Source of the DNA: Eubacteriales bacterium
Lineage (GTDB): Bacteria > Bacillota > Clostridia > Oscillospirales > CAG-272
Assembly: GCA_045643945.1 (NCBI GenBank)
Contig: JAZRGA010000066.1
Coordinates: 677 to 64,676 of the forward strand
DNA: 64,000 nucleotides
Direction of reading: 5' to 3'
Part shown: positions 1 through 64,000 of the stretch, in pieces
Position numbering within the stretch: the first letter of the stretch is position 1
How the letters are laid out: each line of letters begins with the position of its first letter
Translations under genes and position numbers: made by a program
Notes under the pieces: generated by a model
What the model was told of the DNA's origin: nothing
The model's database searches: none
The model's input: the letters and a program-made list of their open reading frames with translations, nothing else

Positions 1-969
1 TACGAGGTCGGTATTAATTCCGTGAATACCAACGTCAAAGGTTGCTCTCTCGCCCGCCTGCTTTATACCTGTTTCAACCTCACGAGTTGCCTTTTCAACC
101 ATTTCCTCAATGCGTGACGGATGAATTCTACCGTCGGAAATAAGCTTTTCAAGTGTTATGCGAGCAATCTCTCTGCGGACCGGATCAAATCCCGAGAGTG
201 TAATAGCCTCCGGAGTATCGTCGATAATAAGCTCGACACCGGTAAGCTTTTCAAGCATCTGGATATTTCTACCCTCACGTCCGATTATGCGTCCCTTCAT
301 ATCCTCACTGGGGAGCGCTACAACCGAAACGGTCGTTTCTGCCACATGGTCTGCGGCACATCTTTGAATTGCAAGTGAAATTATGTTCTTTGCCTTTGCG
401 TCTGCGTCTTCCTTGAACTGTGTTTCAAGCGCATCAAGCTTTTGAGCAAGCTCGTGCTTAATTTCGGATTCTACACGAGATACAAGCTCGTCCTTAGCCT
501 CTTGCGCGGAAAGACCTGAAATTTTTTCGAGAATATCAAGCTCCTTTGAGCGAAGCTCGTTAATCTGCTCCTTGAGAACGTCGTTTTCCTTTATCTTTCG
601 ATCAAGAATTTCATTCTTGTTTTCAAGAGTTTCTGCCTTTTTGTCCAAATTTTCTTCCTTTTGAACCAAGCGGCGCTCTGTTCTCGAAATGTCGGCTCTG
701 CGTTCCTTAAGCTCCTTTTCGGCTTCATTTCTCTGCTTAAGAATTTCTTCCTTTGCACTGAGCAAGGCTTCTTTTTTCATGGTTTCGGCTTGCTTTGCGC
801 CATCCTCGCGGATTCTCTTTGCTTCCTCCTCAGCAGAACCTATTTCGGACTCGGCAATACGCTTACGGGCGTTATAGCCGACCTTGCGGAAAACAACTGC
901 AAAAATCACTGAGCCTGCGGCAAAAGCGCCTAATGCCAACAAAATTGCATAAATCAATTCCAAACCCAT
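1..969 (-). CDS. rny: Ribonuclease Y, N-terminal ~323 aa (3' part of the gene lies beyond the left window edge)
   Basis: Manual reverse-complement translation from the ATG at 969..967. It gives [23 protein letters not shown] (TM anchor), a charged coiled coil ([25 protein letters not shown]), then the KH signature [40 protein letters not shown]. The frame stays open to position 1. Absent from the ORF track because it is open-ended. Confidence 0.85.
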
Positions 970-1066
970 ACACCTCCTTTGTCTTTATTCGTTTGTCAAA
1001 GATTATAAAATATATCTATCTCATAAATGATCAAAAATCGCCATTATGACATATATATTCTATATA

Positions 1067-1095
1067 ATTATACTATTTTTCTATTATTTTGTCAA
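1067..1095 (-). promoter_or_regulatory. Sigma-A type promoter for rny
   Basis: Minus strand reads TTGACA (1095..1090), 17 nt, TATAAT (1072..1067), about 100 nt upstream of the rny ATG. Confidence 0.5.
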
Positions 1096-1125
1096 GTGCT
1101 TTTAATTCAAAACACTGTATAAATC

Positions 1126-1158
1126 AAAAAAGAGAGCAAAAAATTTGCTCTCTTTTTT
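1126..1158 (-). terminator. Rho-independent terminator after rplA (potentially bidirectional)
   Basis: Hairpin AGAGAGCAAA-AAAT-TTGCTCTCT (1131..1153) flanked by an A-run and a T-run, about 15 nt downstream of the rplA stop. Confidence 0.7.
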
Positions 1159-1172
1159 ATATTCGGTTAGAA

Positions 1173-1859
1173 TTAGCCAAGCTTAGCCTGATTAACCTTG
1201 ATTCCGGGGCCCATAGTGCTTGCAACTACGCAGCTCTTGATGTACTGACCCTTTGCAGCAGCAGGCTTTGCCTTAATAACTGCTCCAACGAGAGTATCAA
1301 AGTTCTCTGTGAGCTTCTCTACGCCGAAGGATGCCTTACCGATAGGACAGTGAATGATGTTTGTCTTATCAAGACGGTACTCAATCTTACCCGCCTTAGC
1401 CTCGGTTACAGCCTTTGCAACGTCGGGAGTAACAGTTCCTGCCTTAGGAGAAGGCATAAGTCCCTTAGGACCGAGAACCTTACCGAGCTTACCGATAACG
1501 CCCATCATATCGGGGCTAGCGATAACTACGTCGAAATCAAACCAGTTCTCCTGAACGATCTTATCAGCGTACTCTACGCCGCCTGCGTACTCTGCGCCTG
1601 CGTCAAGAGCTGCCTGAACCTTATCGCCCTTAGCAAATACGAGAACCTTTACGCTCTTACCTGTTCCGTTAGGAAGAACAACTGCTCCTCTTACCTGCTG
1701 ATCTGCGTGACGGGAGTCAACGCCAAGGCGAATGTGAATTTCGATTGTTTCATCGAACTTTGCCTTAGAAGTCTTGCATACAAGATCCAATGCCTCAGAG
1801 GGATCATAGGACTTAGACTTATCAATAAGCTTTGCGCTGTCAATATACTTCTTACCCAT
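1173..1859 (-). CDS. rplA: 50S ribosomal protein L1
   Basis: Track ORF 1173..1865 with L1-like sequence ([25 protein letters not shown]). Sits next to rplK. The second ATG (1859) lies 9 nt after GGAGG, while the first (1865) is only 3 nt after it. Confidence 0.9.
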
Positions 1860-1877
1860 TTTCATTTCCCTCCTTAA

Positions 1878-2303
1878 TTAGTCTTCAATAACTACGCCCA
1901 TGCTGCGCGCAGTACCCTCAACCATGCTCATAGCGGTTTCGATGCTTGCTGCGTTAAGATCGGGCATCTTTGTTTCTGCGATCTTGCGAACCTGCTCCTT
2001 GGTGAGCTTTGCAACCTTAGTCTTGTTAGGCTTTGCAGAGCCCGACTCAATTCCTGCTGCCTTCTTTATAAGAACGGGAGCGGGGGGAGTCTTGGTTATA
2101 AATGTGAACGAACGGTCTGCATATACTGTAATAACAACAGGGATAACAAGACCGATATCGTTCTTTGTTCTTTCGTTAAATTCCTTAGTGAATACGGGAA
2201 TTGCAACACCGTACTGACCAAGAGCCGGACCTACAGGGGGCTGAGGAGTTGCCTTTCCGGCGGGCAACTGCAACTTAATGTAGCCCATTACTTTCTTTGC
2301 CAT
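1878..2303 (-). CDS. rplK: 50S ribosomal protein L11
   Basis: Canonical L11 N-terminus [30 protein letters not shown]. Conserved rplK-rplA pairing. Confidence 0.95.
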
Positions 2304-2389
2304 AATTAAAAATCCTTCCTTGTGGTAAATTTGCGGGAAAATTCAAAAATTTTTCTCCCTCCCACTGTGACCTCAAAAAGAAATCACAA

Positions 2390-2926
2390 TTACGCAAGCT
2401 TTATCTCGCTTGCATCAAACTCAACAGGCATATTACGGCGTCCTCTGTTAACGAGAACCGTAACCGTTTTAAGATCGTCTGTTACTGCCTGAACTATACC
2501 CTCAGAGCCCTCAAAGGGTCCGCTGATGATAACTACGTTATCTCCGACCTTGAACTTAAGCTCTACTCTCTTGGTTTCGATATTGAGCGCGTCTACCTCC
2601 TCCTGAGAAAGGGGGGTGGGGCGCGATCCGGGGCCTACGAAGCCCGTTACACCGGTAATGTTTCTTACCGCGTGCCAGCTTTCCTCAGTCATTATCATCT
2701 TAACGAGAACGTAGCAAGGGAAAAGCTTTGATTCCTTTTCCTTGGTTTCACCACCGTTCTGCTCGATGATAGTTTCCATCGGTATCTTAATATCAAAAAT
2801 AAGATGTCCGAGTCCACGGTTTTCAACGATCTTTTCAAGGCTTGCCTTTACCTTGTTTTCGTAGCCGGAATAAGTGTGCGCCACATACCATCTCACGCCT
2901 ACGTTCATTTCATTGATGTCACTCAT
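2390..2926 (-). CDS. nusG: Transcription termination/antitermination factor NusG
   Basis: NGN motif WYVAHTYSGYENKV and KOW motif KVGDNVVIISGPFEGSEG. secE-nusG-rplK synteny. Confidence 0.93.
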   Translation of the reverse strand: MSDINEMNVGVRWYVAHTYSGYENKVKASLEKIVENRGLGHLIFDIKIPMETIIEQNGGETKEKESKLFPCYVLVKMIMTEESWHAVRNITGVTGFVGPGSRPTPLSQEEVDALNIETKRVELKFKVGDNVVIISGPFEGSEGIVQAVTDDLKTVTVLVNRGRRNMPVEFDASEIKLA

Positions 2927-2964
2927 TGTTTTTTCCTCGTTTTTCTCTTAATTATCCGAGTAAA

Positions 2965-3243
2965 TTATCCGAGCCAACTGGAAACACCATTGATAAGAGC
3001 TTCCATAGCCTTGTTAAACGTCCAGTCAAGTCCACCGAGAGCAATTGCGCATACTGCAACAATCACCAAAACAACGCCTGTTCCCTTGAGAACCTGCTTC
3101 CAGCTGGGCCAAACTATCTTCTTAACGTCACTCTTGAAACCCTTCCACGCATCCTTTATCTTACCCTTCTTAGCCTTCTTAGCTTTTTCGGGCTTTGCTT
3201 CTTTGGTTTCGATTTCAGCGGATTTCTTTTCTTTTTCTGCCAT
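2965..3243 (-). CDS. secE: Preprotein translocase subunit SecE
   Basis: 92 aa with a Lys-rich N-terminus and a single C-terminal TM helix (GVVLVIVAVCAIALGGL). Located between rpmG and nusG. Confidence 0.85.
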   Translation of the reverse strand: MAEKEKKSAEIETKEAKPEKAKKAKKGKIKDAWKGFKSDVKKIVWPSWKQVLKGTGVVLVIVAVCAIALGGLDWTFNKAMEALINGVSSWLG

Positions 3244-3259
3244 CTTAACCCCTCCCGAA

Positions 3260-3421
3260 TTACTTAGATTCTTTATGAAGAGTGTGCTTGCGGCAGAACT
3301 TGCAATACTTGTTAAGCTCTAATCTGTCAGGATCGTTCTTCTTGTTCTTCTTTGTGTCGTAATTTCTCTGCTTGCACTCTGTGCATACCAAAGTAATCTT
3401 AACTCTCGCATCATTAGCCAT
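3260..3421 (-). CDS. rpmG: 50S ribosomal protein L33
   Basis: Not in the track (53 aa). Manual translation: [53 protein letters not shown]. It has the CxxC...CxxC L33 pattern and a GGAGG 10 nt upstream of the ATG. Confidence 0.9.
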
Positions 3422-3587
3422 TTTTGCGGCACCTCCATTTTCAAAATATTTGACCGAACACTTATCCGACGCATCAAAACGTGTTTAAAGCAACGGTCCG
3501 TGTACCTCCCTCACCGAGTGGCGTGCAGCAGTGCCTTTCGGCAATGGCGCTCTCTGTTGCACAACAAAAAAGCCTACCCGCAGAGGT
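3422..3587 (-). promoter_or_regulatory. Long structured 5' leader of the rpmG-secE-nusG operon (function unknown)
   Basis: About 165 nt separate the predicted TSS from the rpmG ATG. The region contains the stem GUGCAACAG...CUGCUGCAC (8 of 9 pairs) enclosing UGCC-GAAA-GGCA (GNRA loop). Confidence 0.35.
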
Positions 3588-3593
3588 ATAACC

Positions 3594-3622
3594 ATTATAC
3601 CACTACAAGAGGCTTATGTCAA
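3594..3622 (-). promoter_or_regulatory. Sigma-A type promoter of the rpmG-secE-nusG operon
   Basis: Minus strand reads TTGACA (3622..3617), 17 nt, TATAAT (3599..3594). Both hexamers match consensus exactly. Confidence 0.6.
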
Positions 3623-3770
3623 TAGCTTTTTTGATTTTTTTCTCATTTTTATAATTTTTATCAATTTTATTAATTTTGCCGTTTTTATTATTTTTTACAA
3701 TTTTATTACCGTAACTCATAAAATGCAGACGGCATCCGCTAAAATCAAAGGTAAAGCCGTTTTTTAAAAA

Positions 3771-3800
3771 TAGCGTGACAGGAAAAATCCCATCACGCTA
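3771..3800 (-). terminator. Rho-independent terminator after the acidic Cys/Asp-rich gene
   Basis: 8-bp stem TAGCGTGA/TCACGCTA, followed on the minus strand by TTTTT. Starts 12 nt after the stop at 3812. Confidence 0.65.
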
Positions 3801-3811
3801 AAAGTTATTGA

Positions 3812-4306
3812 TTACTCTGCATCAAGAGCCTCGAGATCCTCCTCGGATACCAAGCACTCAAACTTCTCGCCGCACGCGGGGCAAGCAAGCTCCTCGGGAT
3901 CGATGCTTCCGTCGAAGCAAATAGTTTCACCGCAGGAAGGACATTCAACCTCGAAATAGTCCTCATCCGCGAGAGCGCAATCACAATCGCAATCATCGCA
4001 ATCGCCATCGCATTCATCATCGTCCCAATCATCATAATCGTCATAATCATCGCAATCGCAGTCGCAATCACAGTCGCAGTCACAATCATCGTATACGATT
4101 TCCTCAACCGCACCGAGATCCTCGTCGATTTCCTCAATGTAATCACCGAGAGTATCAACGTCCTCCTCGAGCTCGTTGATAGCATCAGTCATTTCACCAA
4201 CAAGGTCAATAAGAGCAGCAATAAGCTTACCCTCCTTAGTGGTTTCGTCAAGATCAAGACCGTCTGCAAGACCCTGAATGTAAGCAGCCTTTTCGCTAAG
4301 TGTCAT
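3812..4306 (-). CDS. Highly acidic protein with a (Cys-Asp)n tract and a C-terminal zinc-ribbon-like CxxC...CxxC
   Basis: Track ORF of 164 aa. Contains DCDCDCDCDCDCDD...ECDGDCDDCDCDC, then ECPSCGETICFDG...LACPACGEKFEC. Good SD (AAGGAGGAACC) before the ATG. Confidence 0.8.
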   Translation of the reverse strand: MTLSEKAAYIQGLADGLDLDETTKEGKLIAALIDLVGEMTDAINELEEDVDTLGDYIEEIDEDLGAVEEIVYDDCDCDCDCDCDCDDYDDYDDWDDDECDGDCDDCDCDCALADEDYFEVECPSCGETICFDGSIDPEELACPACGEKFECLVSEEDLEALDAE

Positions 4307-4378
4307 AATAGGTTCCTCCTTATAATTACGCCTTAAATTACGTTTATTATAGCTTTATTGTACTCAATGATATTAAAA

Positions 4379-4936
4379 TTAAGCTCTGGAAAGATACTCG
4401 CCGGTTCTGGTATCTATCTTAAGAACCTCGCCCTCGTTAATGAAGAGCGGAACCTTAATAACCGCGCCGGTTTCAAGAGTTGCGGGCTTAAGAGTATTGG
4501 TTGCGGTGTTACCTGCAAAGCCGGGGTCGGTCTGAGTAACCGCAAGCTCAACGAACGTAGGAGGCTCTACGCCAAATACGTTGCCCTTATAAGAAATAAT
4601 CTTGCACATCATTTCTTCCTTTACAAACTTAAAGCTATCGGGAAGCTTGTCGCTGTTAAGAGGAAGCATATCGAAGGTTTCCATATCCATAAAGTAATAA
4701 AGGTCACCGTCGTTATAGGAATACTGCATTTCCCTTCTCTCAATATAAGCATTCTCGAATTTATCAGTGGGGCTGAAAGTTCTCTCGATTACAGCGCCAG
4801 TGATAACGTTTTTGATTTTGGTACGAACGAATGCAGCTCCCTTACCGGGCTTAACGTGCTGAAATTCAACAACCTGAAATACTGCGCCGTCCATATCGAA
4901 CGTAATACCGTTCTTAAAATCGCCTGCTACTACCAT
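4379..4936 (-). CDS. efp: Elongation factor P
   Basis: [17 protein letters not shown]...[16 protein letters not shown] (EF-P KPGKG loop). The ATG at 4936 is 9 nt after GGAGG. The track start at 4954 is a TTG that overlaps the SD. Confidence 0.93.
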
Positions 4937-5142
4937 AATTTTATTTACCTCCAAAAAGTAAGTCTATTTTTCATATGATATCATTATAACTCATTTTTCT
5001 AAAAATTTCAAGTCTTTTTTTAATGTTTTTTATTTTTTTCTCAAATCTCTTTAAACAGTACCCGTTTTATTGTCTTTTTGCCCATAAAAAATGCGTATAT
5101 ATATAATTTATTGTATATATTCCCCCAAAATTTAAAAATTCG

Positions 5143-5171
5143 TTGACAATTCCGTCAAAAAGAGTTATAAT
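5143..5171 (+). promoter_or_regulatory. Sigma-A type promoter of the yicC-remA-gmk-rpoZ block
   Basis: TTGACA (5143..5148), 17 nt, TATAAT (5166..5171). Confidence 0.6.
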
Positions 5172-5216
5172 ATATCTGTATATTTTTAAAAATATTTTCC
5201 TAATGAGGCAAAAGCT

Positions 5217-6104
5217 ATGATAAAAAGTATGACCGCTTTCGGCAGAGCGAGAGCAACGGTTAACGGAAAGGATATTTCGGTCGAAATACGCTCGGTCAAC
5301 AACCGATACTTCGACTGCTCTGTAAAGCTTCCGAGAGCGTTTTCCTTTCTTGAAGAAAAAATAAAGCCCTATCTTCAGTCAAAATCCATATCTCGCGGAA
5401 AGGTTGACGTTTTTATTACAATCGACGTAATAAGCTCTCCCCTACCCGATATCACGATAGACGAGGGATATGCGGAAGCGTACATTAAAACGCTTAACAC
5501 GCTTGCAGAAAAGTATTCGCTCAAAAACGATATAAGCGTTATGCAGGTAGCCCAAAACCGTGACATCTTCGTTATAAGAAAATCCGAGGAGGATACCGAA
5601 AAGGAATGGGCAGATATCCGCATCGTACTTGACTCGGCAATCGAGCGATTTATCGAGGGCAGAGCGAATGAGGGCAGAAACATCGAGTCCGATATCAAGA
5701 GCAAAATCGAGGGCATTTCCGAGCTTGTCACAAGAGTTGAGGCTATTTCGGCTTCGGACACAGCAGGATATAAGCAAAAGCTTGAGGCTCGTCTTCGCGA
5801 GATGCTTTCCGACAACAAGCTTGTTTTTGATGAAAGCCGTATTCTCACCGAATGCGCTATATTTGCGGATAAAATTGCTATCGACGAGGAAATCGTTCGT
5901 TTGCGTTCACATTTCATTACCTTTGGAGAAATTATTTCATCTAACGAGCCTGCGGGAAGAAAGCTTGACTTTCTAATGCAGGAAATGAACCGTGAAACCA
6001 ACACGATAGGCTCTAAATGTCAAAACGCTTCTATTGCTAAAATAGTGGTAGACATAAAATGTGAGCTTGAAAAAATACGCGAGCAAATTCAAAACATTGA
6101 ATAA
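5217..6104 (+). CDS. yicC: YicC/YloC-family stress-induced protein (endoribonuclease family)
   Basis: N-terminus MIKSMTAFGRA and C-terminal KLDFLMQEMNRETNTIGSK motif. Conserved position upstream of remA-gmk-rpoZ. Confidence 0.85.
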   Translation: MIKSMTAFGRARATVNGKDISVEIRSVNNRYFDCSVKLPRAFSFLEEKIKPYLQSKSISRGKVDVFITIDVISSPLPDITIDEGYAEAYIKTLNTLAEKYSLKNDISVMQVAQNRDIFVIRKSEEDTEKEWADIRIVLDSAIERFIEGRANEGRNIESDIKSKIEGISELVTRVEAISASDTAGYKQKLEARLREMLSDNKLVFDESRILTECAIFADKIAIDEEIVRLRSHFITFGEIISSNEPAGRKLDFLMQEMNRETNTIGSKCQNASIAKIVVDIKCELEKIREQIQNIE

Positions 6105-6208
6105 TCAATCAATTAAGCTATAAAACAATTTAATAAACGCAATTAAACCCTTTCGATTTTGGAAACACTAAAGTCGAGGATATAAAGATATAAAAAAGAG
6201 ATACAAAA

Positions 6209-6472
6209 ATGAAGTTTATAAACATTGGATTTGGAAATATGGTCGCCGCCGACCGTATAATTACCATCGTCAGTCCCGAATCCGCACCGATTAAAAGACT
6301 TATGCAGGATGCAAAGGCGGAGGGACGGGTTATTGACGTTTCCTGCGGAAGACGCACGAGAGCGGTAATAATCACAGATAGCGGTCACGTTATATTCAGC
6401 GCTATACAGTCGGAAACGGTTGCAAACCGTCTTGAAAGCGAAAACGATACAGAAGAAGAGGACGAGGCATAA
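6209..6472 (+). CDS. remA: RemA/DUF370 family regulator
   Basis: [36 protein letters not shown]...[19 protein letters not shown], typical of DUF370. Lies directly upstream of gmk. Confidence 0.85.
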
Positions 6473-6480
6473 AGCAGATT

Positions 6481-7089
6481 ATGAAAAAAGGATTACTTAT
6501 TGTTGTTTCAGGACCCGCCGGAAGCGGAAAAGGCACAGTTGCAAAGCGCCTTATCAAAACAGGAACCGTTGTTTACTCGGTTTCCGCCACCACACGCGCA
6601 CCTCGCCCCGGAGAGGTTGAGGGCGAAAGCTATTATTACATAACCCGCGAATCCTTTATGGAGAGAATTGAGAGCGGAGATATGATTGAGCACACCGAGT
6701 ATTGCGGCAATTTTTACGGAACTCCGAAGAAGGAAACTCTTGCTATGCTCGAATCGGGAAAGAACGTTATTCTCGAGCTTGAGGTAGAGGGCGCAATGAA
6801 TATAAAGGCTCAATACCCCGAGGCGGTTCTCATTCTCTTTCTTCCTCCCTCCTTTGCGGTCCAAGAGCAGCGACTCAGAAAAAGAGGAACAGAAACAGAG
6901 GAAAAGATCTGCGCAAGACTTGAGCGCACAAAAGAGGAGCTTAAGCGCGCAAACGCCTATGATTACGTTGTGTATAATCACGATTTCAGAGATGCGGAGG
7001 CAGCTCAAAAGATACTCAACATCATCGACGCCGAGCTTTCATCGATAAAGCGCAATCCCGACGTTGAAGTCAATTATTTCGACAATTAA
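6481..7089 (+). CDS. gmk: Guanylate kinase
   Basis: P-loop GPAGSGKGT, then SATTRAPRPGEVEGESYYY and the EYCGNFYGTP motif. Confidence 0.93.
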   Translation: MKKGLLIVVSGPAGSGKGTVAKRLIKTGTVVYSVSATTRAPRPGEVEGESYYYITRESFMERIESGDMIEHTEYCGNFYGTPKKETLAMLESGKNVILELEVEGAMNIKAQYPEAVLILFLPPSFAVQEQRLRKRGTETEEKICARLERTKEELKRANAYDYVVYNHDFRDAEAAQKILNIIDAELSSIKRNPDVEVNYFDN

Positions 7090-7138
7090 TTTTAGAAAAT
7101 AAATTTTACATAAATATTTTACTTTTAAGGAGAAATCT

Positions 7139-7492
7139 ATGCTTTACCCAACAATCACAGAACTTACAAAAGACGAATTTAACCGTTATGAGCTTGCGCT
7201 TGCAACCGCAAAATGCGCTCGTATCATAACCGACGAATATGTTGCTCAAAAAGTAGCGGCTGAGGAGGCTGCGGGCGGAAACAAGGAAACCGAGCGCGCT
7301 CTTATCAACAATATAAACAAGGAATACCGTGACGAAAAGGCAGTAAAGAACGCTATTACCCGTATTCACCGCGGAGAATATAAAATAGTTCGTTGCGCAG
7401 CTGACGAGTCCGACTCTTGCGATGCCGAGGCTACCGAGGAAATCAGCGATATAAGCGAGGCTGTAGAGGAAGCTGCAACTGATGCAGAATAA
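7139..7492 (+). CDS. rpoZ: DNA-directed RNA polymerase subunit omega with an acidic C-terminal extension
   Basis: Omega-like N-terminus (NRYELALATAKCARII). gmk-rpoZ synteny. Confidence 0.75.
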   Translation: MLYPTITELTKDEFNRYELALATAKCARIITDEYVAQKVAAEEAAGGNKETERALINNINKEYRDEKAVKNAITRIHRGEYKIVRCAADESDSCDAEATEEISDISEAVEEAATDAE

Positions 7493-7572
7493 GCGATAAA
7501 AATATTAATCGGCTATAACAACAAATAAAGTATAAATAACACAGTATAAATTAGGAAACGGAGGCGAACGAT

Positions 7573-10083
7573 ATGTCGGAATATGCAGGGCTTCATATAT
7601 TAAAGAACCCCTATCATATTGATAACACCTATGACTATTTTGTTCCGCCCGATCTCCGCGAATCGCTTTGCGAGGGAGATTTTGTTGCCGTTCCCTTTGG
7701 AAATGCTAATAAAAGGGAGATTGCTTTGGTGATCTCCCTTAAAGATTGTCCCGATAACAATGCGGTAAACTGTAAGCCCATTTTATCGATATGCGACAAA
7801 AGGCTCTCACTCTCACAGGAGATACTTAAGCTCTGCCTTTTTATGAAGGAGCAAACACTCTGCTCTATCGGGGATACTGTTAAAGTGGTTATGCCCTCTG
7901 CGGCTCTCACAGACCCACACGAAATAATAAAGGTATCCGACGAATATATGTCAAAAAAAATCCCCAAGGGGCTTGTGAGCGAGGCGGCTCTCTTTATTGC
8001 AGATAAAATAAAGAAAAAAGGTAAAACTACTATGTATGAGCTTGAGCTGAAATACGGTAAAGCCGCTGACTACCTTTTTAACGAGCTTTTTGATAAAAAT
8101 ATTATTTACAGAGATTACGAAATACACGACCCTCAGGTTAGATACGAGAGCTATTATTCCCTTTCCATTTCAAAGGAGGATGCAGAATCGATAGTCGACC
8201 GAAGCGACAAATTTTTCAAAATACGCTCGGTTACGCAGATAAAGATTATAAAGCATCTTTTATCATTACCCGAGGATGCCGAGGTATCACGCGGAGAGCT
8301 TAACGAAAAATATTCCGCAACCTATGCGCACTTTAAAGCGCTTCTCGACAAAGGAATTTTAGAGCGCGAGGTGCGTGAGCTTGACCGTGGAATTCTTCAT
8401 ATCGCCCCCGCAATCAATGAACGCTCCTCCGAGCCGATATCGCTTAACGAGGAGCAGCTTTCAGCATTTAACACGCTTCGCAACCTCTCCGACAGTGGAG
8501 AGCCAAAGGCGGCGCTTCTTTACGGAATAACCGGTAGCGGAAAGACCTCTGTAATGCTAAAGACCATCGACCACGTTTTAGAAAAAGGCAAGCAAGCGAT
8601 AGTGCTTCTCCCCGAGATATCCTTAACGCCTCAAACGCTTGGAATATTTTGCTCGAGATACGGTGAGCGAGTTGCTATAATTCATTCGGCTCTTTCGGCA
8701 GGCGAGCGACTCGACACGTTTAGAAGAATAAAAAGCGGAGGCGCAGATATAGTTATCGGTACACGCTCCGCAATATTCGCCCCTCTCCCACGTCTTGGAC
8801 TTATAGTTATCGACGAGGAGCAGGAGCACACCTATAAATCTGACCAAAATCCAAAATACCACGCCCGTGACGTTGCGCGCTTCAGATGCGCACACTCGAA
8901 GGCGCTTATGCTTCTTGCCTCCGCAACCCCATCGTTTGAAAGCTACTATAAGGCGCAAGAAGGAAAATATACCTTAATAAAGCTTACGCACCGCTACGGC
9001 AAAGCAAAGCTGCCAAAGGTATCTATCGTTGATATGAGAAAATCCTCGTCGGGAACGATAAACTCTCCACTTGGAAATATGCTTTGCGAGCGACTCGTAG
9101 AAAACATACAGAGCGGAAATCAATCTATTCTTTTTCTTAACCGACGCGGATATTATAACTTTATAAGCTGTCAAAGCTGTGGCAGTGCAATATCCTGCCC
9201 GACTTGTAGCGTATCTATGACCTATCACACCTACGGCAGAGCCTACAACACAGGAGAGCTAAGATGCCACTGGTGCGGCAAGCGTATGCATCTTCCTATG
9301 GTCTGCCCCGAATGCGGAAGTGAGCATCTTGCGAAAATGGGCTTCGGAACTCAACGTGTTGAGCAAGAGCTTACCACGCTTCTTCCAATATCCCGTATTA
9401 TTCGTATGGACACAGATACCACAACGTCAAAAAGTGCATACGAAAAGCTGCTCGGTCAATTTCGTGCAAGAGAAGCCGACGTTTTGCTTGGAACTCAAAT
9501 GGTTACAAAGGGTCACGACTTCCCTGCCGTAACCTTAGTCGGCGTTCTTTCGGCAGATGCATCTCTTTATCTTGATGACTACCGCGCCGCAGAGCGAACC
9601 TTTGCTATGCTTACCCAAGTAATAGGCAGAGCGGGACGCTCCGATAAGGAGGGCGAGGCTATAATCCAAACCTCAAACCCAAATCACGAATGTATTAAGC
9701 TTGCCTGCGAGCAAAATTACGATGAATTTTATGAACGTGAAATACGTCTGCGCAAGGAGCTATGCTTTCCACCGTTTTGCGATATAGCGCTTATAGCATT
9801 ATCATCGTCACTTGAAAAAGAATTACAACGTGTATCAGCTCTTTTAAGCGAGCAAATAGCAGAGCTTTCAAAGGGTAGCTTTAAGGATATACCTCTCGTT
9901 ATATTCGGTCCTTTTGAAGCGCCCGTATATAAGGTTGAAAACAAATACAGACTTCGTACGGTAATTAAATGCCGACTCAACAAGCGCTCGCGTGAATTTT
10001 TTGCTACTCTACTAAAGAGCTTTGCGAAGATGAATAATAAATCGGTAAGCATGTCGGTAGATTTTAATCCGTCAAGCATTTAA
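7573..10083 (+). CDS. priA: Primosomal protein N' (replication restart helicase PriA)
   Basis: Walker A GITGSGKTS, DEEQE box, and the Cys-rich insertion CQSCGSAISCPTCSVSMTYH...CHWCG...CPECGS. Confidence 0.93.
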   Translation: MSEYAGLHILKNPYHIDNTYDYFVPPDLRESLCEGDFVAVPFGNANKREIALVISLKDCPDNNAVNCKPILSICDKRLSLSQEILKLCLFMKEQTLCSIGDTVKVVMPSAALTDPHEIIKVSDEYMSKKIPKGLVSEAALFIADKIKKKGKTTMYELELKYGKAADYLFNELFDKNIIYRDYEIHDPQVRYESYYSLSISKEDAESIVDRSDKFFKIRSVTQIKIIKHLLSLPEDAEVSRGELNEKYSATYAHFKALLDKGILEREVRELDRGILHIAPAINERSSEPISLNEEQLSAFNTLRNLSDSGEPKAALLYGITGSGKTSVMLKTIDHVLEKGKQAIVLLPEISLTPQTLGIFCSRYGERVAIIHSALSAGERLDTFRRIKSGGADIVIGTRSAIFAPLPRLGLIVIDEEQEHTYKSDQNPKYHARDVARFRCAHSKALMLLASATPSFESYYKAQEGKYTLIKLTHRYGKAKLPKVSIVDMRKSSSGTINSPLGNMLCERLVENIQSGNQSILFLNRRGYYNFISCQSCGSAISCPTCSVSMTYHTYGRAYNTGELRCHWCGKRMHLPMVCPECGSEHLAKMGFGTQRVEQELTTLLPISRIIRMDTDTTTSKSAYEKLLGQFRAREADVLLGTQMVTKGHDFPAVTLVGVLSADASLYLDDYRAAERTFAMLTQVIGRAGRSDKEGEAIIQTSNPNHECIKLACEQNYDEFYEREIRLRKELCFPPFCDIALIALSSSLEKELQRVSALLSEQIAELSKGSFKDIPLVIFGPFEAPVYKVENKYRLRTVIKCRLNKRSREFFATLLKSFAKMNNKSVSMSVDFNPSSI

Positions 10084-10125
10084 ATAACTAAATTAATACT
10101 TATAACTCATAGGAGAATATATTTT

Positions 10126-10581
10126 ATGGCTAAATTAAAAATAGTAAAAATCGGCGACCCTGTGCTTCGCGCAATCTCGCGTCCCGTAGAAAAAATAACC
10201 CCCAGAACACTTCAACTTATTGATGATATGGTTGAAACCATGCGTGCCGCCGACGGTGCGGGTCTTGCCGCTCCGCAGGTTGGAGTATTGCGCAGAATAG
10301 TTGTAATCGAAACACCCGAGGACGGACTTTTTGAGCTTATAAATCCCAAAATAATTGCCTATGCAGGTGAGCAACGCACGCACGAGGGCTGTCTTTCAAT
10401 TCCCGACAGATTCGGTCTTACAGTTCGTCCCATGCACGTAACCGTAAGAGCCTTAAACCGTAAGGGTGAGGCAATCGAGGTAAACGGCTCGGGACTTCTC
10501 GCAAAGGCGTTATGCCACGAAATAGACCATCTTGACGGCAAGCTTTATATCGATTGCGCTATCAAAATGGAAAATGCATAA
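10126..10581 (+). CDS. def: Peptide deformylase
   Basis: Motifs GAGLAAPQVG, EGCLS and HEIDHLDG. Confidence 0.95.
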   Translation: MAKLKIVKIGDPVLRAISRPVEKITPRTLQLIDDMVETMRAADGAGLAAPQVGVLRRIVVIETPEDGLFELINPKIIAYAGEQRTHEGCLSIPDRFGLTVRPMHVTVRALNRKGEAIEVNGSGLLAKALCHEIDHLDGKLYIDCAIKMENA

Positions 10582-10605
10582 TTTTTTCAGGAGAATCAAA
10601 TAATA

Positions 10606-11550
10606 ATGAAAATTCTTTTTATGGGCACGCCCGATTTTGCCCTTTTCTCACTCAAGTCATTGGTTGAATATTCTAAGCAAAGCGATATAGAAATTTGCGG
10701 AGTAATAACTCAGCCCGACAAGCCTAAGGGTAGAGGCTATGCTATGATGCCGCCTCCCGTAAAGCAATATGCTCTTGAAGCGGGACTCGACGTTTATCAG
10801 CCCGAAACGCTAAAGGATGAAGCCTTTTTCGAGCTTCTCTCCACTCTCTCCCCCGACCTTATCGCGGTTGTGGCATATGGAAAAATTCTTCCGAAAAGCG
10901 TTATCGACTATCCCAAATACGGTTGTATCAACGTACACGGCTCACTTCTTCCCGAGTACAGGGGCGCCGCTCCCATGCAAAGAGCAATAATCGACGGCAA
11001 GAAAAAGACCGGTATTACCATAATGTATATGGCAGAGGGACTTGACACAGGAGATATGCTTCTTTCGCGCGAGCTTATTATAAACGAAAATGATAATTTT
11101 GAAAACATACACGACGGACTCGGTATGCTCGGAGCAGAAATGCTTGTCGAAATAATTCCCATGCTTCAAAGCGGAGCGGCTGTCCGTGTACCGCAGGACG
11201 ATTCTCTTTCGAGCTATGCAAAAAAGATAACCAAGGAGGACTGTCTGGTCGATTTTTCTAAGGACGCTCAAACCGTCCACAACCTCATTCGCGGACTCTC
11301 TCCCGTTCCGTTAAGCTTTACCCACACACCAAACGGAAAGCTTTTAAAGCTTATAGAGTCGAAAATTGCAGACCGTGAAACACCTCACGAGCGTATAGGT
11401 GAGGTTTTGTCGCTTGACGGAAAAATCGAGGTAGCCTGCGCAAAAGGCTCTCTTTATATTGAGCGTGTTCTTCCCGAGGGTAAGTCACGTATGAGCGCCG
11501 CAGACTTTATACGCGGACGCAATATTTCTGTCGGAGATATCTTAAAATAA
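10606..11550 (+). CDS. fmt: Methionyl-tRNA formyltransferase
   Basis: MKILFMGTPDFA and HGSLLPEYRGAAPMQRAI. def-fmt synteny. Confidence 0.95.
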   Translation: MKILFMGTPDFALFSLKSLVEYSKQSDIEICGVITQPDKPKGRGYAMMPPPVKQYALEAGLDVYQPETLKDEAFFELLSTLSPDLIAVVAYGKILPKSVIDYPKYGCINVHGSLLPEYRGAAPMQRAIIDGKKKTGITIMYMAEGLDTGDMLLSRELIINENDNFENIHDGLGMLGAEMLVEIIPMLQSGAAVRVPQDDSLSSYAKKITKEDCLVDFSKDAQTVHNLIRGLSPVPLSFTHTPNGKLLKLIESKIADRETPHERIGEVLSLDGKIEVACAKGSLYIERVLPEGKSRMSAADFIRGRNISVGDILK

Positions 11551-11569
11551 TAAAAAATAGAGGTAACAA

Positions 11570-12265
11570 ATGTTATTCGGATATTTTACGTTTGACTGGA
11601 CAATACTTTTAGTTATTCCCGGTCTTATAATTTCAATATGGGCGCAAATAAAGGTAAGCTCGACCTTTAACAATTATTCAAGGCTTACCACCGCTCGCGG
11701 ACTTTCGGGCTACGGTGCGGCAAGACGAATACTTGACGCAAACGGTCTTTCACACGTTAAAATAGAGCAAATACGCGGCAATCTTACCGACCACTACGAC
11801 CCACGCGCAAACGTCATAAGACTTTCGGAATCGGTATATCACGCAACCTCTCCCGCCGCTATCGGAGTTGCCGCTCACGAAGCGGGGCACGCAATACAGT
11901 ACGCAAAAAATTACGCGCCGATAAAATTAAGAGCAGGTCTTGTAAAGGTCACCAATATTGGCTCGGCTCTTTCTATGCCCCTATTTTTCATTGGCTTGCT
12001 TTTTGCTTACTACCCTTTAACAATACTCGGAATAATTCTCTATTCACTCGTCACACTCTTTCAGCTTGTGACACTTCCCGTTGAATTTAACGCATCCTCG
12101 CGTGCGATGGCAGTGCTTGAATCCTCGGGAATTCTAAATCAAGACGAGCTATACGCATCAAGAAAGGTACTCAATGCTGCGGCAATGACATACGTTGCGG
12201 CGCTTCTCACCTCACTTCTTACACTTCTCCGCTTGCTTATACTTGCAAACGGCAGACGAAGATAA
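11570..12265 (+). CDS. Membrane zinc metallopeptidase (YugP-like)
   Basis: HEAGHAIQ zinc motif. N-terminal and C-terminal hydrophobic helices. Confidence 0.8.
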   Translation: MLFGYFTFDWTILLVIPGLIISIWAQIKVSSTFNNYSRLTTARGLSGYGAARRILDANGLSHVKIEQIRGNLTDHYDPRANVIRLSESVYHATSPAAIGVAAHEAGHAIQYAKNYAPIKLRAGLVKVTNIGSALSMPLFFIGLLFAYYPLTILGIILYSLVTLFQLVTLPVEFNASSRAMAVLESSGILNQDELYASRKVLNAAAMTYVAALLTSLLTLLRLLILANGRRR

Positions 12266-12268
12266 GCT

Positions 12269-13552
12269 ATGACGGCTCGCGAGCTTACACTCTCACTTCT
12301 TATGAAGGGAGAAAAAACCAAGCAATATTCAAATATCGTTCTCGATAATGCTCTAAAAAATTCCGAGCTTTCAAGTGCTGATAGAGGACTTGTATCGGCT
12401 CTGTTTTACGGAGTTATCGAAAGACGAATAACTCTCGATTATCAGATAAAGTCACTTGCCACCAGAGATATAAGCGACATCGACGAAAAAACCGTCAATG
12501 CTCTGCGAATAGGACTTTATCAGCTTATATATCTTGACAGAATTCCGCCACACGCGGCAATAAACGAGTCGGTTTCTCTTTGCTCAAGAAAAAGCGCAGG
12601 CTTTGCAAACGCAATTTTACGTTCATTTTTAAGGCGCGGCGGTGTATCCCTACCCGACAAAAGCAATACGCTTGAATATCTTTCGGTCGCATATTCGATA
12701 GATATTCCTCTGCTTTCAAGGCTTTTATCGATATTCGGCAGAGATGAAACAGAAAAGCTTTTAACGGCAATAAACCAAGCGCCACCCACAACACTGCGAG
12801 TTAATACTCTTTTAACCGACAGAAATACGCTTATAGAAAAAATACCGTCAAGCGCTCCAACCAAAAACGCTCCCCACGGTATTTTCGTTCAAGGCTCTGT
12901 CCGTGATATTTACGGATTTGACGAGGGAATGTTTTTCGTTCAGGACGAGGCGTCGCAAATATGCGTTGAAGCTCTCGGCGCAAAAAGCGGTGACGTTGTT
13001 ATGGATATCTGCGCCTGCCCCGGCTCAAAAAGCTTTGGAGCGGCAATAACGATGAAAAACCGAGGAGAAATTTACTCCTTTGATCTTCACGAAAATAAGC
13101 TTTCGCTTGTAATAAATGGAGCGGAACGGTTAAAAATAGATATTATTCAGACCTCCGATTGCGACGGACGGCATTTTTTACCCACCTTTGAGAAAGCCTC
13201 AGACCGTATAATCTGCGACGTTCCCTGCTCGGGCTTTGGAGTCCTTGCAAAAAAGCCTGAGTTAAGATACAAAAATCCCGAGGAGTCGGCGGCTCTGCCT
13301 AAAATCCAGCGTGATATTCTTAATAACGCCTGCAAATATTTAAAATCTGGCGGTACGCTTATTTATTCAACCTGCACTATTCTCCCCGAGGAAAACGAGA
13401 AAAATATCGAGGATTTTCTTGCATCTCACCCCGATTTCTACCTTGAGGAATGGCAAGTTGGAGATATCGTTGCAAAGGGCGGCATGATTACGCTTCTTCC
13501 CCACATACACAAAACAGACGGATTTTTTATCGCTAAATTAAAAAGAAAGTAA
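12269..13552 (+). CDS. rsmB: 16S rRNA (cytosine967-C5)-methyltransferase
   Basis: N-terminal NusB-like region, then a SAM MTase with DICACPGSKS, CDVPCSGFGV and YSTCT motifs. fmt-rsmB synteny. Confidence 0.9.
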   Translation: MTARELTLSLLMKGEKTKQYSNIVLDNALKNSELSSADRGLVSALFYGVIERRITLDYQIKSLATRDISDIDEKTVNALRIGLYQLIYLDRIPPHAAINESVSLCSRKSAGFANAILRSFLRRGGVSLPDKSNTLEYLSVAYSIDIPLLSRLLSIFGRDETEKLLTAINQAPPTTLRVNTLLTDRNTLIEKIPSSAPTKNAPHGIFVQGSVRDIYGFDEGMFFVQDEASQICVEALGAKSGDVVMDICACPGSKSFGAAITMKNRGEIYSFDLHENKLSLVINGAERLKIDIIQTSDCDGRHFLPTFEKASDRIICDVPCSGFGVLAKKPELRYKNPEESAALPKIQRDILNNACKYLKSGGTLIYSTCTILPEENEKNIEDFLASHPDFYLEEWQVGDIVAKGGMITLLPHIHKTDGFFIAKLKRK

Positions 13553-13596
13553 ACGGTAATAAAATTTACTTAATAAGTTACCGTCAATTAATTAAA

Positions 13597-14658
13597 ATGA
13601 ATAAAACAGACAAAAAAGATCTTCTTTCGCTCTATCCCGACGAGCTTGTAGCGCTCGTTTTATCACTCGGAGAGCCGAAATACCGTGCAAATCAGATTTT
13701 CACACAAATACACAAGGGTATTTCTCCCGATAATATTACTAATATAGGTAAGGAAACGAAAAGAAAGCTTGCCGAGGCATCATATTTTTATTTACCGACG
13801 GTGCGCCTAAAATTAGTTTCAAAAATCGACGGAACGGTTAAATATCTTTTCGAGCTTTCCGACGGTAACACCGTTGAAAGCGTTGTAATGAAATATAAGC
13901 ACGGAAACACTATATGCGTTTCCTCTCAGGTGGGATGCAGAATGGGATGCGCCTTTTGCGCCTCAACCATCGGAGGTAAGGTCCGTGACCTTTCGGCATC
14001 GGAGATACTCGGTCAGATACTCGCCGCGCAGAACGATATAGGCGAGAGAATTTCAAATATCGTAATGATGGGTATTGGAGAGCCACTTGATAATTACGAC
14101 AACGTAATAAGATTTTTAAGGCTTGTCGGTGACGAAAACGGTCTTAACATAGGCTACCGCCACATTTCACTTTCGACCTGCGGTCTTGTTGATAAAATAG
14201 ACAGACTCGCAAAGGAGGCATTTCCGATAACTCTTTCGATATCGCTTCACGCATCAAACGATGAAACCAGAAGCTCTATAATGCCCGTAAACAAAAAGTG
14301 GAGCATAGACGCGCTTCTTGATGCCTGCCTGCGCTATTATACAACCACTAAAAGGCGTATTTCCTTTGAATATACTCTAATAGCGGGAAAGAATGATTCC
14401 AAGGACTCTGCTCTTGAGCTTGCAGAGCTTTTAAATAAAAAGCTGCGTCCTAAATTTCAAAAGGACTCATTCCCCATACACGTTAATTTAATACCCGTCA
14501 ATCCCGTAAACGAAACCGAGTTTTCGGCATCCGATAAGGCGGCGGTTGAAAAATTTGCCGCTACCCTTGAGCAAAAGGGTATCCGAGCAACGGTGCGCAG
14601 ACGGTTAGGCGCAGACATAAACGCCTCCTGCGGTCAGTTAAGACGGGAAAGGTCATAA
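13597..14658 (+). CDS. rlmN: 23S rRNA/tRNA (adenine-C2)-methyltransferase, radical SAM
   Basis: CRMGCAFCAS radical-SAM cluster motif, MGIGEPLDN, and a C-terminal CGQL. Confidence 0.93.
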   Translation: MNKTDKKDLLSLYPDELVALVLSLGEPKYRANQIFTQIHKGISPDNITNIGKETKRKLAEASYFYLPTVRLKLVSKIDGTVKYLFELSDGNTVESVVMKYKHGNTICVSSQVGCRMGCAFCASTIGGKVRDLSASEILGQILAAQNDIGERISNIVMMGIGEPLDNYDNVIRFLRLVGDENGLNIGYRHISLSTCGLVDKIDRLAKEAFPITLSISLHASNDETRSSIMPVNKKWSIDALLDACLRYYTTTKRRISFEYTLIAGKNDSKDSALELAELLNKKLRPKFQKDSFPIHVNLIPVNPVNETEFSASDKAAVEKFAATLEQKGIRATVRRRLGADINASCGQLRRERS

Positions 14659-14729
14659 AATACGTCATATTTTCTCTACATATTAAATATTTAAGGTTTA
14701 ATATTTAATTTTTATATTGCGGAGAAAAT

Positions 14730-15710
14730 ATGAGATACATTTTTTCAAATTTTTCAAAAAAGAAAAGAACGAAAAACGAAGAAGCAGAGGCACAAGCACA
14801 CACCCGTCCCTCGCTTAATTCAAACCTGCCCGAGATTTACCGTGGAATGCAGATATACGAAACCGACTCGGACAGATTTTGTCAATTTGACGAGGATTAT
14901 TTCGAGGGAGAAAATTACCGACAAACTGCAGGTAAAAAAAGTCGCAAAAAAAGAGCCCCGATTGCTCCGCCAAAAACTCCTCCAATATTTTTCTTCGGAA
15001 TATTTTGCGGCGCTTTATCGGTGCTTATAGCCTCGGGCGGCATAGCGTTTTTCTCTCTGTTTTCAAAATTCGGAGGAATATATACCTCTGTTACCGTTCC
15101 GAGTCTGGTATCATTATCCGAAAAAGAGGCTATTGAGCTTATCAAAAATCAATACACCTACTTTGATTATTCAATCGAATACAAGGAAAATCCAAGCGTT
15201 GAAGACGGAAGGGTCATTTCGCAAATTCCAAAGCCGTCAAGCGCTCGCAGACTCTACGGAATAAATGGGCGAATTACCCTAAAGCTTACCGTAAACAAAG
15301 CGCCAAAGCCACTGACTCTGCCGAGTATTATCGGTCAAAACGCACGCGAGGTCGCCCTTGAGCTTAAAAATGCGGGAATAAACGTCGAGCTTTCCGAGGT
15401 ATATTCGGATGAAATTAAAATCGGCAAAATAATCTCCTCATCGCATACAGCGGGAAGTCTTATTAACAAAAACGATACCGTTTATATCACCGCAAGCCTC
15501 GGAAAACAAATAAATTACGTCATAGCTCCCGACCTTATAGGAATGTCGGAAAGCGCCGCAATATCACGCTTAAAAAAGCAAGGACTTGACGTAAATAAGG
15601 TGATATATAAAAGCTCCCCCCTACCTCTCGGAACTGTGATAGCGCAAAGCACCGAGGGCGGAAGCTCTGTTCGCGAGGGTAGCAAAATAACCATTTCCGT
15701 TAGCGGATAG
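14730..15710 (+). CDS. Membrane protein with three extracellular PASTA domains and no kinase domain
   Basis: About 90 aa of basic cytoplasmic N-terminus, a TM helix (IFFFGIFCGALSVLIASGGIAFFSLF), then three PASTA-like units starting VPSLVSLSEKEAIELIK, LPSIIGQNAREVALELK and APDLIGMSESAAISRLK. Confidence 0.8.
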   Translation: MRYIFSNFSKKKRTKNEEAEAQAHTRPSLNSNLPEIYRGMQIYETDSDRFCQFDEDYFEGENYRQTAGKKSRKKRAPIAPPKTPPIFFFGIFCGALSVLIASGGIAFFSLFSKFGGIYTSVTVPSLVSLSEKEAIELIKNQYTYFDYSIEYKENPSVEDGRVISQIPKPSSARRLYGINGRITLKLTVNKAPKPLTLPSIIGQNAREVALELKNAGINVELSEVYSDEIKIGKIISSSHTAGSLINKNDTVYITASLGKQINYVIAPDLIGMSESAAISRLKKQGLDVNKVIYKSSPLPLGTVIAQSTEGGSSVREGSKITISVSG

Positions 15711-15764
15711 CACAGTAAATAACGCTTTTTTCAATGCTTTATACAATTAATGAAAGGACAATAT

Positions 15765-16727
15765 ATGAGCGATAAGATATACGGCAAAATAATGCAAGGT
15801 GTAGGCGGACTATATTCGGTTCGTATTACCGAAGCCGAAAGCGACTCAGCTATCGTAGGATATACCGTATCCTGCAGAGCAAGAGGGTCATTCAGGCATA
15901 ACAATCTCTCTCCGTTAGCGGGTGACAACGTAATACTCTCACGCACACGAAGCGATAGAGATGCAAACGTCGAGGAATACGTAATAGAAGACATTCTTGA
16001 TAGAAAAAACGCTCTCATCCGTCCCCCGCTTGCAAATCTTGATTATTTATTTATAACCCTTGCCGCCGCATCACCGAAGCCTGTTCTTTCAACCGTTGAC
16101 AAGCTTATATCTATTGCGGAATTTAATGAAATAGAGCCTATTATAGTTATAACGAAATGCGAGCTTGATTTTGAATATGCAAAAAAGCTTAAATCCATAT
16201 ATGAAAATAGCGGATTTACGGTATTTTGCCTTAGCGCGGCAGAAAACATAAACGTAGAGCCTATCGACACCTTCATAAAAAACGCTCTCCCCTCCAAGCT
16301 TGCGGCTTTTGCAGGGGCATCGGGTATAGGTAAATCAACACTTTTAAACCGACTCTTTCCAAGCCTTTCGCTCTCAACCTCAGAAATAAGCAAAAAAATT
16401 CAACGAGGCAAGCACACAACGCGAAAGGTAGAGCTTTTCCCTATTTCCTTTGAGGGAGATTCAGATAAAATCGGATATATTGCCGACACCCCAGGATTTT
16501 CTATGCTTGACTTTGAGCGCTTTGACTTTTTTGAAAAGGACGACCTTGTTTACACTATGAGAGAATTCCGTCCGTACATAGGAGAATGCAGATACACGAA
16601 ATGCTCTCATACAAAGGAGGACGGCTGCGCAATAATAAAAGCACTTAATGACGGCACAATAGAGCCTACACGCCACCAAAGCTTTTGCGAGCTTTATGAC
16701 GTGCTTAAGGTAAAAGTTAAATGGTAA
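15765..16727 (+). CDS. rsgA: Ribosome small-subunit biogenesis GTPase RsgA
   Basis: Circularly permuted GTPase with ITKCEL, GASGIGKSTLLN and DTPGF, plus the C-terminal zinc cluster CRYTKCSHTKEDGC. The ATG at 15765 has GAAAGGA upstream, while the track start at 15750 has no SD. Confidence 0.9.
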   Translation: MSDKIYGKIMQGVGGLYSVRITEAESDSAIVGYTVSCRARGSFRHNNLSPLAGDNVILSRTRSDRDANVEEYVIEDILDRKNALIRPPLANLDYLFITLAAASPKPVLSTVDKLISIAEFNEIEPIIVITKCELDFEYAKKLKSIYENSGFTVFCLSAAENINVEPIDTFIKNALPSKLAAFAGASGIGKSTLLNRLFPSLSLSTSEISKKIQRGKHTTRKVELFPISFEGDSDKIGYIADTPGFSMLDFERFDFFEKDDLVYTMREFRPYIGECRYTKCSHTKEDGCAIIKALNDGTIEPTRHQSFCELYDVLKVKVKW

Positions 16728-16744
16728 TCGATAAGGAGAAGCAT

Positions 16745-17386
16745 ATGAAAGCATTTATATACGTTGGAGGCTCGATTTATGCGGATAATATAACCGAGCA
16801 TCCAAAATCCGACGACCTTTGTATTGCCGCAGACGTTGGAGCGGACAACGCAAGGCTTCTCGGAGATACTCCCGATATTATTGTGGGAGATTTTGACTCG
16901 GCAAGGCTTGACGACCTCAAAAAGCTCTTTCCGAAAGCAGAAATAACAGTAGTTCCCGCAGAGAAGGACTTTACCGACTCCGAGCTTGCAATTGAAACCG
17001 CTATGGCTAAGGGAGCAACCGAAATAGTGATAATAGGCGGTCTTGACGGTAGACTCGACCACACGCTTACAAATCTTTCACTCGTTGAGCGCCTTGCAAA
17101 AAGCGGAGTATACGCAACCATAACAAGCGGAAGAAACAGAGTTCGCTATATTGAAAATACAAGCACGCTCATTCCGAGAAGTCACTTTAAATATCTCTCG
17201 CTCGTTCCACGCACCGAGAAGATAAAGGGCGTTACTATTTTAGGATGCAAGTATCCCCTTGAAAACGCCAATCTTACAAAAGCATCGCAAGGACTTACCG
17301 TTTCAAATGAAATAACCGAAAACTGCGCCTTTATAGCGGTTAAAAAGGGCGGACTGCTTATTATAGAGTCCTCTGACAGTCATTGA
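16745..17386 (+). CDS. thiN: Thiamine diphosphokinase
   Basis: GDFDS and GGLDGRLDH motifs. The ATG at 16745 is preceded by AAGGAG. The track start at 16721 overlaps the end of rsgA. Confidence 0.85.
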   Translation: MKAFIYVGGSIYADNITEHPKSDDLCIAADVGADNARLLGDTPDIIVGDFDSARLDDLKKLFPKAEITVVPAEKDFTDSELAIETAMAKGATEIVIIGGLDGRLDHTLTNLSLVERLAKSGVYATITSGRNRVRYIENTSTLIPRSHFKYLSLVPRTEKIKGVTILGCKYPLENANLTKASQGLTVSNEITENCAFIAVKKGGLLIIESSDSH

Positions 17387-17391
17387 TAGGA

Positions 17392-18579
17392 CTACATACC
17401 GACAAATTCAATTCTGCGAAGCTTAGACCACTTTGCGGCTTGATAGAGCATACCGAGAGTACGGACCATCTGTTCCGTATTCTCTTTTTTTATGCTTTCT
17501 TTGTCGAGTCTTTTTAAAATGAGGTTTAATTTTAAATCACCCATAATGCTTCTCAAAAAAAGAATTTCATTTCTTTCTAAGGATAAAAAAAGCTCCGCAA
17601 GAATTTCAAAGCTCCGCTTCTTCTCCTCCTCATATTTTATACGAAGTCCCTCGTATCTATCGGGCGGTACAATCGTTCCAAATCCCATTTTTCCGTAAAA
17701 AGCGCTTAATCTGTCCTCTCGCTCATAGGAATATAGAAGATTTTCTTTTTTTATATAATCGTCAAACCGAAAAACAGAGCCATCGCGCACACTTGAAAAC
17801 AAACGGCAAAGGCTCGGCATAGATACGTCAAACTGAGGTATATCAAAGGCTATAAGCGCATCCTCAAGAGATGCGATAACGTCGCTTACGCAAATATCGG
17901 GCAACGGCTCAAGAGAACGCCCCTTTGCTCCCTCTCCTATTCTTGACTTTATTTGCCTATGCGTCGAGCCGCGATAAAAAAATCTACTTACTCCAAGCTC
18001 GCTAAACAAAACGCACTCTCCTCTGCGCACCTCAAAAATATCACTGTAAATGTCTGCCGCACCGTATACTCCGACAGGTGAGGTAAGATGCTCCGAAAGC
18101 ACCTCCTTATTGACCCTTACCGCCCTGCTCTCCTTATCGTCAATAGCAAGTATTCCCTTTGGCTCAGAGGAAAATAACACCTTTCCCGACTTCAATCTAT
18201 AAAAAAGAGGCTTTTTCCCGTTTTTATCCCTTGCAAGCAATAACATTCTTCGCTTTGAATCATACAAAGCAACTGCAAACGGAAGGGCAAGCATTCCCAA
18301 AAATTCAACTCCGTAAGTAAGATATGCTTCAATAGCCGCCTTACCGTCAAAAAAGGGAGCATCTATTGCTAAAACGGTATTATATCCGCTCCGCTCGGAA
18401 ATAATAGGCTGCTCACATTCAAAAATTCCGTCCGAATTATAAAACATCCCTACTCCGCTGTCAAAAAACTCCACGCTCGAATCTCGCCCTCTCAACGTCT
18501 GCGCATTTTTTATTGCATTAAGCTCCAAAAAGCCGACGTTACCGTTTCTAAAATCTACAACCCCACCTATTGCACTCAT
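17392..18579 (-). CDS. Asparagine-synthase-like protein (class II glutamine amidotransferase fold, degenerate)
   Basis: AsnB-like N-terminal domain (LLLARDKNGKKPLFY, FSSEPKGIL), but it starts MSAIGG instead of MCGI. No SGGxDS PP-loop is seen. Only 395 aa. Confidence 0.65.
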   Translation of the reverse strand: MSAIGGVVDFRNGNVGFLELNAIKNAQTLRGRDSSVEFFDSGVGMFYNSDGIFECEQPIISERSGYNTVLAIDAPFFDGKAAIEAYLTYGVEFLGMLALPFAVALYDSKRRMLLLARDKNGKKPLFYRLKSGKVLFSSEPKGILAIDDKESRAVRVNKEVLSEHLTSPVGVYGAADIYSDIFEVRRGECVLFSELGVSRFFYRGSTHRQIKSRIGEGAKGRSLEPLPDICVSDVIASLEDALIAFDIPQFDVSMPSLCRLFSSVRDGSVFRFDDYIKKENLLYSYEREDRLSAFYGKMGFGTIVPPDRYEGLRIKYEEEKKRSFEILAELFLSLERNEILFLRSIMGDLKLNLILKRLDKESIKKENTEQMVRTLGMLYQAAKWSKLRRIEFVGM

Positions 18580-18702
18580 AATAAATCCCCTATCGAAAAA
18601 TCATTTATACAATATATATTATGGCGCAAGCAAGAAAAAAATAAGTCACTTTTTAAAAAAACGCATATACTGTAATGAAACCCAATAAAGGAGGAGCTTT
18701 TT

Positions 18703-18822
18703 ATGAAAATAGTTTTACTTCGCACACCCTCGTTTTTATCTCCTATCATCAAAAAAATATTTACAGCAACCGAAAAAAATAGGAAAGGGAGCGCCGCAAA
18801 AAGACGCCAAAACGGCAAATAA
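18703..18822 (+). CDS. Possible small basic protein, 39 aa
   Basis: Not in the track. AGGAGG lies 8 nt before the ATG. Sequence MKIVLLRTPSFLSPIIKKIFTATEKNRKGSAAKRRQNGK. Supported only by the SD and an open frame. Confidence 0.25.
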   Translation: MKIVLLRTPSFLSPIIKKIFTATEKNRKGSAAKRRQNGK

Positions 18823-18831
18823 AATTCACAG

Positions 18832-18860
18832 TTGACAAATTAAGCAAAAAATGGTATAAT
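18832..18860 (+). promoter_or_regulatory. Sigma-A type promoter (extended -10) of the LRR lipoprotein gene
   Basis: TTGACA (18832..18837), 17 nt ending in TGG, TATAAT (18855..18860). Confidence 0.6.
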
Positions 18861-18903
18861 TATGATACGAAAATATTCTATGAATATTAAGGAGGTAAAT
18901 AAA

Positions 18904-20400
18904 ATGGGAAAATCAACAAAAATATTATCAGTTCTGTTAGCGGCAACAATGCTTTCAAGCTCTGCGTTTTTATTTTCGTGTGAGAAGCCCTCAAATGAAG
19001 CGGAGGGAGCAACCGATAATGCGGTTGTTGCGTCTAACTACATCATCAAAACCGAAATTAAGGACGGTTGCATCTGGGTAACGTACAGTAACGCCCCCGA
19101 CACTCCCGTTAATATCGGTGCTATGGGTGTCAACGGCGAAACCTCATCGGAAACAACTCTTACCTATATGCCTCTCCCCGACGGCTCGTACGGTGTTACT
19201 GCGGGTAATTCAAGATATCTTGATACAATAGTTATCCCCGAAACATTTAACGGAAAGCCTATAACAACTATTGTAGAAAACGCCTTTAACGGCGCAACAC
19301 ATCTGAAAAATATAACTATTCCAAGCAGCGTTACAAGCGTTGGAGATAACGCATTTTTTAACTGCGGCGAGCTTCAGTACAACGAGCACGATAACGCCTT
19401 GTATCTTGGTAACCACGAAAATCCTTATCTTGTCCTTGTAAAGGCTAAGGATGCTACCATAACGAGATGCGCGGTAAGCGAAAAGACCGTTGCTATCTGC
19501 GACAATGCATTTTACGGTTGTACCGAGCTTACGTCTATTTCTATTCCGAGCAGTGTTAAGAGCATAGGCTCATATGCTTTCCAGGGATGCGCCTCGCTCG
19601 GTGAGGCAAATATTCCCGAGGGATGCACGTTTATCGGTACTGAAACCTTTGACGGATGCGCTTCTCTTTCAAAAATAACCATCCCCTCAACCGTTACCAA
19701 TATCGGTATGTCGGCTTTTTCGAACTGTGTATCGCTCAAAGAGGTATCATTTGCTAAAAATAGCGCTCTTACAAGCATTGCAAACGCCGCATTTAGCGGT
19801 TGTAAGAGTCTTAAATCGATAACCGTTCCAAAGAGTGTTAAGCTTATTGGAGATAATAAGGCTACAATTAACACAAACGGCGTATTTAACGGTTGCTCAT
19901 CGCTTGAAAAGGTTACGTTTGAGGAAGGCTCTGTATTAGAGCAGATAGGAAACTTTGCATTCGCATCCTGCTCAAAGCTTGAAAGCATTTCTCTCCCCGC
20001 AAGCGTTAAGCAGATTGGTCACTCGTCCTTCAGAGCATCGGGACTTAAGAGCATAGAGCTTCCCGCAAGCCTTACCACGGTTGGCGACAATACCTTCTAC
20101 GGATGTAAATCGCTTAAGACCGTTACCTTTGGTAACAAGCTTAACAGAATAGGATATCAAGCGTTTGCGGCTTGTCAATCATTGAATAACGTAGTTATTC
20201 CCGAAAGCGTAAAGATTATCGGTCAGGCGGCGTTTAACGAGGGTTGCACAAGTCTTGATTCTATCGAATTTAAGGACGTAAGCGGTTGGTATGACGTGGC
20301 GAAAATGGAAAAAATCGACCCTGTTAAGTTCAGCGATCCCGCTACCGCTGCGGAAATGTTGAAGCAGGCAAATACATATTCAGCAGGCTTCTGCAAATAA
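18904..20400 (+). CDS. BspA-type leucine-rich-repeat surface lipoprotein
   Basis: MGKSTKILSVLLAATMLSSSAFLFSC lipobox. Repeated IPSSVxSIGxxAFxxCxSL units. The ATG at 18904 follows AAGGAGG. The track start at 18862 lies about at the predicted TSS. Confidence 0.85.
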   Translation: MGKSTKILSVLLAATMLSSSAFLFSCEKPSNEAEGATDNAVVASNYIIKTEIKDGCIWVTYSNAPDTPVNIGAMGVNGETSSETTLTYMPLPDGSYGVTAGNSRYLDTIVIPETFNGKPITTIVENAFNGATHLKNITIPSSVTSVGDNAFFNCGELQYNEHDNALYLGNHENPYLVLVKAKDATITRCAVSEKTVAICDNAFYGCTELTSISIPSSVKSIGSYAFQGCASLGEANIPEGCTFIGTETFDGCASLSKITIPSTVTNIGMSAFSNCVSLKEVSFAKNSALTSIANAAFSGCKSLKSITVPKSVKLIGDNKATINTNGVFNGCSSLEKVTFEEGSVLEQIGNFAFASCSKLESISLPASVKQIGHSSFRASGLKSIELPASLTTVGDNTFYGCKSLKTVTFGNKLNRIGYQAFAACQSLNNVVIPESVKIIGQAAFNEGCTSLDSIEFKDVSGWYDVAKMEKIDPVKFSDPATAAEMLKQANTYSAGFCK

Positions 20401-20417
20401 TTAAATAGTATTATTTT

Positions 20418-20457
20418 CGGCTATCTCGAAATCAAGCTCGGGATAGCCGCTTTTTTT
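20418..20457 (+). terminator. Rho-independent terminator after the LRR gene
   Basis: Stem CGGCTATC/GATAGCCG (20418..20449) followed by T7. Confidence 0.7.
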
Positions 20458-20458
20458 G

Positions 20459-20487
20459 TTGACTTTTTACCTTTTTTACTGTATAAT
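20459..20487 (+). promoter_or_regulatory. Sigma-A type promoter of ygiQ-flavodoxin
   Basis: TTGACT (20459..20464), 17 nt, TATAAT (20482..20487). Confidence 0.55.
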
Positions 20488-20533
20488 AATATAAGAAATA
20501 TTTTTTATACCAATGCTATGAGAGGTTTTTAAA

Positions 20534-22489
20534 ATGGGATTTTTGCCGATAAATAAAAAAGATATGAACGAGCTTGGATGGGACAGACCCGATTTCGTTT
20601 ATGTATGCGGTGACGCATACGTCGACCATCCGTCCTTTGGCGCGGCTATTATTTCGCGTGTTCTTGAAAACGCAGGCTTCAGAGTTGCTATTTTAGCGCA
20701 ACCCGATTATACAAGTGCCGACGCATTTAAGGAATTTGGCAAGCCCAGACTCGGATTTTTGGTTTCGGCAGGAAATATCGACTCTATGGTAGCACATTAC
20801 ACCGCCGCAAAGAAAAAGCGCTCAAGCGATTATTATTCGGCAGGCGGAAAAGCGGGAAAGCGCCCCGACCGCGCGACGATAGTTTACTGCAACAGAGTTC
20901 GTGAGGCGTACGGTGATATACCGATAATTATAGGCGGTCTTGAAGCATCCTTGCGCCGCTTTGCTCACTATGACTATTGGTCAAACACGGTAAGACGCTC
21001 TATACTTATTGATAGCCGTGCAGATATCCTCACCTATGGTATGGGCGAAAATATACTTTTGCGCATCGCCTCCCTGCTTGATAAGGGCGTACCTGTAAAA
21101 AAGATACGTGATGTCAGAGGTACGGTATATCTCGCAAAGCCCGAGGATAAAATACATTTCCCCGTAGCGGCGGAATTTGATTATAACGAATTAAAGGAAA
21201 ATAAGAAAAAATACGCAGAGGCATTTGGAATACAGTACAAAAATCAAGATGCAATAAACGGCAAGGCGATAGTCGAATATTACGACGGAAAAATGCTCGT
21301 TCAAAATCCGCCTATGCCCCCTCTTGAGCGTGAGGAGCTTGACAAGGTATATGCACTTCCCTATATGCGCACCTATCACCCGATATATGAAAAGGATGGC
21401 GGCGTTCCCGCTATCGAGGAGGTACGCTTTTCTCTTACCCATAACCGCGGTTGCTTCGGTGCTTGTAACTTCTGCGCTCTCGCCTTTCACCAAGGACGCA
21501 CAGTTCGCTCACGAAGCATTGAAAGCGTAGTTGAGGAAGCAAAGAAAATAACCGAAATGACCGACTTTAAGGGATATATTCACGACGTTGGCGGTCCTAC
21601 CGCAAACTTCCGTTATCCCGCATGCAAAAAGCAATTAAAGGACGGTGTTTGCTCAAGTCGTAAATGCCTTGCTCCTACCCCTTGCAAAAATCTTATTGCC
21701 GACCATTCGGAATATATAAAGCTTATCGAAGCTATCGAAAGTCTACCCAAGGTTAAAAAGGTATTTATCCGTTCAGGAATACGCTTTGACTATCTGCTTG
21801 CCGACAGTGACGAATCATTCTTTAAAAAGCTTGTTCGTGACAACGTAAGCGGTCAGCTTAAGGTTGCGCCCGAGCATTGCTCCTCGGCGGTTCTTCGTTG
21901 TATGGGTAAGCCCGAATTTACAGTTTACGAGCGCTTTCGTAAGCGTTATTTTGAGCTTACAAAATCAATCGGCAAGGAGCAATATCTTGTTCCCTACCTT
22001 ATGTCAAGCCACCCCGGCTCGACCCTTGAGGATGCGCTTGAGCTTGCCATTTGCTTAAAGCGTGACGGCTATGCTCCCGAGCAGGTTCAAGACTATTACC
22101 CGACTCCTGGCACCGCCTCAACTGTTATGTTCTACACGGGAATTGACCCGCTCACTATGAAATCTGTTTACGTTGCTACCGATTATCACGAAAAGCAGCT
22201 TCAACGCGCTCTGCTTCAGTATAACCGTCCGCAAAATGCGCCTTTGGTTCGTGAAGCACTTATCAAGCTTGGACGCGAAGACCTTATAGGCTACGGAGCA
22301 GAATGTCTTGTTCGACCCGAAAGAAGCGCCATCCCTCAAAAAACGAAGCAAGCACAACAAAAAACAACGCCCAAAAGTGCAAAGCAAAATAAAAAGGATG
22401 AAAAATCGCAGGAAAGACCAACAGGAAAGCGAAAAACGAGCCTTAGTAAGCACATAAAGAGCAAGAAAGGCGGAAAAAATAAAAAATGA
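20534..22489 (+). CDS. ygiQ: YgiQ-family (UPF0313) radical SAM protein with a Lys-rich C-terminal tail
   Basis: N-terminus [11 protein letters not shown]...[18 protein letters not shown] and the radical SAM motif CFGACNFC. Confidence 0.88.
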
Positions 22490-23004
22490 AAATTTTAATT
22501 ATTTACGCCTCAAAAAACGGAGTAGCAAAAAAATGCGCCGAAAAACTATCTGCCGAGCTTTCACAGACCAACGAGGTTTCACTGTACGATATAAACGAAG
22601 CACCACCCGCACCGAATGAATTTGACGTTATCATCCTCGGTGGCTCTATACGGTTTACAAAGCTTAGTAAAAGGCTTAAGAAATATCTTAAGGAGCATAT
22701 CGAAATTATATCAAATATGCCGAGCGCATTCTTTTTCTGTTGCGGAATAATTCGTGATTTCGACGATTATAAAACCACCGAGCTTCCGTCAAAAATTCAT
22801 TTTTCCTTAGGCGTTGAGTGCTTTGGCGGTGAACTTAAGCCAGACAAGCTTAAAGGCTTTGATAAAATGATAGTTAACGCTATGCGACAAAGCATTCTCA
22901 CGCAGGATTCCGACCTCAGAAATTCAAGTGATTTGGAGCTTCCCGAATTTCTACCTGAAAACATCCTCGCTCTTGCCGAGAGAATTAAGAGGCTAACAAA
23001 ATAA
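22486..23004 (+). CDS. Flavodoxin-domain protein
   Basis: [21 protein letters not shown] and [10 protein letters not shown]. The start overlaps the ygiQ stop (ATGA). Confidence 0.75.
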
Positions 23005-23077
23005 TTTTTAGCAAAATTGCACAAAAATACAACTCTTTACCCTACCTTTATTTGTAATTGATGAAATCATTTTTTTC

Positions 23078-23106
23078 TTGACAAAATAATGTTTTTGTGG
23101 TATCAT
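23078..23106 (+). promoter_or_regulatory. Sigma-A type promoter of tRNA-Lys
   Basis: TTGACA (23078..23083), 17 nt ending in TGG, TATCAT (23101..23106). Confidence 0.55.
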
Positions 23107-23130
23107 ATATAGGTAGGTTAAAGAGAATAT

Positions 23131-23206
23131 GATCCACTAGCTCAGATGGTAGAGCACTTGACTTTTAATCAAGGGGCCCGGAGCTCGAGTCTCCGGTGGA
23201 TCACCA
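23131..23206 (+). tRNA. tRNA-Lys (anticodon UUU)
   Basis: Hand-folded cloverleaf: acceptor GATCCAC/GTGGATC, D arm GCTC/GAGC, anticodon arm CTTGA-CTTTTAA-TCAAG, T arm CGGAG/CTCCG, encoded CCA. The T loop reads CTCGAGT, which puts an unusual C at position 54. Confidence 0.85.
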
Positions 23207-23245
23207 AAAAAAAGCTAAATCGAATTTTCGATTTAGCTTTTTTTA
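23207..23245 (+). terminator. Rho-independent terminator after tRNA-Lys
   Basis: Perfect 11-bp stem AGCTAAATCGA/TCGATTTAGCT (23213..23238) with an A-run before it and T7 after it. Confidence 0.8.
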
Positions 23246-23347
23246 TACCTTTCAACAGTCTTTTTTTACCTATTAATCAAAATATATTGACTTTGTTTAA
23301 AAATTGTTTTAAACTATAATCACAGTACAAAATTCAAGGAGAAGCCT

Positions 23348-24268
23348 ATGAATTCAAGCAACATAATCGAAATATCTAATTTACGCAAATGCTTTGGTGA
23401 TATAGTTGCCGTCGACAACCTCTCGTTTAAGGTGCGAGGCGGTGAGCTTTTCGCTTTTTTGGGAGTAAACGGAGCGGGAAAATCCACTACTATAAACATT
23501 ATGTGCGGTCAGCTTTCAAAGGATAGCGGAGATATTCTGATAAACGGTAAAAGCATTGACAAAAGCATATCCGAAATAAAAAGCGACCTTGGCGTAGTAT
23601 TTCAAGGCTCTGTACTCGACTCTGCGCTAAGCGTTTATGACAATCTTCAAAGCCGCGCGGCACTCTACGGTATAACGGGCGAAAATTTTAAGAGCCGCCT
23701 CAACGAGCTTTCCGAGCTTTTAGCCTTTAAGGATATTTTAAAACGCCCTTACGGCAAGCTTTCGGGAGGTCAACGCAGACGGATAGATATTGCGCGCGCA
23801 CTTCTCCACAAGCCCAAAATTCTAATCTTAGACGAGCCTACAACGGGGCTTGACCCACAAACGAGAAATCTTTTATGGAGCGTTATAGCAAATCTTCGTG
23901 CCTCTGAGGGTATGACGGTATTTCTCACCACACACTATATGGAGGAAGCCGCGGACGCCGACTACGTTGTTATACTCGATAGCGGAAAAATCGCGGCAGA
24001 GGGAACTCCTCTCGAGTTAAAAAACAATTACACAAGCGACTTTATAACGCTCTACAATGCAGACGAGCAATCGGTAATATCCCTTGGACTCGATTACGAG
24101 CGCATACGCGATGCTTATCGGATATCCGTACCGAATACGCGCAAGGCAACCGAAATCATAATTAAAAATCCCGAGTTATTTACCGACTACGAAATCGTAA
24201 AAGGAAAAATGGACGATGTTTTTCTTACTGTTACGGGAAAAAATCTTCAAGGAGGTAAAATCGAATGA
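23348..24268 (+). CDS. ABC transporter ATP-binding protein (ABC-2/DrrA-like)
   Basis: Walker A GVNGAGKST, signature LSGGQRRR, Walker B ILILDEPT. Confidence 0.9.
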   Translation: MNSSNIIEISNLRKCFGDIVAVDNLSFKVRGGELFAFLGVNGAGKSTTINIMCGQLSKDSGDILINGKSIDKSISEIKSDLGVVFQGSVLDSALSVYDNLQSRAALYGITGENFKSRLNELSELLAFKDILKRPYGKLSGGQRRRIDIARALLHKPKILILDEPTTGLDPQTRNLLWSVIANLRASEGMTVFLTTHYMEEAADADYVVILDSGKIAAEGTPLELKNNYTSDFITLYNADEQSVISLGLDYERIRDAYRISVPNTRKATEIIIKNPELFTDYEIVKGKMDDVFLTVTGKNLQGGKIE

Positions 24269-25161
24269 ACCGCACGTCTTTACTTATAAAAAGAAACGTA
24301 AAGCTATTTTTTAAGGACAAGGGAATGTTCTTTACCGCCCTTATAACGCCCGCCATTCTCTTGGTGCTTTACGCCACGTTTTTGGGAAACGTCTACCGAG
24401 ATTCCTTTTTAGCAAATCTTCCTAACGCTTCTTCTTTATCGGAAAAGCTTATCAACGGACTCGTCGGCTCGCAGCTTGTATCCTCTATTCTTGCGGTATC
24501 CTGCGTAACGGTTGCCTTTTGCTCTAACTTTCTTATGGTCAGCGATAAGGCAAACGGAACGATTAAAGACCTTGCTATCTCTCCTACAAAAAGCTCAACG
24601 CTTGCTATAAGCTATTATGTCGCCACGATAATATCGACTCTGACAATCTGCATCATAGCAACAATTATCTGCCTTGTTTATTTGTATGCGGTTGGATTTT
24701 TTATGAGTGCGCTTGACGTGCTTCTGTTATTTATTGACGTTATTCTTCTCGTACTTTTCGGTACTGCCCTTTCGTCAATTATAAACATTTTTCTTTCATC
24801 ACAGGGTCAGATATCGGCAGTCGGAACGATAGTAAGCTCGGGATACGGATTTATCTGCGGCGCATATATGCCGCTTTCCTCCTTTGGCGATGGCTTGCAA
24901 AAAATCATTTCATTTCTTCCGGGCACGTACGCGACCGCTCTTATACGAAACCACTCTATGCGAGGCGCTCTTTTAGAATTAGAAAACGAGGGCATCACGT
25001 CTGACGCAGTTAACGCCTTAAAGGATGCTATGGATTGCAATATTTATTTCTTTGAGAATAAGGTTGATATATCGACGATGTATATAATTCTTGGAGCATC
25101 GACCGCTATTCTACTTGGAATATATATTCTTATTAACGTCTTAAAAAAGAAATCAAAATAA
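24265..25161 (+). CDS. ABC-2 type transporter permease
   Basis: Six predicted hydrophobic helices. The start overlaps the ATPase stop (ATGA). Confidence 0.8.
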   Translation: MNRTSLLIKRNVKLFFKDKGMFFTALITPAILLVLYATFLGNVYRDSFLANLPNASSLSEKLINGLVGSQLVSSILAVSCVTVAFCSNFLMVSDKANGTIKDLAISPTKSSTLAISYYVATIISTLTICIIATIICLVYLYAVGFFMSALDVLLLFIDVILLVLFGTALSSIINIFLSSQGQISAVGTIVSSGYGFICGAYMPLSSFGDGLQKIISFLPGTYATALIRNHSMRGALLELENEGITSDAVNALKDAMDCNIYFFENKVDISTMYIILGASTAILLGIYILINVLKKKSK

Positions 25162-25173
25162 TAAATTAAAACG

Positions 25174-25206
25174 AAAAAAGACCCGAAGAAATCTTCAGGT
25201 CTTTTT
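25174..25206. terminator. Bidirectional terminator shared by the ABC operon and tRNA-Thr
   Basis: Stem AGACCCGAAG/CTTCAGGTCT (9 of 10 pairs) with loop AAAT. An A-run lies on one side and a T-run on the other. Confidence 0.65.
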
Positions 25207-25282
25207 TGGAGCTGGTAATCAGAATCGAACTGATGACCTCGTCATTACCAATGACGTGCTCTACCGACTGAGCCATACCAGC
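25207..25282 (-). tRNA. tRNA-Thr (anticodon GGU)
   Basis: The reverse complement folds as GCTGGTA..TACCAGC acceptor, D arm GCTC/GAGC, anticodon arm CGTCA-TTGGTAA-TGACG, T arm ATCAG-TTCGATT-CTGAT, discriminator T and encoded CCA. Confidence 0.92.
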
Positions 25283-25291
25283 AACATTAAA

Positions 25292-25320
25292 ATTATACCA
25301 CAGCACTATATATTTGTCAA
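25292..25320 (-). promoter_or_regulatory. Sigma-A type promoter of tRNA-Thr
   Basis: Minus strand reads TTGACA (25320..25315), 17 nt ending in TGG, TATAAT (25297..25292). Confidence 0.6.
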
Positions 25321-25348
25321 TACTTTTTTGAAACTTTTTTAAAAATAC

Positions 25349-25377
25349 TTGAATTTTTTTTGAAAATATTATATAAT
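25349..25377 (+). promoter_or_regulatory. Candidate promoter of the PHP-domain gene
   Basis: TTGAAT (25349..25354), 17 nt, TATAAT (25372..25377). Confidence 0.45.
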
Positions 25378-25429
25378 TAATTTGTAAATTTATAATAAAT
25401 GCAAATCAAAGGACGAATACGGCAAAAAT

Positions 25430-26137
25430 ATGAATTTTAAAAATATTTTAAGCGATTATCCCTACACGACCGAGCTTCACGCCCACACAAATCCCGCAAG
25501 CTTTTGCGGTGACTTCCCCGCTAACGAGGTAGTCGACTTCTACCGTGCGGCGGGCGTTACTACGCTCTCGATTACAAATCATTTTAACTCAACCCTTACA
25601 GCTGGAGATTTAAAGGAAAACATAAAGCGCTATCTTGAGGATTTCTATTTAGCAAAGGAAAGCGCAAAAAATGATATAAATATTATTTTGGGCATTGAAA
25701 TTCGCTTTGATGGCTCAAATAACGATTACCTCGTTTTCGGAATAAATGAGGACGAGCTTTCATTTTATGCCGAGCTTACCCCTTACGGAATAGAAAATTT
25801 CTATAAGCAAGCAAAAAACGAGCGTAATGTCATAATTCAAGCGCACCCATTCAGAAAAGGAGTTACGCTTGCGCCAATCGAAGCAATAGACGGCGTTGAA
25901 GCATATAACCTGCACCCAAACCATAATCAAAGAAATGCGCTTGCTATGCAACACGCAAGAAAAAATGCGCTTTTGGTTACGGGCGGAAGTGATTTCCACC
26001 ACGTCACGCATCACGCCCTCTGCCTTATGAGAACTAAAAACGAATTAAAAAGCTCTCTTGACGTAGCGACAGCTATAAAGTCAAAGGATGTTATCTTTGA
26101 TTGCAGCGGAAATATTATTATTCCATATATTTACTGA
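25430..26137 (+). CDS. PHP (polymerase/histidinol phosphatase) domain protein
   Basis: ELHAHTNPAS metal-binding start, then later AHPFR and GGSDFHH motifs. Confidence 0.75.
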   Translation: MNFKNILSDYPYTTELHAHTNPASFCGDFPANEVVDFYRAAGVTTLSITNHFNSTLTAGDLKENIKRYLEDFYLAKESAKNDINIILGIEIRFDGSNNDYLVFGINEDELSFYAELTPYGIENFYKQAKNERNVIIQAHPFRKGVTLAPIEAIDGVEAYNLHPNHNQRNALAMQHARKNALLVTGGSDFHHVTHHALCLMRTKNELKSSLDVATAIKSKDVIFDCSGNIIIPYIY

Positions 26138-26166
26138 TTTATAAAGCAAAAAACGGAGGACTGACA

Positions 26167-26457
26167 ATGGCTAAAAGATATTACTGGGAAATTCCCGAAA
26201 ACGAAACCGACCTTGAAACGGGTCTTGAAACGGGTAAAATTATTACGCACAAAATTCACCTTTCCTGTTCAAATCTTACGGGAAAAATAATTATTACCAT
26301 CGACGGCACTAAATTCGATATAAGCGAAAAGCCCTTTTCTCTCAAAAAGGTCGAGCAAATGTTCCGCCTCGGTGAGCTTCCCGCTCTTATTTCATTTAAG
26401 AGCAAGGGCGGACCTACAATAACGGCAGATAATACGGTATATAAGCCGAAATATTAA
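26167..26457 (+). CDS. Hypothetical protein, 96 aa
   Basis: ATG at 26167 preceded by ACGGAGGA. The track start at 26101 overlaps the end of the PHP gene and has no SD. Confidence 0.6.
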   Translation: MAKRYYWEIPENETDLETGLETGKIITHKIHLSCSNLTGKIIITIDGTKFDISEKPFSLKKVEQMFRLGELPALISFKSKGGPTITADNTVYKPKY

Positions 26458-26472
26458 TGAAATGATAAAAAA

Positions 26473-26832
26473 GAGCCGACATACGGCTGACCTGCTTTAT
26501 CGCAGGTCAGCCGAACGATGTTTGCCCTTGCGGGCAAGTGATGTCGGCTTCGCCTAATGATGTAGCCTTTGGCTGTGATGTTGTGCTTTCGGCACAATGG
26601 GCAAACATCACATCACTCGCGACCATCGGGAGCAACATCACTATGAGCAAGGCGAATAACATCACTTTTGCGTAAGCAAAAACATCATTCCTTTACCATC
26701 CGAAAAGAAAATATCGTATAACACACTATACCTTGCAATGCAAGGTGTAGTGCAAAAGGGACGAGAAAATCTCGTCCCTTTTAATAATATTGAAAAAAAC
26801 TGCTTTATCGCAGGTCGCCGTACAGTCAGCTC
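26473..26832. repeat. Composite intergenic element: a bounding long-range inverted repeat, a 4+4 mirrored 8-mer/mini-hairpin array and internal hairpins
   Basis: GAGCCGACATACGGCTGACCTGC (26473..) is imperfectly complementary to GCAGGTCGCCGTACAGTCAGCTC (..26832). The 17-mer CTGCTTTATCGCAGGTC occurs at 26492 and 26800. GTGATGTT-type motifs occur at 26517, 26538, 26556 and 26575. AACATCAC occurs at 26604, 26634, 26658 and 26681. Confidence 0.7.
26754..26782 (-). terminator. Rho-independent terminator of the DUF4349-like gene (bidirectional shape)
   Basis: Perfect stem GGGACGAG/CTCGTCCC with loop AAAAT, flanked by A4 and T4. Confidence 0.75.
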
Positions 26833-26841
26833 TTTATATTT

Positions 26842-27759
26842 TTATTGGATATTATCCTTTTTTTCGTTTTTCTTCTTTTTTCTCTTAATTGAAACACGGG
26901 CGATAACTACTACAACGACAACAACCGCGCCCCAGATAAGCGCAAAGGGTAATACGTAAATAGCGCCTATAAAAAGCTCCTTAAAGAACTCTGTCACCGA
27001 CTCAATACTTCCCTTAAAGGCATCCGCTACCTCGTCACCATAAGTCTTTTCGTCAAGCTCGGTATACTCAACCACCTCGCGTACCGAAAGCGTTACCGTT
27101 GAAAAAGCAACCTTAGCTTCAAGTGTTTTTAACTGCTCGTTATAAATATTAAGCTGAGTATCTATATCGGTAAGTTCGTCGTTTATCTTTTTCCAAGTGC
27201 TAAAATCGGTATTCACGTCTACGTTTTTAAGCATAGACAAAAGTCCCTCTCTTTTCGCCTCAAGCGTGCTTATGCGAGCCTGCAAGGTGAAATAGCTTTC
27301 ACTAACGTCCTCTGTTGCAGTTGACAAATTAATAATATTAAAAATATCGGAAAGACTCTCTAAAAAGGAATCAAAGCTCTCAGAGGGAATTTTTAAGGTA
27401 TATTTTGCGTTCTTCTCTGGCTTACCGTTTGAATTATAGCTTGCATTCTCGCTTGCGCTTGAATTGGATATATGACCGCCAAGACTCGTTATCAATGCCT
27501 TAAGCTGCTCGGTGGATTTTTCATATTCCTTTGTTTCTGCCGTAATAGTTGCGATTTTGATTATTTTTGAGCCGTCACCCGTACCGCTCGTCGTTATATC
27601 CGCAGGCTTCTCAACGATATCGGCGCCGCTCATTCCGATTTCCATTTTGTTGCTATAATCACTGTCGCTTGCAACGCCCTTAGAGCCGCAAGAAACGATT
27701 GACAATGCCAAAGCAGTTATCAAAAGCATAGCAACGATAACAATAAATCTCTTTTTCAT
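26842..27759 (-). CDS. DUF4349-like lipoprotein with a C-terminal TM anchor
   Basis: Lipobox LSIVSC, a coiled-coil middle (TLQARISTLEAKREGL), a C-terminal helix WGAVVVVVVVIARV and a Lys-rich tail. GGGAGG SD. Confidence 0.8.
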   Translation of the reverse strand: MKKRFIVIVAMLLITALALSIVSCGSKGVASDSDYSNKMEIGMSGADIVEKPADITTSGTGDGSKIIKIATITAETKEYEKSTEQLKALITSLGGHISNSSASENASYNSNGKPEKNAKYTLKIPSESFDSFLESLSDIFNIINLSTATEDVSESYFTLQARISTLEAKREGLLSMLKNVDVNTDFSTWKKINDELTDIDTQLNIYNEQLKTLEAKVAFSTVTLSVREVVEYTELDEKTYGDEVADAFKGSIESVTEFFKELFIGAIYVLPFALIWGAVVVVVVVIARVSIKRKKKKNEKKDNIQ

Positions 27760-27867
27760 AGTTCCTCCCTATAATTTATTTTTTTGCCGTAGATTTCCAA
27801 TACTCTACAAAATCATTATATCACAACTTTTCTAAAAATACAATAGTATTCACAAAAAAATCAAAGT

Positions 27868-27902
27868 GGGACTGCCGAAAGCACAAAGCCTTAAGCAGTC
27901 CC
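27868..27902 (-). terminator. Terminator hairpin after the collagen-repeat gene (copy 1 of a duplicated ~55-bp module)
   Basis: GGGACTGC...GCAGTCCC stem followed on the minus strand by a T-rich tract. Nearly identical to 31103..31138. Confidence 0.65.
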
Positions 27903-27922
27903 AAAAAATTTTTATTTATTTT

Positions 27923-30900
27923 TTATCCAAGTGACAAGGACGGACGAGCTACTGCGAAATAGTATCCGTAGCCGAGAAGTCTTTCCATACGAACACTTGC
28001 CTCCAACGAATCATAATAGATACCGTTACCGATAATTGCGAACTGACCATCGCCCATGTAGATAAATATTACAGGGGACGAAAGTGTTCTACCGAGAATA
28101 ACGTCGCCTACTACGAAATTATCCTCAATCGGCAAGCGAGTTCTTCTACTATCTTGATGTGGCGTACTGAGCAAACGTCCTCCAAAGAGCGACGGAGCGA
28201 GCATATTGCGATACTTTCCGGATGCTCTTAAGGTATAAGGCTGTGCGCCCTCAGAAGTCAACTCAAGACCGCTTGAGGTGAATATGCCTTCACTTCCCTC
28301 GGTTACCGTCAAAAAGTCGGTGCTTGCAAAGATATTGTTAACGCCAAGCGCTCTCTTATAAATCTCATTTACAAGAGCCAAATCCTTTAAGGTTGTTCCC
28401 TCTGTGCGAATATCCTTTATTGCTTGAACTATTTTTGCCTGCTCAGCTGCCGTAAGCGTGCGACCTACATAAGTTGTATAGGTCTTAAACAATACTCCGC
28501 CGATAGTCGCCTTATCCGCCGTTATTGCCGCTCCGGATGTTGCCGTGGACTTAACCTTAACGGTATAAGAAACGTCGATGCTTTCGTTTGCGGGAACAGT
28601 TACGTTCCAAGAAAGATTGCTTCCGCTCACAGTCGCCGATCCCAAAACATATTCAACGTTAGTACCGATAACGTCTTTAATTGCGAGATTTACGTCATAA
28701 GAATTTGTATTATTAATACGGAATGTATAAACTATATCATCACCTTTATTTACAGTTACCGCATTAGGTACGCTTACAAGCTTTTCAGCTATTATACCCG
28801 AAAGATTGTTAACGCGGTTAAGACTGTTTTGAGGTATTGCGTAATTTGCCCATGTCGTATTGTTAAGAGGTCTTACAATAGTAAGGCTCGTTACTAAGTT
28901 AAATACGTATCCGCCTGTGTTTACAGGATTGAAGAAATAATCCTTTACTCTGTGGAAACGAATAGTCGGCTCTGCATTTTCATAGCCTACTCCTTCGGAG
29001 TTTGCATAGATGAAATTTGAACCGGTACTGTGGATTATCATTCCGTCGCCGATATAGAGTAATGCATGACCGCCCGATGTGCCGCGTCTGACTACGATTA
29101 TATCACCGGGTTGAAGCTTTGCCATAAACGCAGATTCAACGCTTGCCTTTTGAGCGTCGGTGTGAGTTTGCCCCTCTGTTCTTGTATAACTATACACATT
29201 CATATTGTTTTCGGCAGAATAATTGGTAAGATTGTAGGTTGTGTACATGCTTGAAGGAAGCTCCTTACCGTATACCGCCCAATACACGTCGTGAGTAAAT
29301 GCCGCGCAGTTAGTATATCCTAAGCTATCTCTTGTGTATTCCTCGGGAGTATTAAGTCCACATTCCCAACGGTATTCCTTACCCAAATTTGTCGGGTGAG
29401 CAAATGAGGTATCATCATACTGAAGCCATTCACCGCGGAGCAAATAATACTTAGCAGTTTCAACTATTACCCTTTGCTTTTCTGTAAGAGTATCGGGAGT
29501 TGCATCGGGATTTGACGGAGTAAATCCTTCCAATGAAAATGACGGACGGAATATAGCATAAGCCTCACTTTCGGTAAGCGTTGAGAGGAACTCATCGGTG
29601 TTAACCTCTCCGCGCTTTGTAGTAAGTGAACGAACACCTGTCGAGGAATAAATATATGTTCCCGTCAAGCCACCGTTAAGCTTTACTATAATATCGCCTA
29701 CTACAAGGTCATTCTTGCTAACGCTTGCAGCGGGTGCGCCCTTAACTCCCGAAATGCCTGCGGTTATATTCTTTCCACCGTAGAGTGTGGGAGCAATCAT
29801 ATTCTTTACTTCATTGGTCGCACTGCCGTCTATAAGAGAATTCATAATTTTAGGTCCGTTTATTCCCAAATTTGAGGAGATAACGGAGGTGTTTGTATAT
29901 GCCACGCCGTAAATCCACTTTGCAAGCTCAAGGTTGGAATAATTTGATGCATAAAGCGCATCGATAGCCATATCTATACACTTTGAGTCTACACTGTTAA
30001 GAGTTCTTCCAACGTAGAAGGCATTTGCGGTTGCCGTCTTCTTACCAACAGTTGCCGTGGTCGAGTTAATCTTAACTCCGCTCGTCAAGGATACGCTATC
30101 ATCAATCGTTACTGTATAGCTTACGCAAACGGTTTCACCCTTAGGAACAGATACAGACCAAAGAAGCGCATCGCCGTTGCGGAAGTCTGCACCCGTTACA
30201 TAGCGTGTGTTCTTCGGCACGGTATCCTCTGCGTAAACGTGAATACCCTTATTTGACAAGTTTTCAATGGTTATAAAATAAACAACGGTGTCGCCGCTGT
30301 TAACGGTCATCGCTTTAGGAACTGTGCAATACTTAGCAATTTTTACATTAGGCTCATAGGCATCTACGCCCGTGTCCTCGTCGCCTACCCACCAGTTTCC
30401 GTTCTCACCGATATACGGCGTTTCTCCAGGGTCGCCCTTATCGCCTTTGTCACCCTTTTCGCCTTGGATGCCCTGCTCACCTTGTTCACCCTTTTCACCT
30501 TGGATGCCCTGCTCACCTTGTTCACCCTTTTCACCTTGGATGCCCTGCTCACCTTGTTCACCCTTTTCGCCTTGGATGCCCTGCTCACCTTGTTCACCCT
30601 TTTCGCCTTGGATGCCTTGGTCGCGCTTGTCACCCTTTTCGCCTTGGATGCCCTGCTCGCCTTGTTCACCCTTTTCGCCTTGGATGCCTTGGTCGCCCTT
30701 ATCACCCTTTTCACCTTGGATGCCCTGCTCGCCTTGTTCACCCTTTTCGCCATTTGCCTTTACACCGGTATCAAGGTCACCTATCCACCAGTTTCCGTTA
30801 TCGCCTATATACGGTGTCTTGCCATCCTCACCCTTTTCGCCTTGCTCACCCTTTTCTCCTTGGATGACGCCTGAGTCTTGACAAGCCGACAACACCAAAA

Positions 30901-30973
30901 CGCTAACAAGCAAAAGAATTATCATTGTAATTACAAGCTTTATTCCTTTTCTACGTTTTGAAGCTCTCATCAT
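27923..30973 (-). CDS. Lipoprotein with collagen-like Gly-X-Y repeats, DUF11/CARDB-like repeats and an NlpC/P60-like papain-fold domain
   Basis: Lipobox [18 protein letters not shown] repeats bracketed by TPYIG(D/E)NGNWW(I/V)GD motifs. [17 protein letters not shown] and [17 protein letters not shown] repeat domains. Candidate catalytic Cys in GYTNCAAF and His in [18 protein letters not shown]. Confidence 0.85.
30422..30859 (-). repeat. Tandem 36-nt (12-codon) collagen-like coding repeats
   Basis: Near-identical units of ...GGATGCCCTGCTCACCTTGTTCACCCTTTTCACCTT... are visible on the plus strand. They encode aa 39-51 and 75-184 of the 1016-aa protein. Confidence 0.9.
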
Positions 30974-31102
30974 TTTTCTCCTTTGAGTGGTTTTAGATTT
31001 TTAATCTATGTATATAATAGCATATTTTTTTTTAAAAAGCAACACTATTTTTTCAACTAATATTATTAATTTTCACAATTTTTGTGATATTCTACTAAAA
31101 AT

Positions 31103-31138
31103 GGGACTGCCGAAAGCATAAAAGCCTTAAGCAGTCCC
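31103..31138 (-). terminator. Terminator hairpin after the 1928-aa gene (copy 2 of the duplicated module)
   Basis: Same GGGACTGCCGAAAGCA.AAA.GCCTTAAGCAGTCCC hairpin as at 27868, starting 28 nt after the stop at 31166. Confidence 0.65.
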
Positions 31139-31165
31139 ATAAAATTTTTATTTTTTTATATAAGC

Positions 31166-34100
31166 TTAACCAAGCAAAAGCCTTAAAAGCTCCGCCAAGC
31201 TTTTCTTTTTGATAACGAACCAAGCGAGTGAAAATCCGCCTATACCCGCAATCGCCACAGAGCCTACCGCAATACCCGATATTGCTCCGCCCGAAAGCTT
31301 CTTTGCCTCAAGCTCAGCATCGCAAATATCGCACAAGCTATCGCCGTTTTCGTCTGTGTGGAAGCCTGCCGCTCTTGTAACCTCGTTGCATACGTTACAA
31401 ATATAATCACAATCGTTATCGTAAATATGCTCGGCTCTCTCGCCCTGCTCATATCCGCAATCAACACAAAGCGTTCCGTGCGTACAAGTAGCACCGTCAA
31501 GCCTATGAGCCTCTCGGGATATTTCAACAGAGCAGCAAGCATGCGCCTTTATATGAAATTCACCGTCCGCAATATAGGTAAATTCATTACTGCTATGCAC
31601 GGCACTGTCGATATCACCGTAAGCCGTTCCACAATGCTCACAAAGTGCGGGAGCTGCACAGGTTGCCGTTCCTCCGCTATGATACGCCTTACCGATATAA
31701 AGGTGACAGCAGGAACGGAAAACATCGTGCATTGATACGTTATCCTCTCTAACCAAATATTCAAGCTTATCGCTTGCGTGGCTTTGAGGGTCTATCTCTC
31801 CGTACTGAGTCTTACAAAGCTCGCATACCGCCTTATCCGTACAAGTAGCCTTACCGCCGCTATGCTCCTCTATCCAAGATGCGCCGCAGCAATTATAAGC
31901 TATTCTGTGCTTGGTTGCGTCATCCTTATCAACTACGCATACAGGAGCGCTTTCGTGATTAGACTCATCAAGCACACCGTAGGGCGCTTGACATTTTTCG
32001 CATTTTGCGAGATTTGCGCAGGTCGCAACTCCGCCAACGTGGGATTCAAGCTCGACCTTTCCGCAGCAAATATGCTTTTTACTATGCTCTTGAGCATTAT
32101 CCGCTATCTGCGAATACTCAAGTACGCTCGAAGAATGATTGTCGGGGTCAAGCTCTCCGTATCGCCAATCACAATGCAAGCAAAGGGCAATAGTTGTGCA
32201 GGTTGCGTTTTCCTTTGCAACGTGCGCCGAGGTTCGTATTACCTTTCCGCAGCAATTTGCAAGCTCCAAGTGAGTCATATGGTCCTCGGGGTTTACAACA
32301 ACGGTAGTTCCATTACTTGTATGCTTTGTATAATCATAATCTCCGTAAAGCATTCCGCAATTTTCGCAAACTGCAAGCGACGTGCAATTAGCAGAGCCTC
32401 CTATGTGCGCCGCCACTCTCGTCGTGTTGCAATATTCGCTATTACAATCGGTATCACAAGCCGAATCGTAAACGTGAAGAATATTATATTCACCGCTTGA
32501 ATCGTAATTATTGAGCGAATAGAGATAGCTTACGTCATTACCGCTCGCATCGTGTACCACTATCTTGCTTACGTTTATCCTGCCTCGCTCGGCATCAATT
32601 TCAAACTCGACGTCGAAAAGCGTATGTCCGAGCAACAAGACCTCGCCCGCTCTCATAACTATATTTTCCTTGTTGAACTGAATATCGGCGCTATCTAAAT
32701 TTATCGAGGTTTCCTTTACAAGCATAGTTATACGTCTTTGCGCTATGACCTCTGCGCTCTTTGTCTTACCGTTGCACTCAACCGAAACGGTGTATTTTCC
32801 CATCTCGTTGATGCTATCGACCGCCTCATCGCTATCATTGGTTATACTAACGGTAAAATCGTATCTTTCAAGTATGGCCCTCTCGGTAGCCGTTCCCGCA
32901 TACCAATTGCGAAGCGACCAGCTTATAACAGCCGAATATCTGCCGCTTCTTGTCAAAACCGCAGCATAATCGTTGCTTGCCAATGAGTAAAGCGAGCCCT
33001 TAACTACATCGTAGATTTTAACTCCGTTTTCATCGTATATCTCTACGGTATATTCATAAAATTCTCCGTATTCCTTTGCTACGCCCGGAGCTTTCCAAGA
33101 AAATACAACCTCAAATTCTCCGTCCTTACCCTCGTGAACGTATTTTCTGTCTATCGGAGTAGGAATTTCCATTGGAGAAAGGCTTATGTAAATTCCTTGG
33201 CTTTCGCAATTATAATTTCCGCTTATACCAAGCTCATCGTGACAGTAGCCGTAATAAACAAGATAATAATTTTCACGGTCAGGACACTCGGCAATAGGAT
33301 AATCAGCTCTTAACGACAGATCTATTATTATATTTGCGCTCTCAACACTATCACCGTCTGCAAGTCCGTCGACTCTCCACTCAATCTGAGATGCAGAATC
33401 GATGCAATAATACACCTTATCATTATTCACTATCGTTTCAACGTTTTCGGGAACAATAGGCAAAACCGTCAACTGTTTTTTCGCAATTTCAATTATCACA
33501 TCGCAGGATGCGCCAAGCATATTCTCGGTCGGCGCAGAAATTGCTCGAAGCAAATATATGCCTGCATTCTTAGGTTGACCGTCTATTTTCTTAAGGCTCG
33601 ACGCCTTTTCATCATAATAATCATACTCACCGACACTGTACCACTCAAAGCTAAGAGCGGTATCGAAATTAACCTTAAAATGCTCCTTTGTCGGTATTGG
33701 TATGCTATCGCCATAGGTAAACTCGGTAGGATAATTCTTGTTCTCTATTACTACCTTATTTGCGGGAAGAATAAACGCGCTTACGGTATTTCTCGAAAAT
33801 ACAACAGTTATAGCCTTTTTATATTCGCTATATCCGTATGTATCACGCGATATCTCCGCACTAAGACCAAGAGTATATTCTCCGACGCTTGCGCTACTTG
33901 AATTTGCATATTTAACTATCAACCACTCGTTCGAAAGCGCCTCGCTTGCATCGGTGGTGTAATCGGAATCAAATATAGCCGTTCCGTCATAAAATTTATA
34001 AACGTCCTTAGGTGTCACGGTTACGGTTATCGGATTTATAACCAATATTTCTTTATAAATATATTCCTGACCCTCAAAAGCGCCCTCACCTATAAGATGA

Positions 34101-36952
34101 ATATCATATTTTCCTACTCCAAGAACGGCGGTAGGTACTTCATAGGGCTGACCGTACCAATCATAGCTTAGCTCATAATATTTTTCGCCCGTTTCGGAGT
34201 TTATAAAGAAAGCGGTATATTCATCACTGTCAAGTCGGGTATTGAGGAGCAAATCATAAGGTGAAACCGTCTGACCGTCAAAGCTCTTTTCAAGCTTATC
34301 CACGCCAAAATACTCTTGAATATTATTCGAAATAATTATATAACTGTCGCTTAAGGTTACGTCGCCAAGCGTTATAGTAGCTGTAAAATCTATACGGGGT
34401 ACGTTTTGAATGCTCGAGCTGCTATATATCCTCTCGGTAACACTCGCCTCGGCAAGTCCCTCTTTTCCGCATATCTCGCAGATTGCGTGAACGTGGCAGG
34501 AATATTTATACCCTCCGCTTGGTTGCCAAATAAACTCAACAGGGTCCTTAGCAAAAGCATTATAGCTATGCGCCTCGATTTCTGCGCGCTCGCTTTCATC
34601 GTTAAAATATACAGTTCTGCCATCGCAGGTAATTGCCATAAATATCTCAGGACCGTTCATATAAGGATACGGGTCAACGCCTATCTCCTGTCCCGCTTTT
34701 TTTCCACTGCCTCGCCAATAGCTTGCGTAAGCATATCCTACCTCACCGCTCTCAAACTGAGCAAGAGTCATTTCTCCCTTTTCGGAATTTGTGATATCGG
34801 ATACGCAAAAGCTATTAGCTACGCTTGCCTCGCCGTTGCCCGAAAATACGAGAAATTCGTTTGAGGAGTTATACGCGCCATAGGTTATAGAGCCTCCCGA
34901 AATTGAGGACTCTGCACTCGCAATACCTATATGTGAGCCCGCAAAGCCGCTCTCATCTGTTGCCGTAGCAATCGAATCAAAAACACTTACGTTCTTTATA
35001 TCGACGTCGCCCGCCTTACCGACAAGCACGCCCGCTCCGAGTTTTGCACCAAAATTTGAATTACGCACCGTAAGATTTTCTATATAAACCCCGTCCGCAA
35101 CGCCAAAAATGCCCGCATAATCACCGTCTGTGATATAATTTATATTTTTTACGGTATGACCGTTGCCGTTAAAGGTAAGAGCATCAAACGGTTTTTCCTC
35201 TGTTCCTATGGGTATAAAATCAATATTTTCAAAATCAAGGTCTGCCTTAAGAGTTACGATATTCGTGTGACCCCAAAATTCTCCGTAAATATTTTTTTGC
35301 AAGCCACTGTTAACGTACTCTGCTAAGAACAAAAGCTGACCCTCGTTATGTATCTCGAAGTCGCTCATAGCGCCTCGACTTATCTGAACGGGTGGCTCAT
35401 AGTGAGTTTTATCGTAAATACATATTCCATTATCGTCAAAGCTATGATTTATGCGTGAAACACTTTTATTTCCGCACTCACATTCCGATATACAGGTATT
35501 ACCAAAGTGACAGTCACTTATATTCAGTCTTTCCTCGCAATCAAGGCAAAGAGTCCAGTGAACGTCCTTCTCACCGTCAAAATAAAGCTCTGCGGATATA
35601 TTTTCGTGATTGTCCCAATCGGGTCTTCCGTAGGACTCACCGCATTTTTCGCAGATTGCGGCTTTTGTGCAGGTTGCATTTTTAAGAGGTGTATGAATAC
35701 AGTCAAGAGCTATCTGCTCACCGACAAAGCTTAAAGAATATCTATCGCTTCCTCTTTGCTCCCAAAAAACGCAAACACTGTCGTCATCGGAATAGCTATC
35801 GGGTAAGTCAAAGCTTACACTGCCCGAGGATATCCTTACGGGAGCATCGCCACACTCATAATGCTTAACGTTTCCGTCGGAATCCTTTATCATAAGAGAA
35901 ATATAAATATCGGTTCTGTTGTTCGTAACTATGTCGGTAGGAGCATTCTGATATTTAATTTCGACAGTACCGTTATTTACGTCAAAAATATCCGCCGTAA
36001 AATCACTTTCTACATCCGACCTATATGCGAGTCTGTAGGCATTGTTACCTACCTCCTCCACGAATGCAATTTTGTCGGTTTCGATATTAAAAGCAAATCT
36101 ACCCGCTATATCCGTACTCACCGCACTCTTATAAACGACCTTACCGTTTTTATCAACAACTCCGACAAGATTTCCGTATTCATCATTAAAGCCGCTTCTA
36201 AGCCACCAATCGACGTTAGCCTTAGTGGTTATATGCGTTGCGCCCATACCGGGAGCGCCGTTATAATTTGCGACATAATCGTGAAGCTCCTTTGCGGAAA
36301 GCGGAAAAATCTTGCTTGAATTAAGCATTACAGCGCTTTCGCTCTGCACCGCCGCATAATCAACTACGGTATCTGTTTCCCACGCATATCCATAATCCTT
36401 GGAATATCCGAACATTCCCTCCATTTCAGATGCAACGTCGGTTTTCGTTATATCGCGCATCAGGCTAAGCTCTGTATGAGTGAAGATATTTTCCTGAGAG
36501 GAAAATTTAGCCATTACGCTCTCGGTATATATGTTTTCGATATCCCAATGCTCTATCCAAATGTCTTCCTCATTAGAAAACCTTTGATTTAAGGAAATCG
36601 CATTTTCGGTAAGCAAAAGCATTGCTCCGCCGTTGCCGTTATTATCCTTATTAGCATCAAGGACACGGCAAAGAATAGGCTCATATTCTCCGCTATCCGA
36701 ATTATATACGCTACCAAAGTAAACGTATGCGGTAGGCGCAAGATAATATCCGTCCGCGCTTTGAACCCTTACGGGATTTCCTATAACACTGCTTGCATCA
36801 AGATAGATGCTTGCGCCCTCTGAATTAACCGTTCTTTCCGTAGCAAAGCTCGGAGTCAAGATATTCAGAAAAAGCATTCCGACAAGCAATAACGTAAGAA
36901 CAGAAAGCACTATTCCCCTTTTTACTCCGTTTTTATTGATTTTATTTTTCAT
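31166..36952 (-). CDS. Giant cell-surface protein, 1928 aa, with DUF6273-like, GLUG-like, YDG-type Ig-like and Cys-rich repeat modules and a C-terminal TM anchor
   Basis: Signal peptide VLSVLTLLLVGMLFLNILTPSFA. WWLRSG motif. GLUG-like IPIGTEEKPFDALTFNGNGHTVKNI...YAGIFG. KFYDGTA modules. Six C-terminal Cys/His modules. TM helix ISGIAVGSVAIAGIGGFSLAWFVI followed by KKK. CGGAGG SD. Confidence 0.9.
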   Translation of the reverse strand: MKNKINKNGVKRGIVLSVLTLLLVGMLFLNILTPSFATERTVNSEGASIYLDASSVIGNPVRVQSADGYYLAPTAYVYFGSVYNSDSGEYEPILCRVLDANKDNNGNGGAMLLLTENAISLNQRFSNEEDIWIEHWDIENIYTESVMAKFSSQENIFTHTELSLMRDITKTDVASEMEGMFGYSKDYGYAWETDTVVDYAAVQSESAVMLNSSKIFPLSAKELHDYVANYNGAPGMGATHITTKANVDWWLRSGFNDEYGNLVGVVDKNGKVVYKSAVSTDIAGRFAFNIETDKIAFVEEVGNNAYRLAYRSDVESDFTADIFDVNNGTVEIKYQNAPTDIVTNNRTDIYISLMIKDSDGNVKHYECGDAPVRISSGSVSFDLPDSYSDDDSVCVFWEQRGSDRYSLSFVGEQIALDCIHTPLKNATCTKAAICEKCGESYGRPDWDNHENISAELYFDGEKDVHWTLCLDCEERLNISDCHFGNTCISECECGNKSVSRINHSFDDNGICIYDKTHYEPPVQISRGAMSDFEIHNEGQLLFLAEYVNSGLQKNIYGEFWGHTNIVTLKADLDFENIDFIPIGTEEKPFDALTFNGNGHTVKNINYITDGDYAGIFGVADGVYIENLTVRNSNFGAKLGAGVLVGKAGDVDIKNVSVFDSIATATDESGFAGSHIGIASAESSISGGSITYGAYNSSNEFLVFSGNGEASVANSFCVSDITNSEKGEMTLAQFESGEVGYAYASYWRGSGKKAGQEIGVDPYPYMNGPEIFMAITCDGRTVYFNDESERAEIEAHSYNAFAKDPVEFIWQPSGGYKYSCHVHAICEICGKEGLAEASVTERIYSSSSIQNVPRIDFTATITLGDVTLSDSYIIISNNIQEYFGVDKLEKSFDGQTVSPYDLLLNTRLDSDEYTAFFINSETGEKYYELSYDWYGQPYEVPTAVLGVGKYDIHLIGEGAFEGQEYIYKEILVINPITVTVTPKDVYKFYDGTAIFDSDYTTDASEALSNEWLIVKYANSSSASVGEYTLGLSAEISRDTYGYSEYKKAITVVFSRNTVSAFILPANKVVIENKNYPTEFTYGDSIPIPTKEHFKVNFDTALSFEWYSVGEYDYYDEKASSLKKIDGQPKNAGIYLLRAISAPTENMLGASCDVIIEIAKKQLTVLPIVPENVETIVNNDKVYYCIDSASQIEWRVDGLADGDSVESANIIIDLSLRADYPIAECPDRENYYLVYYGYCHDELGISGNYNCESQGIYISLSPMEIPTPIDRKYVHEGKDGEFEVVFSWKAPGVAKEYGEFYEYTVEIYDENGVKIYDVVKGSLYSLASNDYAAVLTRSGRYSAVISWSLRNWYAGTATERAILERYDFTVSITNDSDEAVDSINEMGKYTVSVECNGKTKSAEVIAQRRITMLVKETSINLDSADIQFNKENIVMRAGEVLLLGHTLFDVEFEIDAERGRINVSKIVVHDASGNDVSYLYSLNNYDSSGEYNILHVYDSACDTDCNSEYCNTTRVAAHIGGSANCTSLAVCENCGMLYGDYDYTKHTSNGTTVVVNPEDHMTHLELANCCGKVIRTSAHVAKENATCTTIALCLHCDWRYGELDPDNHSSSVLEYSQIADNAQEHSKKHICCGKVELESHVGGVATCANLAKCEKCQAPYGVLDESNHESAPVCVVDKDDATKHRIAYNCCGASWIEEHSGGKATCTDKAVCELCKTQYGEIDPQSHASDKLEYLVREDNVSMHDVFRSCCHLYIGKAYHSGGTATCAAPALCEHCGTAYGDIDSAVHSSNEFTYIADGEFHIKAHACCSVEISREAHRLDGATCTHGTLCVDCGYEQGERAEHIYDNDCDYICNVCNEVTRAAGFHTDENGDSLCDICDAELEAKKLSGGAISGIAVGSVAIAGIGGFSLAWFVIKKKSLAELLRLLLG

Positions 36953-36986
36953 ATTTGACCTCCGAGCTTAAAATTTAATGCCGTAT

Positions 36987-39900
36987 TCATTCGGCGATGT
37001 CTGTTGCCTTAGATTTTTTTCTTTTTCTTCTTATTAAAAGAACAGTAAGCGCGCCAATACCAAAAACAGATACAAACGCTACGGGAATTATCCACACAAG
37101 ATGGTCGAATTTCTCAATATCGTAAGCTTGAGTAATTATTCCCTCATAATTACCCTTTCCCTCAATTGTCAAAACGCCGTGTAAGCCGTCCTCGCTTATT
37201 TTATAGGAAACTGTATAATCCTTATCAGCGATAAGCGCTCTGCCGTTTTGAGTTAAGGTAAATTCAGGATTTTCATTGCCGTCGGCATTTAATTCAAAAT
37301 CCAATGCCGAAAGCTTGCATTTTTCAATTGTGAAATTAACGATGTTAGTACCTACGCACTTTCCGTTTTCGGTAGCAACAATAATAGCGCTTGCAGTACC
37401 CGCATCGACGTTATTAATATAGCTTACGGTATAATCCGTACCCTCGTTAACCGATATTTCTCCGTTAATTGCAATTTGAGGCTTCTTTTCATTACCGTCA
37501 TAAACAAGCTCGTCCTCTTTGGCGTTAATCGAAATATCTGCGCTTGAAAGATTAAGCGATATAAGATGAACGTATGCCGTCATATTATCCAAGGTGGCAA
37601 CTACAATTCCGTTAGCACCGCTATCTCCGCTAAGTGCGCCATCCTCGGTTATGCTTGCGCTTCTCGACACCGTATCAACCTTCCATTCAATACGCGAATA
37701 TGCGCTTGAATTTTTATTAAGGGTTACGTATTTATTACCCATCTTAAATGCAAAGGTAAGCTGCTTTGCATTAGAATCGGTATCTATTGCATCTATCTCC
37801 TTGCCTTGATAAAGTATTACCGCCTCAATGCCCTCCTTACCCAATATCTCATTGGTAAGAGTACAACCAAAGGGCATGCTTTCATTTCCTGCTCCGTCGG
37901 TAGCCTTTATTCTAAGATGCTGATACGCCAAGGACTCATCAACAGATACATTACCTAAGAAATTGCCCTCCTTATCGGCATATACAACGGTGCTAAGCCC
38001 GTCAAGTATGCTTATCTCAACCCTTGAATACGCCTCAGTGCTACCGCTTACGGTAATGCTGCTGCCGCTAAAGAGTCCGCCTCCCTGATGAGAGGTAATA
38101 AACAATCCGGGAGCGTTTGTATCTATCGAGAACTGATATACCGCGCTAAAGGAATCCATCGTTTCGTTAATTCCCTCAACTCTTAAGGTATATACTCCGT
38201 CCTCAAGTCCGTTAAAGCTAATATCCGAGCCGTTCCATTCCACCTTTTCTCCGTTACCGAGAATATAAGCGCCCGATACGATGCCTTCAGTGCCTTTTAT
38301 CTTTACGGTTACAGAATTTTTATTAACCGTATCGACCTTAATAGAGGACTCACCAACCTCAACGCTCACCGCTCCGTCAATAGAGAACTCTGGCTTTGTT
38401 TCGATAGGCATAACCATTGTAAGCTCGTTAGAGAGAATAACCTCGGACAAAAGCCTTGAGCCGTCCTCGCAAAGAACGTAGCTTTGAGCCGATATTACAT
38501 ATTTTTTGCCCGCCTCAAGTCCGTAATAGGTGGTAACTCCGTTATCATCTGTGCTTGAATATCTACCGCCAATAACTGCGATAAGGTTGCTTTCATTCTT
38601 AAAGGACTCTGCGCTAAGGTCGATATCCTTATACACGGTTGCAACGTAGCCGTCTGCCGTTTTCTCATATACTGTAACCATAAAGCCATCGTAAAGGTTA
38701 TCACAGTCAAAGCTTGCCGATACAGTGTAATTGCCGTTCAACTGAATTTGAGCGCCGCTTAATGCCTTTGGCTGGTTAGGGTTAACGTAGCTAAATTCGG
38801 ACTCGGTCATAGGACTTGCGATATCGTTGCCCGACGCATCCTTTACCTTGCCTATTGCCTTAAGGGTATATTCACCCGTAGGAAGATTTTCGGGGATTTT
38901 TACGTTTATATTAGAAACATCCTCGTCAAGAGTAGCGCCCTCAACGGTTGCAAGCATATAAAGCGCTCCGTTTTTATCCTCTGCGTATATACCAAGCTCG
39001 GAAAGAAGCTTAAGCCCCTTGCCCGATACGGTAGCTATGCTCAAATCGTTATTAAGCTCTACACCGCTAAACGACGTAGTTCTCGCAATACCCAAAACCG
39101 AAAGCTCCGACGAGGTAACCGTGCTTACCGTTATCTCACAATCAAAGCAGCTTGGGTCAACGAATGAGATAGCCACGGTTGCTCTTTTTGAATTTTCATC
39201 GTAAGTGAATATAGCGTTCGTGCCTATGTTTGCAACGTGGTCGGCTTCATAAGCGGGGTCGAACCATTCAAGCTTATAATCACTGCCCAACACCGAAACC
39301 GCTATATTGTTCTTATAGTCCTGAGCCATAAGCAAATTATCCGCATCATAGCCTATAACGAGCATTCCGTCCTCGTTAGGCTCGGAGCTAAGAACAAATC
39401 TATGCTCACGCCCGTCCTCGGTAGAGTTTATTATAGTATTTTCAAGTCCACCGTTTTCGGATACGTTAGTTATATCCATATAAAGGGTCTGTCCGCTTGC
39501 ATCACTGTAAAGCGGGATAGCCTTTAGCTGAGCAAAATTTCTCGGTGTGGGAACGTCGTAGGAATCTCCAATAGAAACGTCAACGCTTCCGCCCCAGTAA
39601 TACTTAACACCAAAGCCTATTCCTATAATTTCCGCAGAGCCCCATACCTTATCACTGTCAATTCCTATTCCGACAGAGCCTAATCTCAATCCTCCGATTA
39701 TCCAAATCTTATCGGGAATTTTAAGAGTAGCCCTTGCATATCCGCAGAAATAAATACCGCTCGACCTTTCTTCAACTATTACTCCGCCCTCGCCTATTAT
39801 CGCATCAAGGATATCAATTCTGATACCGAAGGAAAGGCTGAAATTGGGATACCAATATACGCTACCGCCAATATAATCGATAAGCGTTATTCCCGCAATT

Positions 39901-42900
39901 CCTACGTTTTGAAGCGCCGCCGAAATTCCCTGAGGAGAGAGTGCAACGTCCGCTCTTGCCGAGAGAACCGAGAATATAGCAAATTCTCCGCTTATCAAAA
40001 GCGTTATCGGGGGAATAGTTTGTCTGCCGAAAAACGTTTCATACATATTGGATATGCCCGCGCCTGCGCCGCGTACCCAAAATACACCAAACGGGTCTAC
40101 GGGAATACCGGGAGTTACTCCGCCAATGAAGAAATATATCTCATCGGGAACGGGTATTCCGTTGTAGGATTTAAGCTTTAAGGTCGCCTCCATTTCGAAA
40201 ACGAGCATATCTGCCTTACCCTCAACGCCAAACTCCCAATAATCGTTTATTATTTTCAAAGCGAGCGTGCCCTGTATGTAGGGTAATCCGTCGGCATACG
40301 AGGGAATTCCCACGCTTATCTCGGTATTAAATCCGATAAAGCCGCCTGCTCCGAAAAGAATATCGTCAATATACATATTAAGCGTTCCCGCCTGATTGTC
40401 ACGCCAGTTCATCTGGTCCTTACGGAACTTAAGGTCGGTTGCTCTAAGCTGTTGAGCGGTATAATTGCTTACGCCCATTTTCTGATGCGCCTTTTCAAGA
40501 TTTGAATAATGCGCTTGCGTGCCAACCGTACCGTTGGGAACGAGTATAGAGGGATCAAGGCTTGCGCCAAAGGCAACAACTCTTGCTAAACTGTCGCCCT
40601 GCTTCATAAGAGCAAATTCACCGTATCTAAAATTGAGAAGAAGTCCAACGAGAGTTTGCATGCCTCCTGCCGCACCGGGCCACAAAAGCGTGATTTTCTC
40701 TCCGTCCTCCTCGCCCTGCGCATAGGAGAGTATTCCCTGCTCAGAGTAGATAGGTAAAGTATAAAGCGTGCCCTCGGTAAATGAGGTTATCGCCAAAACT
40801 CCGTCCCAAACCTTAGTGTTTTCCTTGGTGGTATAAACCTTACCGTCTATATCCACGGTTATTTCGGTTTGATTTCCGTTTTCGTCGAAATTCTTAGTTA
40901 CGGTCACTCTGCCGTCCTTAACGTCAAGAGCCTCGTTAATATTAATGATATCGCCGTCCATAATCGTCAAGCCCTCTGCTTGATAATTACCCTTTCCCTC
41001 GGTCGAAAGCACGTTAAAATCTCCGCGAAGCACGAGCATAATATCATTTTGCTTTGTCTGTGTGTTTTTAAAGTCTTCCTCTGTGGGATAGTTCACTATA
41101 TCGTAGTGAGTTCCGTTTCTTTCAACAGTAACGATACCGTAGACACCCGAGCTAACGTATCCGGGGTCGCCCTTTGTGGGAACGTCGGTAACTATAAGCT
41201 TAAGAGCATCATTGTTAACGTCCTCAAGAGTCGTATCGTTCCAATCTATTATAACCTTGTAGGTAGTAGCGTCAAGCTCCATATCAAGAACAAGAGTTAT
41301 AGTGTTAAGCTCGGTGTTAACAACTACCTTGTCCTGATCAAGCACCACGTCCTCTCCGCCATTATTGGGGCGAAGAATAATGCGATACTGTGTTTTATCT
41401 CTTATAAGACCGAAATTAGTTCCGGTTATATAAGCAAATCTCTTTCCCTTTACAAAAACCTGCTCGGGAGTCATACCCGTAAAGCCCAAGCCCTCGCCTG
41501 ATGCTCCGGGACAAAGAATGAATATTTCATCCTCTAAAATCAAGTTATCGTCATTCAAGCCCTCGATTGACGATATATCGTGTATCGCAATTTTTATTCT
41601 GCGATATCCTGTAGAAATAGTAGGCTCTACCATAAAGTCAAAGCGAACGTCAAGCGACTCTCCCGACTTCATTTGCGTTACGGTTTTATAATACGGCTTT
41701 ACCGCTGAAATATCGGTAACGATGCTATCGCCATCATACGGAAGTATCTGCTCCTCGGGATAAACGGCAATAGCAAGCTTGCTTATTTCCTTATCGGTAG
41801 TATTTTGAACCTTCATAGTAGTCGAGAAGTTACCCGCAAGCTCTCCGTTTATATCCTTATACGCACTTTTATCATCGTTAAAGAACATAGTGCCCGTCGA
41901 TATAAGATTAAGAGCTATGTCGGCATTCTGCGCCTTTGCGTTTGAATAAACTCCGTAGTAAAGTCCGATATTACCGTTGCTTACCGACGAGGCGTCGCCA
42001 AACATATCATAGTAAAGCGCAACCGCACTGTCAGCGGTGAGATACTCTGCGCTGCCGTATGGGTCTGTAAAGTCAATCGGTGCATTAACGCTTGGAGTAT
42101 AATCGTAAACGCTTGAAGCAAGATTTGCCCAATGAGCAAACGTTACCTTAGTGGGCTTTATACTCTCGCCCGCAACGCTTGCGTTTAAGGTATAAGCGGT
42201 CACTGTGGGAGCGCCCTTATCGTCATATGCGAAGAAATAATTACTGTAATCGCTTCCCGAAACAGTTTTTTCCTTATCAATAGAAACGTAGCTTCCGTTG
42301 CTTTGAGCAAGCATATAATAAGCAAAATCCTTTGTGCCGAGTGCCGTATCCATCATTACTCTCGCCTCAACACTGTCAAGCGGATTATCTATCATATTCG
42401 CAACCGAATAAGAGATATAAGCCATACCGTGCTGATATGTGTCAGCTCCCATAAGCGCTATTATCTGCTTAAAGTAAAGACCGTCTACGCTCCACTCTGC
42501 GGTAATTGCATTATCTGCGGATTTATATACGTTCACATCCGAGGTCTGTACTCCTATATTAGAGTAATCTCTGCCGAATATATAATCCCTGCGCTCACCC
42601 TCTCTCGTTACTCTGAACGAGGTAAATGACGTATCGAAATGAGCGTCAGAATAAATAAGGTCCTTATCGTTATCGCTCTTGGAGAGTGTATCGCCCTCGA
42701 CGGTTTTTACCGAAAATCCGCCGTTTGAGGTCGACACTCTGACTCTTATATATCCGTCGTTTATTTCTATGTACTCATCGGCGGCGTAATAGTTATATTT
42801 TTCCGCTACCTCGCCGCCGTCCGTCTTAGGCTTAGGGTCTGTGCCGTCACTTGTCGCAGCGATAACTCCGAGAGGCAATGATGATACTATCATAGCAATT

Positions 42901-42941
42901 GCCAATAGAACGGTTATTATTTTTTTCATAAAGCTTTTCAT
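36987..42941 (-). CDS. Giant cell-surface protein, ~1984 aa, with a C-terminal TM anchor
   Basis: Signal peptide MKSFMKKIITVLLAIAMIVSSLPLGVIAA. Ig-like modules (LVYDGNEKKPQ...GTDYTVSYINNVDAGTA). TM helix VWIIPVAFVSVFGIGALTVLLI followed by RRKRKK. The ATG at 42941 is 8 nt after GGGAGG; the track start at 42947 is a GTG. Confidence 0.9.
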   Translation of the reverse strand: MKSFMKKIITVLLAIAMIVSSLPLGVIAATSDGTDPKPKTDGGEVAEKYNYYAADEYIEINDGYIRVRVSTSNGGFSVKTVEGDTLSKSDNDKDLIYSDAHFDTSFTSFRVTREGERRDYIFGRDYSNIGVQTSDVNVYKSADNAITAEWSVDGLYFKQIIALMGADTYQHGMAYISYSVANMIDNPLDSVEARVMMDTALGTKDFAYYMLAQSNGSYVSIDKEKTVSGSDYSNYFFAYDDKGAPTVTAYTLNASVAGESIKPTKVTFAHWANLASSVYDYTPSVNAPIDFTDPYGSAEYLTADSAVALYYDMFGDASSVSNGNIGLYYGVYSNAKAQNADIALNLISTGTMFFNDDKSAYKDINGELAGNFSTTMKVQNTTDKEISKLAIAVYPEEQILPYDGDSIVTDISAVKPYYKTVTQMKSGESLDVRFDFMVEPTISTGYRRIKIAIHDISSIEGLNDDNLILEDEIFILCPGASGEGLGFTGMTPEQVFVKGKRFAYITGTNFGLIRDKTQYRIILRPNNGGEDVVLDQDKVVVNTELNTITLVLDMELDATTYKVIIDWNDTTLEDVNNDALKLIVTDVPTKGDPGYVSSGVYGIVTVERNGTHYDIVNYPTEEDFKNTQTKQNDIMLVLRGDFNVLSTEGKGNYQAEGLTIMDGDIININEALDVKDGRVTVTKNFDENGNQTEITVDIDGKVYTTKENTKVWDGVLAITSFTEGTLYTLPIYSEQGILSYAQGEEDGEKITLLWPGAAGGMQTLVGLLLNFRYGEFALMKQGDSLARVVAFGASLDPSILVPNGTVGTQAHYSNLEKAHQKMGVSNYTAQQLRATDLKFRKDQMNWRDNQAGTLNMYIDDILFGAGGFIGFNTEISVGIPSYADGLPYIQGTLALKIINDYWEFGVEGKADMLVFEMEATLKLKSYNGIPVPDEIYFFIGGVTPGIPVDPFGVFWVRGAGAGISNMYETFFGRQTIPPITLLISGEFAIFSVLSARADVALSPQGISAALQNVGIAGITLIDYIGGSVYWYPNFSLSFGIRIDILDAIIGEGGVIVEERSSGIYFCGYARATLKIPDKIWIIGGLRLGSVGIGIDSDKVWGSAEIIGIGFGVKYYWGGSVDVSIGDSYDVPTPRNFAQLKAIPLYSDASGQTLYMDITNVSENGGLENTIINSTEDGREHRFVLSSEPNEDGMLVIGYDADNLLMAQDYKNNIAVSVLGSDYKLEWFDPAYEADHVANIGTNAIFTYDENSKRATVAISFVDPSCFDCEITVSTVTSSELSVLGIARTTSFSGVELNNDLSIATVSGKGLKLLSELGIYAEDKNGALYMLATVEGATLDEDVSNINVKIPENLPTGEYTLKAIGKVKDASGNDIASPMTESEFSYVNPNQPKALSGAQIQLNGNYTVSASFDCDNLYDGFMVTVYEKTADGYVATVYKDIDLSAESFKNESNLIAVIGGRYSSTDDNGVTTYYGLEAGKKYVISAQSYVLCEDGSRLLSEVILSNELTMVMPIETKPEFSIDGAVSVEVGESSIKVDTVNKNSVTVKIKGTEGIVSGAYILGNGEKVEWNGSDISFNGLEDGVYTLRVEGINETMDSFSAVYQFSIDTNAPGLFITSHQGGGLFSGSSITVSGSTEAYSRVEISILDGLSTVVYADKEGNFLGNVSVDESLAYQHLRIKATDGAGNESMPFGCTLTNEILGKEGIEAVILYQGKEIDAIDTDSNAKQLTFAFKMGNKYVTLNKNSSAYSRIEWKVDTVSRSASITEDGALSGDSGANGIVVATLDNMTAYVHLISLNLSSADISINAKEDELVYDGNEKKPQIAINGEISVNEGTDYTVSYINNVDAGTASAIIVATENGKCVGTNIVNFTIEKCKLSALDFELNADGNENPEFTLTQNGRALIADKDYTVSYKISEDGLHGVLTIEGKGNYEGIITQAYDIEKFDHLVWIIPVAFVSVFGIGALTVLLIRRKRKKSKATDIAE

Positions 42942-42977
42942 AATCACAACCTCCCGGGTTATCTGTGTTAATTTTAT

Positions 42978-45900
42978 TTACGCGGCAACAATAATAATTT
43001 TAAAGTAATCTCTGTTTTGGTTAACTACATAAAGCGTGTAAAGACCCGCTTCAAGCGCCCCAATACTCAACGACTTATCTAAGGTATAGTCACAAAGCGT
43101 CAAAGCGCCGTTTTTCATTTGGGCTACGGTGTTGTCACCGCTCTTTAATATTGCCTTATAATACAAGCCTTGGCAATCCACCGAAAGTAAAAGTTCCTTG
43201 CCTGCCGTAACCACTATACCCTCATCCCTCGAAAGCCTCTTATCACCGTATTCAACGAAAGGCTCGTAGAAGGAAACTATGCGAAGCTTACCCTCGACCA
43301 CCGTACTGTTTCCCGCCTCGTCTGTTGCCATATACTCGACGGTGCTAAGTCCGATTTCGTCTGTATTCTCGGTAAACCTTACCGAAAGCGTTAACTCTGT
43401 CGACTCTGCATCGAATGCGGCAAAGTTATTCATAAGCTCGTTTTCAATTGCTTCCCTATCGGTTTTCTCTCTTATCGATATGATTTTTTTATCTACGATA
43501 ATTTCAGGTCCTACCGTATCGGGAATATTTATTTTTGAAAATTGATGCGTTAATACGTTTCCGTATTCATCTGTCATCACGATATACGGCTGTATTCCTC
43601 CGTATATTTCGGGAACGGTAATCTCATTCCACTCATTTGCCGAAAGCTCAAGGCTTATTCCGCCCGATAGCTCTGCGCTCACACGTCTGTTAGGCTTAAC
43701 AAATATACTGTCGCCTATCCCGATTTGAAGCGATGCTACGTCGTCGATAAAATCAGTACCGTCAGGTGAAAGACTGTATTTTACCGAAAGCTCCTCGGTG
43801 ACTATTTCTGTAATTTCAAAGGTAATACCGCTTGAAAGTCCCGTCATATCAACAAATTCAAGTGAATACTCACGGTTTTCGGTATAGGTTGCGGTGTAGT
43901 AATATTTACCGTAACGCTCCTCGGTTGCATATCCGCCAACCTTGGTTATGACTCTTTCATTTGACTCCACCGTAATTTCAACGCTTCTGCCGTTCTTAGC
44001 AAGCCTGCGACTCACTATTTGAAGCTCGGGAGCATTCTTGTCTATAACGCTTACCGCTCCAAGCTTAACAGTAGCAGAGCTTCCGTTCTCGGCAACACCC
44101 TCAAGAATAATCTCGGAATGATTATCGGAATAAGTAACAGTTACGACGTTACCCGTAACAGCGAAGCTAACCGCCGTTTCATCGTATATGCTTTGAACGA
44201 AGATATTCTTAACGTCCTCGGTAAAGTATATTACCGCCGTTACGTCCTTGTTGGTAGCCTCAAAGGCGTTATTAGCCGACCACTCGACTCCGTCACCCTT
44301 AAGCGCCATTTCCTTAATAAATATCTCGCTTACCGAAATATCAACGCTTGATATTATCTCCTCACCGTTATAAATAAGCTTATACATTACCGAGTATTCA
44401 TCGTTGCTTGAATATTCAACGTAAGGCTTACCGTAGTATGCACTGCCTATATCCGACTCTATCTTAACAATCTCTGTGCCCAAGAACTCATAATGCTCTG
44501 CCACCTCGGGCATCAATATATATGCTTTAACAGAATCGTTTCCGATAGGAACCTTTACAACCCTCGGCGAGGGAGCTGCTCCTACGTTATCGACCTTAAA
44601 GGCTATCGACGTTGAATTATTGCTTGCATCTACAACGAAAAGCGAAAATTCAGCCTTTTCACTTACAGTAAGCAATCGGGAATTAACCGTTACACCGTCT
44701 ATTACGTCGCTTACTCCCGTTTCGTAATCGGGTGCTTCGGCGTAAAGTCCTCTCTTAATAAAGATACGCACTCTGCTCATATCCACCGTTTCGATAATAA
44801 AGCGGTAAGATGTGCTCCATCCGAGAGAGTCAAGCGCCTTAGTCATATCCGCTCGATTTCCGAGATATTCAAAGACTCTATATCCCGAATAATTGTTAAG
44901 CGCATTAGAGTTTCTTGCGTTCTCTACCCTTACAGAAAGCTTTTCATCGGAATAAACACCGTTCAGGTTGGAAAATGCCAATATTTGAACGTTTGGCGTT
45001 TCAAGGTCCTCGCCCTTTTCTTCGAACAAGGTAGGCGGCTCGTAAAGCTTAATATCAAGGCTTACGGCTATATCGCTATCAAGTCCTATCGATTCGTTTC
45101 CGAGTAATGCCGCTATATCCTCCTTTTTGAAGATATAAGTGCTATCGCCTCCGGGAACAAAGGTAAAGCTTGGCATTTTGCCTGTGTATTTATCCGTAAG
45201 AGCAAAATTGTTATCGGTCAGATAAACTGTTACACTTCCGTATCTGTATTTTTCACCGTTCTCGTCTACGTTGTATTCCTCGGTATCATAGCTCCAAGCA
45301 AGATACGGCGCAGGCTCAAGAATATTATCGACAGTGATATAATGCATCACTTCATATCCCTCGGAGTCGATATATCTGTAAGAAAATCTTGTGTTTTTAT
45401 TAACCGTTACAGATACACTCGAGGTATTGTTTGACTCAACGCTCATTATTGCGTAATCGTTAATATCGACGAATATCGGTCGTCCGTCGCTTCGGCTGAG
45501 TAAAACGGTTACGGGCATTGAGGTATCCTTTACCGTCGAAAGGCTTATCCGAGTTGTAGGGTCTTTCGACTCTGTAATCGAATAATCAAGCCTTATATTC
45601 TTACCGTAGGCATCACGGACCAATATCCGGTAATTACCGTTTTCAAAAATTCCCATTTCAATAGTTGACGTGTAATCAAAATTTCTGAATGAAAGCGAAA
45701 GCACCGCTCCGTTTTCCGTCATATTAACCGATTTCACAATATAATCGGTATAATAAAGCTCAACCGTACCCGTACTTGAATATTTATCACCGAATATATT
45801 ATAGCATTCAATGGTAAAGGAACGAACAGCTCTTGTTCCTGCGGGATTTTCTGCCGTTGCTCTCGGATTTGCCACGCTAAAGCTAAAGCCACGCTCACCT

Positions 45901-48900
45901 ATATATGCTCCGCAATATCCTATACTGTTTTCCTCACCTTGAAGCTTAACCGTGTAGGCGTTGTTTCCGAGGTCGCCTCCGCTAAAGGTTATCGTTGCGT
46001 CCTCCCAACGGATAAGCTCGAAATTATTTCCGTCCTCATAGTCAACCGTTGCCGAGGTCGAATACTGTGAATAGTTTTGCGACGTACCTCCCCAATATAT
46101 ATCATTAGTAACTATATTGAAAAGATTGTACTTAAGCTCGGTATTAGAAATCATCAAGGTTTCGGAAAGCGAATCTCCGTCCTCGGTGTTTTCGTATAAA
46201 TAATTTTCAAAGGACAAAAGATTTTTACCGAAATACTTTGGTTGATTGTAAGCAATTCTCCAAGATAGGAAGGAATCACCGACTACATACGGATCGTCGA
46301 AATAATTTCCGTAATAATCGATATTATATACATACTCGTACGCTTCTCCGCCCCAAACCTCATATCTTTTATGATCGCCTATCTGCGGAGCAACTATTGT
46401 AACTCCTCCGTACTCGTCGGTTGCAACGAATACCGCAGTGCAAAGCTCGTGATATTTCGGGAAGTCCGAGGTATAGCTGTTTTGCGTAAGGTCTGCAAAA
46501 TCCTCGACACGCAAGCCCGATTTTATAACCTCAAGTCGGTCCGCATTAGGATAATACATTCTCTCGGTAAGCGTATTGCCGTCATACTGTCCTACGTTAA
46601 TTCCGTAATTTGACCAGATGTCGACCCTCACGTTTCCGCTACCGTTCATCGAGTATGCGCTTTCGACGAAAAATCTTATACTGTGAGCATTTATCATTCC
46701 GTCCTGCTGCGAAACCTTATGCGACGGACGGTAATCGTCTATCGCAATATTAAGCTCGGGAGAATAATCGGTTACTATTATAGTAAACTGTCTAATCGGA
46801 GAAACGTATCCGTTTGAAAGCTTTACCTGATAGCATATCGTATTTACGCCCTTGACAAGGTAAAGGTCCTTAAAGCCGTCAATTCCCTTTGGAATATTTT
46901 GCGCATCATAAATATCGTCAGTACCCGTAAGGTAAATCAAGCAATCTTCATAATTTTTTATAAAGCCTTGATCGTTTATTTCCTTTGCGGTAGGCTCGCT
47001 AAGCATATTCCAGAACTTAAAGCCCTCAAGCGTGCCAACCTTTATTCCCTCGTAGACCTTTTCGCTATCGGGAAGCCTAAGACTCATACTAAATCCGCTT
47101 ACACCGTAGGAATAGAGTGCAAATACGTTGCTTCGCATTTTCTCTCCGCCAACGGTAACCGAAATTCCTACGCTTGAGTATGGCTTATCCTCTGCCTCAT
47201 GCTTTACCCAAGAATAACCCTTTTCCTCATCTACCGCAGTTATATCCGCCTTGGTTTGATAAGAATAAGACCAAAGACCTGCATTATCGGCTACCGTTGC
47301 ATCAAGCACAAGCCTTGAGGATTCATAAACGTCAATAGCTCCGCTATTGCTTATAACAGTAACCTTAAGGTAATAAGCGCCCGTTTTATAGTATTCGCCC
47401 GAATCTGTAAGATTTCCTACCGTAAAGAACTGTGAATTGCTTGCAAACAGTCCGCTTTGTCTTGCGACGGTTATCTGCTCGTTTCCGCTCTCTCCCGTCC
47501 ATATAAGCTCGGCATAGGAGCTTGCAAAATCAAAATCGAGCAAACCGAAATCGGCTCTGCGCATATTTGTAATCGAATAATGTATCTGCGTCTTACGCAT
47601 AGGGCTTACACCCTTGCTCGTCGCATTAAATTTATACGGGGCGCTACCCTTATCGGCATTTGCTACAACCACCGCGCCGTCCTTATCAACTATCTCACCA
47701 AAATCAACACTGTAAACGGTTTTCTCGGTATCATAAGGAGAAGCGTATCTGACAACGTAGTATGTAGAATCCTTAGAATAGCTGCCTATATCTGCCGCCT
47801 CATAAAAATACTGCGACGCTCTCGGAGTCATATCTCTGTATCCGTTTTCAAAGGATACACGAAGCTCTCCGTAATATTTAAATAGCTCGTAAAGAACGCT
47901 TTCGGAATTAAGCGTATATCCCTCGTTCACAAGCTCGGGAGCGGACACCTCGATATACTTGTCTACTCCAAGCCTTACACGGTACCAGCTTAATCCCTCA
48001 AAGCCAAGCACGTTAAAGGCTTCACCGCTTTTCACCACGGTAACGTAGGAATAATCCGAGCCGTCGGGAGTAAGAGTTACTCGGGTATAGCCGTCAACCC
48101 CTGCATGCGACACCCTTGGACCTGTAACGGTAATTTTATGATTTGTGCTTACCTTATTTAAATCGCCCTCATATTTAACTTCCGTCATAGGCTTCTCAAG
48201 GCTTACGCTAATACTCTTTGATATAGGCTCACTTTCGTTTCCGTATTCGTCGAACGCCTTTACCCAAACGGTATCGTTATAAACCTTGTCAAATTCCTCT
48301 CCGTTACCGCCGTAATGAAGACTTATCTTCTCGGTTATATCCTCGCCCGACGTAAATTCAAGCACCTGCCACTCAGCATTCTCAACGCTTGCGCCCACAC
48401 AATAAAGAATTCTCGTTATCTTACTGTCATCAAGCGCATTTATCGACAAATCAACGTCGATTTTCGTGTTATTATCAACGGCTTTCATTTCCTGAGATAT
48501 AAATTTAACCGTTGGAGCAGCTCCGTCGATAAAATAATCTATCACTCTCGGCGCTTCTGTATCGGTACTGTTTCCTACCGTATCACAAGCATTAACGCTT
48601 AGATAAAGGTCGTCGATATAAATATTTTCTCCGTTTATATACAGATGCAAATATTTATCTGTAGCCTTGTTGGCAATAGAATACACGCCAACAGGCACAG
48701 ACTGATTTTCGCAAAGCTCGAATGCTCCCGTATATCCGCTCTTAGACTCGGGAGGCGTTGCAGAATCGGAAAGCAGATATTTAACGCTTGCCTTTCCTAC
48801 TATTCCACCGCCTAAGCTTAGAGCCACCTTAGTTCCGAGCATTCCCGCAACCGTCTTATAATTTTCTACGTCGCAGGCCGAAACCAAAAGGCTTATATAA

Positions 48901-50816
48901 TGCTCGACACTACCGTTATCAAGCACCTCATCCCGCTTTGCAAAGCTTGATGCCTTAACGGTGGGAGCGCTTAAATCCGCATAAAGTATATTCGAAGGTA
49001 AAACTACGTTCGGATATGCCGTTTTGTCGGATATTTCATCACTCATTCGAGTTATAATAATTCTCGGCTCGACCTCATCTCCCTCGGGAACGTCAAGCTT
49101 TACGCAATCCTTAAGAGGTATATCCTCAAAAATCAATACCCAGCCGCGTCGGTCAACTCCGTAAACATCCTTTTTTTCATACTCGGATATATCCGTCGCT
49201 CTTGCGCTTAGAGGAGAGCCGTCCGACCTTAAAATATTAAACTCTATCTCAACCTGCCTTGCCTCGTCCTCGGTAAGCTCCTCGTTTATATAAACGTAAG
49301 CCGTCATCGAACCAAGGGGACCGACAAGCATATCGTTTAGACTCGTTTTATTTATCTCCTCTTTATCCTCTCGCACCTCAACCACGTTGGTATTATAGAT
49401 TTCAACCTCCACCGCCTCAAAGGTGTTACTGATAAAGCTTTGATTTCCAAATGACCAGTTGGTTATACTCGATACGTTTATTCCGTTACCCGCATAATCA
49501 CAGATAGCCGTTGTGTTTTTTCCGCATCTCCAATAATTAAATGATGACATCGAAATAATTCTGTTATTATAATCGACTGTATCGTAAGCGCTTACATACA
49601 TTTCATCCGCAAGGTCAATAGCTCCGTGAGTCAAATATCTCCACTTATTATCAAAGCTCGCCCTTAATATTCGGTTAACTCTGAAATTTTTATAATTATA
49701 AAGACCGATATCTCCACGGAATATCCATTTTTCGCCCTCTCGCTTTTGCAAATAAAGTCGAACGGTATCTCTTTTGTTATTGGAAAGATCAAGAAGCTCA
49801 AGCTCTATCCAAATATTATCAAGGTCCTTGCTTACGTCATCACTTGCAAACCTCAGGCTTTCGTTAAAGGATACCTCAAGCAAGAGATCCGCCGTATTAT
49901 CTGCCCTCACCTCTCGCTTAAGCTCTATATGCTTAACCGATGGAGCGGTATCGTCGATAAGCGTAATATGGAAATCCGTCATTACGTTATTTACCAAGCT
50001 CGAATTGTTGTCGGCATTGAAATAAATTATCGTCCACGTATCCAAATCGCTAAGCGGAAACTTTACCGTTAGCCTTTGCGGCTCTCCGTCAGTAACTCGT
50101 CCGCTTGCAGTTGCCGAATTACTTCCGTCGCCCGACACGCTTATCGAGCCTCTACCCGATAAAAGCGTTGCTCCGACCTGAACGTATATTTGATCGGCTC
50201 TAAGTCCCAACGAATTACTTAAATATCCCGAAAGGATATCCTTAAATTCGCCGTTTCCGTCCGTATCCTGCCAATCGTCCAAAAGCCTTGTGCTTATTCC
50301 TCCGTTTGTTACAGTAAGCTCGGAATGAAGCATTTGTGAGCCCTCGGCAAGAATTCCCGATCGCCCCTCTCTAAAGGGTAAATCGTTTTTAACGGTCATA
50401 TCATCATTGTGGTCTATCCATACCGTATAGTCAAACCACGGCGCTATTGAAGCTGTGTAATATGGACTTTGATTTTCAAGCTTATAATTATGAGTGCCGT
50501 ACGCTCCAAAGAAATCTGCGCTTAAGCTTTCGTAATTATCCGAGTTATATATCGGATAGGTGTCAACCGATATATCCACGTCGTACGGATTTTTGCTAAC
50601 CGTCGGAATTTTAATATCATCAAGTGACGTCGGGGGCTTCACCTCGTTTTCCCGAAGCTCACCGCTCTCGCCACCACTGTCCGCAAAAATCTCTGCAGCA
50701 GAGCTTACAGGCATTATCGACATATTAAATAGCATCGTCAGCGCAAGCGTCGATGATAAAAATATCTTGAAAAATCCTTTCAACCGATTTTCGCGGCTTT
50801 TTTTCATACTTATCAT
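42978..50816 (-). CDS. Giant secreted/surface protein, 2612 aa, with no recognisable C-terminal anchor
   Basis: Signal peptide FKIFLSSTLALTMLFNMSIMPVSSAAE. Repeated D-x-x-A/G-P-x-V/I/L domain-start motifs (DDTAPSVK, DLSAPTVK, DGAAPTVK, DKNAPELQ, DTVGPEII). Ends ...YFKIIIVAA with no TM helix plus basic tail. ACGGAGG SD. Confidence 0.9.
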   Translation of the reverse strand: MISMKKSRENRLKGFFKIFLSSTLALTMLFNMSIMPVSSAAEIFADSGGESGELRENEVKPPTSLDDIKIPTVSKNPYDVDISVDTYPIYNSDNYESLSADFFGAYGTHNYKLENQSPYYTASIAPWFDYTVWIDHNDDMTVKNDLPFREGRSGILAEGSQMLHSELTVTNGGISTRLLDDWQDTDGNGEFKDILSGYLSNSLGLRADQIYVQVGATLLSGRGSISVSGDGSNSATASGRVTDGEPQRLTVKFPLSDLDTWTIIYFNADNNSSLVNNVMTDFHITLIDDTAPSVKHIELKREVRADNTADLLLEVSFNESLRFASDDVSKDLDNIWIELELLDLSNNKRDTVRLYLQKREGEKWIFRGDIGLYNYKNFRVNRILRASFDNKWRYLTHGAIDLADEMYVSAYDTVDYNNRIISMSSFNYWRCGKNTTAICDYAGNGINVSSITNWSFGNQSFISNTFEAVEVEIYNTNVVEVREDKEEINKTSLNDMLVGPLGSMTAYVYINEELTEDEARQVEIEFNILRSDGSPLSARATDISEYEKKDVYGVDRRGWVLIFEDIPLKDCVKLDVPEGDEVEPRIIITRMSDEISDKTAYPNVVLPSNILYADLSAPTVKASSFAKRDEVLDNGSVEHYISLLVSACDVENYKTVAGMLGTKVALSLGGGIVGKASVKYLLSDSATPPESKSGYTGAFELCENQSVPVGVYSIANKATDKYLHLYINGENIYIDDLYLSVNACDTVGNSTDTEAPRVIDYFIDGAAPTVKFISQEMKAVDNNTKIDVDLSINALDDSKITRILYCVGASVENAEWQVLEFTSGEDITEKISLHYGGNGEEFDKVYNDTVWVKAFDEYGNESEPISKSISVSLEKPMTEVKYEGDLNKVSTNHKITVTGPRVSHAGVDGYTRVTLTPDGSDYSYVTVVKSGEAFNVLGFEGLSWYRVRLGVDKYIEVSAPELVNEGYTLNSESVLYELFKYYGELRVSFENGYRDMTPRASQYFYEAADIGSYSKDSTYYVVRYASPYDTEKTVYSVDFGEIVDKDGAVVVANADKGSAPYKFNATSKGVSPMRKTQIHYSITNMRRADFGLLDFDFASSYAELIWTGESGNEQITVARQSGLFASNSQFFTVGNLTDSGEYYKTGAYYLKVTVISNSGAIDVYESSRLVLDATVADNAGLWSYSYQTKADITAVDEEKGYSWVKHEAEDKPYSSVGISVTVGGEKMRSNVFALYSYGVSGFSMSLRLPDSEKVYEGIKVGTLEGFKFWNMLSEPTAKEINDQGFIKNYEDCLIYLTGTDDIYDAQNIPKGIDGFKDLYLVKGVNTICYQVKLSNGYVSPIRQFTIIVTDYSPELNIAIDDYRPSHKVSQQDGMINAHSIRFFVESAYSMNGSGNVRVDIWSNYGINVGQYDGNTLTERMYYPNADRLEVIKSGLRVEDFADLTQNSYTSDFPKYHELCTAVFVATDEYGGVTIVAPQIGDHKRYEVWGGEAYEYVYNIDYYGNYFDDPYVVGDSFLSWRIAYNQPKYFGKNLLSFENYLYENTEDGDSLSETLMISNTELKYNLFNIVTNDIYWGGTSQNYSQYSTSATVDYEDGNNFELIRWEDATITFSGGDLGNNAYTVKLQGEENSIGYCGAYIGERGFSFSVANPRATAENPAGTRAVRSFTIECYNIFGDKYSSTGTVELYYTDYIVKSVNMTENGAVLSLSFRNFDYTSTIEMGIFENGNYRILVRDAYGKNIRLDYSITESKDPTTRISLSTVKDTSMPVTVLLSRSDGRPIFVDINDYAIMSVESNNTSSVSVTVNKNTRFSYRYIDSEGYEVMHYITVDNILEPAPYLAWSYDTEEYNVDENGEKYRYGSVTVYLTDNNFALTDKYTGKMPSFTFVPGGDSTYIFKKEDIAALLGNESIGLDSDIAVSLDIKLYEPPTLFEEKGEDLETPNVQILAFSNLNGVYSDEKLSVRVENARNSNALNNYSGYRVFEYLGNRADMTKALDSLGWSTSYRFIIETVDMSRVRIFIKRGLYAEAPDYETGVSDVIDGVTVNSRLLTVSEKAEFSLFVVDASNNSTSIAFKVDNVGAAPSPRVVKVPIGNDSVKAYILMPEVAEHYEFLGTEIVKIESDIGSAYYGKPYVEYSSNDEYSVMYKLIYNGEEIISSVDISVSEIFIKEMALKGDGVEWSANNAFEATNKDVTAVIYFTEDVKNIFVQSIYDETAVSFAVTGNVVTVTYSDNHSEIILEGVAENGSSATVKLGAVSVIDKNAPELQIVSRRLAKNGRSVEITVESNERVITKVGGYATEERYGKYYYTATYTENREYSLEFVDMTGLSSGITFEITEIVTEELSVKYSLSPDGTDFIDDVASLQIGIGDSIFVKPNRRVSAELSGGISLELSANEWNEITVPEIYGGIQPYIVMTDEYGNVLTHQFSKINIPDTVGPEIIVDKKIISIREKTDREAIENELMNNFAAFDAESTELTLSVRFTENTDEIGLSTVEYMATDEAGNSTVVEGKLRIVSFYEPFVEYGDKRLSRDEGIVVTAGKELLLSVDCQGLYYKAILKSGDNTVAQMKNGALTLCDYTLDKSLSIGALEAGLYTLYVVNQNRDYFKIIIVAA

Positions 50817-50870
50817 ATTGATACCTCCGTATGAACTTTTTTACATTTATTATATATTAAATATTATGCA

Positions 50871-51224
50871 TTATTTTTTATGATTTGAGCGACATTTGCA
50901 TATGCCGAGCAATTCCTCGCACTTCTCATAATAAGCGCATTGAAAGCAATTAGAATCCTCACCGCTTTCCCCCTTGTAATACCTGCACGCCGTCTGCATA
51001 GCCGTTACAAACGGAATACCTTTATCGGTATAAACGGGATTATTAATAAAGCTTGGATATATTTCCATAGGGTCGCACAAAGGATTTAATCTGTCTATCT
51101 CCTCATAATATCCGTAATATATCTCAAAGCTCTTGCCGTAAGCCGTTATCACCTTGTAAAGCTCGCCCTCCTTATGCTTTGACTTGCTTGGGGGTGACGC
51201 GCTTTCGAAAATATCATCAAACAT
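50871..51224 (-). CDS. Small Cys-rich hypothetical protein, 117 aa, first gene of the giant-ORF operon
   Basis: AAAGGAG SD 6 nt before the ATG. C-terminal cluster NCFQCAYYEKCEELLGICKC. Lies 54 nt upstream of the 2612-aa ORF on the same strand. Confidence 0.7.
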   Translation of the reverse strand: MFDDIFESASPPSKSKHKEGELYKVITAYGKSFEIYYGYYEEIDRLNPLCDPMEIYPSFINNPVYTDKGIPFVTAMQTACRYYKGESGEDSNCFQCAYYEKCEELLGICKCRSNHKK

Positions 51225-51275
51225 AATCGACTCCTTTCACAAAAATAAAAATCTGCCATAAGTTATTACTCTAAC

Positions 51276-51284
51276 ATTATAGCA
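51276..51284 (-). promoter_or_regulatory. Candidate extended -10 promoter element (TGCTATAAT) for the small Cys-rich gene and giant ORFs
   Basis: Minus strand reads TGCTATAAT (51284..51276), about 50 nt upstream of the ATG at 51224. The -35 is poor (TATACA). Confidence 0.4.
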
Positions 51285-51365
51285 GATTAATTTCAATTTG
51301 TATAGAAAATAAATTCATTATTTTTTGCATTATTTATTGCAAAAAAATTTTAAAAAATTTGCATT

Positions 51366-52589
51366 TTAAAGAATAAGCGCAAGCTCCTTTTTGCTCGTTA
51401 AGCCATACTTATTAACTATTCTCAAAATATCGTGATTTACCGTCGACTCGGAAAGATGTAGCATTGCGGCTATCTGCTTTGCGGTAAAGTTGAATGCGGT
51501 AAGCTTTGCTATCTCTCTGTCCTTAGATTCAAGGTCTATCGCAACATATTTATCCTTAACCTGACCCGAAAGCCTTGCCCAACCTACGTTATATACGTTA
51601 TTCAAGGATTTTACCGCAACAAGCGCATTCTTATCTTGAATGGATATTCTTTGCTCCAAAAGCTCTCCGAAATGACGGATATACTCGGCAAGAAATCCGT
51701 ACATACCGTCGGCAAGCGCAAGCGATATCGCCTTATCCATATGCATTATTGCTCTTTCCTTAGCCCCCGAATAATACCAAGCAACGGCGCAGGACATACG
51801 CAAATACATTTCAGGGAGAATGGTTTTGTCAATGACCGCCTGAGATATCATCGGCTCTATGGTGTTCGGAAGCATACGCATAAGCGCAAGCCCCTCAATG
51901 CCCTCAAGCTTAAATTGCTTAGTAGCTATCGCATATGCCGACATATATAAATATTTAATGTAAAAAACCTTTGCGGCAGGGTGTGCGTCGGGTGGGAGAG
52001 CCTCAAAGCTGCCTATTTTAAACCATTCGGGGTAGCTCTTATTATCATAAATCGAGCTATCAATTATCGCAAGCGCTAAGGACACAAGCTCACGGTCATG
52101 CTCGTCCTTACACGGCGCTTCGCATATATGGTGCTTTGCCTCCTTCCAAAGAAAGATATCCCCTCTCCATATAGCGCACTGAGCCAGAAGCATTCCTCCG
52201 CCCAAAACCGCATAAAATCCCGAATGTGAGTTTAAAAAATATCTCGCCTGCTCGTAAACCTTTTCGATTTCGCCCCGTCTGAATGCTATTTGCGCCTCAA
52301 ACAATGCGTGAGCCTCGGGTTGATTTATAAGCATCTCCGCACACTCATCTGCTCCGCCCGCCTTATTATAAAGATTTGTCATATCAAGAAATGGCGACTT
52401 TCTCGGCATAGGTAGCCGTGGCTCGTCCTTCGTTCTTCTTGCATTGGGAAGAACTGCGGTAGCGGGAATTTTCCATACTCGCCCAAACCTTACAGCTCCT
52501 TTAATTCTCTCCTCGTTGCAAAGCATCTGCACTCTGCGAGGACTAACGTCCCATTTTTTTGCCGCCTCGTTAACAGTAATATATTCCAT
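51366..52589 (-). CDS. Transcriptional regulator: N-terminal MerR/excisionase-type HTH, a helical-repeat middle and a C-terminal LuxR/GerE-type HTH
   Basis: N-terminus YITVNEAAKKWDVSPRRVQMLCNEERIKGAVRFGRVWKIP. C-terminus REIAKLTAFNFTAKQIAAMLHLSESTVNHDILRIVNKYGLTSKKEL. Confidence 0.8.
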   Translation of the reverse strand: MEYITVNEAAKKWDVSPRRVQMLCNEERIKGAVRFGRVWKIPATAVLPNARRTKDEPRLPMPRKSPFLDMTNLYNKAGGADECAEMLINQPEAHALFEAQIAFRRGEIEKVYEQARYFLNSHSGFYAVLGGGMLLAQCAIWRGDIFLWKEAKHHICEAPCKDEHDRELVSLALAIIDSSIYDNKSYPEWFKIGSFEALPPDAHPAAKVFYIKYLYMSAYAIATKQFKLEGIEGLALMRMLPNTIEPMISQAVIDKTILPEMYLRMSCAVAWYYSGAKERAIMHMDKAISLALADGMYGFLAEYIRHFGELLEQRISIQDKNALVAVKSLNNVYNVGWARLSGQVKDKYVAIDLESKDREIAKLTAFNFTAKQIAAMLHLSESTVNHDILRIVNKYGLTSKKELALIL

Positions 52590-52620
52590 AGCCTCTCCGT
52601 TATTTTTTTAAGTTTAATCG

Positions 52621-52685
52621 TTTTTTACTCAAAACTTCGTTTATGCGAAATGTTTTTTACTATGTTTTCTTCGCTTATGCGAAAT
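52621..52685 (-). promoter_or_regulatory. Two direct repeats, each containing a palindrome, in the regulator's 5' leader (candidate operators)
   Basis: TTTTTTACT-N5-CTTCGTTTATGCGAAAT (52621..52651) and TTTTTTACT-N7-CTTCGCTTATGCGAAAT (52653..52685). The core is CTTCGC-TTAT-GCGAA. They lie between the predicted -10 and the ATG at 52589. Confidence 0.45.
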
Positions 52686-52695
52686 TTACCTATTA

Positions 52696-52724
52696 ATTAT
52701 ACACCTATTTTTTACTTTTGTCAA
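52696..52724 (-). promoter_or_regulatory. Sigma-A type promoter of the HTH/LuxR regulator
   Basis: Minus strand reads TTGACA (52724..52719), 17 nt, TATAAT (52701..52696). Confidence 0.6.
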
Positions 52725-52733
52725 TAAAACGGC

Positions 52734-52778
52734 AAAAAAGAGCAGACGTTCAAGATAAAAAATCTTGTTAGTCCGCTC
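52734..52778 (-). terminator. Rho-independent terminator after pdxK
   Basis: Minus strand reads GAGCGGAC...CAAGAT-TTTTT-ATCTTG...GTCTGCTC followed by T6. Confidence 0.65.
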
Positions 52779-52818
52779 CTTTAAATTCGGTAATAAAATG
52801 TTTTTTCGATACTTCTTA

Positions 52819-53649
52819 TCAATCGAGCATATCAATAAGCTCACGAAGAACAGGCTCAAACTTTGCGCCGTACCAATGCTCCGAGTCGCCCTGAGTGTTG
52901 ATAATGCACTTAACAGTATAATCTGCCGCTATTTTTGCCGCATCGTAAACGCTCTTATCGTTCATCAGTGCGCCTACAAATGCCGACGCATAGATATCTC
53001 CCGTTCCGTGGCTACCCTTGGCAATTTTATCGTGCGCATAGTATTCGATTTTTCCGTTCTCATAAACCACTACACCTGTTTTCTTAGGCTCATAGCTTAC
53101 TCCCGTAAGAACAACGGTTTTAGCTCCGAGAGCCGCAAGCTTCTCAACAAGAGTCTTAATATACGCCTCATCGTAGCTTTCACTGTACGCCTCACCCGTA
53201 AGAAAGCAAGCCTCGGTTATATTGGGAACTAAAATATCCGCCTCACCGCACAAAACACGCATAGCGTCAACGTATTCCTGATTAAATATCGAATAAAGCT
53301 GACCGTTATCCGCCATTGCAGGGTCGACTACTCGCACGCAGTCCTCTGTTCCCATGGTTTTAAGAATATCCCTAACGTAGCCAACCTGCTTAATGCTTCC
53401 AAGATATCCCGTATAAATAGCCTTAAACTTGATATTTTCCTTTTTCCAATGCTCTTGAATAGCGGGCATATCGTCTGTTAAATCCCTAAAGGTAAATCCG
53501 CTAAATCCCGCCGTATGCGTTGAAAGAACGGCAGACGGAAGAATACAGGTTTCAAGACCGCACGCCGAAAGAATTGGAAGCGCAACGGTAAGCGAGCATT
53601 GACCTACGCAGGAAATATCCTGAATGGTAAGAATTTTTTTATAAGACAT
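52819..53649 (-). CDS. pdxK: Pyridoxal/pyridoxamine kinase
   Basis: ILTIQDISCVGQCSLTVALPILSACG, DPAMADNG, and the C-terminal GTGDIYASAF ribokinase-family motif. Confidence 0.85.
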   Translation of the reverse strand: MSYKKILTIQDISCVGQCSLTVALPILSACGLETCILPSAVLSTHTAGFSGFTFRDLTDDMPAIQEHWKKENIKFKAIYTGYLGSIKQVGYVRDILKTMGTEDCVRVVDPAMADNGQLYSIFNQEYVDAMRVLCGEADILVPNITEACFLTGEAYSESYDEAYIKTLVEKLAALGAKTVVLTGVSYEPKKTGVVVYENGKIEYYAHDKIAKGSHGTGDIYASAFVGALMNDKSVYDAAKIAADYTVKCIINTQGDSEHWYGAKFEPVLRELIDMLD

Positions 53650-53741
53650 TTTAATATTCTCCTTGCATTTTTTATGAATTTATTATATAATATTTTTGTA
53701 GATATTAAAATAGTCAGTTAAGGAGAAAATAATATATACAG

Positions 53742-54827
53742 ATGAAGTACATAATAGATAAAGAAAAGCGCCCCGTTTATCTGCAAATATACAATCAAAT
53801 ACGTGACGATATCGTAAACGAAATTTTACCGTTTAACGCTAAGCTCCCCTCAATTCGAGTTCTTGCCGAAGAAACAGAGGTCAGCACTATAACGGTGGAG
53901 CACGCCTATTCTCTGCTTTGCGACGAGGGATACATAGAACCAAAGCCGAGGAGCGGATTTATCGTCTGCTTTCGAAAAAAGGACGGCTTTGCTACCTCGG
54001 CAAGCGTTGTGCAAAGACACGTAACGGTATATCACGCAGAGCATAGCTATTCTGAGTTTCCGCTAACCGTGCTTAGCAAAACGATGCGCAGAGTTTTGAG
54101 TGAGCGAGGCGAGCTTCTGCTTGAAAAATCCCCAAATCTCGGCTGCGAGGAGCTTAGAGAGGCTATAAAAAGCTATCTTAGAAGAAACAGAGGAATAACC
54201 GTAGACTCGGAGCAGATAATTATAGGCTCAGGCTCGGAATATCTCTACGGTCTTATCGTCGAGCTACTCGGACGAACACGCGTTTTTGCAATCGAATCGC
54301 CATCGTACAAAAAAATCGAGCAGGTATATAAAGCGACCGAAATCACCTATGAGCTGCTCCCCTTGACTCAAGCGGGAATAGAAAGTAAGGCTCTTGCATT
54401 TACCTCTGCCGACGTCCTACATACAACACCGTACCGAAGCTACCCAAGCGGTGTCACGGCAACGGCATCAAAGCGTCACGAATATCTTCGTTGGGCAAGC
54501 AAGAAAAAGCGATACATAATAGAGGACGATTTTGAATCAGAATTTTCGGTTTCCTCAAAGCCCACCGAAACGCTTTTTTCGCTCTCAAAGCACGATAACG
54601 TAATTTATTTAAACACCTTTTCCAAAACCATATCCCCCTCTCTGCGCATAGGTTATATGGTTCTGCCCCGACATCTTGTATCGGTATATAAGGAAAAGCT
54701 TGGATTTTATTCCTGCACAGTTCCTACGTTTATGCAATACGTTTTAACGGAATTACTCAATAACGGCGATTTTGAAAGACATATCAACCGAATAAGAAGA
54801 AAAATAAGAAAGAATATATCTCAATAA
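53742..54827 (+). CDS. GntR/MocR-like regulator (PdxR-like), divergent from pdxK
   Basis: GntR wHTH PVYLQIYNQIRDDIV...KLPSIRVLAEETEVSTITVEHAYSLL, then an aminotransferase-like region. Shorter than typical MocR proteins. Confidence 0.7.
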   Translation: MKYIIDKEKRPVYLQIYNQIRDDIVNEILPFNAKLPSIRVLAEETEVSTITVEHAYSLLCDEGYIEPKPRSGFIVCFRKKDGFATSASVVQRHVTVYHAEHSYSEFPLTVLSKTMRRVLSERGELLLEKSPNLGCEELREAIKSYLRRNRGITVDSEQIIIGSGSEYLYGLIVELLGRTRVFAIESPSYKKIEQVYKATEITYELLPLTQAGIESKALAFTSADVLHTTPYRSYPSGVTATASKRHEYLRWASKKKRYIIEDDFESEFSVSSKPTETLFSLSKHDNVIYLNTFSKTISPSLRIGYMVLPRHLVSVYKEKLGFYSCTVPTFMQYVLTELLNNGDFERHINRIRRKIRKNISQ

Positions 54828-54848
54828 TATTTAAAAACCAAAAATCAA

Positions 54849-54885
54849 AGAGCAAGAGTAAAGGAAATTCCTCTATTCTTGCTCT
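54849..54885. terminator. Bidirectional terminator between pdxR-like and nfnB-like genes
   Basis: 9-bp stem AGAGCAAGA/TCTTGCTCT between the convergent gene ends. Confidence 0.6.
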
Positions 54886-54892
54886 GCTTATT

Positions 54893-56317
54893 TTATGATT
54901 TTTTTGACAAAATAGCCTTATCAATAGCTCTTGCCGCGGTCTTTCCCGCACCCATAGCCGAGATAACGGTAGCCGCGCCTGTCACGGCATCACCGCCCGC
55001 ATAAACCGAATTGCGAGAGGTAAGTCCATCCTCATCGACCACAATACCTCCCCGAGCATTGACCAAAAGCCCCTCGGTGGTGGATTTAATAAGCGGATTT
55101 GGCGACGTACCGATAGACATTATAACGGTATCAACGTCAAGTGTAAAGTCGCTGTCCGCAATCGCAACGGGGCGACGTCTGCCCTTTTCATCAGGCTCGC
55201 CAAGCTCCATTTTTACGCATTTAATTCCCGTAACAAATCCGTTCTTGGGATTTCTTGGGTCTGTTAAATCGTTATAGCCTAAAATTTCGGTAGGATTGCA
55301 AAGTAAACGAAATTCTACTCCCTCCTCCGCCGCATGCTCGACCTCCTCACGCCTTGCAGGAAGCTCGTCTATCGATCTTCTGTAAACTATATAAACCTTC
55401 TCCGCTCCAAGCCTGAGAGCCGTTCTTGCGGCATCCATAGCCACGTTTCCGCCTCCGACGACCGCAACTCTGCCGCCTCTCATAATCGGGGTATCCGAGG
55501 TAGTAAGATAAGCCTTCATCAAATTGCTTCTCGTGAGAAATTCATTAGCCGAATAAACTCCGCAAAGTCCCTCTCCGGGAATACCCATAAAATTGGGAAG
55601 TCCTGCTCCCGAGCCGATAAACACTGCTTCAAATCCGTCCTCAAACAGCTCGTCAACCGTAAGTGTTTTACCTATAATTACGTTAGTTTCTATCTTAACA
55701 CCAAGTCCTTTTAAAGTATCAACCTCCTTTGCAACGATGCTTTTTGGAAGTCTAAATTCGGGAATACCATAAACGAGAACTCCGCCCGCAGTATGAAGCG
55801 CTTCGAAAACCGTTACCTCATATCCCTTCTTTGCAAGATCTCCCGCGCAGGTAAGACCCGAGGGGCCCGAGCCTACAACCGCAACTCTGTGACCGTTGCT
55901 TTCGGGACGCTTTGGCTCATCTGTGCAAAATGTATTATGCCAATCGGCAACGAAGCGCTCGAGTCTGCCTATACCGACGCTTTCGCCCTTTATTCCTCTT
56001 ACGCATTTAGATTCGCACTGTACCTCCTGCGGACAAACTCTACCGCAAACGGCGGGAAGCGATGACGATTTTGAAATTATCTGATACGCCCCCTCAAAAT
56101 CCCCCTCTCTTATCCTTGCGATAAATTCGGGAATATGAATTTTAACGGGACAACCGCTAACGCAGGGCATATTTTTACAATTAAGACATCTCTGCGCCTC
56201 GTCAATAGCCTGCTCCTCTGTATATCCAAGAGCAACCTCGTCAAAGTTATGCGCGCGCACCTCCGCATCCTGAGTTGGCATAGCGTTTCTTGTGGGACTC
56301 ATATTGATTTTTGACAT
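54893..56317 (-). CDS. GltD-like NADPH oxidoreductase, large subunit (NfnB/SudA/homotetrameric GltA type)
   Basis: CLNCKNMPCVSGCPV and CGRVCPQEVQCESKC Fe-S motifs. Two dinucleotide folds (VAVVGSGPSGL, VAVVGGGNVAMD). The ATG at 56317 follows a G-rich SD and sits 1 nt after the upstream stop. Confidence 0.85.
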   Translation of the reverse strand: MSKINMSPTRNAMPTQDAEVRAHNFDEVALGYTEEQAIDEAQRCLNCKNMPCVSGCPVKIHIPEFIARIREGDFEGAYQIISKSSSLPAVCGRVCPQEVQCESKCVRGIKGESVGIGRLERFVADWHNTFCTDEPKRPESNGHRVAVVGSGPSGLTCAGDLAKKGYEVTVFEALHTAGGVLVYGIPEFRLPKSIVAKEVDTLKGLGVKIETNVIIGKTLTVDELFEDGFEAVFIGSGAGLPNFMGIPGEGLCGVYSANEFLTRSNLMKAYLTTSDTPIMRGGRVAVVGGGNVAMDAARTALRLGAEKVYIVYRRSIDELPARREEVEHAAEEGVEFRLLCNPTEILGYNDLTDPRNPKNGFVTGIKCVKMELGEPDEKGRRRPVAIADSDFTLDVDTVIMSIGTSPNPLIKSTTEGLLVNARGGIVVDEDGLTSRNSVYAGGDAVTGAATVISAMGAGKTAARAIDKAILSKKS

Positions 56318-56318
56318 A

Positions 56319-57173
56319 TTACTCGCCCCCCTTTGAAAAGAGATTACAGCTTTCCTCGCGCTTATGCCGCTCAAAATCTCCGTACATTCTACCGCGTGAC
56401 ATAGCCTCGTCGAAATCTATTTCATAGCCGTTAAAATCAGGACCGTCGACGCATGCAAACTTTGTAACACGTTTACCGTCGACGTTGAGAGTGAGTCTGC
56501 AACCGCCGCACATTCCCGTACCGTCTATCATTATAGGATTCATCGAAACGGTAACGGGTACGCCAAACGGCTTTGCCGTCGCTACAACAAATTTCATCAT
56601 AATAAGCGGTCCTATGGTAATTATCATATCAAAGCGCTCACCCGCCTCAAGCATTTCCTTAAGCGGAGCAGTGACGTTTCCTTTCTCTCCGTAAGAGCCG
56701 TCGTCCGTCATAATTCTAAGAGTATTCGAGCAAGCTTTGAACTCGTCCTCGAGTATAAGAAGCTCTTTATTTCTAAATCCAATAATACTTGTAACGTTAG
56801 CACCCATAGAAAAAAGCGCCTCGGCAATCGGCATAGCGATAGCGCAACCAACGCCTCCGCCGACGATGCAGACCTTCTTAAGTCCGTCAAGATGGGTAGC
56901 CACTCCGAGAGGACCTGCAAAATCCTCGATATAATCGCCCGCCTCCTTATAAGAAAGCTTTTGCGTTGTAGCACCGACTATTTGATAAATAATTTTAACC
57001 GTTCCCTTTTCTTTATCAACTCCCGCAACGGTAAGAGGAATACGCTCCCCCTCCTTGTCAACACGAAGAATGATAAACTGACCGGGACGCGCTTTATTTG
57101 CAACGAGCGGAGCTTCTATTTGAAGCTGAACAACCGTCTGATTTAATATTCTTTTATCAACTATTCTATACAT
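56319..57173 (-). CDS. Ferredoxin-NADP reductase-like FAD/2Fe-2S subunit (NfnA/SudB type)
   Basis: RPGQFIILRV FAD motif, GGGVGCA, and a C-terminal GTGMCGGCRL...C cluster. The ATG at 57173 is preceded by ACGGAG. Confidence 0.85.
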   Translation of the reverse strand: MYRIVDKRILNQTVVQLQIEAPLVANKARPGQFIILRVDKEGERIPLTVAGVDKEKGTVKIIYQIVGATTQKLSYKEAGDYIEDFAGPLGVATHLDGLKKVCIVGGGVGCAIAMPIAEALFSMGANVTSIIGFRNKELLILEDEFKACSNTLRIMTDDGSYGEKGNVTAPLKEMLEAGERFDMIITIGPLIMMKFVVATAKPFGVPVTVSMNPIMIDGTGMCGGCRLTLNVDGKRVTKFACVDGPDFNGYEIDFDEAMSRGRMYGDFERHKREESCNLFSKGGE

Positions 57174-57239
57174 TCTGTTCTCCGTTTTAAAAAAGTACGG
57201 CAGATAATGCAACCGACTCTTTTATTTAAGTTAACCCTT

Positions 57240-57268
57240 ATTATACCACAAAATCAAAAATAAATCAA
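57240..57268 (-). promoter_or_regulatory. Sigma-A type promoter (extended -10) of the nfnAB-like operon
   Basis: Minus strand reads TTGATT (57268..57263), 17 nt ending in TGG, TATAAT (57245..57240). Confidence 0.55.
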
Positions 57269-57303
57269 TATTTTATAGAAAATATATCCGAAAAGCGACG
57301 AAA

Positions 57304-57329
57304 AGGCTAACGATTTTACCCATTAGCCT
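57304..57329 (-). terminator. Terminator after the XRE-family gene
   Basis: Stem AGGCTAA/TTAGCCT, followed on the minus strand by TTTTCG. Confidence 0.5.
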
Positions 57330-57349
57330 AAATTTTGAATTAAGAAATA

Positions 57350-57964
57350 TTATTTATTTTTTGAAATAACCTTTTTCTGCCAGCTTCTCTTATTACATTC
57401 AGGACATTTCAAATATCTCGTTCTACCCATATGCATAGCCATAAATACACTGCTATATTTTGGAACGTAGCGATTTCCGCATTTCTCGCACTCGTAATAC
57501 CCTGCCATCTGCTCTATTCTTATCATAAACGGAACAAGCACCAAACAGGGGATAAATCCGATAATAATAAGCACTATCCTAAGCCAATCGTCAATTGGCG
57601 CATAAGCAGCAAGCACGCAAAGACCAAGCATTAACGATATGCTTACAATACCCATAACAATTTCAATTTTAAGCAAGCGTCTGTCCGCAATTTCCTTTTC
57701 CTTTACTATTTCAAGCAAATGCTTTTCCATTTCTTCATTGTATTTTTCCATAATTAAAACCTCTCCACAAAGTAAATCGTTTACCGTTATATCCAATATC
57801 TCACACAATTCGAGCATAATGGACGAATCGGGCAAGGAGCGTCCGTTCTCCCATTTCGATACCGCCCTGTCGGTTATATTAAGCTTTTCCGCCAATTGCG
57901 CTTGCGTGAGATTTTTTATTTTTCTGCGCTCGGCGATAAATCTTCCGATTTTTATCTGGTCCAT
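57350..57964 (-). CDS. XRE-family HTH regulator fused to TM helices and a C-terminal CxxC...CxxC zinc ribbon
   Basis: HTH IGRFIAERRKIKNLTQAQLAEKLNITDRAVSKWENG, two hydrophobic helices, then CEKCGNRY...CPECNKR. The ATG at 57964 follows AGGTGG; the track start at 57976 is a GTG. Confidence 0.85.
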   Translation of the reverse strand: MDQIKIGRFIAERRKIKNLTQAQLAEKLNITDRAVSKWENGRSLPDSSIMLELCEILDITVNDLLCGEVLIMEKYNEEMEKHLLEIVKEKEIADRRLLKIEIVMGIVSISLMLGLCVLAAYAPIDDWLRIVLIIIGFIPCLVLVPFMIRIEQMAGYYECEKCGNRYVPKYSSVFMAMHMGRTRYLKCPECNKRSWQKKVISKNK

Positions 57965-58020
57965 ATTCTCACCCACCTTTCACAATAAATATACAGCAAT
58001 TTATCAAAAAATGCAACACA

Positions 58021-58052
58021 CCGTTGGTTGAGTGAAGATTTCAACCGTCGGT
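58021..58052. promoter_or_regulatory. Imperfect inverted repeat in the divergent XRE/deaminase control region (candidate operator)
   Basis: CCGTTGGTTGA-N9-TTCAACCGTCGG. Sits just upstream of a candidate minus-strand promoter (TTGCAT-17-TATATT). Confidence 0.35.
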
Positions 58053-58122
58053 AGAGCGTAATAATTATAATATTTTACTTATTATATCACAAAATATTAG
58101 AAAAGTAAATAGCGAGGCGATA

Positions 58123-58151
58123 TTGAAAATTTTACTAAGCTATGATATAAT
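58123..58151 (+). promoter_or_regulatory. Sigma-A type promoter of the deaminase-like gene
   Basis: TTGAAA (58123..58128), 17 nt, TATAAT (58146..58151). Confidence 0.55.
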
Positions 58152-58191
58152 CTAATCAATGAATAAAAATCTGCGAGGGTGAAATAGCAAA

Positions 58192-58602
58192 ATGAAAAGA
58201 TATGAATTAAACGATGCCGACAAAAATCTGATAACGCTCGGGCTTGAGGTTTTAAAAAGCAACTTCGACGATGGAGTTTACAATCACACCGTTGGATGCG
58301 CAATTCTCTGCAAAAACGGTAATATTTATAAGGGCGTAAATTGCGACGGTATTCACGGCTCTTGCGCAGAGTTTATAACTATCGGAATTGCAATATCGGC
58401 AGGCGAGCGAGAGTTCGACACAATAGTCGCAACCCACGATAAAGCGCTAAACGGAGTTGTTTCGCCCTGCGGAAACTGTCGGCAAATGCTATACGAATAT
58501 TGCCCAGATATTAAGGTAATCGTCAATGACGAAAACGGAAGCTTAATCAAGGTAAAAGCGCGCGACCTCTTACCCTTTGCTTGGGAAGCGGTAAAATGCT
58601 GA
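58192..58602 (+). CDS. Cytidine/blasticidin-S deaminase family zinc enzyme
   Basis: HGSCAE and PCGNCRQ zinc-ligand motifs. 136 aa. Confidence 0.8.
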   Translation: MKRYELNDADKNLITLGLEVLKSNFDDGVYNHTVGCAILCKNGNIYKGVNCDGIHGSCAEFITIGIAISAGEREFDTIVATHDKALNGVVSPCGNCRQMLYEYCPDIKVIVNDENGSLIKVKARDLLPFAWEAVKC

Positions 58603-58612
58603 ATATTTTTAA

Positions 58613-58649
58613 GGGACTATCTCATTTTGATTTGAGGTAGTCCCTTTTT
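58613..58649. terminator. Bidirectional terminator between deaminase-like and GNAT genes
   Basis: GGGACTA.CTC...GAG.TAGTCCC stem followed by T5. Confidence 0.65.
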
Positions 58650-58663
58650 ATATTCATTATAAT

Positions 58664-59110
58664 TTATTTATGCACATACATTCTTGACTCAAACGGCTCT
58701 CCGTCGCCTTGAGCAAGGCAAAAAAATTCCCATCCGTATTTTTCATAAAAACCGATGTGGTCGGTAAGCAAATATACGGGAGAAATGCCCTTTGCTCTCA
58801 AATCCTCGACCGCCATATCAAGCAATCTGCCCGCTATTCCCTTTTTTCGGTGATTTTCCTCTGTAAAAACCGCGCAAATATTAGGCGTCAAGTCGGGTCT
58901 GTTATGAAAATCGTTTTCAATAACTCCTAAGCCGCCAACGATTTTTTCTCCGCACAGGCAAATATACCATCCGTATTCGGTTTCGCCTCCCAAATAAGCG
59001 TCCATGCACTCAAGGTAAGCCTCAATCGGCACGCCCCACTTTTCGCTAAACCAATTTGCCGCAAGATTTTTTAAATCGCTTCTTTCTCTCAACGTAATAT
59101 ATTGATACAT
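58664..59110 (-). CDS. GNAT-family N-acetyltransferase
   Basis: HRKKGIAGRLL acetyl-CoA binding motif (Q/RxxGxG/A type). 148 aa. Confidence 0.8.
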   Translation of the reverse strand: MYQYITLRERSDLKNLAANWFSEKWGVPIEAYLECMDAYLGGETEYGWYICLCGEKIVGGLGVIENDFHNRPDLTPNICAVFTEENHRKKGIAGRLLDMAVEDLRAKGISPVYLLTDHIGFYEKYGWEFFCLAQGDGEPFESRMYVHK

Positions 59111-59132
59111 CGCTTTTCCTTTTACCCGAAAA

Positions 59133-60092
59133 TCATTTAAGTAACGCCTTCTTCACCTTTTCAAAATTCTCCTCAACCGAGTCTGCGCCGTCTAAATAAA
59201 GAATATCACACGAAAGCATTTTTTGCCACTCGTCGTGCTTTGCCTTACTGCGAATATCAAGCCCGCCCGTATCGTATTGCTTTGCCCACTCAACAAATTC
59301 GATGTATTTATTATATCTATCTCCGCCGACGTCAATGCGTGAGCCGTAGCGCTCCATTTCTCTTTGCTTTAGCCTTTCAATGCGAATCGACTGTTCAAGA
59401 ACTATTCTTACCGCCAAAGTAAATTGCGACGTCAATTCATCGCCCCAACCGACAAGCGAGCCCGAAATTACGACGTTTTCGGCTTTATCAATATCGGCTT
59501 GCATAAGCTTAACTCTTTCGCTCGGTGAACGCTTTACCGTAAATTTTTGCTCGGTCGGCATCCAATAATAATCGTCACTGTCAATATGTGTATAGCCTAA
59601 TTCCTCGCATATTTTTCTGCCGAGCGTGGTAGTCCCCGAGCCAGATGCGCCAAAGATGTGAATTATATTCTTTTTTGGCTTTTTCCCTAAAAGAAAATCG
59701 TTTGCCTCTGTTAATATTCTTTTATTATTATCAAATTGAAAAAGCTTTATAGCAGTTTCGTAATCAACCAATAAAGCCTCGGAAAGCTCTGTTTTTTGAT
59801 GAGTAAATCGTTGATTTGAATACTCACCTAAAAAATATACCACCTGCTTTAAGCATTTTTCCTTTCTCGGAAGCGAATATTCGACCACCGTTCTGAAACC
59901 GCGAAGCAGGTCTATTTTTACACCGACCTCCTCAAAAACCTCTCTTAAGGCGGTCTGCTCCTCTGTTTCGCCTGCTTCTACATGTCCCTTAGGAAAGCCG
60001 TAAGTTCCCGTCAAGCTGCGAATTAATAAATATTTTATTTTATTATTAACTCGAGTAAAAACAACCGCGCCACAGGATTTTTCCTTTATCAC
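59133..60092 (-). CDS. Nudix hydrolase fused to a P-loop (adenylate-kinase-like) domain
   Basis: Nudix box GHVEAGETEEQTALREVFEEVGV. C-terminal half has IFGASGSGTTTLG. The apparent start is a GTG, 8 nt after GAGG. Confidence 0.8.
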   Translation of the reverse strand: MIKEKSCGAVVFTRVNNKIKYLLIRSLTGTYGFPKGHVEAGETEEQTALREVFEEVGVKIDLLRGFRTVVEYSLPRKEKCLKQVVYFLGEYSNQRFTHQKTELSEALLVDYETAIKLFQFDNNKRILTEANDFLLGKKPKKNIIHIFGASGSGTTTLGRKICEELGYTHIDSDDYYWMPTEQKFTVKRSPSERVKLMQADIDKAENVVISGSLVGWGDELTSQFTLAVRIVLEQSIRIERLKQREMERYGSRIDVGGDRYNKYIEFVEWAKQYDTGGLDIRSKAKHDEWQKMLSCDILYLDGADSVEENFEKVKKALLK

Positions 60093-60119
60093 AATAAATA
60101 CCTCGCTTAAATTACAGTC

Positions 60120-60599
60120 TTAATCCTCGATTTCGGTGCGAAGCGTAAATACCTCGGGAAGATTGTGAATTTCCTTTTTCAAGAATATCGGATAAAAATA
60201 TTCATCCTTTAATCTATCAAGCGCAAGCCACTCAAAATGATGAGTTCGGTTGCCCTCCATCGAAGAAAATTGCTCGCCACGCGATAATAAGTCGGTGTCG
60301 GATATGTCCACAAGAAAATAAATGCATAGCTCATGATAGCGAAGCTTGTCTACATCCTCTGTAAAAAACGCCTGATTTAACCAAAGAGGACGAATTATTT
60401 TAGGCGTAACACCAAGCTCCTCCCCTACCTCACGAATAACGGCTGCCTCCGCAGTTTCACCCATTCCAACCCTGCCACCGGGTAAGTAATAAAACGGTGA
60501 ACGGTCGTCGCGCATAGCCAGAATTTTGCCGTTATTAATCATCATAGCGCAGACTCTGTAATTAAATTTTCCGTTTTCAACCTTAAATGAAATATCCAT
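60120..60599 (-). CDS. Nudix hydrolase
   Basis: Nudix box GGRVGMGETAEAAVIREVGEELGV. The ATG at 60599 is 5 nt after GGAGG. The track start at 60605 is a GTG inside the SD. Confidence 0.85.
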   Translation of the reverse strand: MDISFKVENGKFNYRVCAMMINNGKILAMRDDRSPFYYLPGGRVGMGETAEAAVIREVGEELGVTPKIIRPLWLNQAFFTEDVDKLRYHELCIYFLVDISDTDLLSRGEQFSSMEGNRTHHFEWLALDRLKDEYFYPIFLKKEIHNLPEVFTLRTEIED

Positions 60600-60702
60600 A
60601 CGCACCTCCGAAAATTAATTTAACAAACTGATTATAGCACAAAAAAACACAAATGTAAATAGAAAAGCAGAGTTTTTGCAAACTAAAACACCCGTAAAAC
60701 AC

Positions 60703-60730
60703 AAAAACCCCTGCCGAAACAGAGGTTTTT
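60703..60730 (-). terminator. Terminator closing cassette A (bidirectional shape)
   Basis: CCCCTG-CCGAAA-CAGAGG (one mismatch) flanked by A5 and T5. Confidence 0.55.
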
Positions 60731-60748
60731 GTATATAAAAAATATCAA

Positions 60749-60854
60749 ATTATCTATTTGAGCTTTAAGAACACTGTCACATATCGTGAGTAAGTGTTGC
60801 ACCAAAATCACACCAACATTCAACGCTGTTCTGGTCGATAAATTGGAATTGGAT
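60749..60854 (-). repeat. 3' cassette module, copy A (one TATCGTG unit plus GCACCAA/ACACCAA repeats)
   Basis: Aligns with 61379..61561: ATTATCT.TTTGAG...ATATCGTGAGTAAGTGTTGCACCAAAATCACACCAACATTCAACGCTGTTCTGGTCGATAAATTGGAAT. Abuts the stop codon at 60855. Confidence 0.8.
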
Positions 60855-61223
60855 TTACTTTTTTCTACTTTTCTTAACGTCTCTTTCTATAATGTATCGC
60901 AGTATATCTGTATCAAAATCTTGAAAAACAAATGGTTTAATCATTGATTTGGCTAATTTGGGATGTTTCGAATAATTTCTTATCGAATAAATTGATAGTG
61001 TTGGATATAAGAATGAGGCAAGAAAACACAATCCGGAAACAATAAACATCATTATTCTTGCGGCATATTCTGTTTTTTCATATAATAAAGCGAACAATAA
61101 AAAGAAAACGAAAAAAATGAAGAATAGTATAGAAGCAAAAGCTAAAGAAAACTTTACATAGTTGATATACTCTTTTTTTATATTCCCATTGAATATATCT
61201 TTTTTCATATCAAACACCTCCAT
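60855..61223 (-). CDS. Small membrane protein, 122 aa (two TM helices)
   Basis: Hydrophobic segments FSLAFASILFFIFFVFFLLFALLY and IMMFIVSGLCFLASFLY. GGAGGTG SD. AT-rich codon usage. Confidence 0.7.
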   Translation of the reverse strand: MEVFDMKKDIFNGNIKKEYINYVKFSLAFASILFFIFFVFFLLFALLYEKTEYAARIMMFIVSGLCFLASFLYPTLSIYSIRNYSKHPKLAKSMIKPFVFQDFDTDILRYIIERDVKKSRKK

Positions 61224-61230
61224 TCATCAA

Positions 61231-61290
61231 ATTCAAGTTTATCTATTAGTTGTATTATACCATAAAAACGGTGAAAAGTAAATAGGACGG
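61231..61290 (-). promoter_or_regulatory. Duplicated 60-bp promoter segment, copy 1 (drives 60855..61223)
   Basis: Identical to 62502..62561. Minus strand reads TTTACT, 17 nt ending in TGG, TATAAT (-10 at 61259..61254). Confidence 0.6.
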
Positions 61291-61318
61291 CTCATTTCTT
61301 TACAAATTGAACACAATA

Positions 61319-61349
61319 CAAAAACAGCACCCACCTGAGTGAGTGCTGT
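61319..61349 (-). terminator. Rho-independent terminator closing cassette B
   Basis: Minus strand reads ACAGCAC-TCACTCAGGTGG-GTGCTGT followed by TTTTTG. Lies downstream of the TATCGTG array. Confidence 0.65.
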
Positions 61350-61378
61350 AATTTTTGAAATAATCGCCGTAAGGCTGT

Positions 61379-61561
61379 GATTATCTCTTCGAGTTTTGAG
61401 AGTACCGTTTTATATCGTGAATATCGTAAAATATCGTGTGATATCGTGCATTTATCGTTTGATATCGTGAATATCGTGAGTATCGTCGCATAAAGTGTTG
61501 CACCAAATTTGCACCAAAATTACACCAGCATTCAACGCTGTTCTGCTCGACAAATTGGAAT
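61379..61561 (-). repeat. 3' cassette module, copy B (eight phased TATCGT units plus TTGCACCAAA repeats)
   Basis: TATCGT starts at 61413, 61422, 61432, 61442, 61453, 61463, 61472 and 61481 (spacing 9-11 bp). Then AAGTGTTGCACCAAATTTGCACCAAAATTACACCAGC. Abuts the stop codon at 61562. Confidence 0.9.
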
Positions 61562-62482
61562 TTACTGAACATTAGAGATAAGTTGTTCACTGCAGTATGG
61601 ATATGTCCAATTGTTTTGCTTTTTAAACTCTAAAACATCTTCCGCATTACATATAAAACCGTTGTATGATTCATTGGAATACATAACCATTACACCTTTT
61701 TCTTTATCATAGTTGCCGTCTTTATCGGTAATAACCCAAAGAGTTATGCTGTAAGAAGTGTATTCATCTGTCTTTTTCCAATCAGGATTATCGTGGTGTT
61801 GATGAACTCCGTATATTTCATGTAATATTTTCCCATCCGCATCCACTTGAAGAATACTATTATATCTGTGCGGAAAAGTATCCGGATTTGCCAAATTTAA
61901 TGTTTTAGAATAGTCATTTAATATTTTGTTACATTCGACCGAACTGAGGGAATATGTGTTCTTTCCCAAAGCTTTATAATCTGTGATTGGATAAGAAATA
62001 CATTTACTTTTATCTATCGGTTTATTCCAATCATTTTCTTCTTTTAACTTATCCTTGTTTTGCAAGTAGAATTCTTCTGTTTTATTCTTTAGATGATCCT
62101 CTTTAAATCCCTCATATAAGTGTTCAGACTCTATAAAGGTCAATTCATAATTCATTTCGGGATAAAAATATACGTTGCTGTCATCACAAGTTTGAGAAAT
62201 GATTAAGCAAAAAACTTGATCGCTATAATCTTCGCAATAAGAAAATAGTGTTCTGCCGTAATCATCCTGTTCCCAAATATAAATAACCGAGTCGTATGCT
62301 CCCTCACCATGATACATATATCCTTCGGCATCAGGAATGCTATAAATTGCGGTGGTATATAGTTCTTTATATTCTCCACGATACGGAAAAGGATTTTCTC
62401 TATTGAACACACATCCGGATAGCCCCAATGAACAAGTAAATAAAATAATGCTACATAACACTAAGGATAATACTTTTTTCAT
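61562..62482 (-). CDS. Hypothetical lipoprotein, 306 aa
   Basis: Signal and lipobox MKKVLSLVLCSIILFTCSLGLSGC. AAGGAGGGA SD. AT-rich codon usage. Confidence 0.8.
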   Translation of the reverse strand: MKKVLSLVLCSIILFTCSLGLSGCVFNRENPFPYRGEYKELYTTAIYSIPDAEGYMYHGEGAYDSVIYIWEQDDYGRTLFSYCEDYSDQVFCLIISQTCDDSNVYFYPEMNYELTFIESEHLYEGFKEDHLKNKTEEFYLQNKDKLKEENDWNKPIDKSKCISYPITDYKALGKNTYSLSSVECNKILNDYSKTLNLANPDTFPHRYNSILQVDADGKILHEIYGVHQHHDNPDWKKTDEYTSYSITLWVITDKDGNYDKEKGVMVMYSNESYNGFICNAEDVLEFKKQNNWTYPYCSEQLISNVQ

Positions 62483-62501
62483 TTAAATCCCTCCTTGTAA
62501 T

Positions 62502-62561
62502 ATTCAAGTTTATCTATTAGTTGTATTATACCATAAAAACGGTGAAAAGTAAATAGGACGG
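62502..62561 (-). promoter_or_regulatory. Duplicated 60-bp promoter segment, copy 2 (drives 61562..62482)
   Basis: 60 of 60 identical to 61231..61290. The -10 TATAAT is at 62530..62525 on the minus strand. Confidence 0.6.
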
Positions 62562-62570
62562 CGGAAGAAA

Positions 62571-62735
62571 ATGAATTGACGGCAAGCCGTCATGAATTGA
62601 AGCCTTGCGGCTTCATGATTTGAAATCTGCGATTTCATGAATTGAATTGCCCTGTTTCTCTAATGCCGCAGGCAATTCATGCACTGTTGTGCAATTCATG
62701 GCGTCAGCCAATTCATGCCCGCAAGGGCAATTCAT
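62571..62735. repeat. Mirror-symmetric mini-hairpin array: 4 x ATGAATTG then 4 x CAATTCAT
   Basis: Forward 8-mers at 62571, 62592, 62615 (ATGATTTG) and 62637. Reverse-complement 8-mers at 62673, 62692, 62709 and 62728. Every spacer is a distinct short hairpin. Confidence 0.85.
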
Positions 62736-62753
62736 TGTTCTCCAAGAGATAAC

Positions 62754-62809
62754 AAAAAAGGCTCTGCAGTTGCAGAACCTTTTTTGCAAGTTTCGACCAA
62801 AGGTCGAAA
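62754..62809 (-). terminator. Terminator region closing cassette C (two hairpins)
   Basis: GGCTCTGCA-GT-TGCAGAACC (one mismatch) flanked by A6 and T6 (62754..62785), plus TTTCGACC-AAA-GGTCGAAA (62791..62809). Confidence 0.6.
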
Positions 62810-62970
62810 TTATCTCTTTGAGTTTTAACAACGCCGTTTGATATCGTGAATATCGTGTAATATCGTGTGATATCGTGCATTTATCGTGTGTTTTCGTGCG
62901 ATATCGTGAATATCGTGAGTATCGTTTGATAAAGTGTTGCACCAAATTTGCACCAACTCACACCAACATA
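62808..62970 (-). repeat. 3' cassette module, copy C (nine phased TATCGT units plus TTGCACCAA repeats)
   Basis: TATCGT (one TTTCGT) starts at 62842, 62851, 62861, 62871, 62882, 62892, 62902, 62911 and 62920. Then AAGTGTTGCACCAAATTTGCACCAACTCACACCAAC. Abuts the stop codon at 62971. Confidence 0.9.
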
Positions 62971-63990
62971 TCAAGTTAACTTGATAGTAATCATAGGTAC
63001 AATGCCACCACAATTAAAGTTCACGATGCCTCTGTCACTAACTGTACCATCGTAGTTTACTTCCCACATCTTGAACCTATCATTTTTAGAAGGCGTTCTT
63101 AAGCTCCATCTGTTTCTCGCACCCTGTAACCACGCATATTGAGAAGCTTCATATTTTCTGTTATCATCAGCCTCATCATATAATACATTAAAACCATATT
63201 GAGCCGATAAGACCTCGTTTAATGACGGCAGACAGATCTTGTCTGTTTCGGTTACTTCACGCACAGCAACAGGCATAAGAATATTTTGTTCTTCTTCCGA
63301 AAATACCGCATTCAAAAATGTAGAGTTTAACCATTTTCTTGCGAAGCAGAAATTATAGTTGTTGGGGTCATATGCTCTCGCAGATTTGCCGTTTATGGTA
63401 GAATAGAAAACACTTCGTTCTGAACTAAAGGGATTGGCGTCAATGATAGAATCACAAATCAAGGTAGCCACTCCATCAGATTCATCTAATATTCTCCATT
63501 TAATAGGTAACCACTTGTACCAATATACATTTCCTTTGGTATGCCCCAAGTTCATTTGATGGCTAAAACAATTGGAAGTGCCATATTCATCAGCCAAATC
63601 GGGCTTGTACTCTCTAAAGTATACGCCGCGGTATCTTTCTCCATCAAGTTCAATGTCTTTGTACCAGCATTTATCCCGATAATACTTTAGTTCATCAAAT
63701 GTATCCCATGTTCGTGTATCAATAGAGTGTTCAGTAGATCCAGCCAATTTATCAAGAGCATTCAGAAGATCGATGTCTTCTACCTCTGCTTGCGGATAGT
63801 AGCCCATTAAAATATGTGTACCCTTCTCGGAGTATGCCCCTGCTTCTGTAACTCTTTTATAAACAAAGTGCTGGGTATTATGAGAAGCCTTGGCATTCAC
63901 ACCTTTATCAAGGCTTTGACTTCCATCATTAAGTTTGATGCTTGGCACAACGCCATTTGTCGTTTTTTCAACAACATAATCATAGAACAT
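62971..63990 (-). CDS. DUF6273-like protein (possibly 5'-incomplete)
   Basis: Pattern IKWRILDESDGVATLI...RKWLNSTFLNAVFSEEEQ...ICLPSLNEV...RWSLRTP...GIVPMITI. The frame stays open from the ATG at 63990 to the window edge, and no SD is visible, so the true start may lie outside the window. Confidence 0.75.
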   Translation of the reverse strand: MFYDYVVEKTTNGVVPSIKLNDGSQSLDKGVNAKASHNTQHFVYKRVTEAGAYSEKGTHILMGYYPQAEVEDIDLLNALDKLAGSTEHSIDTRTWDTFDELKYYRDKCWYKDIELDGERYRGVYFREYKPDLADEYGTSNCFSHQMNLGHTKGNVYWYKWLPIKWRILDESDGVATLICDSIIDANPFSSERSVFYSTINGKSARAYDPNNYNFCFARKWLNSTFLNAVFSEEEQNILMPVAVREVTETDKICLPSLNEVLSAQYGFNVLYDEADDNRKYEASQYAWLQGARNRWSLRTPSKNDRFKMWEVNYDGTVSDRGIVNFNCGGIVPMITIKLT

Positions 63991-64000
63991 ATCACCATAG

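Follow-up and report, generated by a model that had tools for sequence, protein, structure and literature searches.

A strain-variable non-coding insertion carrying a mirrored Gut-1-like array within a host terminator of gut-type Clostridia

In the window, by which we mean the whole 64-kb stretch of DNA analysed here, the convergent genes for a 96-aa protein and a DUF4349 protein are separated by a non-coding region (Table 1) that a preliminary description had taken for a 360-bp element closed by a long-range inverted repeat. Comparison with a close relative shows that these boundaries were misassigned. L006, whose DUF4349 protein is 98% identical, is collinear with the window on both sides and has GAGCCGACA-TA-CAGTCAGCTC at this site; the missing stretch is exactly 26484 or 26485 to 26820, and the two BLAST segments abut with a 3-nt overlap. 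The filled site thus reads GACA-TA-[CGGC...GCCG]-TA-CAGTC where L006 has GACA-TA-CAGTC. Because the stem halves are joined by a single TA in this empty site, where the intact terminator hairpin is aaaaaaaGAGCCGACATACAGTCAGCTCttttt, the outer 'closing' repeat is the stem of the host bidirectional terminator, whose halves a 337-bp insertion has separated. The 23-nt imperfect inverted repeat reported earlier does exist, although it is composite: its outer 8 bp (GAGCCGAC/GTCAGCTC) are host stem, and its inner 11-12 bp (CGGCTGACCTGC/GCAGGTCGCCG) are the terminal inverted repeats (TIRs) of the element, which match at 11 of 12 positions.

Table 1. Window coordinates of the inserted element, its parts and flanks, and the second array
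Feature	Position	Strand	Description
Flanking ORF, convergent	26167..26457	+	
Host bidirectional terminator stem, left half	26473..26481		GAGCCGAC then A, preceded by an A-run; intact hairpin in empty sites
TA, left copy of duplicated target dinucleotide	26482..26483		Filled site compared with L006 empty site
Inserted non-coding element	26484..26820		337 bp; missing in L006, found in L003, L007 and L008
Left end	26484..26513		TIR CGGCTGACCTGC, 6-nt loop TTTATC and internal inverted TIR copy, forming a perfect 12-bp hairpin
Gut-1-like unit	26513..26586	+	Four linkers (cGATGTT, GTGATGTc, aTGATGTa, GTGATGTT) with three hairpins between; RF01706 match
Central hairpin	26583..26595		GTGC-TTTCG-GCAC, between the two units
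Second Gut-1-like unit	26601..26690	-	More decayed; on the + strand AACATCAC three times, then AACATCAT; weak RF01706 match
Near-perfect 14-bp palindrome	26724..26752		CACTATACCTTGCA-A-TGCAAGGTGTAGTG; 93% complementary (repeat search)
Element's own bidirectional intrinsic terminator	26754..26782		AAAAGGGACGAGA-AAA-TCTCGTCCCTTTT; 13 bp, 100% complementary; A/T runs on both sides
Right end	26800..26820		Mini-hairpin CTGC-TTTATC-GCAG overlapping right TIR GCAGGTCGCCG (26810-26820)
TA, right copy of duplicated target dinucleotide	26821..26822		Filled site compared with L006 empty site
Host terminator stem, right half	26824..26832		a + GTCAGCTC, then a T-rich run
Flanking ORF, convergent	26842..27759	-	
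Array 2	62571..62737	-	Same architecture, linker ATGAATTG / CAATTCAT; upstream of promoter of ORF 61562..62482 (-)

The segment 26484-26820 is an insertion that is polymorphic across strains. It is 97-98% identical in L003, L007 and L008, and the orthologous loci L004, L005, L134/135, L137 and L139/140 (55-92% identity) have no element and one short terminator each, those in L004, L005, L134, L137 and L139 being analogous single terminators. The empty-site comparison proposed in the preliminary description therefore returned a clean polymorphism, with L006 and all of these loci empty, and its suggestion of a family of mobile non-coding elements with a common architecture gains support from this presence and absence. 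The element and its DUF4349 flank are also joined to three further left flanks, of which two resemble terminator halves made of an A-run and a GC stem and one again ends in TA. These other flanks in related contigs imply extra copies or rearrangements, and the 64-kb window holds one copy, with no second copy of the TIR or of the 17-mer described below. The contigs are metagenomic, so that assembly chimeras across a repeat are possible; even then, several copies would still be implied.

Immobility of the element, with the array grown locally from the terminator by palindrome or fold-back amplification, or else ancestral and precisely deleted elsewhere, is a disfavoured and extremely improbable explanation. 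The array is indeed a large quasi-palindrome centred near a hairpin, and loop flips and rearrangements at the left hairpin mark the region as recombinogenic. Against this, at the empty site the terminator is intact, with one clean TA, the element is missing from 7 of 7 outgroup loci, the insertion is not centred on the array, and members of the related L147 element family (L147, BAAZ01000095, BAAZ01000187 and BAAZ01000322) lie at different loci with different flanks.

A repeat search recovered the 12-bp left hairpin that had been claimed, at 26484-26513. Its loop is flipped (GATAAA or GATAGA) in L003, L007 and L008, which lengthens the TIR to ~21-22 bp. At the right end, L007 and L008 have CTAC...GTAG, a compensatory change that preserves the mini-hairpin. 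The 17-mer CTGCTTTATCGCAGGTC is perfect and occurs at 26492 and 26800 only, as first described; the 'direct repeat' that it seemed to form is, however, a strain-specific by-product of the flipped hairpin loop, the sequence being inverted within the ~21-22-bp TIR in L003, L007 and L008. A role for the 17-mer as the att-type core of a site-specific recombinase was ruled out because the empty site does not contain it.

From left to right the element is made up of a TIR hairpin, two head-to-head divergent Gut-1 units, a palindrome-bearing spacer, its own bidirectional terminator and the second TIR. The 8-mer coordinates and spacer hairpins given in the preliminary description are all confirmed and lie far above chance. 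AACATCA occurs six times in the 64 kb, at 26604, 26634, 26658 and 26681 in four of the six cases; three of the eight occurrences of TGATGT are at 26539, 26558 and 26576, with GATGTT at 26517; and the pattern AACATCAC-N10-30-AACATCAC-N10-30-AACATCA finds matches here only and in none of 100 dinucleotide-preserving shuffles. The right half is decayed in two of its spacers, as had been claimed. A perfect stem of 4 bp or more is present in 35 of the 45 spacers of eight such arrays vs 11% of shuffled spacers, and close relatives differ by two compensatory double changes in hairpins. The structure prediction that had been proposed for both strands gave -135.6 (+) and -142.4 (-) kcal/mol for 26485-26823 (339 nt), with z = -9.1 and -9.5. 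About half of the spacer loops are 3-nt loops closed by C-G, a type commoner in stable DNA mini-hairpins than in RNA, and GNRA and UUCG-like loops are present as well. One base of the central hairpin loop differs, the window having T where L003, L007 and L008 have C, and the palindrome at 26724..26752 is invariant across four element copies.

Two simple accounts of the 8-mers were rejected. Serial target-site duplications of tiny hairpin insertions find no matching 8-mer in the empty sites and leave the inverted half unexplained, and long-range pairing as the sole constraint is contradicted by deviations that are uncompensated at mirrored positions. Among known motifs compared by eye, all of them rejected, DnaA boxes, CRP half-sites, Chi and the MazF site UACAU do not fit the linkers, and the C/D-box RUGAUGA and the omega-repressor heptads WATCACW fit some of them only. 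The half-array sequences are periodic, and MAFFT alignments of them slip by one repeat unit. The terminator at 26754..26782 is not listed by a simple terminator scanner. A promoter-like TTTACC-19-TATAAC followed by a hairpin and terminator spans ~26692-26786; its spacing is poor and it is invariant among copies, and we make no small-RNA claim for it.

The architecture is not new: one of its halves corresponds to the published Gut-1 RNA motif (RF01706), in which four ~8-nt GUGA-type linkers alternate with three short GC-rich hairpins (Weinberg et al. 2010, PMC2864571). Rfam has listed Gut-1 since 2010; the motif is known solely from gut sequence data and has had no function proposed, and we found no later paper on it in the literature searched. 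The RF01706 model aligns to 26513-26586 (+) over its full length (model positions 1-77 of 77) with 34.6 bits and E = 2e-5, below the Rfam gathering cut-off of 50 bits, and weakly, with 14.3 bits, to 26630-26690 (-). The full-length alignment places three hairpins and four linkers, the linker being the variant GUGAUGU vs GUGAAAU, and where Gut-1 has its conserved first hairpin (ucgcCcUUGCgGgcga; gcCcUUGCgGgc) the window has UUGCCCUUGCGGGCAA, TTGCCC-TTGC-GGGCAA. Linkers in the published alignment are GUGAAAU and GUGAUAU, its flanks contain AAUAUCAC (31 times) and AAUUUCAC (7 times), and GUGAUGUU and AACAUCAC are wholly absent from it. The window array further resembles Gut-1 in its occurrence in gut-type Clostridia and its intergenic position, often following a terminator, and departs from Gut-1 as published in its score (34.6 vs 50 bits) and in that the published motif is one half only. 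Judged by its sequence and predicted structure, the window array belongs to the Gut-1 family.

Bona fide Gut-1 loci elsewhere share this organisation, including a mirrored layout that is not annotated, and likewise tend to lie inside or just after terminator hairpins. RF01706 scores of 75.2 bits for L147, 73.4 for L211, 62.0 and 59.4 for L205 and 53.3 for L145 all pass the cut-off; L147 and L211 each have a second, weaker match on the opposite strand, and the two-strand match pattern of the window array is found in L147, L211 and L009. A mirrored second unit is present in L147, L211, L205 and L145 and a closing stem in L147, L211 and L205. At the same intergenic site of another species, L009, 372 nt holding an GTGATATT array interrupt the terminator AAAACAGCCGACCGC / GCGGTCGGCTGTTTT, and in L147 337 nt split AAAAATCCGGGC / GCCCGGATTTTT and follow the order of the window element (TIR hairpin, array, terminator, TIR). 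L009 and L147 both contain an internal terminator equivalent to 26754..26782. Two of the Gut-1 seed sequences, BAAZ01000095 and BAAZ01000187, contain the L147-type element within what look like further split terminators, as judged by eye and not from empty-site pairs. In Oscillospiraceae-like bacteria such insertions recur in or near terminator hairpins that belong to housekeeping genes and tRNA operons; two array-pattern scans of viral contigs, with at least 120 matches each, included no mirrored hairpin architecture among the matches listed. The text of Weinberg et al. (PMC2864571) describes no mirrored second unit, element boundaries or presence/absence polymorphism. These comparisons suggest that the published Gut-1 motif is only half of a mirrored module, and that the module is carried by a strain-variable insertion that has inverted ends and a terminator of its own. 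The current Rfam model misses such elements when the linker differs.

Gut-1 was graded 'certainly RNA' from covariation among 43 sequences (PMC2864571), and one alternative is that the array is primarily a structured Gut-1 RNA, either a non-coding RNA or a 3'UTR produced by read-through of the 96-aa gene, that serves the host, for example as a protein-binding site or exonuclease stabiliser, with mobility incidental. The GNRA and UUCG-like loops agree with this, and so does the placing of terminators: the 96-aa gene has none between its stop codon and the array, and the first on the + strand is 26754-26782, so that, on terminator positions, the array should be co-transcribed with that gene, and the L009 array is likewise open to read-through, from the DUF4349 side. 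We nevertheless consider a host-serving RNA unlikely. No convincing promoter was found before any array, a terminator directly precedes the array in L147, L211, BAAZ01025322 and BAAV01002358, the element is dispensable in that near-identical strains do without it, and the abundance of C-G-closed 3-nt loops is more DNA-typical. Equivalent units are also present on both strands, and so no sense strand is defined.

The uniformity of the linkers, which are identical within an array and different between arrays in a way that long-range pairing alone does not require, would be accounted for if the 8-mers were double-stranded DNA sites for a sequence-specific protein, arranged in two inverted sets as in iterons, a partition centromere, an operator array or subterminal transposase-binding repeats, with the hairpin spacers secondary. 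Between the tandem copies L205a and L205b there are no changes in seven linkers vs seven changes elsewhere, and the spacing is 17-30 bp. The terminal hairpin and the other end of L009 contain the 8-mer-like GTGATAcT, aGTATCAC and cTGATgTT; array 2 and the L001 array lie just upstream of promoters or genes; and the terminators flanking the L147 array would keep transcription away from a DNA-protein complex. This explanation is distinctly unlikely all the same, as none of the arrays has a candidate binding protein linked to it. Their neighbours are DUF4349, 96-aa and PHP-domain proteins, an ABC transporter and housekeeping genes, with no Rep, Par or repressor gene adjacent. A genome with two linker types would have to supply a protein for each, the compensatory changes in the GC-rich spacer hairpins (35 of 45) would be left unexplained, and the window array is not terminal, lying 132 bp from the right end of the element. 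Two-set iteron origins, such as the phage P4 ori/crr octamers and the SaPI ori, and the heptads of the RHH omega protein of pSM19035 consist of 7-8-bp motifs in direct and inverted sets, and the motif differs between related elements to match the specificity of their protein. This likeness is a lead only, since those arrays adjoin the gene for their binding protein and have no hairpin spacers, whereas the window array has no such gene.

The best reading of the locus, which we consider probable, is a MITE-like, terminator-targeting element with a divergent double Gut-1 module. MITEs of the IS630/Tc1-mariner type that duplicate TA are <400 bp long, lack an ORF, have TIRs flanked by a duplicated TA and vary between strains. 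The window element resembles them in its size (337 bp), its absence of ORFs other than a spurious 52-aa ORF and a 73-aa ORF, its TIRs and TA and its strain-variable presence, and differs from typical MITEs in its large internal array and internal terminator. The filled and empty sites show TA at both ends vs a single TA in L006, with a 3-nt junction ambiguity (TAC). The duplication is proven at this one insertion only and is plausible in L009, with no clear sign of it in the L147 family or at the junctions of L003 and L007. Taken together, 26484-26820 is probably a 337-bp non-autonomous mobile non-coding element that inserted at TA in the loop of the bidirectional terminator between the 96-aa and DUF4349 genes. 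No cognate transposase or autonomous partner was identified within the 64-kb window or adjoining any array, a Pfam/NCBIfam search of the neighbours of five arrays found no protein in common and none related to mobility, and BLAST of the element against plasmids and phages gave no match. An exact-protein look-up of the DUF4349 and 306-aa proteins of the window returned no record, and a genome-contig scan with DUF4349 gave matches at only 25-28% identity.

The TAC ambiguity at the junction also allows another route, since 'insertion 3' of ATAC, right end ...GTAC' fits no worse than a TA duplication. An HUH/Y1 enzyme could mobilise single-stranded DNA, as with an IS200/IS605-derived PATE or a RAYT-mobilised REPIN, inserting it 3' of ...ATAC with no target duplication and recognising subterminal hairpins, and the linker-plus-hairpin units would then be multiple recognition sites. 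A related hairpin stands at both ends, in the window copy on the same strand and in the direct orientation that yields the 17-mer; the targets are hairpin loops, which are single-stranded when extruded; loops of the C-GNA-G type are present; and the mirrored doublet is REPIN-like. This route is very unlikely, given that the ends are inverted and not direct in L003, L007 and L008 (loop orientation), that the right-end hairpin has only 4 bp, that the L007 and L003 junctions do not follow TAC, and that no Y1 transposase gene was seen. REP/BIME clusters and REPINs (Proteobacteria, RAYT-mobilised) share with the window array small extragenic hairpins and conserved linker motifs, a larger hairpin formed when inverted doublets fold, and a position between convergent genes at their 3' ends. 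Unlike the window array, they come from a different taxon and have a GTAG-type tetranucleotide and a RAYT gene, neither of which was seen here. REP families, moreover, keep one hairpin sequence genome-wide, whereas in window-type arrays the hairpins vary and the linkers are conserved within an array only, differing between arrays of one genome.

Pneumococcal BOX, SPRITE and RUP, like the window element, are small non-coding elements of Firmicutes with stable stem-loops that lie in intergenic regions and insert into one another; BOX has modular internal repeats, with boxB repeated several times between boxA and boxC, and SPRITE has a terminator-like module (PMC10969869). They have no sequence relation to the window element, which differs from them in its 8-mer and mini-hairpin units in two inverted sets, its array-specific linker and its terminator-loop target.

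If the window element is mobile in the MITE-like manner favoured here, a transposase encoded elsewhere in the genome would move it, and the TIRs and TA duplication suggest a cut-and-paste enzyme of the IS630/Tc1-like type. The internal terminator would substitute for the one that the element splits. The array would act in cis as a single-stranded fold, RNA or single-stranded DNA, in which the small hairpins form, and the eight linkers would either pair left with right or be read by one sequence-specific factor. The identity of linkers within an array as against their difference between arrays is left unexplained by a mobile element as such. A bolder proposal, which we offer tentatively and think unlikely, is that gut Clostridia have an undescribed class of non-autonomous elements whose mobility module is the double Gut-1 array itself; such elements would home to terminator hairpins, in the loop or directly after the T-run, and bring their own bidirectional terminator, the array-specific 8-mers being a changeable 'address' for a trans-acting factor or for self-pairing. 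Were that so, the function of Gut-1 would be DNA mobility and not a host RNA. The orphan Gut-1 motif becomes a testable question of mobile DNA: what moves it, how terminators are found and what reads the 8-mers. Such elements create intergenic length polymorphisms in gut metagenome-assembled genomes and are likely break points in metagenome assemblies.

Array 2 has no match to the Rfam Gut-1 model at E <= 10. In its leader and first hairpin it shows homology to a bona fide Gut-1 locus, L145. The 14-nt TGCCCTTGCGGGCA at 26523 is, as had been noted, the exact reverse complement of 62716-62729; what had been read as hairpin units shared between the arrays is better read as the conserved Gut-1 first hairpin, which is the first spacer of the window array, array 2 and L145 alike. 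Array 2 is variable too: L367 and L368 encode a 99%-identical orthologue with no array 2 upstream. Neither array 2 nor the L205 tandem copies have TIRs of the kind described above, and the homology within the L205 pair (151 bp, 94% identical) stops no more than 5 nt from the outer 8-mers. Movement or duplication of the array core may therefore take a different route from that of the TIR element.

Among contigs encoding DUF4349 orthologues, the array region, which is bounded by the stop codons of the 96-aa ORF and the DUF4349 gene, is polymorphic for an insertion. At the empty site on contig L006 (DUF4349 protein 98% identical, gene order as in the window), the intergenic sequence between the two genes is aaaaaaaGAGCCGACATACAGTCAGCTCttttt, a single ordinary bidirectional terminator, and the BLAST segments against the window meet at 26484/26821 with an overlap of 3 nt. 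A single short terminator likewise occupies this site, without the element, in the orthologous contigs L004 (92%), L005 (72%), L137 (73%), L134/135 (66%) and L139/140 (55%). Because these empty sites show one intact short terminator, the outer inverted repeat GAGCCGAC...GTCAGCTC, which the preliminary description took to close the element, is instead the host terminator stem cut by the insertion. The element ends in the inverted sequences CGGCTGACCTGC...GCAGGTCGCCG, which match at 11 of 12 positions and delimit an insertion of 337 bp (26484-26820), with TA on both sides versus one TA in the empty site. Given this filled and empty pair, we regard a non-mobile origin of the element as extremely improbable.

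The element is also present, 97-98% identical to the window copy, in contigs L003, L007 and L008 (97-98%). Their left-hairpin loop reads GATAAA or GATAGA as opposed to TTTATC in the window, and their element ends are inverted repeats of about 21-22 bp. The 17-mer described as a perfect direct repeat is one in the window, where it lies at 26492 and 26800 and nowhere else, but it is the product of this loop flip, the corresponding ends being inverted in the other three copies. In those copies the element has a different left flank each time; of the three, two resemble other terminator halves and one again ends in TA. Loop flips and rearrangements, or else assembly joins, cluster at the left hairpin; whether real rearrangements or joins across a repeat, the three flanks imply that further copies probably exist. 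At the right end, L007 and L008 have CTAC/GTAG where the mini-hairpin of the window has CTGC/GCAG, with compensating changes in the two arms. The sequence to the left of the loop differs in every contig. A second strain-variable segment adjoins the DUF4349 gene: four near-identical strains lack a 1016-aa ORF (27923-30973, minus strand) that encodes collagen repeats together with an NlpC/P60 domain, L003, L006, L007 and L008 passing from window position 27920 straight to 31098.

Within the element, the 8-mer positions were reproduced: of six AACATCA copies in the window four lie at 26604-26681, and of eight TGATGT copies three lie at 26539-26576. A pattern requiring three copies of the right-half motif hit this array alone in the window and none of 100 shuffles, and the 14-nt hairpin is indeed common to 62716-62729 in array 2. 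Structure prediction for 26485-26823 (339 nt) gave a fold with z ~ -9 on either strand, in which nested pairs join left to right 8-mers, with the small hairpins as side branches. In several arrays the first linker and the 5' arm of the first hairpin recur as an inverse central repeat (in the window, GATGTTTGCCC at 26517-27 with GGGCAAACATC at 26599-609; in contig L147, ATTATATTCGCC with GGCGAATATAAT), which would provide an alternative stem closing one unit. Just before the element's terminator lies a near-perfect 14-bp palindrome, CACTATACCTTGCA-A-TGCAAGGTGTAGTG (26724-26752), preceded by a weak promoter-like TTTACC-19-TATAAC and invariant across four element copies; a very small RNA and a site for protein binding are both conceivable.

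The mirrored design is real, although it is not new, as one half corresponds exactly to the Gut-1 consensus, CAaUGAAAU-hairpin-GUGAAAU-hairpin-GUGAAAU-hairpin-GUGAAAU, including the first hairpin gcCcUUGCgGgc. In a search with relaxed thresholds, the Rfam model RF01706 aligned end to end with 26513-26586 at 34.6 bits (E = 2e-5; cut-off 50 bits), and weakly with 26630-26690 on the other strand. Gut-1 was published in 2010 from 43 human-gut sequences and graded as certainly RNA, without a stated function (PMC2864571). Within the literature library searched, no other paper naming Gut-1 with "RNA motif", or RF01706, was found. Linkers of the form GUGAUAUU are seen in some of the aligned published sequences, and the unannotated 3' flanks of that alignment contain AAUAUCAC 31 times and AAUUUCAC seven times; these flank repeats are the mirrored half. 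GUGAUGUU and AACAUCAC are absent from the alignment. Two GUGAAAU-type seeds, BAAY01013587 and BAAZ01023714 (PMC2864571, supplement 95), are without the mirrored hairpin half and have, ~230 nt downstream, a contiguous run AAUUUUCC AUUUUCA AUUUUCA ACUUUCA AUUUCCC, resembling the reverse complement of the linker without hairpin spacers.

A metagenome scan for three copies of GTGAWRTT returned five genuine mirrored arrays among the 120 matches listed. RF01706 scores were 75.2, 73.4 and 53.3 bits for contigs L147, L211 and L145, and 62.0 and 59.4 bits for the two tandem arrays of L205; L147 and L211 each have a second, weaker match on the opposite strand. In another species (contigs L009, L011 and L012; 67% DUF4349 identity) a GTGATATT array occupies the very same intergenic site as in the window, within a 372-nt insert that separates the two perfectly matched 15-nt arms of a terminator. 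In L147 the separated arms, AAAAATCCGGGC / GCCCGGATTTTT, match perfectly over 12 nt and are split by 337 nt, and elements of the L147 type lie in other terminators apparently split, as judged by eye without empty sites (Gut-1 seeds BAAZ01000095 and BAAZ01000187). The order TIR hairpin, double array, spacer, bidirectional terminator and other TIR is common to the window element, L009 and L147. In L211, L205b, BAAZ01025322 and BAAV01002358 the array begins 2-3 bases past a terminator, with tRNA or 5S genes upstream in three of the four. The 151-bp array core of L205 is duplicated in tandem, the flanks being unrelated. On the minus strand of metagenome contig L150 (~3221-3560), GTGATATT and GTGATGTT repeats with 15-17-nt non-hairpin spacers, and AACATCAC copies further along, bear a superficial likeness to the array and appear to belong to another repeat type.

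Coordinates of the array neighbors, the invertible loop and arrays in other contigs
Feature	Contig	Position	Strand	Remarks
96-aa ORF	window	26167..26457	+	left convergent neighbor of array region
Left-hairpin loop	window	26496-26501		6 nt within perfect 12-bp hairpin; inverted between strains
DUF4349 gene	window	26842..27759	-	right convergent neighbor of array region
Gut-1 array	L211	438-935		directly after terminator of tRNA or 5S rRNA gene cluster
Two Gut-1 arrays	L205	~4243-4626		directly after terminator of tRNA or 5S rRNA gene cluster
Mirrored array	L001 (Clostridiales bacterium UBA1248)	18440-18625		linker TCGATATG / CATATCGA

Of 45 spacers in eight arrays, 42 contain a perfectly paired stem of 3 bp or more and 35 one of 4 bp or more, compared with 11% of shuffled spacers for the latter. 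L009 and L011 differ by four substitutions over ~200 nt of array, two of which pair in one stem (CTTCGC/GCGAAG to CTTTGC/GCAAAG); template switching during replication can be another source of compensatory changes in palindromes. Loops of the 5' unit are pyrimidine-rich (TTC, TTT, TGAC, TTGC) and those of the 3' unit are their purine-rich complements (GAA, GCA, GTA, AAA, GTAA, GCAA), so that the two strands look alike. Loops of 3 nt with C-G closure make up about half of the total, a feature typical of stable DNA mini-hairpins, and we therefore regard the designation "RNA" as unproven; that the array serves the host as RNA is unlikely. Linkers are uniform inside one array and different between arrays (GTGATGTT and ATGAATTG in the window genome; GTGATATT, GTGAAATT, GTGAAGTT and TCGATATG elsewhere), and deviant copies show no compensation at mirrored positions. 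The L205 tandem copies have seven differences outside the linkers and none inside; homology between them ends with the outer 8-mer at one edge and runs 5 nt past it at the other. That the array is a protein-binding array of double-stranded DNA is distinctly unlikely.

We consider it reasonably probable that the element is MITE-like, was mobilised in trans and inserted at the TA of the terminator loop, and that its own bidirectional terminator (26754-26782) would take the place of the split one and stop both convergent transcripts, that of the 96-aa gene reading through the array before terminating. The insertion and its ends, its variation between strains, the kinship with Gut-1 and the common layout are shown directly, and the type of enzyme, the presence of multiple copies and the substitution of the terminator are inferred. 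Movement by an HUH/ssDNA route is very unlikely. The window is ordinary chromosome (PriA, RsmB, RlmN, RsgA, PASTA kinase) of a bacterium that resembles Oscillospiraceae/Ruminococcaceae by the names under which its homologues are recorded, no transposase was found in it or near any array, and the element matched no plasmid or phage, with none among the viral matches listed.

Array 2 is absent from the paralogous promoter copy (61224-61290) and from L367 and L368, two contigs in which the orthologue of ORF 61562..62482 is 99% identical, and by this distribution it is a variable insertion too, although with ends that could not be delimited. Homology to L145, a locus scoring above the Gut-1 cut-off, covers the leader of array 2 (AAGAGATAA...terminator...TTATCTCTTGGAGAACA) and its first hairpin. 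Array 2 itself goes undetected by the RF01706 model, so the family extends beyond what the model covers. Two iteron-like arrays with a period of ~10 bp (61412-61490 and 62841-62925), each with ATATCGTG eight to nine times and then GCACCAAA three times, lie upstream, in minus-strand sense, of the duplicated leader/promoter modules (61224-61290 ~ 62493-62560) that drive ORFs 60855..61223(-) and 61562..62482(-). The L001 array, flanked by a terminator and the gene for an ECF-type sigma factor, has a linker similar to the ATATCGTG iterons, and the orthologous locus in L367 has three CACGATAT units only.

Follow-up and report, generated by a model that had tools for sequence, protein, structure and literature searches.

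Among the described proteins closest to the locus reported here are the giant Ig-repeat adhesins of Gram-positive bacteria (the Bap/Esp, SiiE-like, Ebh and GspB/SraP class), which combine Sec signal peptides, strings of β-sandwiches and envelope anchoring, and which usually vary in repeat number. A second point of comparison is provided by clostridial proteins, namely SLH S-layer proteins and dockerin-borne cellulosomal components. Here we describe a minus-strand cluster of five open reading frames, in the order Reg407, Cys117, G1, G2 and G3, within a 64,000-nucleotide stretch of DNA from a Eubacteriales bacterium (the window; coordinates are counted from its first letter):

51366..52589, minus strand: Reg407, a transcription regulator with an HTH_17 (MerR/excisionase-type) domain at its N-terminus and a GerE/LuxR HTH at its C-terminus
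50871..51224, minus strand: Cys117, a small cytoplasmic protein with four invariant cysteines (C80, C93, C96, C109) and a basic tail
42978..50816, minus strand: G1, a 2612-aa secreted giant without an anchor
36987..42947, minus strand: G2, a membrane-anchored giant of ~1984 aa (1986 aa from GTG)
31166..36952, minus strand: G3, a 1928-aa accessory membrane-anchored giant
31097..31138, minus strand: intrinsic terminator at the end of the unit, a hairpin followed by a U-run (-25.9 kcal/mol, z = -5.77)

Like the Ig-repeat adhesins, these giants have Sec signal peptides and β-sandwich strings; G2 and G3 share the envelope anchoring, and G2 further resembles the class through one Bap-type Big_6 domain and Foldseek matches to GspB and SiiE. 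The locus proteins differ in having neither an LPXTG/sortase signal nor internal sequence repeats. G1 and G2 also keep a fixed length and align nearly without gaps across orders, the pair is set apart by an obligate anchorless partner gene, and G2 contains a conserved non-repeat core of ~1100 aa that belongs to no known family. Distant G2 homologues resemble S-layer or cellulosomal proteins by their SLH or dockerin ends, and G1 bears a weak fold likeness to the SbsB and Sap assembly domains. By contrast, the window G2 ends in a transmembrane (TM) helix and has no cohesin, CBM or catalytic module, and the G2 anchor is interchangeable around a constant core in a two-gene unit. We consider it about an even call that this locus, in a gut Clostridium, specifies a giant assembly of two subunits on the cell surface, together with lineage-specific accessories.

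The genes from Cys117 to G3 are separated by gaps of 54 nt (Cys117–G1), 36 nt (G1–G2; 30 nt with the GTG start) and 34 nt (G2–G3), each containing a GGAGG-type site, and a search of the G1–G2 and G2–G3 gaps for minus-strand terminator-like sites revealed none. All of these elements (the reading frames, spacers, ribosome-binding sites, signal peptides, TM ends of G2 and G3, absence of LPXTG, and terminator) had been called by an earlier sequence-only reading and were confirmed here. For G2, the ATG at 42941 is the more likely start: it lies 8 nt downstream of GGGAGG and yields 1984 aa, the length of a 99%-identical database protein (P0001). The genes flanking the cluster have housekeeping functions and are not co-conserved with it.

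Across 65 GTDB species loci with G2, 62 have a G1 homologue as the immediate upstream neighbour of G2, in the same orientation, and the contigs of the remaining 3 were too short to judge adjacency. A reciprocal scan seeded with G1 returned 22 loci, 21 of them on contigs that G2 had already brought up and one truncated by a contig end, and recovered no G1 without G2. The pair is carried by metagenome-assembled genomes of Oscillospiraceae, Acutalibacteraceae, Lachnospiraceae, Acetivibrio and Ornithomonoglobus, and by the cultured isolates Bianquea renquensis NSJ-32 and Hominisplanchenecus faecis CLA-AA-H246. The family comprises at least 533 clusters at 50% identity from at least 65 GTDB species, and a single G2 cluster holds 1193 database sequences. 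G1–G2 gaps range from -77 to +184 nt, homologues of G1 (2367-2768 aa) and of G2 (about 1970-2600 aa) align almost without gaps, and the pairwise divergences of the two proteins are closely correlated (Spearman 0.97, 1176 locus pairs). Several genomes hold 2-3 divergent pairs, and paralogous pairs inside one genome diverge as units. The segments that evolve most slowly are the C-terminal half of G1 and the N-terminal core of G2; the G1 N-terminus (~300 aa) and the G2 C-terminus vary most. All G1 homologues end in a common motif, GxYT..Q.RDYF.I.I.V-COOH.

Within the pair, anchors were seen on G2 alone. G1 has no TM segment; its own N-terminal h-region is rather weak, but about 50 homologues show clear signal-peptide-like h-regions at the corresponding place. 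A C-terminal TM segment occurs in 0 of about 53 G1 homologues (maximum KD <= 1.04). G2 has a hydrophobic N-terminus and the following anchor:

37026..37109, minus strand: C-terminal TM anchor of G2 (aa 1947-1974) with an RRKRKK tail, replaced by SLH or dockerin in homologues

About 47 of the 54 complete G2 homologues are anchored by a TM segment with a basic tail, by SLH or by dockerin, and seven tails are unclassified. SLH is carried only by distant G2 homologues (P0095-P0112 and L005) and Dockerin_1 is restricted to P0087, P0090-P0092, P0094 and L007; in the window proteins, Pfam matched neither SLH nor dockerin or cohesin. Membership among sortase-anchored LPXTG (MSCRAMM-type) proteins was ruled out, because a motif search (LP.T[GAS], NP.TG, [ST]PKTG) gave zero hits in G1, G2 and G3, and G2 and G3 end only in a TM segment and basic tail.

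On the strength of adjacency, co-divergence and anchors, the earlier proposal of a multi-component unit rather than three independent adhesins holds, for G1 and G2 at any rate. The five genes do not persist together as one conserved unit: only about 19 of 65 loci have G3, and Reg407, which lies upstream of G1 in ~15 of 65, is replaced elsewhere, with Cys117, by TetR, two-component or XRE regulators. Judged by gene content, the core unit is G1 plus G2, with G3, Cys117 and Reg407 as optional add-ons. Linkage and co-divergence would also follow from the co-inheritance of two proteins that are related in function but physically separate. The giants might be functionally related, independent adhesins that are co-transcribed for convenience, with G1 released into medium or matrix, G2 and G3 cell-bound and no heteromer formed, a reading that we regard as unlikely, if well short of negligible. 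It fits the fact that all three are Ig-rich and carry a signal peptide, as classical adhesins do, that neither paralogy nor a common interaction module was detected among them, and that G3 is clearly dispensable. It fits poorly with strict G1–G2 adjacency at every informative locus across several orders, with constant sizes, with anchors that occur on G2 homologues only and never on G1 despite repeated swaps of anchor type, and with top conservation away from the distal tips, where ligand binding would be expected.

Structure models span 2350 of the ~6500 residues. The AF2 model of G1 851-2050 (pLDDT 80) is all-β, a string of β-sandwiches whose Foldseek matches are of the generic multi-β-sandwich kind only. 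The best E-values were for CD109 (7.7e-11) and Salmonella α2-macroglobulin (A2M; 5.9e-9), and G1 resembles α2-macroglobulin/complement-type MG proteins in its long MG-like β-sandwich chain, but with TM scores of only 0.06-0.10. Assignment of G1 to the α2-macroglobulin family was rejected: CxEQ is missing, the all-β model contains no α/α barrel or helical thioester domain, and both the lipoprotein signal and a PBP1C neighbour are absent.

The same search also returned the S-layer assembly domains of SbsB (4aq1), Sap (6hhu/9g93) and HPI (8cka). Together with the SLH ends found in a sizeable share of the G2 family and the acidic, Cys-poor composition of both proteins, these matches would suit a two-component S-layer-like or coat lattice, in which G2 would be the base tethered to wall or membrane and G1 the outer lattice subunit. 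However, the fold matches score low (TMt 0.12-0.28) and are generic, the window G2 has a TM anchor and other homologues a dockerin, several genomes contain 2-3 divergent pairs, and a unit of 4600 aa combined would be very costly. Dedicated TetR, LuxR, XRE or two-component regulators also precede the loci, which suggests conditional rather than constitutive expression. We consider a lattice decidedly unlikely.

G2 contains three further segments of note:

41913..42785, minus strand: N-terminal head domain of G2 (aa ~55-345), a β-supersandwich in which many polar and aromatic residues are invariant
39543..40550, minus strand: Gly/hydrophobic block of G2 (aa ~800-1135), a helical hairpin followed by long β-hairpins
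37860..38099, minus strand: Bap-type Ig domain (Big_6) in the variable stalk of G2

The head was modelled by AF2 with pLDDT 80-90, and its supersandwich is of the type associated with carbohydrates. OpgD (8x18) heads the G2 Foldseek list at E = 3.4e-5, ahead of the supersandwich domains found in GH94, GH38 and cyclic glucan synthase, and the head is unusually rich in invariant polar residues (K, D, D, T, S, R, Q, H, R, D, D, E, N, H, D, S, N). These features raise the idea of a surface glycan-processing enzyme complex in which the supersandwich would be catalytic, as in the GH186 β-1,2-glucanases OpgG/OpgD. Such activity seems very improbable, because the OpgD match has a TMt of 0.22, the best superposition is with the non-catalytic YidC P1 domain (TMt 0.52-0.55), and domains with the supersandwich fold serve mostly in accessory or binding roles. 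In addition, the head domains of four homologues gave zero Pfam matches even at E <= 10, MdoG and CAZy-type families included, and conserved sugar-transport or sugar-utilisation genes are absent from the neighbourhoods of the pair.

The Gly/hydrophobic block, which the sequence-only reading had singled out in the second giant, is real, and no segment of the family is more conserved (mean identity 59% over aa 901-1000 in 54 species). It has no Pfam or PDB match, and its pLDDT falls below 50 at aa ~880-990 before recovering to 60-65; the low confidence could stem from the shallowness of the alignment (65 sequences) or from a new fold, and not necessarily from an interface that depends on a partner. 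This conserved hydrophobic, Gly-rich block left unmodelled by AF2, and the row of three giants, whose sizes recall TcA, TcB and TcC, might indicate a delivery machine that inserts into membranes, either Tc/ABC-toxin-like or of another kind, with the block as its pore-forming or translocation element. This is the most far-fetched of the readings considered. Pfam and NCBIfam found no Tc signature (VRP1/TcdA, TcdB_toxin_mid, SpvB, RHS) in the window proteins, 15 G1 homologues and 5 G3 homologues, and neither MACPF nor another toxin signature was present. Moreover, the modelled parts are all-β and Ig-like, G2 and G3 are anchored to the producer itself, G3 can be dispensed with, a polymorphic C-terminal toxin and an immunity gene are both absent, and PADLOC and PHROGs were negative for the giants.

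In the stalk, the Bap-type domain matched PDB 7dm0/6m3a in a profile comparison (E = 2e-13) and Pfam Big_6 at 26 bits, slightly under the cut-off. With this one domain excepted, G1 and G2 gave no passing Pfam, NCBIfam or PDB-sequence match, and Pfam and NCBIfam were otherwise empty over the ~6500 residues of the window proteins. Thus most residues do lack a nameable family, as had been said, in that none passes its cut-off, and the YDG modules reported at the same time went undetected by Pfam in the window proteins. Generic Ig folds throughout would have counted against a multi-component structure; they were found for G1 851-2050 but not for the G2 core.

Under the two-subunit model, G2 would be tethered to the envelope by the TM helix at its C-terminus, where relatives have SLH or dockerin, and its variable Ig-like stalk would hold the conserved ~1100-aa N-terminal core, consisting of the β-supersandwich head, Ig-like domains and the Gly/hydrophobic block, off the cell. 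G1 would be exported by Sec and kept at the cell by G2. The most plausible contact would be between the conserved C-terminal half of G1 and the G2 core, leaving its variable N-terminal region at the distal tip. The assembly might then form a long β-sandwich fibre that probably adheres to, or captures, a glycan-type gut ligand; glycan binding is suggested by weak fold matches (TMt 0.22-0.55), with no CBM or CAZy signature. In a bolder form, which we advance tentatively and think somewhat more apt to fail than to stand, G1 and G2 would constitute undescribed, widespread heterodimeric giant surface fibres of gut Clostridia. The ~1100-aa core of G2, a new domain, would capture the anchorless 2.5-kaa G1, the Gly/hydrophobic module would be a new element for protein-protein assembly or a membrane-active one, and the HTH_17-LuxR protein with its 4-Cys companion would be a new two-protein switch for giant surface proteins.

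Dominant gut taxa such as Oscillospiraceae, Acutalibacteraceae and Lachnospiraceae, which are mostly uncultured, attach to particles, mucus or other cells in ways that are poorly understood. A 14-kb gene pair that is kept across several orders without a passing annotation beyond one Ig domain therefore marks a large blind spot. If true, the model would reveal a new way for a monoderm cell to display a giant protein that lacks an anchor of its own, and the G2 head and the Gly/hydrophobic block, at a minimum, would count as new domain families. Because two cultured isolates carry the pair, it is open to experimental test. Should the model be wrong, a useful family definition would remain, along with the correction made to how Cys117 and Reg407 are understood.

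G3 would be a third, independently anchored adhesin-like giant gained in one clade. Its N-terminus is hydrophobic, and it carries Ig-like modules and, at aa 1499-1877, six Cys/His repeats of ~60 aa in tandem. A TM anchor with a basic tail lies at aa 1886-1914. The GLUG-like segment noticed earlier is borne out as a β-helix at aa ~567-745, with a family-profile match to 3n6z (E = 3.1e-5, aa 593-724), and phrog_30905 matches aa 567-662 (E = 9.5e-8). The DUF6273-like N-terminal domain fared less well: a weak match exists (E = 0.007) but fails the Pfam cut-off. As a large Firmicute surface protein with a GLUG β-helix, G3 resembles GLUG/M26 IgA1-protease-like proteins. It differs in its TM anchor, which takes the place of LPXTG, in its six Cys/His-rich repeats, which lie outside any assigned family, and in having no metalloprotease motif: a motif search found zero HExxH in G1, G2 and G3, and G3 gave no Peptidase_M26 match.

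Reg407 is an accessory, lineage-specific regulator. Both of its terminal domains pass their Pfam cut-offs (HTH_17, aa 3-46, 35 bits; GerE, PF00196, aa 356-406, 26.9 bits against a cut-off of 23.5). It shares with LuxR/GerE regulators this C-terminal HTH and, at this locus, a palindrome over the target promoter, as with lux-box-type operators. It differs in its N-terminal HTH_17 and in a ~300-aa middle without assigned function: aa ~50-350 gave no Pfam or NCBIfam match, and autoinducer-binding, receiver and MalT-type ATPase input domains are all absent. Reg407 is further set apart by its obligate 4-Cys partner, Cys117, which itself belongs to no described family (118 homologue clusters, zero with a Pfam match). 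The invariant pattern in Cys117 is C-x12-C-x2-C-x12-C with no conserved His. Classification of Cys117 as a zinc-binding anti-sigma factor (ZAS) was rejected, given that HxxxCxxC is missing and that the partner is LuxR-type with only a sub-threshold Sigma70_r4_2 match. Cys117 is always found beside a Reg407-type gene, even next to an unrelated giant (L075) and non-giant genes (L076). This constant company, the four invariant cysteines and the lack of a signal peptide (and of a TM segment) place Cys117 in a regulatory module as the partner of Reg407, rather than in the surface structure as an envelope component. The two genes form a portable regulatory pair that also fronts unrelated genes.

Two promoters precede these genes:

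52724..52696, minus strand: sigma-70-type promoter of Reg407, TTGACA-17-TATAAT (12/12 consensus)
51241..51304, minus strand: promoter region of Cys117-G1-G2-G3, TATACA-17-TATAAT with an extended -10 TG (promoter scan)

Because Reg407 has its own promoter and a second one sits upstream of Cys117, the description of the cluster as a regulator-led operon was too strong. Expression would instead start from the promoter upstream of Cys117, under the control of the separately transcribed HTH_17-LuxR regulator and its 4-Cys cytoplasmic partner. The extended -10 promoter itself spans 51304..51276, and its -10 box lies just within an inverted repeat, AAATCTGC...GCAGATTT, that is followed by a T-run. 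This repeat is kept in 13 loci with both Reg407 and Cys117, with compensatory changes in 4 of 9 pairs.

Translation and an ORF listing of the window placed five genes in the same orientation on the minus strand:

51366..52589, minus strand: Reg407, LuxR-type regulator (ORF listing, translation)
50871..51224, minus strand: Cys117, small four-Cys protein (ORF listing, translation)
42978..50816, minus strand: giant protein G1, 2612 aa (ORF listing, translation)
36987..42947, minus strand: giant protein G2, 1986 aa when started at GTG 42947 (mechanical ORF call)
31166..36952, minus strand: giant protein G3, 1928 aa (ORF listing, translation)

The true start of G2 is most likely ATG 42941, giving 1984 aa, because GGGAGG lies 8 nt upstream and the closest database homologue (P0001, 99% identical) has 1984 aa. 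The intergenic gaps are 54, 36 and 34 nt, with a GGAGG-type site in every one. A scan of the window found no terminator-like element on the minus strand between the giants, and the first terminator, a hairpin with a U-run at 31097..31138, follows G3 and folds at -25.9 kcal/mol (z = -5.8). G2 and G3 both have a hydrophobic N-terminus and a C-terminal transmembrane (TM) segment with a basic tail, no TM segment was found in G1, and a motif search returned no LPXTG, HExxH or CxEQ in any of the giants. The layout, the uninterrupted run of giants and the anchoring pattern described in the sequence-only reading were thereby confirmed. The locus is flanked by housekeeping genes (PdxK-like kinase, GntR-aminotransferase, GltD-like, PriA, Fmt, RsmB and RlmN) and is therefore chromosomal. 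A housekeeping protein of this genome is at most ~83% identical to that of any species representative in the Genome Taxonomy Database (GTDB); those closest to it belong to uncultured Clostridia of the ruminant hindgut.

Full-length homologues of G2 number more than 100, with identity down to 36%, and a filter-free search of its residues 31–1180 against 1.84 billion representatives recovered 533 clusters, 174 of them at E <= 1e-30. In nearly all full-length matches the ~1100-aa core is N-terminal, mostly as one continuous match. Directly upstream of G2 in the neighbourhoods of five homologues (5/5) lies a gene for 2381–2662 aa that is homologous to G1. The homology spans almost the whole gene in four of them, and in the most distant it covers the C-terminal ~1000 aa. 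Searching the GTDB species representatives systematically then yielded 65 loci, including Oscillospiraceae, Acutalibacteraceae, Candidatus Fimenecus and Pelethomonas, Agathobacter, Acetivibrio and Ornithomonoglobus, with Hominisplanchenecus faecis and Bianquea renquensis as isolates. By tblastn, 62 of the 65 have a G1 homologue immediately upstream of G2 and in the same orientation; the other three are contigs with too little sequence upstream of G2 to judge. ORF sizes are 2367–2768 aa for G1 and about 1970–2600 aa for G2, with gaps between them of -77 to +184 nt. The reciprocal scan, seeded with G1, returned 22 loci, 21 on contigs already recovered through G2 and one truncated by a contig end. 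Across 49 loci, pairwise identities of G1 and G2 correlate (Spearman 0.97); in 99.8% of the comparisons G1 has diverged more than G2. In genomes with two or three G1–G2 pairs each pair diverges as a unit. The reading of G1 and G2 as adhesins that are independent of each other but co-regulated appears unlikely. Divergent pairs reside together in single genomes at L022 and L029 (MAG SIG649), at L025, L041 and L073 (one MAG), at L052 and L058, and at L046 and L071; each pair there is closer to pairs of other genomes than to the co-resident one.

Anchoring differs consistently between the two proteins. A C-terminal TM segment is absent from all of the roughly 53 complete G1 homologues, each of which ends in the motif G[YF]YT...Q.R..[YF].[IFL]..[YS][VI][EK]-COOH. 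Of 54 complete G2 homologues, about 47 carry a recognisable anchor, whose type varies between TM helix with basic tail, SLH and dockerin; the other seven have tails of no assigned class, which may be further anchor types. C-termini outside the TM, SLH and dockerin types occur in G2 at L045, L046, L049, L057 and L070 (Fimenecus/Acutalibacteraceae) and at L054 and L059 (Lachnospiraceae), for example ...YSQACWLARIFGFIRCILGITRHYDY and the Lys-rich ...KKVKKKYKKKLNRKTGYLKKTMKIK. Across 53–54 species, evolution is slowest in the G2 head (aa 100–400), in G2 aa 700–1100 (59% mean identity at aa 901–1000) and in the C-terminal half of G1; variation is greatest in the first ~300 aa of G1 and in the C-terminal stalk and anchor of G2 (MAFFT alignment, faster mode, n = 53 for G1). 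We favour, at about even odds, a two-subunit surface assembly in which G2 would be the anchored subunit, its variable stalk presenting the conserved core, and G1 an exported partner without an anchor, retained through that core with its variable N-terminus placed distally; G3 and the regulator pair would be lineage-specific additions. Gene linkage, topology, the distribution of anchors, the pattern of conservation and the fold classes are shown by the data; the physical interaction between G1 and G2, the geometry of the assembly and the ligand are what we infer.

Structure prediction placed the modelled parts of both proteins mainly among β-sandwich folds. The AF2 model of G2 31–1180 (65 sequences; mean pLDDT 69.9) runs from a confident N-terminal domain through Ig-like domains and a helical hairpin to long β-hairpins, and its matches in the PDB (Foldseek) are weak and generic only. 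They comprise β-supersandwiches (OpgD 8x18, E = 3.4e-5, TMt 0.22; YidC P1 domain, TMt 0.52–0.55; accessory domains of GH94 and GH38) and tandem Ig folds; a GH186-like, glycan-processing head, to which the OpgD match might point, is improbable at this level of similarity. In the Gly/hydrophobic block, aa ~880–990 are modelled at pLDDT <50 although they form the most conserved segment. A Tc-like or membrane-active machine, for which such a block might be considered, is highly improbable; PADLOC and PHROGs gave no link of the giants to defence systems or phages. Compared with viral structures by Foldseek, the G2 model had generic FN3/Ig matches only. The model of G1 851–2050 is all-β (pLDDT 80), and its only matches, at TM 0.06–0.28, are multi-β-sandwich proteins, namely α2-macroglobulins, CD109, the GhpA base, S-layer assembly domains of SbsB, Sap and HPI, and SpyCEP. 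The S-layer domains would suit a two-component, S-layer-like coat, which at such scores we consider rather improbable.

Most of the giants' sequence had been described as lacking a nameable family, and indeed none of G1, G2 and G3 has a Pfam or NCBIfam match above cut-off. The isolated G2 head and Gly/hydrophobic block, four homologues each, gave no Pfam match at E <= 10. Against PDB sequences, profiles matched only a Bap Ig domain for G2 and, for G3, only GLUG (3n6z, E = 3e-5; β-helix), which bears out the GLUG-like segment proposed earlier; G1 had no significant match. Pfam, NCBIfam, PADLOC, PHROGs and the PDB sequence set contain no family that covers G1, the G2 core or Cys117, and a full-text literature search of limited coverage, which does not prove absence, found no description of the G1–G2 pair. 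In kind, the system belongs with the giant β-sandwich surface protein systems of Gram-positive bacteria; that it embodies a new assembly principle is a residual possibility. Paralogy among the giants was rejected, with no BLASTP similarity and hhalign probabilities of 18% and 9% between family profiles. Internal repeats were likewise absent by BLASTP, only the short Cys/His repeats of G3 being visible by eye. These repeats, and a DUF6273 protein with which the G3 N-domain was compared, lie as follows:

31322..32458, minus strand: six tandem ~60-aa Cys/His-rich repeats, G3 aa 1499–1877 (by eye)
62971..63990, minus strand: DUF6273 protein, a separate ORF with a clear domain (E = 8e-13)

The repeats match no Pfam family, have invariant H, C-x5-C-x2-C, YG, D..NH and CC positions, and probably bind metal. 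Related Cys-rich modules occur in the giant at locus L075. The DUF6273-like assignment of the G3 N-domain remains weak, with a sub-threshold match but no BLASTP similarity to the bona fide DUF6273 protein.

Co-occurrence across genomes supports the multi-component surface structure proposed from the sequence for G1 and G2, but not for the whole gene set. G3 lies downstream of G2 in only about 19 of the 65 loci, all of which belong to the clade nearest the window, and the Reg407–Cys117 pair is found in about 15; L042 has the pair without G3, and several loci have G3 without the pair. Elsewhere the upstream regulator is a TetR, a two-component system or an XRE-type protein. Reg407 carries HTH_17 and GerE domains, both above the Pfam cut-off, and has its own promoter, a perfect sigma-70 match. 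Cys117, in which no export signal was found, has four invariant cysteines (C-x12-C-x2-C-x12-C) and a basic tail; its family of 118 clusters is without Pfam assignment. The Cys117 gene always lies downstream of a Reg407-type gene. The two genes also precede an unrelated 2567-aa giant at L075, which has only GLUG and Cys-repeat modules in common with G3, and small mobile-element-type genes (TnpV, NikA-like) at L076; these occurrences, at L075:8642-18086 and L076:8621-10372, suggest a portable two-gene regulatory cassette. A promoter scan of the region between them found the following:

51241..51304, minus strand: promoter with extended -10

The -10 box (TATAAT or TATACT) upstream of Cys117 sits just within a conserved inverted repeat, which lies at 51241..51288 in the window and is followed by a T-run. 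This architecture occurs between the two genes in 13 loci (the window, L009, L010, L014, L018, L019, L029, L031, L035, L037, L042, L075 and L076), with arm variants ATCTGC/GCAGAT, ATCCTG/CGGGAT and AACCGG/CCGGTT; 4 of the 9 pairs show compensation between the arms. L015, L016 and L026 instead have a classic terminator right behind the regulator gene. The repeat may be a palindromic operator that brackets the -10 box and the start of transcription; alternatively, its transcript may fold into a hairpin that works as a terminator or attenuator.

Two further genes of the window lie outside the unit:

27923..30973, minus strand: 1016-aa protein directly downstream of the terminator; its N-terminus resembles that of a lipoprotein, and it contains collagen triple-helix repeats as well as a peptidoglycan hydrolase domain of NlpC/P60 type
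18862..20400, plus strand: 512-aa BspA-type leucine-rich-repeat surface protein (LRR_5, E = 4e-78)

Neither the collagen/NlpC-P60 gene nor the PdxK-like gene has matches in the 65 loci, which rules both out as parts of the unit. The leucine-rich-repeat protein is another putative adhesin in the window.

Follow-up and report, generated by a model that had tools for sequence, protein, structure and literature searches.

What is the repeated module that follows three unrelated genes in this stretch of DNA, and what purpose might its phased heptamers serve? In the window (the entire 64,000-nt stretch that was analysed), three copies of one module, denoted A, B and C (Table 1), each begin right behind the stop codon of an unrelated minus-strand ORF. 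They contain one, eight and nine phased units of the TATCGTG type, respectively, as well as TTGCACCAAA direct repeats. TATCGTG occurs 25 times in the window, 13 of them inside the three modules, compared to an expectation of 6.9 ± 2.8, and none of 100 shuffled sequences reached this number. Likewise, TTATCTCTTNGAG occurs five times (0.46 expected), four of them within the three-module region. Tandem Repeats Finder reported both longer arrays, with a period of 9–10. A sequence-only reading of this DNA had placed the three copies at these positions, abutting the stop codons, and had described helical phasing of the units; both observations hold, the period being 9–11 bp. Individual units required some adjustment: the single unit of copy A starts at 60782 rather than 60781; copy B does have eight units when read as TATCGT, but only five of the eight read TATCGTG; and copy C has nine units as counted, of which the one at 62892 reads TTTCGTG.

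Table 1. Features of the cassette region, in window coordinates and in the order of the gene strand.
Feature	Position	Strand	Remarks
Cassette gene C	62971–63990	−	ORF, 339 aa, DUF6273; Pfam PF19789, E = 8e-13
Module C	62808–62970	−	Arm-to-core distance 127 nt, the canonical value
Module C arm-type direct repeats	62936–62967	−	11-bp period; plus strand GTTGCACCAAA / TTTGCACCAAC / TCACACCAAC; gene strand TTGGTGTGA, TTGGTGCAA, TTGGTGCAA
Module C array	62841–62925	−	Canonical nine units (A/T)(A/T)TCGTG, period 9–11 bp; gene strand CACGATA
Module C core	62810–62822	−	TTATCTCTTTGAG; gene strand CTCAAAGAGATAA, the last 13 nt of rpsI including stop codon
Small hairpin after core C	62789–62811	−
Intrinsic terminator after core C	62752–62787	−
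Inverted copy of rpsI-like core	62740–62752	+	CTCCAAGAGATAA on plus strand
Hairpin array	62563–62739	−	~22-nt hairpins (repeat period 22), ATGAATTG / CAATTCAT words between
Gene B promoter module	62502–62562	−	TTTACT-17-TGGTATAAT at 62553–62525
Cassette gene B	61562–62482	−	ORF, 306 aa, lipoprotein-like; no Pfam match
Module B	61379–61561	−	Arm-to-core distance 117 nt, a unit less than canonical
Module B conserved 3' flank of gene	61529–61561	−
Module B arm repeats	61497–61528	−
Module B array	61412–61486	−	Eight units
Module B core	61381–61393	−
Small hairpin and intrinsic terminator after core B	61324–61380	−	Terminator 61349–61324
Degenerate copy of the palindrome preceding cassette promoters	61292–61320	−
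Gene A promoter module	61231–61291	−	−35/−10 at 61282–61254
Cassette gene A	60855–61223	−	ORF, 122 aa, membrane protein
Module A (decayed distal copy)	60749–60854	−	Arm-to-core distance just 47 nt
Module A 3' flank	60818–60854	−
Module A arm repeats	60796–60817	−
Module A single unit	60782–60788	−
Module A core	60750–60762	−	One mismatch
Copy A terminator	60704–60732		Gene strand; identified by eye
Cassette-type promoter of next gene	60659–60631	−	TTTACA-17-TATAAT
Next gene, NUDIX	60120–60605	−
XRE gene	57350–57976

The modules belong to cassettes that lack an integrase, have their own promoter and terminator, and usually contain one gene, sometimes two or three. The 61-nt promoter modules upstream of genes A and B are 100% identical and hold the best sigma-70-like sites of the region, and a word from them, GCCGTCCTATTTAC, was found in 82 copies across the loci. 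Terminator-like hairpins were predicted on the gene strand behind modules B and C, and with that of copy A, seen by eye, the previously proposed order of stop codon, module and terminator proved right. (The identical promoter modules, the inverted core, the hairpin array and the match to rpsI described below had been missed by that reading.) The array probably extends at least as far as 57350, since the XRE gene there has homologues in six further module-bearing loci.

Cassette B recurs in another locus (L040) with 96% identity over the whole length between promoter and terminator, but next to a different upstream neighbour; the hairpin and terminator behind its core are conserved along with it. 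(That the window and L040 have the same hairpin and terminator there is unexpected under a simple model of crossover at the core.) Gene C and its module are 89% identical in L141, and the homology stops at position 62810 of the window, the outer edge of the core. The block 62463–62822 is 92% identical to the sequence immediately downstream of rpsI in L040, and the hairpin array moves together with the rpsI-proximal segment. We also considered the ends of high-identity blocks at the core as evidence for the crossover point, but the evidence is weak, because the similarity of the modules itself in part lengthens the blocks. The inverted core forms a long stem with core C around the terminator (fold z = −6.5), reaching up to 26 bp in relatives, and this arrangement is found in a subset of the module copies only.

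To determine how far the module extends beyond the window, a collection scan was carried out; a 15-mer gave mostly chance matches, whereas a 21-base pattern was specific. The 160–190-nt module was found in 155 copies, and the genomes with it represent no fewer than 119 species of gut Clostridia, from the Oscillospiraceae and related groups; more than 100 of these species are uncultured, from gut and rumen. The sequence-only reading had proposed a search of genomes and metagenomes and had named confinement to these three sites as evidence that would count against it; the module is instead widespread. The full module was absent from the viral contigs searched. Among 116 copies checked, 78 lie 0–19 nt behind the stop codon of an ORF on the same strand. 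The genes that precede the module differ from copy to copy, and the arrays often lie immediately downstream of rplM-rpsI: of about 120 module loci, 38 contain rpsI and 37 contain rplM, and in three loci (L040, L112 and L066) the array begins at the rpsI stop codon. The order core, promoter, gene, module, core recurs in at least 12 loci. The window itself stops short of rpsI, and the linkage of its array to this gene is deduced from the relatives. The presence of an array downstream of rpsI explains the tendency of assemblies to break there.

At its outer end, the module has the gene-strand sequence CTCSAAGAGATAA, which repeats the final 13 nt of rpsI. In 38 loci, rpsI terminates in CAGTTCTC(C/G/A)AAGAGATAA, and every module terminates in the same CTC(N)AAGAGATAA; several loci have a second direct copy of the rpsI end 170–250 nt downstream. 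Information content is 1.5–1.8 bits over the arms, array and core and 0.25 bits right behind the core. The module thus has a core that also occurs in the chromosomal target (attB) and reappears where elements meet, and the copying of the rpsI 3' end by the module, together with the location of arrays at rpsI in relatives, indicates site-specific recombination.

The module also contains three 11-bp arm-type repeats, putative integrase sites, which are distinct from the core and lie about 100 bp away from it. Integrases of the PF00589 family occupy the same rpsI site in relatives, each family with its own tandem 10–11-bp repeats. A complete 4.7-kb element is found at rpsI in L262, with the order rpsI core, terminator, two copies of TTGGTCATT, cargo genes, xre, int, three copies of TTGGTCATT, a spacer of about 110 nt with one CACGATAT, and the core CTCAAAGAGATAA. 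The layout in L053 is the same, with three copies of TGATGTCC. The integrase-bearing relatives at rpsI thus share with the module the succession of three 11-bp arm repeats, roughly 100 nt of spacer and an rpsI-like core, and the arm repeats of module C are in the same position as the repeats behind int in L262 and L053. The same tandem decamers as in the arms of module C (TTGCACCAAATTTGCACCAA) adjoin tyrosine integrase genes in two unrelated phage contigs (L304 and L305). Furthermore, several arrays include a decayed 3' remnant of an integrase gene (PF00589); in L325, the order is rpsI core, terminator, two copies of TTGGTGCAA, int pseudogene, palindrome, promoter and cargo.

The module is probably an attR-type end, made up of P arm and core, that belongs to small integrative cassettes lacking an integrase; these would have accumulated in tandem at the 3' end of rpsI through site-specific recombination by a tyrosine integrase. 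On the gene strand, such a cassette comprises a palindrome and a strong promoter, then a single gene or, now and then, two or three. The gene is followed by three 11-bp arm-type repeats, TTGGTG(C/T)(A/G)A, as putative integrase sites, by nine helically phased CACGATA sites and by a 13–14-nt core (CTCSAAGAGATAA[T]) identical to the rpsI end, with a small hairpin and a terminator behind it. We infer that strand exchange would occur within the core, catalysed by a heterobivalent integrase with its N-terminal domain on the arm repeats and its catalytic domains on the core, and that the cassettes may continue to move when an integrase is supplied in trans. An accessory protein (an excisionase, another directionality factor or a host architectural protein) might coat and bend the phased array of about 90 bp, allowing the arm-bound integrase to reach the core.

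The role proposed for this accessory protein parallels that of the Xis, Cox and Apl sites in phage attP arms. The X1-X1.5-X2 sites of lambda Xis, the Cox boxes of P2 and the Apl sites of 186 are accessory sites in attP or attR arms, and in lambda-type attP/attR, as in the module, arm-type integrase sites are followed by direct repeats spaced by about one helical turn and then by the core. The repeats had been likened previously to protein-binding DNA sites, a resemblance that the present comparison supports, and, judged from the sequence, the CACGATA array is placed and phased as accessory-protein sites between arm and core would be. Unlike the lambda-type arms, the module has nine sites over about 90 bp, compared to two to seven in the phage cases, and it is attached to cargo cassettes and not to a phage genome; we know of no att arm with so many accessory sites, a point against the att reading.

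Since the module lies between stop codon and terminator, in constant orientation to the gene, and is highly conserved in sequence, we considered the possibility that it is a 3' UTR in which CACGAUA repeats recruit an oligomeric RNA-binding protein that tunes the stability or translation of the cassette mRNA. This reading, which had been put forward from the sequence alone, now appears very improbable. The predicted fold of the arm-plus-array RNA was no different from shuffled sequences (z from −1.8 to +0.9), strong folding being limited to the core-terminator part, and Rfam gave no match at the gathering score and nothing relevant or close to that score at E up to 10. In L053, L325 and L230, the same arm repeats are also found behind terminators and in front of promoters, and those in L230 have one or two heptamer units after them; in L053 and L325, the repeats behind terminators are probably not transcribed. 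The same layout is present behind the integrase genes of complete elements, and a fixed orientation is equally expected of an att site.

The array might also be a DNA operator or insulator unrelated to recombination, with a transcription factor or nucleoid protein polymerising on the nine sites to silence foreign cassettes, to block read-through between cassettes or to provide a partition-type landing pad. Phased direct repeats are typical of cooperative winged-helix and ribbon-helix-helix binders, including MetJ, the omega protein of pSM19035 and regulators of the OmpR/PhoB type. Among the cassette genes, those for XRE-type regulators are the most frequent (29 copies), and unrelated phages have comparable 9-bp ATATCGTGA arrays between their genes. 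(These short phage arrays were followed as a lead to the binder and yielded no clue.) The landing pad comes close to the previous suggestion of a plasmid or phage centromere or origin. Heptad and iteron centromeres, such as the omega sites of pSM19035 and parC/ParR of R1, are bound by ribbon-helix-helix proteins and likewise consist of 7–10 short, phased direct repeats, probably coated cooperatively by a small DNA-binding protein. Unlike these, the module is chromosomal, is present in several copies per array and is embedded between integrase arm sites and crossover core, and neither the roughly 120 loci nor the scanned window ORFs include a par or rep gene. Furthermore, the array always sits between arm repeats and core, at a fixed distance, and each cassette already has its own terminator. 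Neither a centromere nor an origin is supported, and we regard an operator or insulator unrelated to recombination as quite unlikely.

If the module is an attR-type end, a cognate integrase would be expected. None was found intact within 4 kb on either side of 121 module loci, in a search in which all ORFs of 120 loci were clustered and phmmer and tblastn were run with four rpsI-site integrases as queries. A Pfam scan of 25 window ORFs, a subset of the long ones, gave no integrase either, and the earlier observation that the window has no recombinase gene is borne out for these ORFs and the translations of rplA, rplK, nusG and secE. The remnant was compared to 5.8 billion proteins and to 1.84 billion representatives by exhaustive phmmer; only fragments were returned, and all matches of at least 60% identity were 178 aa or less. 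The cognate integrase is thus represented by a 3' pseudogene remnant alone; the genomes are incomplete and may hold one elsewhere. Two candidates (P0052 and P0050) were set aside as more distant and located on short, unrelated contigs. A 192-aa reverse ORF in L230, considered as a partner, lies opposite the integrase remnant, in antisense, and is without a Pfam match or relatives. No excisionase was identified. Searches for excised cassettes in the form of circularly permuted short contigs found none, and no empty sites were seen.

The number of units ranges from 0 to 10 among the 155 copies, in agreement with the variability expected from the sequence-only reading. The array does not look like the freely expanding and contracting minisatellite suggested there: 69 of 122 copies (57%) measure exactly 127 nt from the last arm repeat to the core end, the shorter forms lack whole units, and unit variants are specific to their position within the array. 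The heptamer cores are almost invariant. Between genomes, the module is 89% identical, compared to 79% for rpsI overall and 57% at its third codon positions, and the identity of modules is correlated with the divergence of rpsI (r = 0.41), as would suit a constrained element inherited in part vertically.

These data bear on whether the module might be a fossil att site without present function, left by decayed elements (CIMEs) whose integrase is extinct. The heptamer array would then have expanded by slippage from one accessory site, and the module would persist because it is young or has been homogenised by homologous recombination between arrays. Consistent with this, the public protein data hold only remnants of the cognate integrase, the integrase-bearing relatives have one CACGATAT-like site compared to nine in the module, and copy A in the window is visibly decaying. 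Units 1–2 and 7–8 are identical (GATATCGTGAATATCGTG), and the short forms arise by deletion between them. However, a fossil would not be expected to out-conserve rpsI or to retain an exact geometry in the majority of copies despite a slippage-prone sequence, and the variation is found in the inter-unit spacers, not in the heptamers. A functionless fossil is unlikely. A noncoding element that is conserved above the neighbouring ribosomal protein gene merits a test in itself.

Integration at the rpsI 3' end, and a route to tandems through decay plus accretion, were described in streptococcal elements (PMC5704250), with ICESt1/CIME of Streptococcus thermophilus and IMESag-rpsI, at rpsI in S. agalactiae, as examples of tandem accretion and CIMEs (PMC5704250, PMC5090054). 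As in CIMEs and ICE/IME accretion, the target is the rpsI 3' end, duplicated at each junction, the chemistry is that of a tyrosine integrase, and int has been lost, leaving a pseudogene remnant and tandem att sites; the cassettes are att-flanked and devoid of integration and transfer genes, with no int next to any module. Unlike CIMEs, the units are minimal, with one promoter and usually one gene, and have no known helper element; one highly conserved attR module and promoter is common to more than 100 species, rather than a set of independent wrecks of larger elements; and the attR arm contains the nine-unit phased array.

Similarities to integrons (attC; the Vibrio VCR repeats of sedentary chromosomal integrons) include mostly single-gene cassettes that each end in a conserved repeat, a single chromosomal anchor, from which the most decayed copy in the window is the farthest, and a cargo of GNAT and NUDIX proteins, toxin-antitoxin systems, restriction enzymes and DUFs. 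Unlike integron cassettes, which are mostly promoterless, those described here have a conserved strong promoter and a terminator, and the site is a double-stranded arm-plus-core att rather than the folded R''-L''/L'-R' inverted repeat of attC with its extrahelical bases, the arm-plus-array folding no more than chance. No IntI or other integrase is found near any array. Our search of the literature on integron-like arrays in Firmicutes found no description of an rpsI cassette system, and literature matches to the repeat words were due to chance.

The 110 ORFs adjacent to modules fell into 77 families, including GNAT, NUDIX, ToxN, MazF, BglII, transporters and DUFs. With its acetyltransferases, NUDIX enzymes, transporters, toxins and restriction enzymes, the cargo is typical of small adaptive genes. 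The module provides a simple sequence tag with which cassette genes can be mined from metagenomes, and it raises two biochemical questions: what integrase recognises TTGGTGCAA, and what protein recognises the nine phased CACGATA sites. It is possible, if rather doubtful, that the arrays constitute a working, integron-like gene-capture platform of gut Clostridia, anchored at the rpsI stop codon, in which self-expressed single-gene cassettes would be inserted, excised and swapped across species by a tyrosine integrase supplied in trans, and in which a directionality or architectural factor would land on the nine-heptamer array and make recombination of these minimal cassettes efficient. To our knowledge, surveys of Bacillota genomes have found no integrons. 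If these are truly absent from the phylum, the arrays would be their functional counterpart, based on another kind of site: an att site with arms and core, located at a gene for a ribosomal protein.

The three copies of the module, which the sequence-only reading had placed directly after the stop codons of three unrelated genes, were confirmed in the sequence itself, with a repeat finder and with Tandem Repeats Finder. Each copy directly adjoins the stop codon of a minus-strand ORF, and the three products are indeed unrelated. The window contains 25 instances of TATCGTG where 6.9 are expected, a count reached by no shuffle, and five of the end motif TTATCTCTTNGAG where 0.46 are expected. That reading needs small corrections: the lone unit of copy A begins at 60782 rather than 60781, and some units read TATCGTA, TATCGTT or TATCGTC, or, at 62892, TTTCGTG. 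The 5′ sides are repeated too, which had been missed: the repeat finder returned a 61-nt block, 100% identical in its two copies, that holds TTTACT-17-TGGTATAAT. These two copies and an equivalent promoter to the left of module copy A rank as the top three promoter-like sites in the region. With this block on the 5′ side and a terminator after each module copy, the region is thus a row of self-contained units of promoter, gene, module and terminator.

Features of the window discussed in the text
Feature	Position	Strand	Description
Module copy A	60749–60854		
Module copy B	61379–61561		
Module copy C	62808–62970		
Cassette gene A	60855–61223	minus	122 aa, membrane protein
Cassette gene B	61562–62482	minus	306 aa, lipoprotein-like, no Pfam match
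Cassette gene C	62971–63990	minus	339 aa, DUF6273
61-nt block	61231–61291 and 62502–62562		
Equivalent promoter	60659–60631		
Palindrome, degenerate copy	61292–61320		
Hairpin array	62563–62739	minus	6–8 short hairpins, ~22 nt apart
Stretch containing the inverted copy of rpsI 3′ end	62740–62822		
Array-adjacent genes	57350–60605		NUDIX, NUDIX-AAA kinase-like, GNAT, cytidine deaminase, XRE regulator
XRE gene	57350–57976		
Three consecutive giant ORFs	within 31166–50816	minus	1928, 1986 and 2612 aa
Gene beside the giant ORFs	27923–30973		1016 aa, collagen triple-helix repeats and NlpC/P60 domain
36-nt tandem repeat	30450–30751		inside the gene of the 1016-aa protein

The array-adjacent genes to the left are cassette-like. 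The XRE gene has homologues about 68% identical in six other module-bearing loci, and in that direction the array probably continues, as older cassettes whose modules have been lost. Elsewhere in the window, the giant ORFs had no match in Pfam at E = 1e-5.

The module consists of arm repeats, the array (CACGATA on the gene strand) and, at its outer edge, a core, CTCSAAGAGATAA, that copies the end of rpsI. The 3′ end of rpsI reads ...CAGTTCTC(C/G/A)AAGAGATAA, and on the gene strand every module ends in CTC(N)AAGAGATAA(T). In the related loci L040, L112 and L066 the array starts at the rpsI stop codon, and several loci repeat the rpsI end once more, in direct orientation, 170–250 nt downstream. 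The 360 nt after rpsI in L040 and the 360 nt after module C are 92% identical. In an alignment of 65 canonical module copies, the information content was 1.5 bits in the arm repeats, 1.7 in the array and 1.8 in the core, and 0.25 immediately past the core. Gene C and its module share 89% identity with L141, and this similarity runs out at 62810, where the core ends on its outer side. rpsI itself is not covered by the window, which stops within gene C; the closest relative of cassette B, in L040 (96%), has its array at rpsI, and both genomes keep the same hairpin and terminator downstream of the core of this cassette, which a plain crossover at the core would not predict. A copy of a conserved gene's 3′ end at each boundary of an element is the classical signature of integrase-mediated insertion there. 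Insertion at the rpsI 3′ end is documented in streptococci for IMESag-rpsI, which uses a tyrosine integrase (PMC5704250).

Relatives were fetched as loci anchored on rpsI. In relatives without the module (L269, L254, L247, L260, L248, L290), a PF00589 tyrosine integrase gene lies directly downstream of rpsI, and the intervening stretch carries tandem 10–11-bp repeats particular to each integrase family (TTTGGWCAAC x2, GTAACTAACA x3, TGATGTCC x2–3 or TTGGTCATT x2–3). L262 holds a complete 4.7-kb element, in the order rpsI core and terminator, TTGGTCATT x2, cargo genes, xre, int, TTGGTCATT x3, a spacer of ~110 nt with a single CACGATAT, core CTCAAAGAGATAA and terminator. The layout is the same in L053, with TGATGTCC x3 instead, and there a module-bearing cassette follows directly. 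By this shared layout, the module is positionally equivalent to the integrase-proximal attR arm of these elements, with a cargo gene replacing int. The module's own decamers, TTGCACCAAATTTGCACCAA, adjoin tyrosine integrase genes in the unrelated phage contigs L304 and L305, in L304 next to a tRNA end, and this placement supports their assignment as putative arm-type integrase sites.

Several arrays (L137, L230, L205, L066, L212, L165) contain, on the gene strand, the last 55–110 codons of a tyrosine integrase gene (...HGLRHSNASLLINNGYDVKAISEHLGHCNTEITSNIYVHIF...; PF00589), just upstream of a palindrome and the cassette promoter. In L325 the order is rpsI core, hairpin and terminator; TTGGTGCAA x2; a truncated int with an internal stop; palindrome and promoter; and cargo. 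By this order and the remnants, the cassette family goes back to an rpsI element that encoded an integrase and had TTGGTGCAA repeats on both arms. Such decay and accretion is the route to integrase-less tandems described for cis-mobilizable elements, or CIMEs (PMC5704250). Two protein searches, one word-indexed (5.8 billion proteins) and one exhaustive with phmmer (1.84 billion representatives), found no intact close relative of the remnant: all proteins at least 60% identical to it were fragments of at most 178 aa. This implies that the cognate integrase has not been sampled, has died out or has given way to a distant one that works in trans. Full-length integrases were at most 44–46% identical.

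A specific 21-base stretch of the module matched at least 119 genomes in a collection with one genome per species, which rules out a local duplication confined to the three sites. The matching genomes were Clostridia MAGs labelled Oscillospiraceae, Eubacteriales or Acutalibacteraceae, with the sole exception of one short contig binned with Bacteroidales, and came mostly from ruminant and other gut samples; among viral contigs the same pattern had no match. Local BLAST yielded 155 module copies in 121 loci, with 0–10 units per copy, bearing out the suggestion that unit number varies. Most of the copies checked (78/116) sit 0–19 nt past the stop of a same-strand ORF. The 110 ORFs adjoining modules fall into 77 families, including GNAT acetyltransferases, NUDIX, EamA and chromate transporters, ToxN, PemK/MazF, BglII endonuclease, TraX, GrpB and many DUFs. 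No recombinase family was found among the ORFs near modules, where the commonest conserved genes were rpsI (38 loci) and rplM (37 loci). Cassettes 96–99.7% identical occur in different species with different neighbours, consistent with exchange between species either via the core or via homologous recombination in conserved flanks. Many MAG contigs, such as L225, L229, L233, L280, L283 and other rpsI-anchored loci, break off no more than a few hundred bases past rpsI. Array lengths are probably underestimated, since repeated cassette modules would break short-read assemblies.

The array had been taken for an expanding and contracting minisatellite. Its fixed geometry and its conserved, position-specific unit variants speak against free expansion: measured from the last arm repeat to the core end, 69 of the 122 copies span exactly 127 nt, another 20 span 67 nt and 7 span 58 nt, and the variants of the nine units recur across species (u1, GATATCGTGA; u2, ATATCGTGKWA; u3, ATATCGTGTG or AATACGTGTG; u4, ATATCGTRSMTT; u5, TATCGTGTGW; u6, TTTCGTGCG; u7, ATATCGTGA; u8, ATATCGTGAG; u9, TATCGY). 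Short forms lack whole units, mostly through deletions between identical u1–u2 and u7–u8, and the inter-unit spacers hold most of the variation, the CACGATA cores being nearly invariant. Among 20 genomes compared, the 160-nt module is 89% identical, rpsI 79% and its third codon positions 57%, with a correlation between module and rpsI identity of r = 0.41. On these comparisons, the conservation argues for present-day constraint or very recent spread, and not for a neutral relic.

As RNA, the array had been likened to a multi-site protein ligand. RNA folding of the arm-plus-array part does not exceed chance, the module has no match in Rfam, and arm repeats also occur past terminators, where transcription is unlikely (L053, L325 and L230, in the last with one or two heptamer units after them), so that this role is unlikely. 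The sequence-only reading does appear to have been right about phased repeats of a protein-binding type. Their context, given the rpsI-end core and the integrase-bearing relatives with the same layout, is most probably that of site-specific recombination rather than of partition, replication or RNA binding. Phage att arms carry sites for excisionase-type proteins such as lambda Xis, P2 Cox and 186 Apl. The array shares with these its place in the arm–core interval and a spacing of one unit per helical turn, and by this analogy our best guess, at roughly even chances, is that it provides sites for such a protein. The unrelated IMG/VR phage contigs L316, L309/L318 and L319 contain intergenic tandem 9-bp arrays of 6–7 copies, ATATCGTGA-like or NNNCGTGAA; that of L309/L318 lies just past a gene for a protein with the C-terminal residues DDDLPF, which are typical of SSB proteins. 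In phased arrays, this word may be the target of some family of DNA-binding proteins.

The imperfect palindrome, GGCGGTTCAATT-TGTAAAG-AATTGAGCCGTCC, precedes most cassette promoters (81 copies in related loci, e.g., L112, L136, L160) and abuts the −35 box of the conserved promoter on its upstream side. Its right edge is the start of several high-identity blocks common to different species, and it may serve as an operator or as a second point of recombination or exchange. Hairpin arrays like that of the window lie directly downstream of rpsI in L007, L040, L121, L142, L143, L152, L163, L187, L188, L194, L201, L203, L216 and L219. The hairpins are separated by a constant 7–8-nt word in the first half (ATGAATTG in the window) and by its reverse complement in the second (CAATTCAT), and the word pairs differ by lineage (GTTATGA/TCATAAC, GTGAAAT/ATTTCAC, ATGAAGC/GCTTCAT, TCGATAT/ATATCGA, GTGATAT/ATATCAC). 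The stems change in sequence from unit to unit, with pairing kept in each. The hairpin array, which has no match in Rfam, may form a structured RNA or DNA, or else comprise inverted sites for proteins. Past the terminator, the rpsI 3′ end recurs as an inverted copy in the window and, downstream of rpsI, in L007, L121, L142, L188 and L216. By pairing with this copy, the last ~26 nt of rpsI can therefore enclose the terminator in a long stem that has one bulged base. The rpsI end of L216 is a variant (GCAAGCCAG), and the inverted copy there has a compensating change.

We found no description of this cassette system in the searchable literature, and it is best filed as CIME-like, integrase-less cassettes accreted at rpsI. 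The cassettes resemble CIMEs in lacking an integrase and in their accretion, but have a uniform att module and private promoters. The cargo is integron-like, whereas the private promoters set these cassettes apart from those of integrons. Att module, promoters and cargo together would make the arrays a functional analogue of integrons in the Bacillota, the host phylum, in which, to our knowledge, no integrons have been reported.
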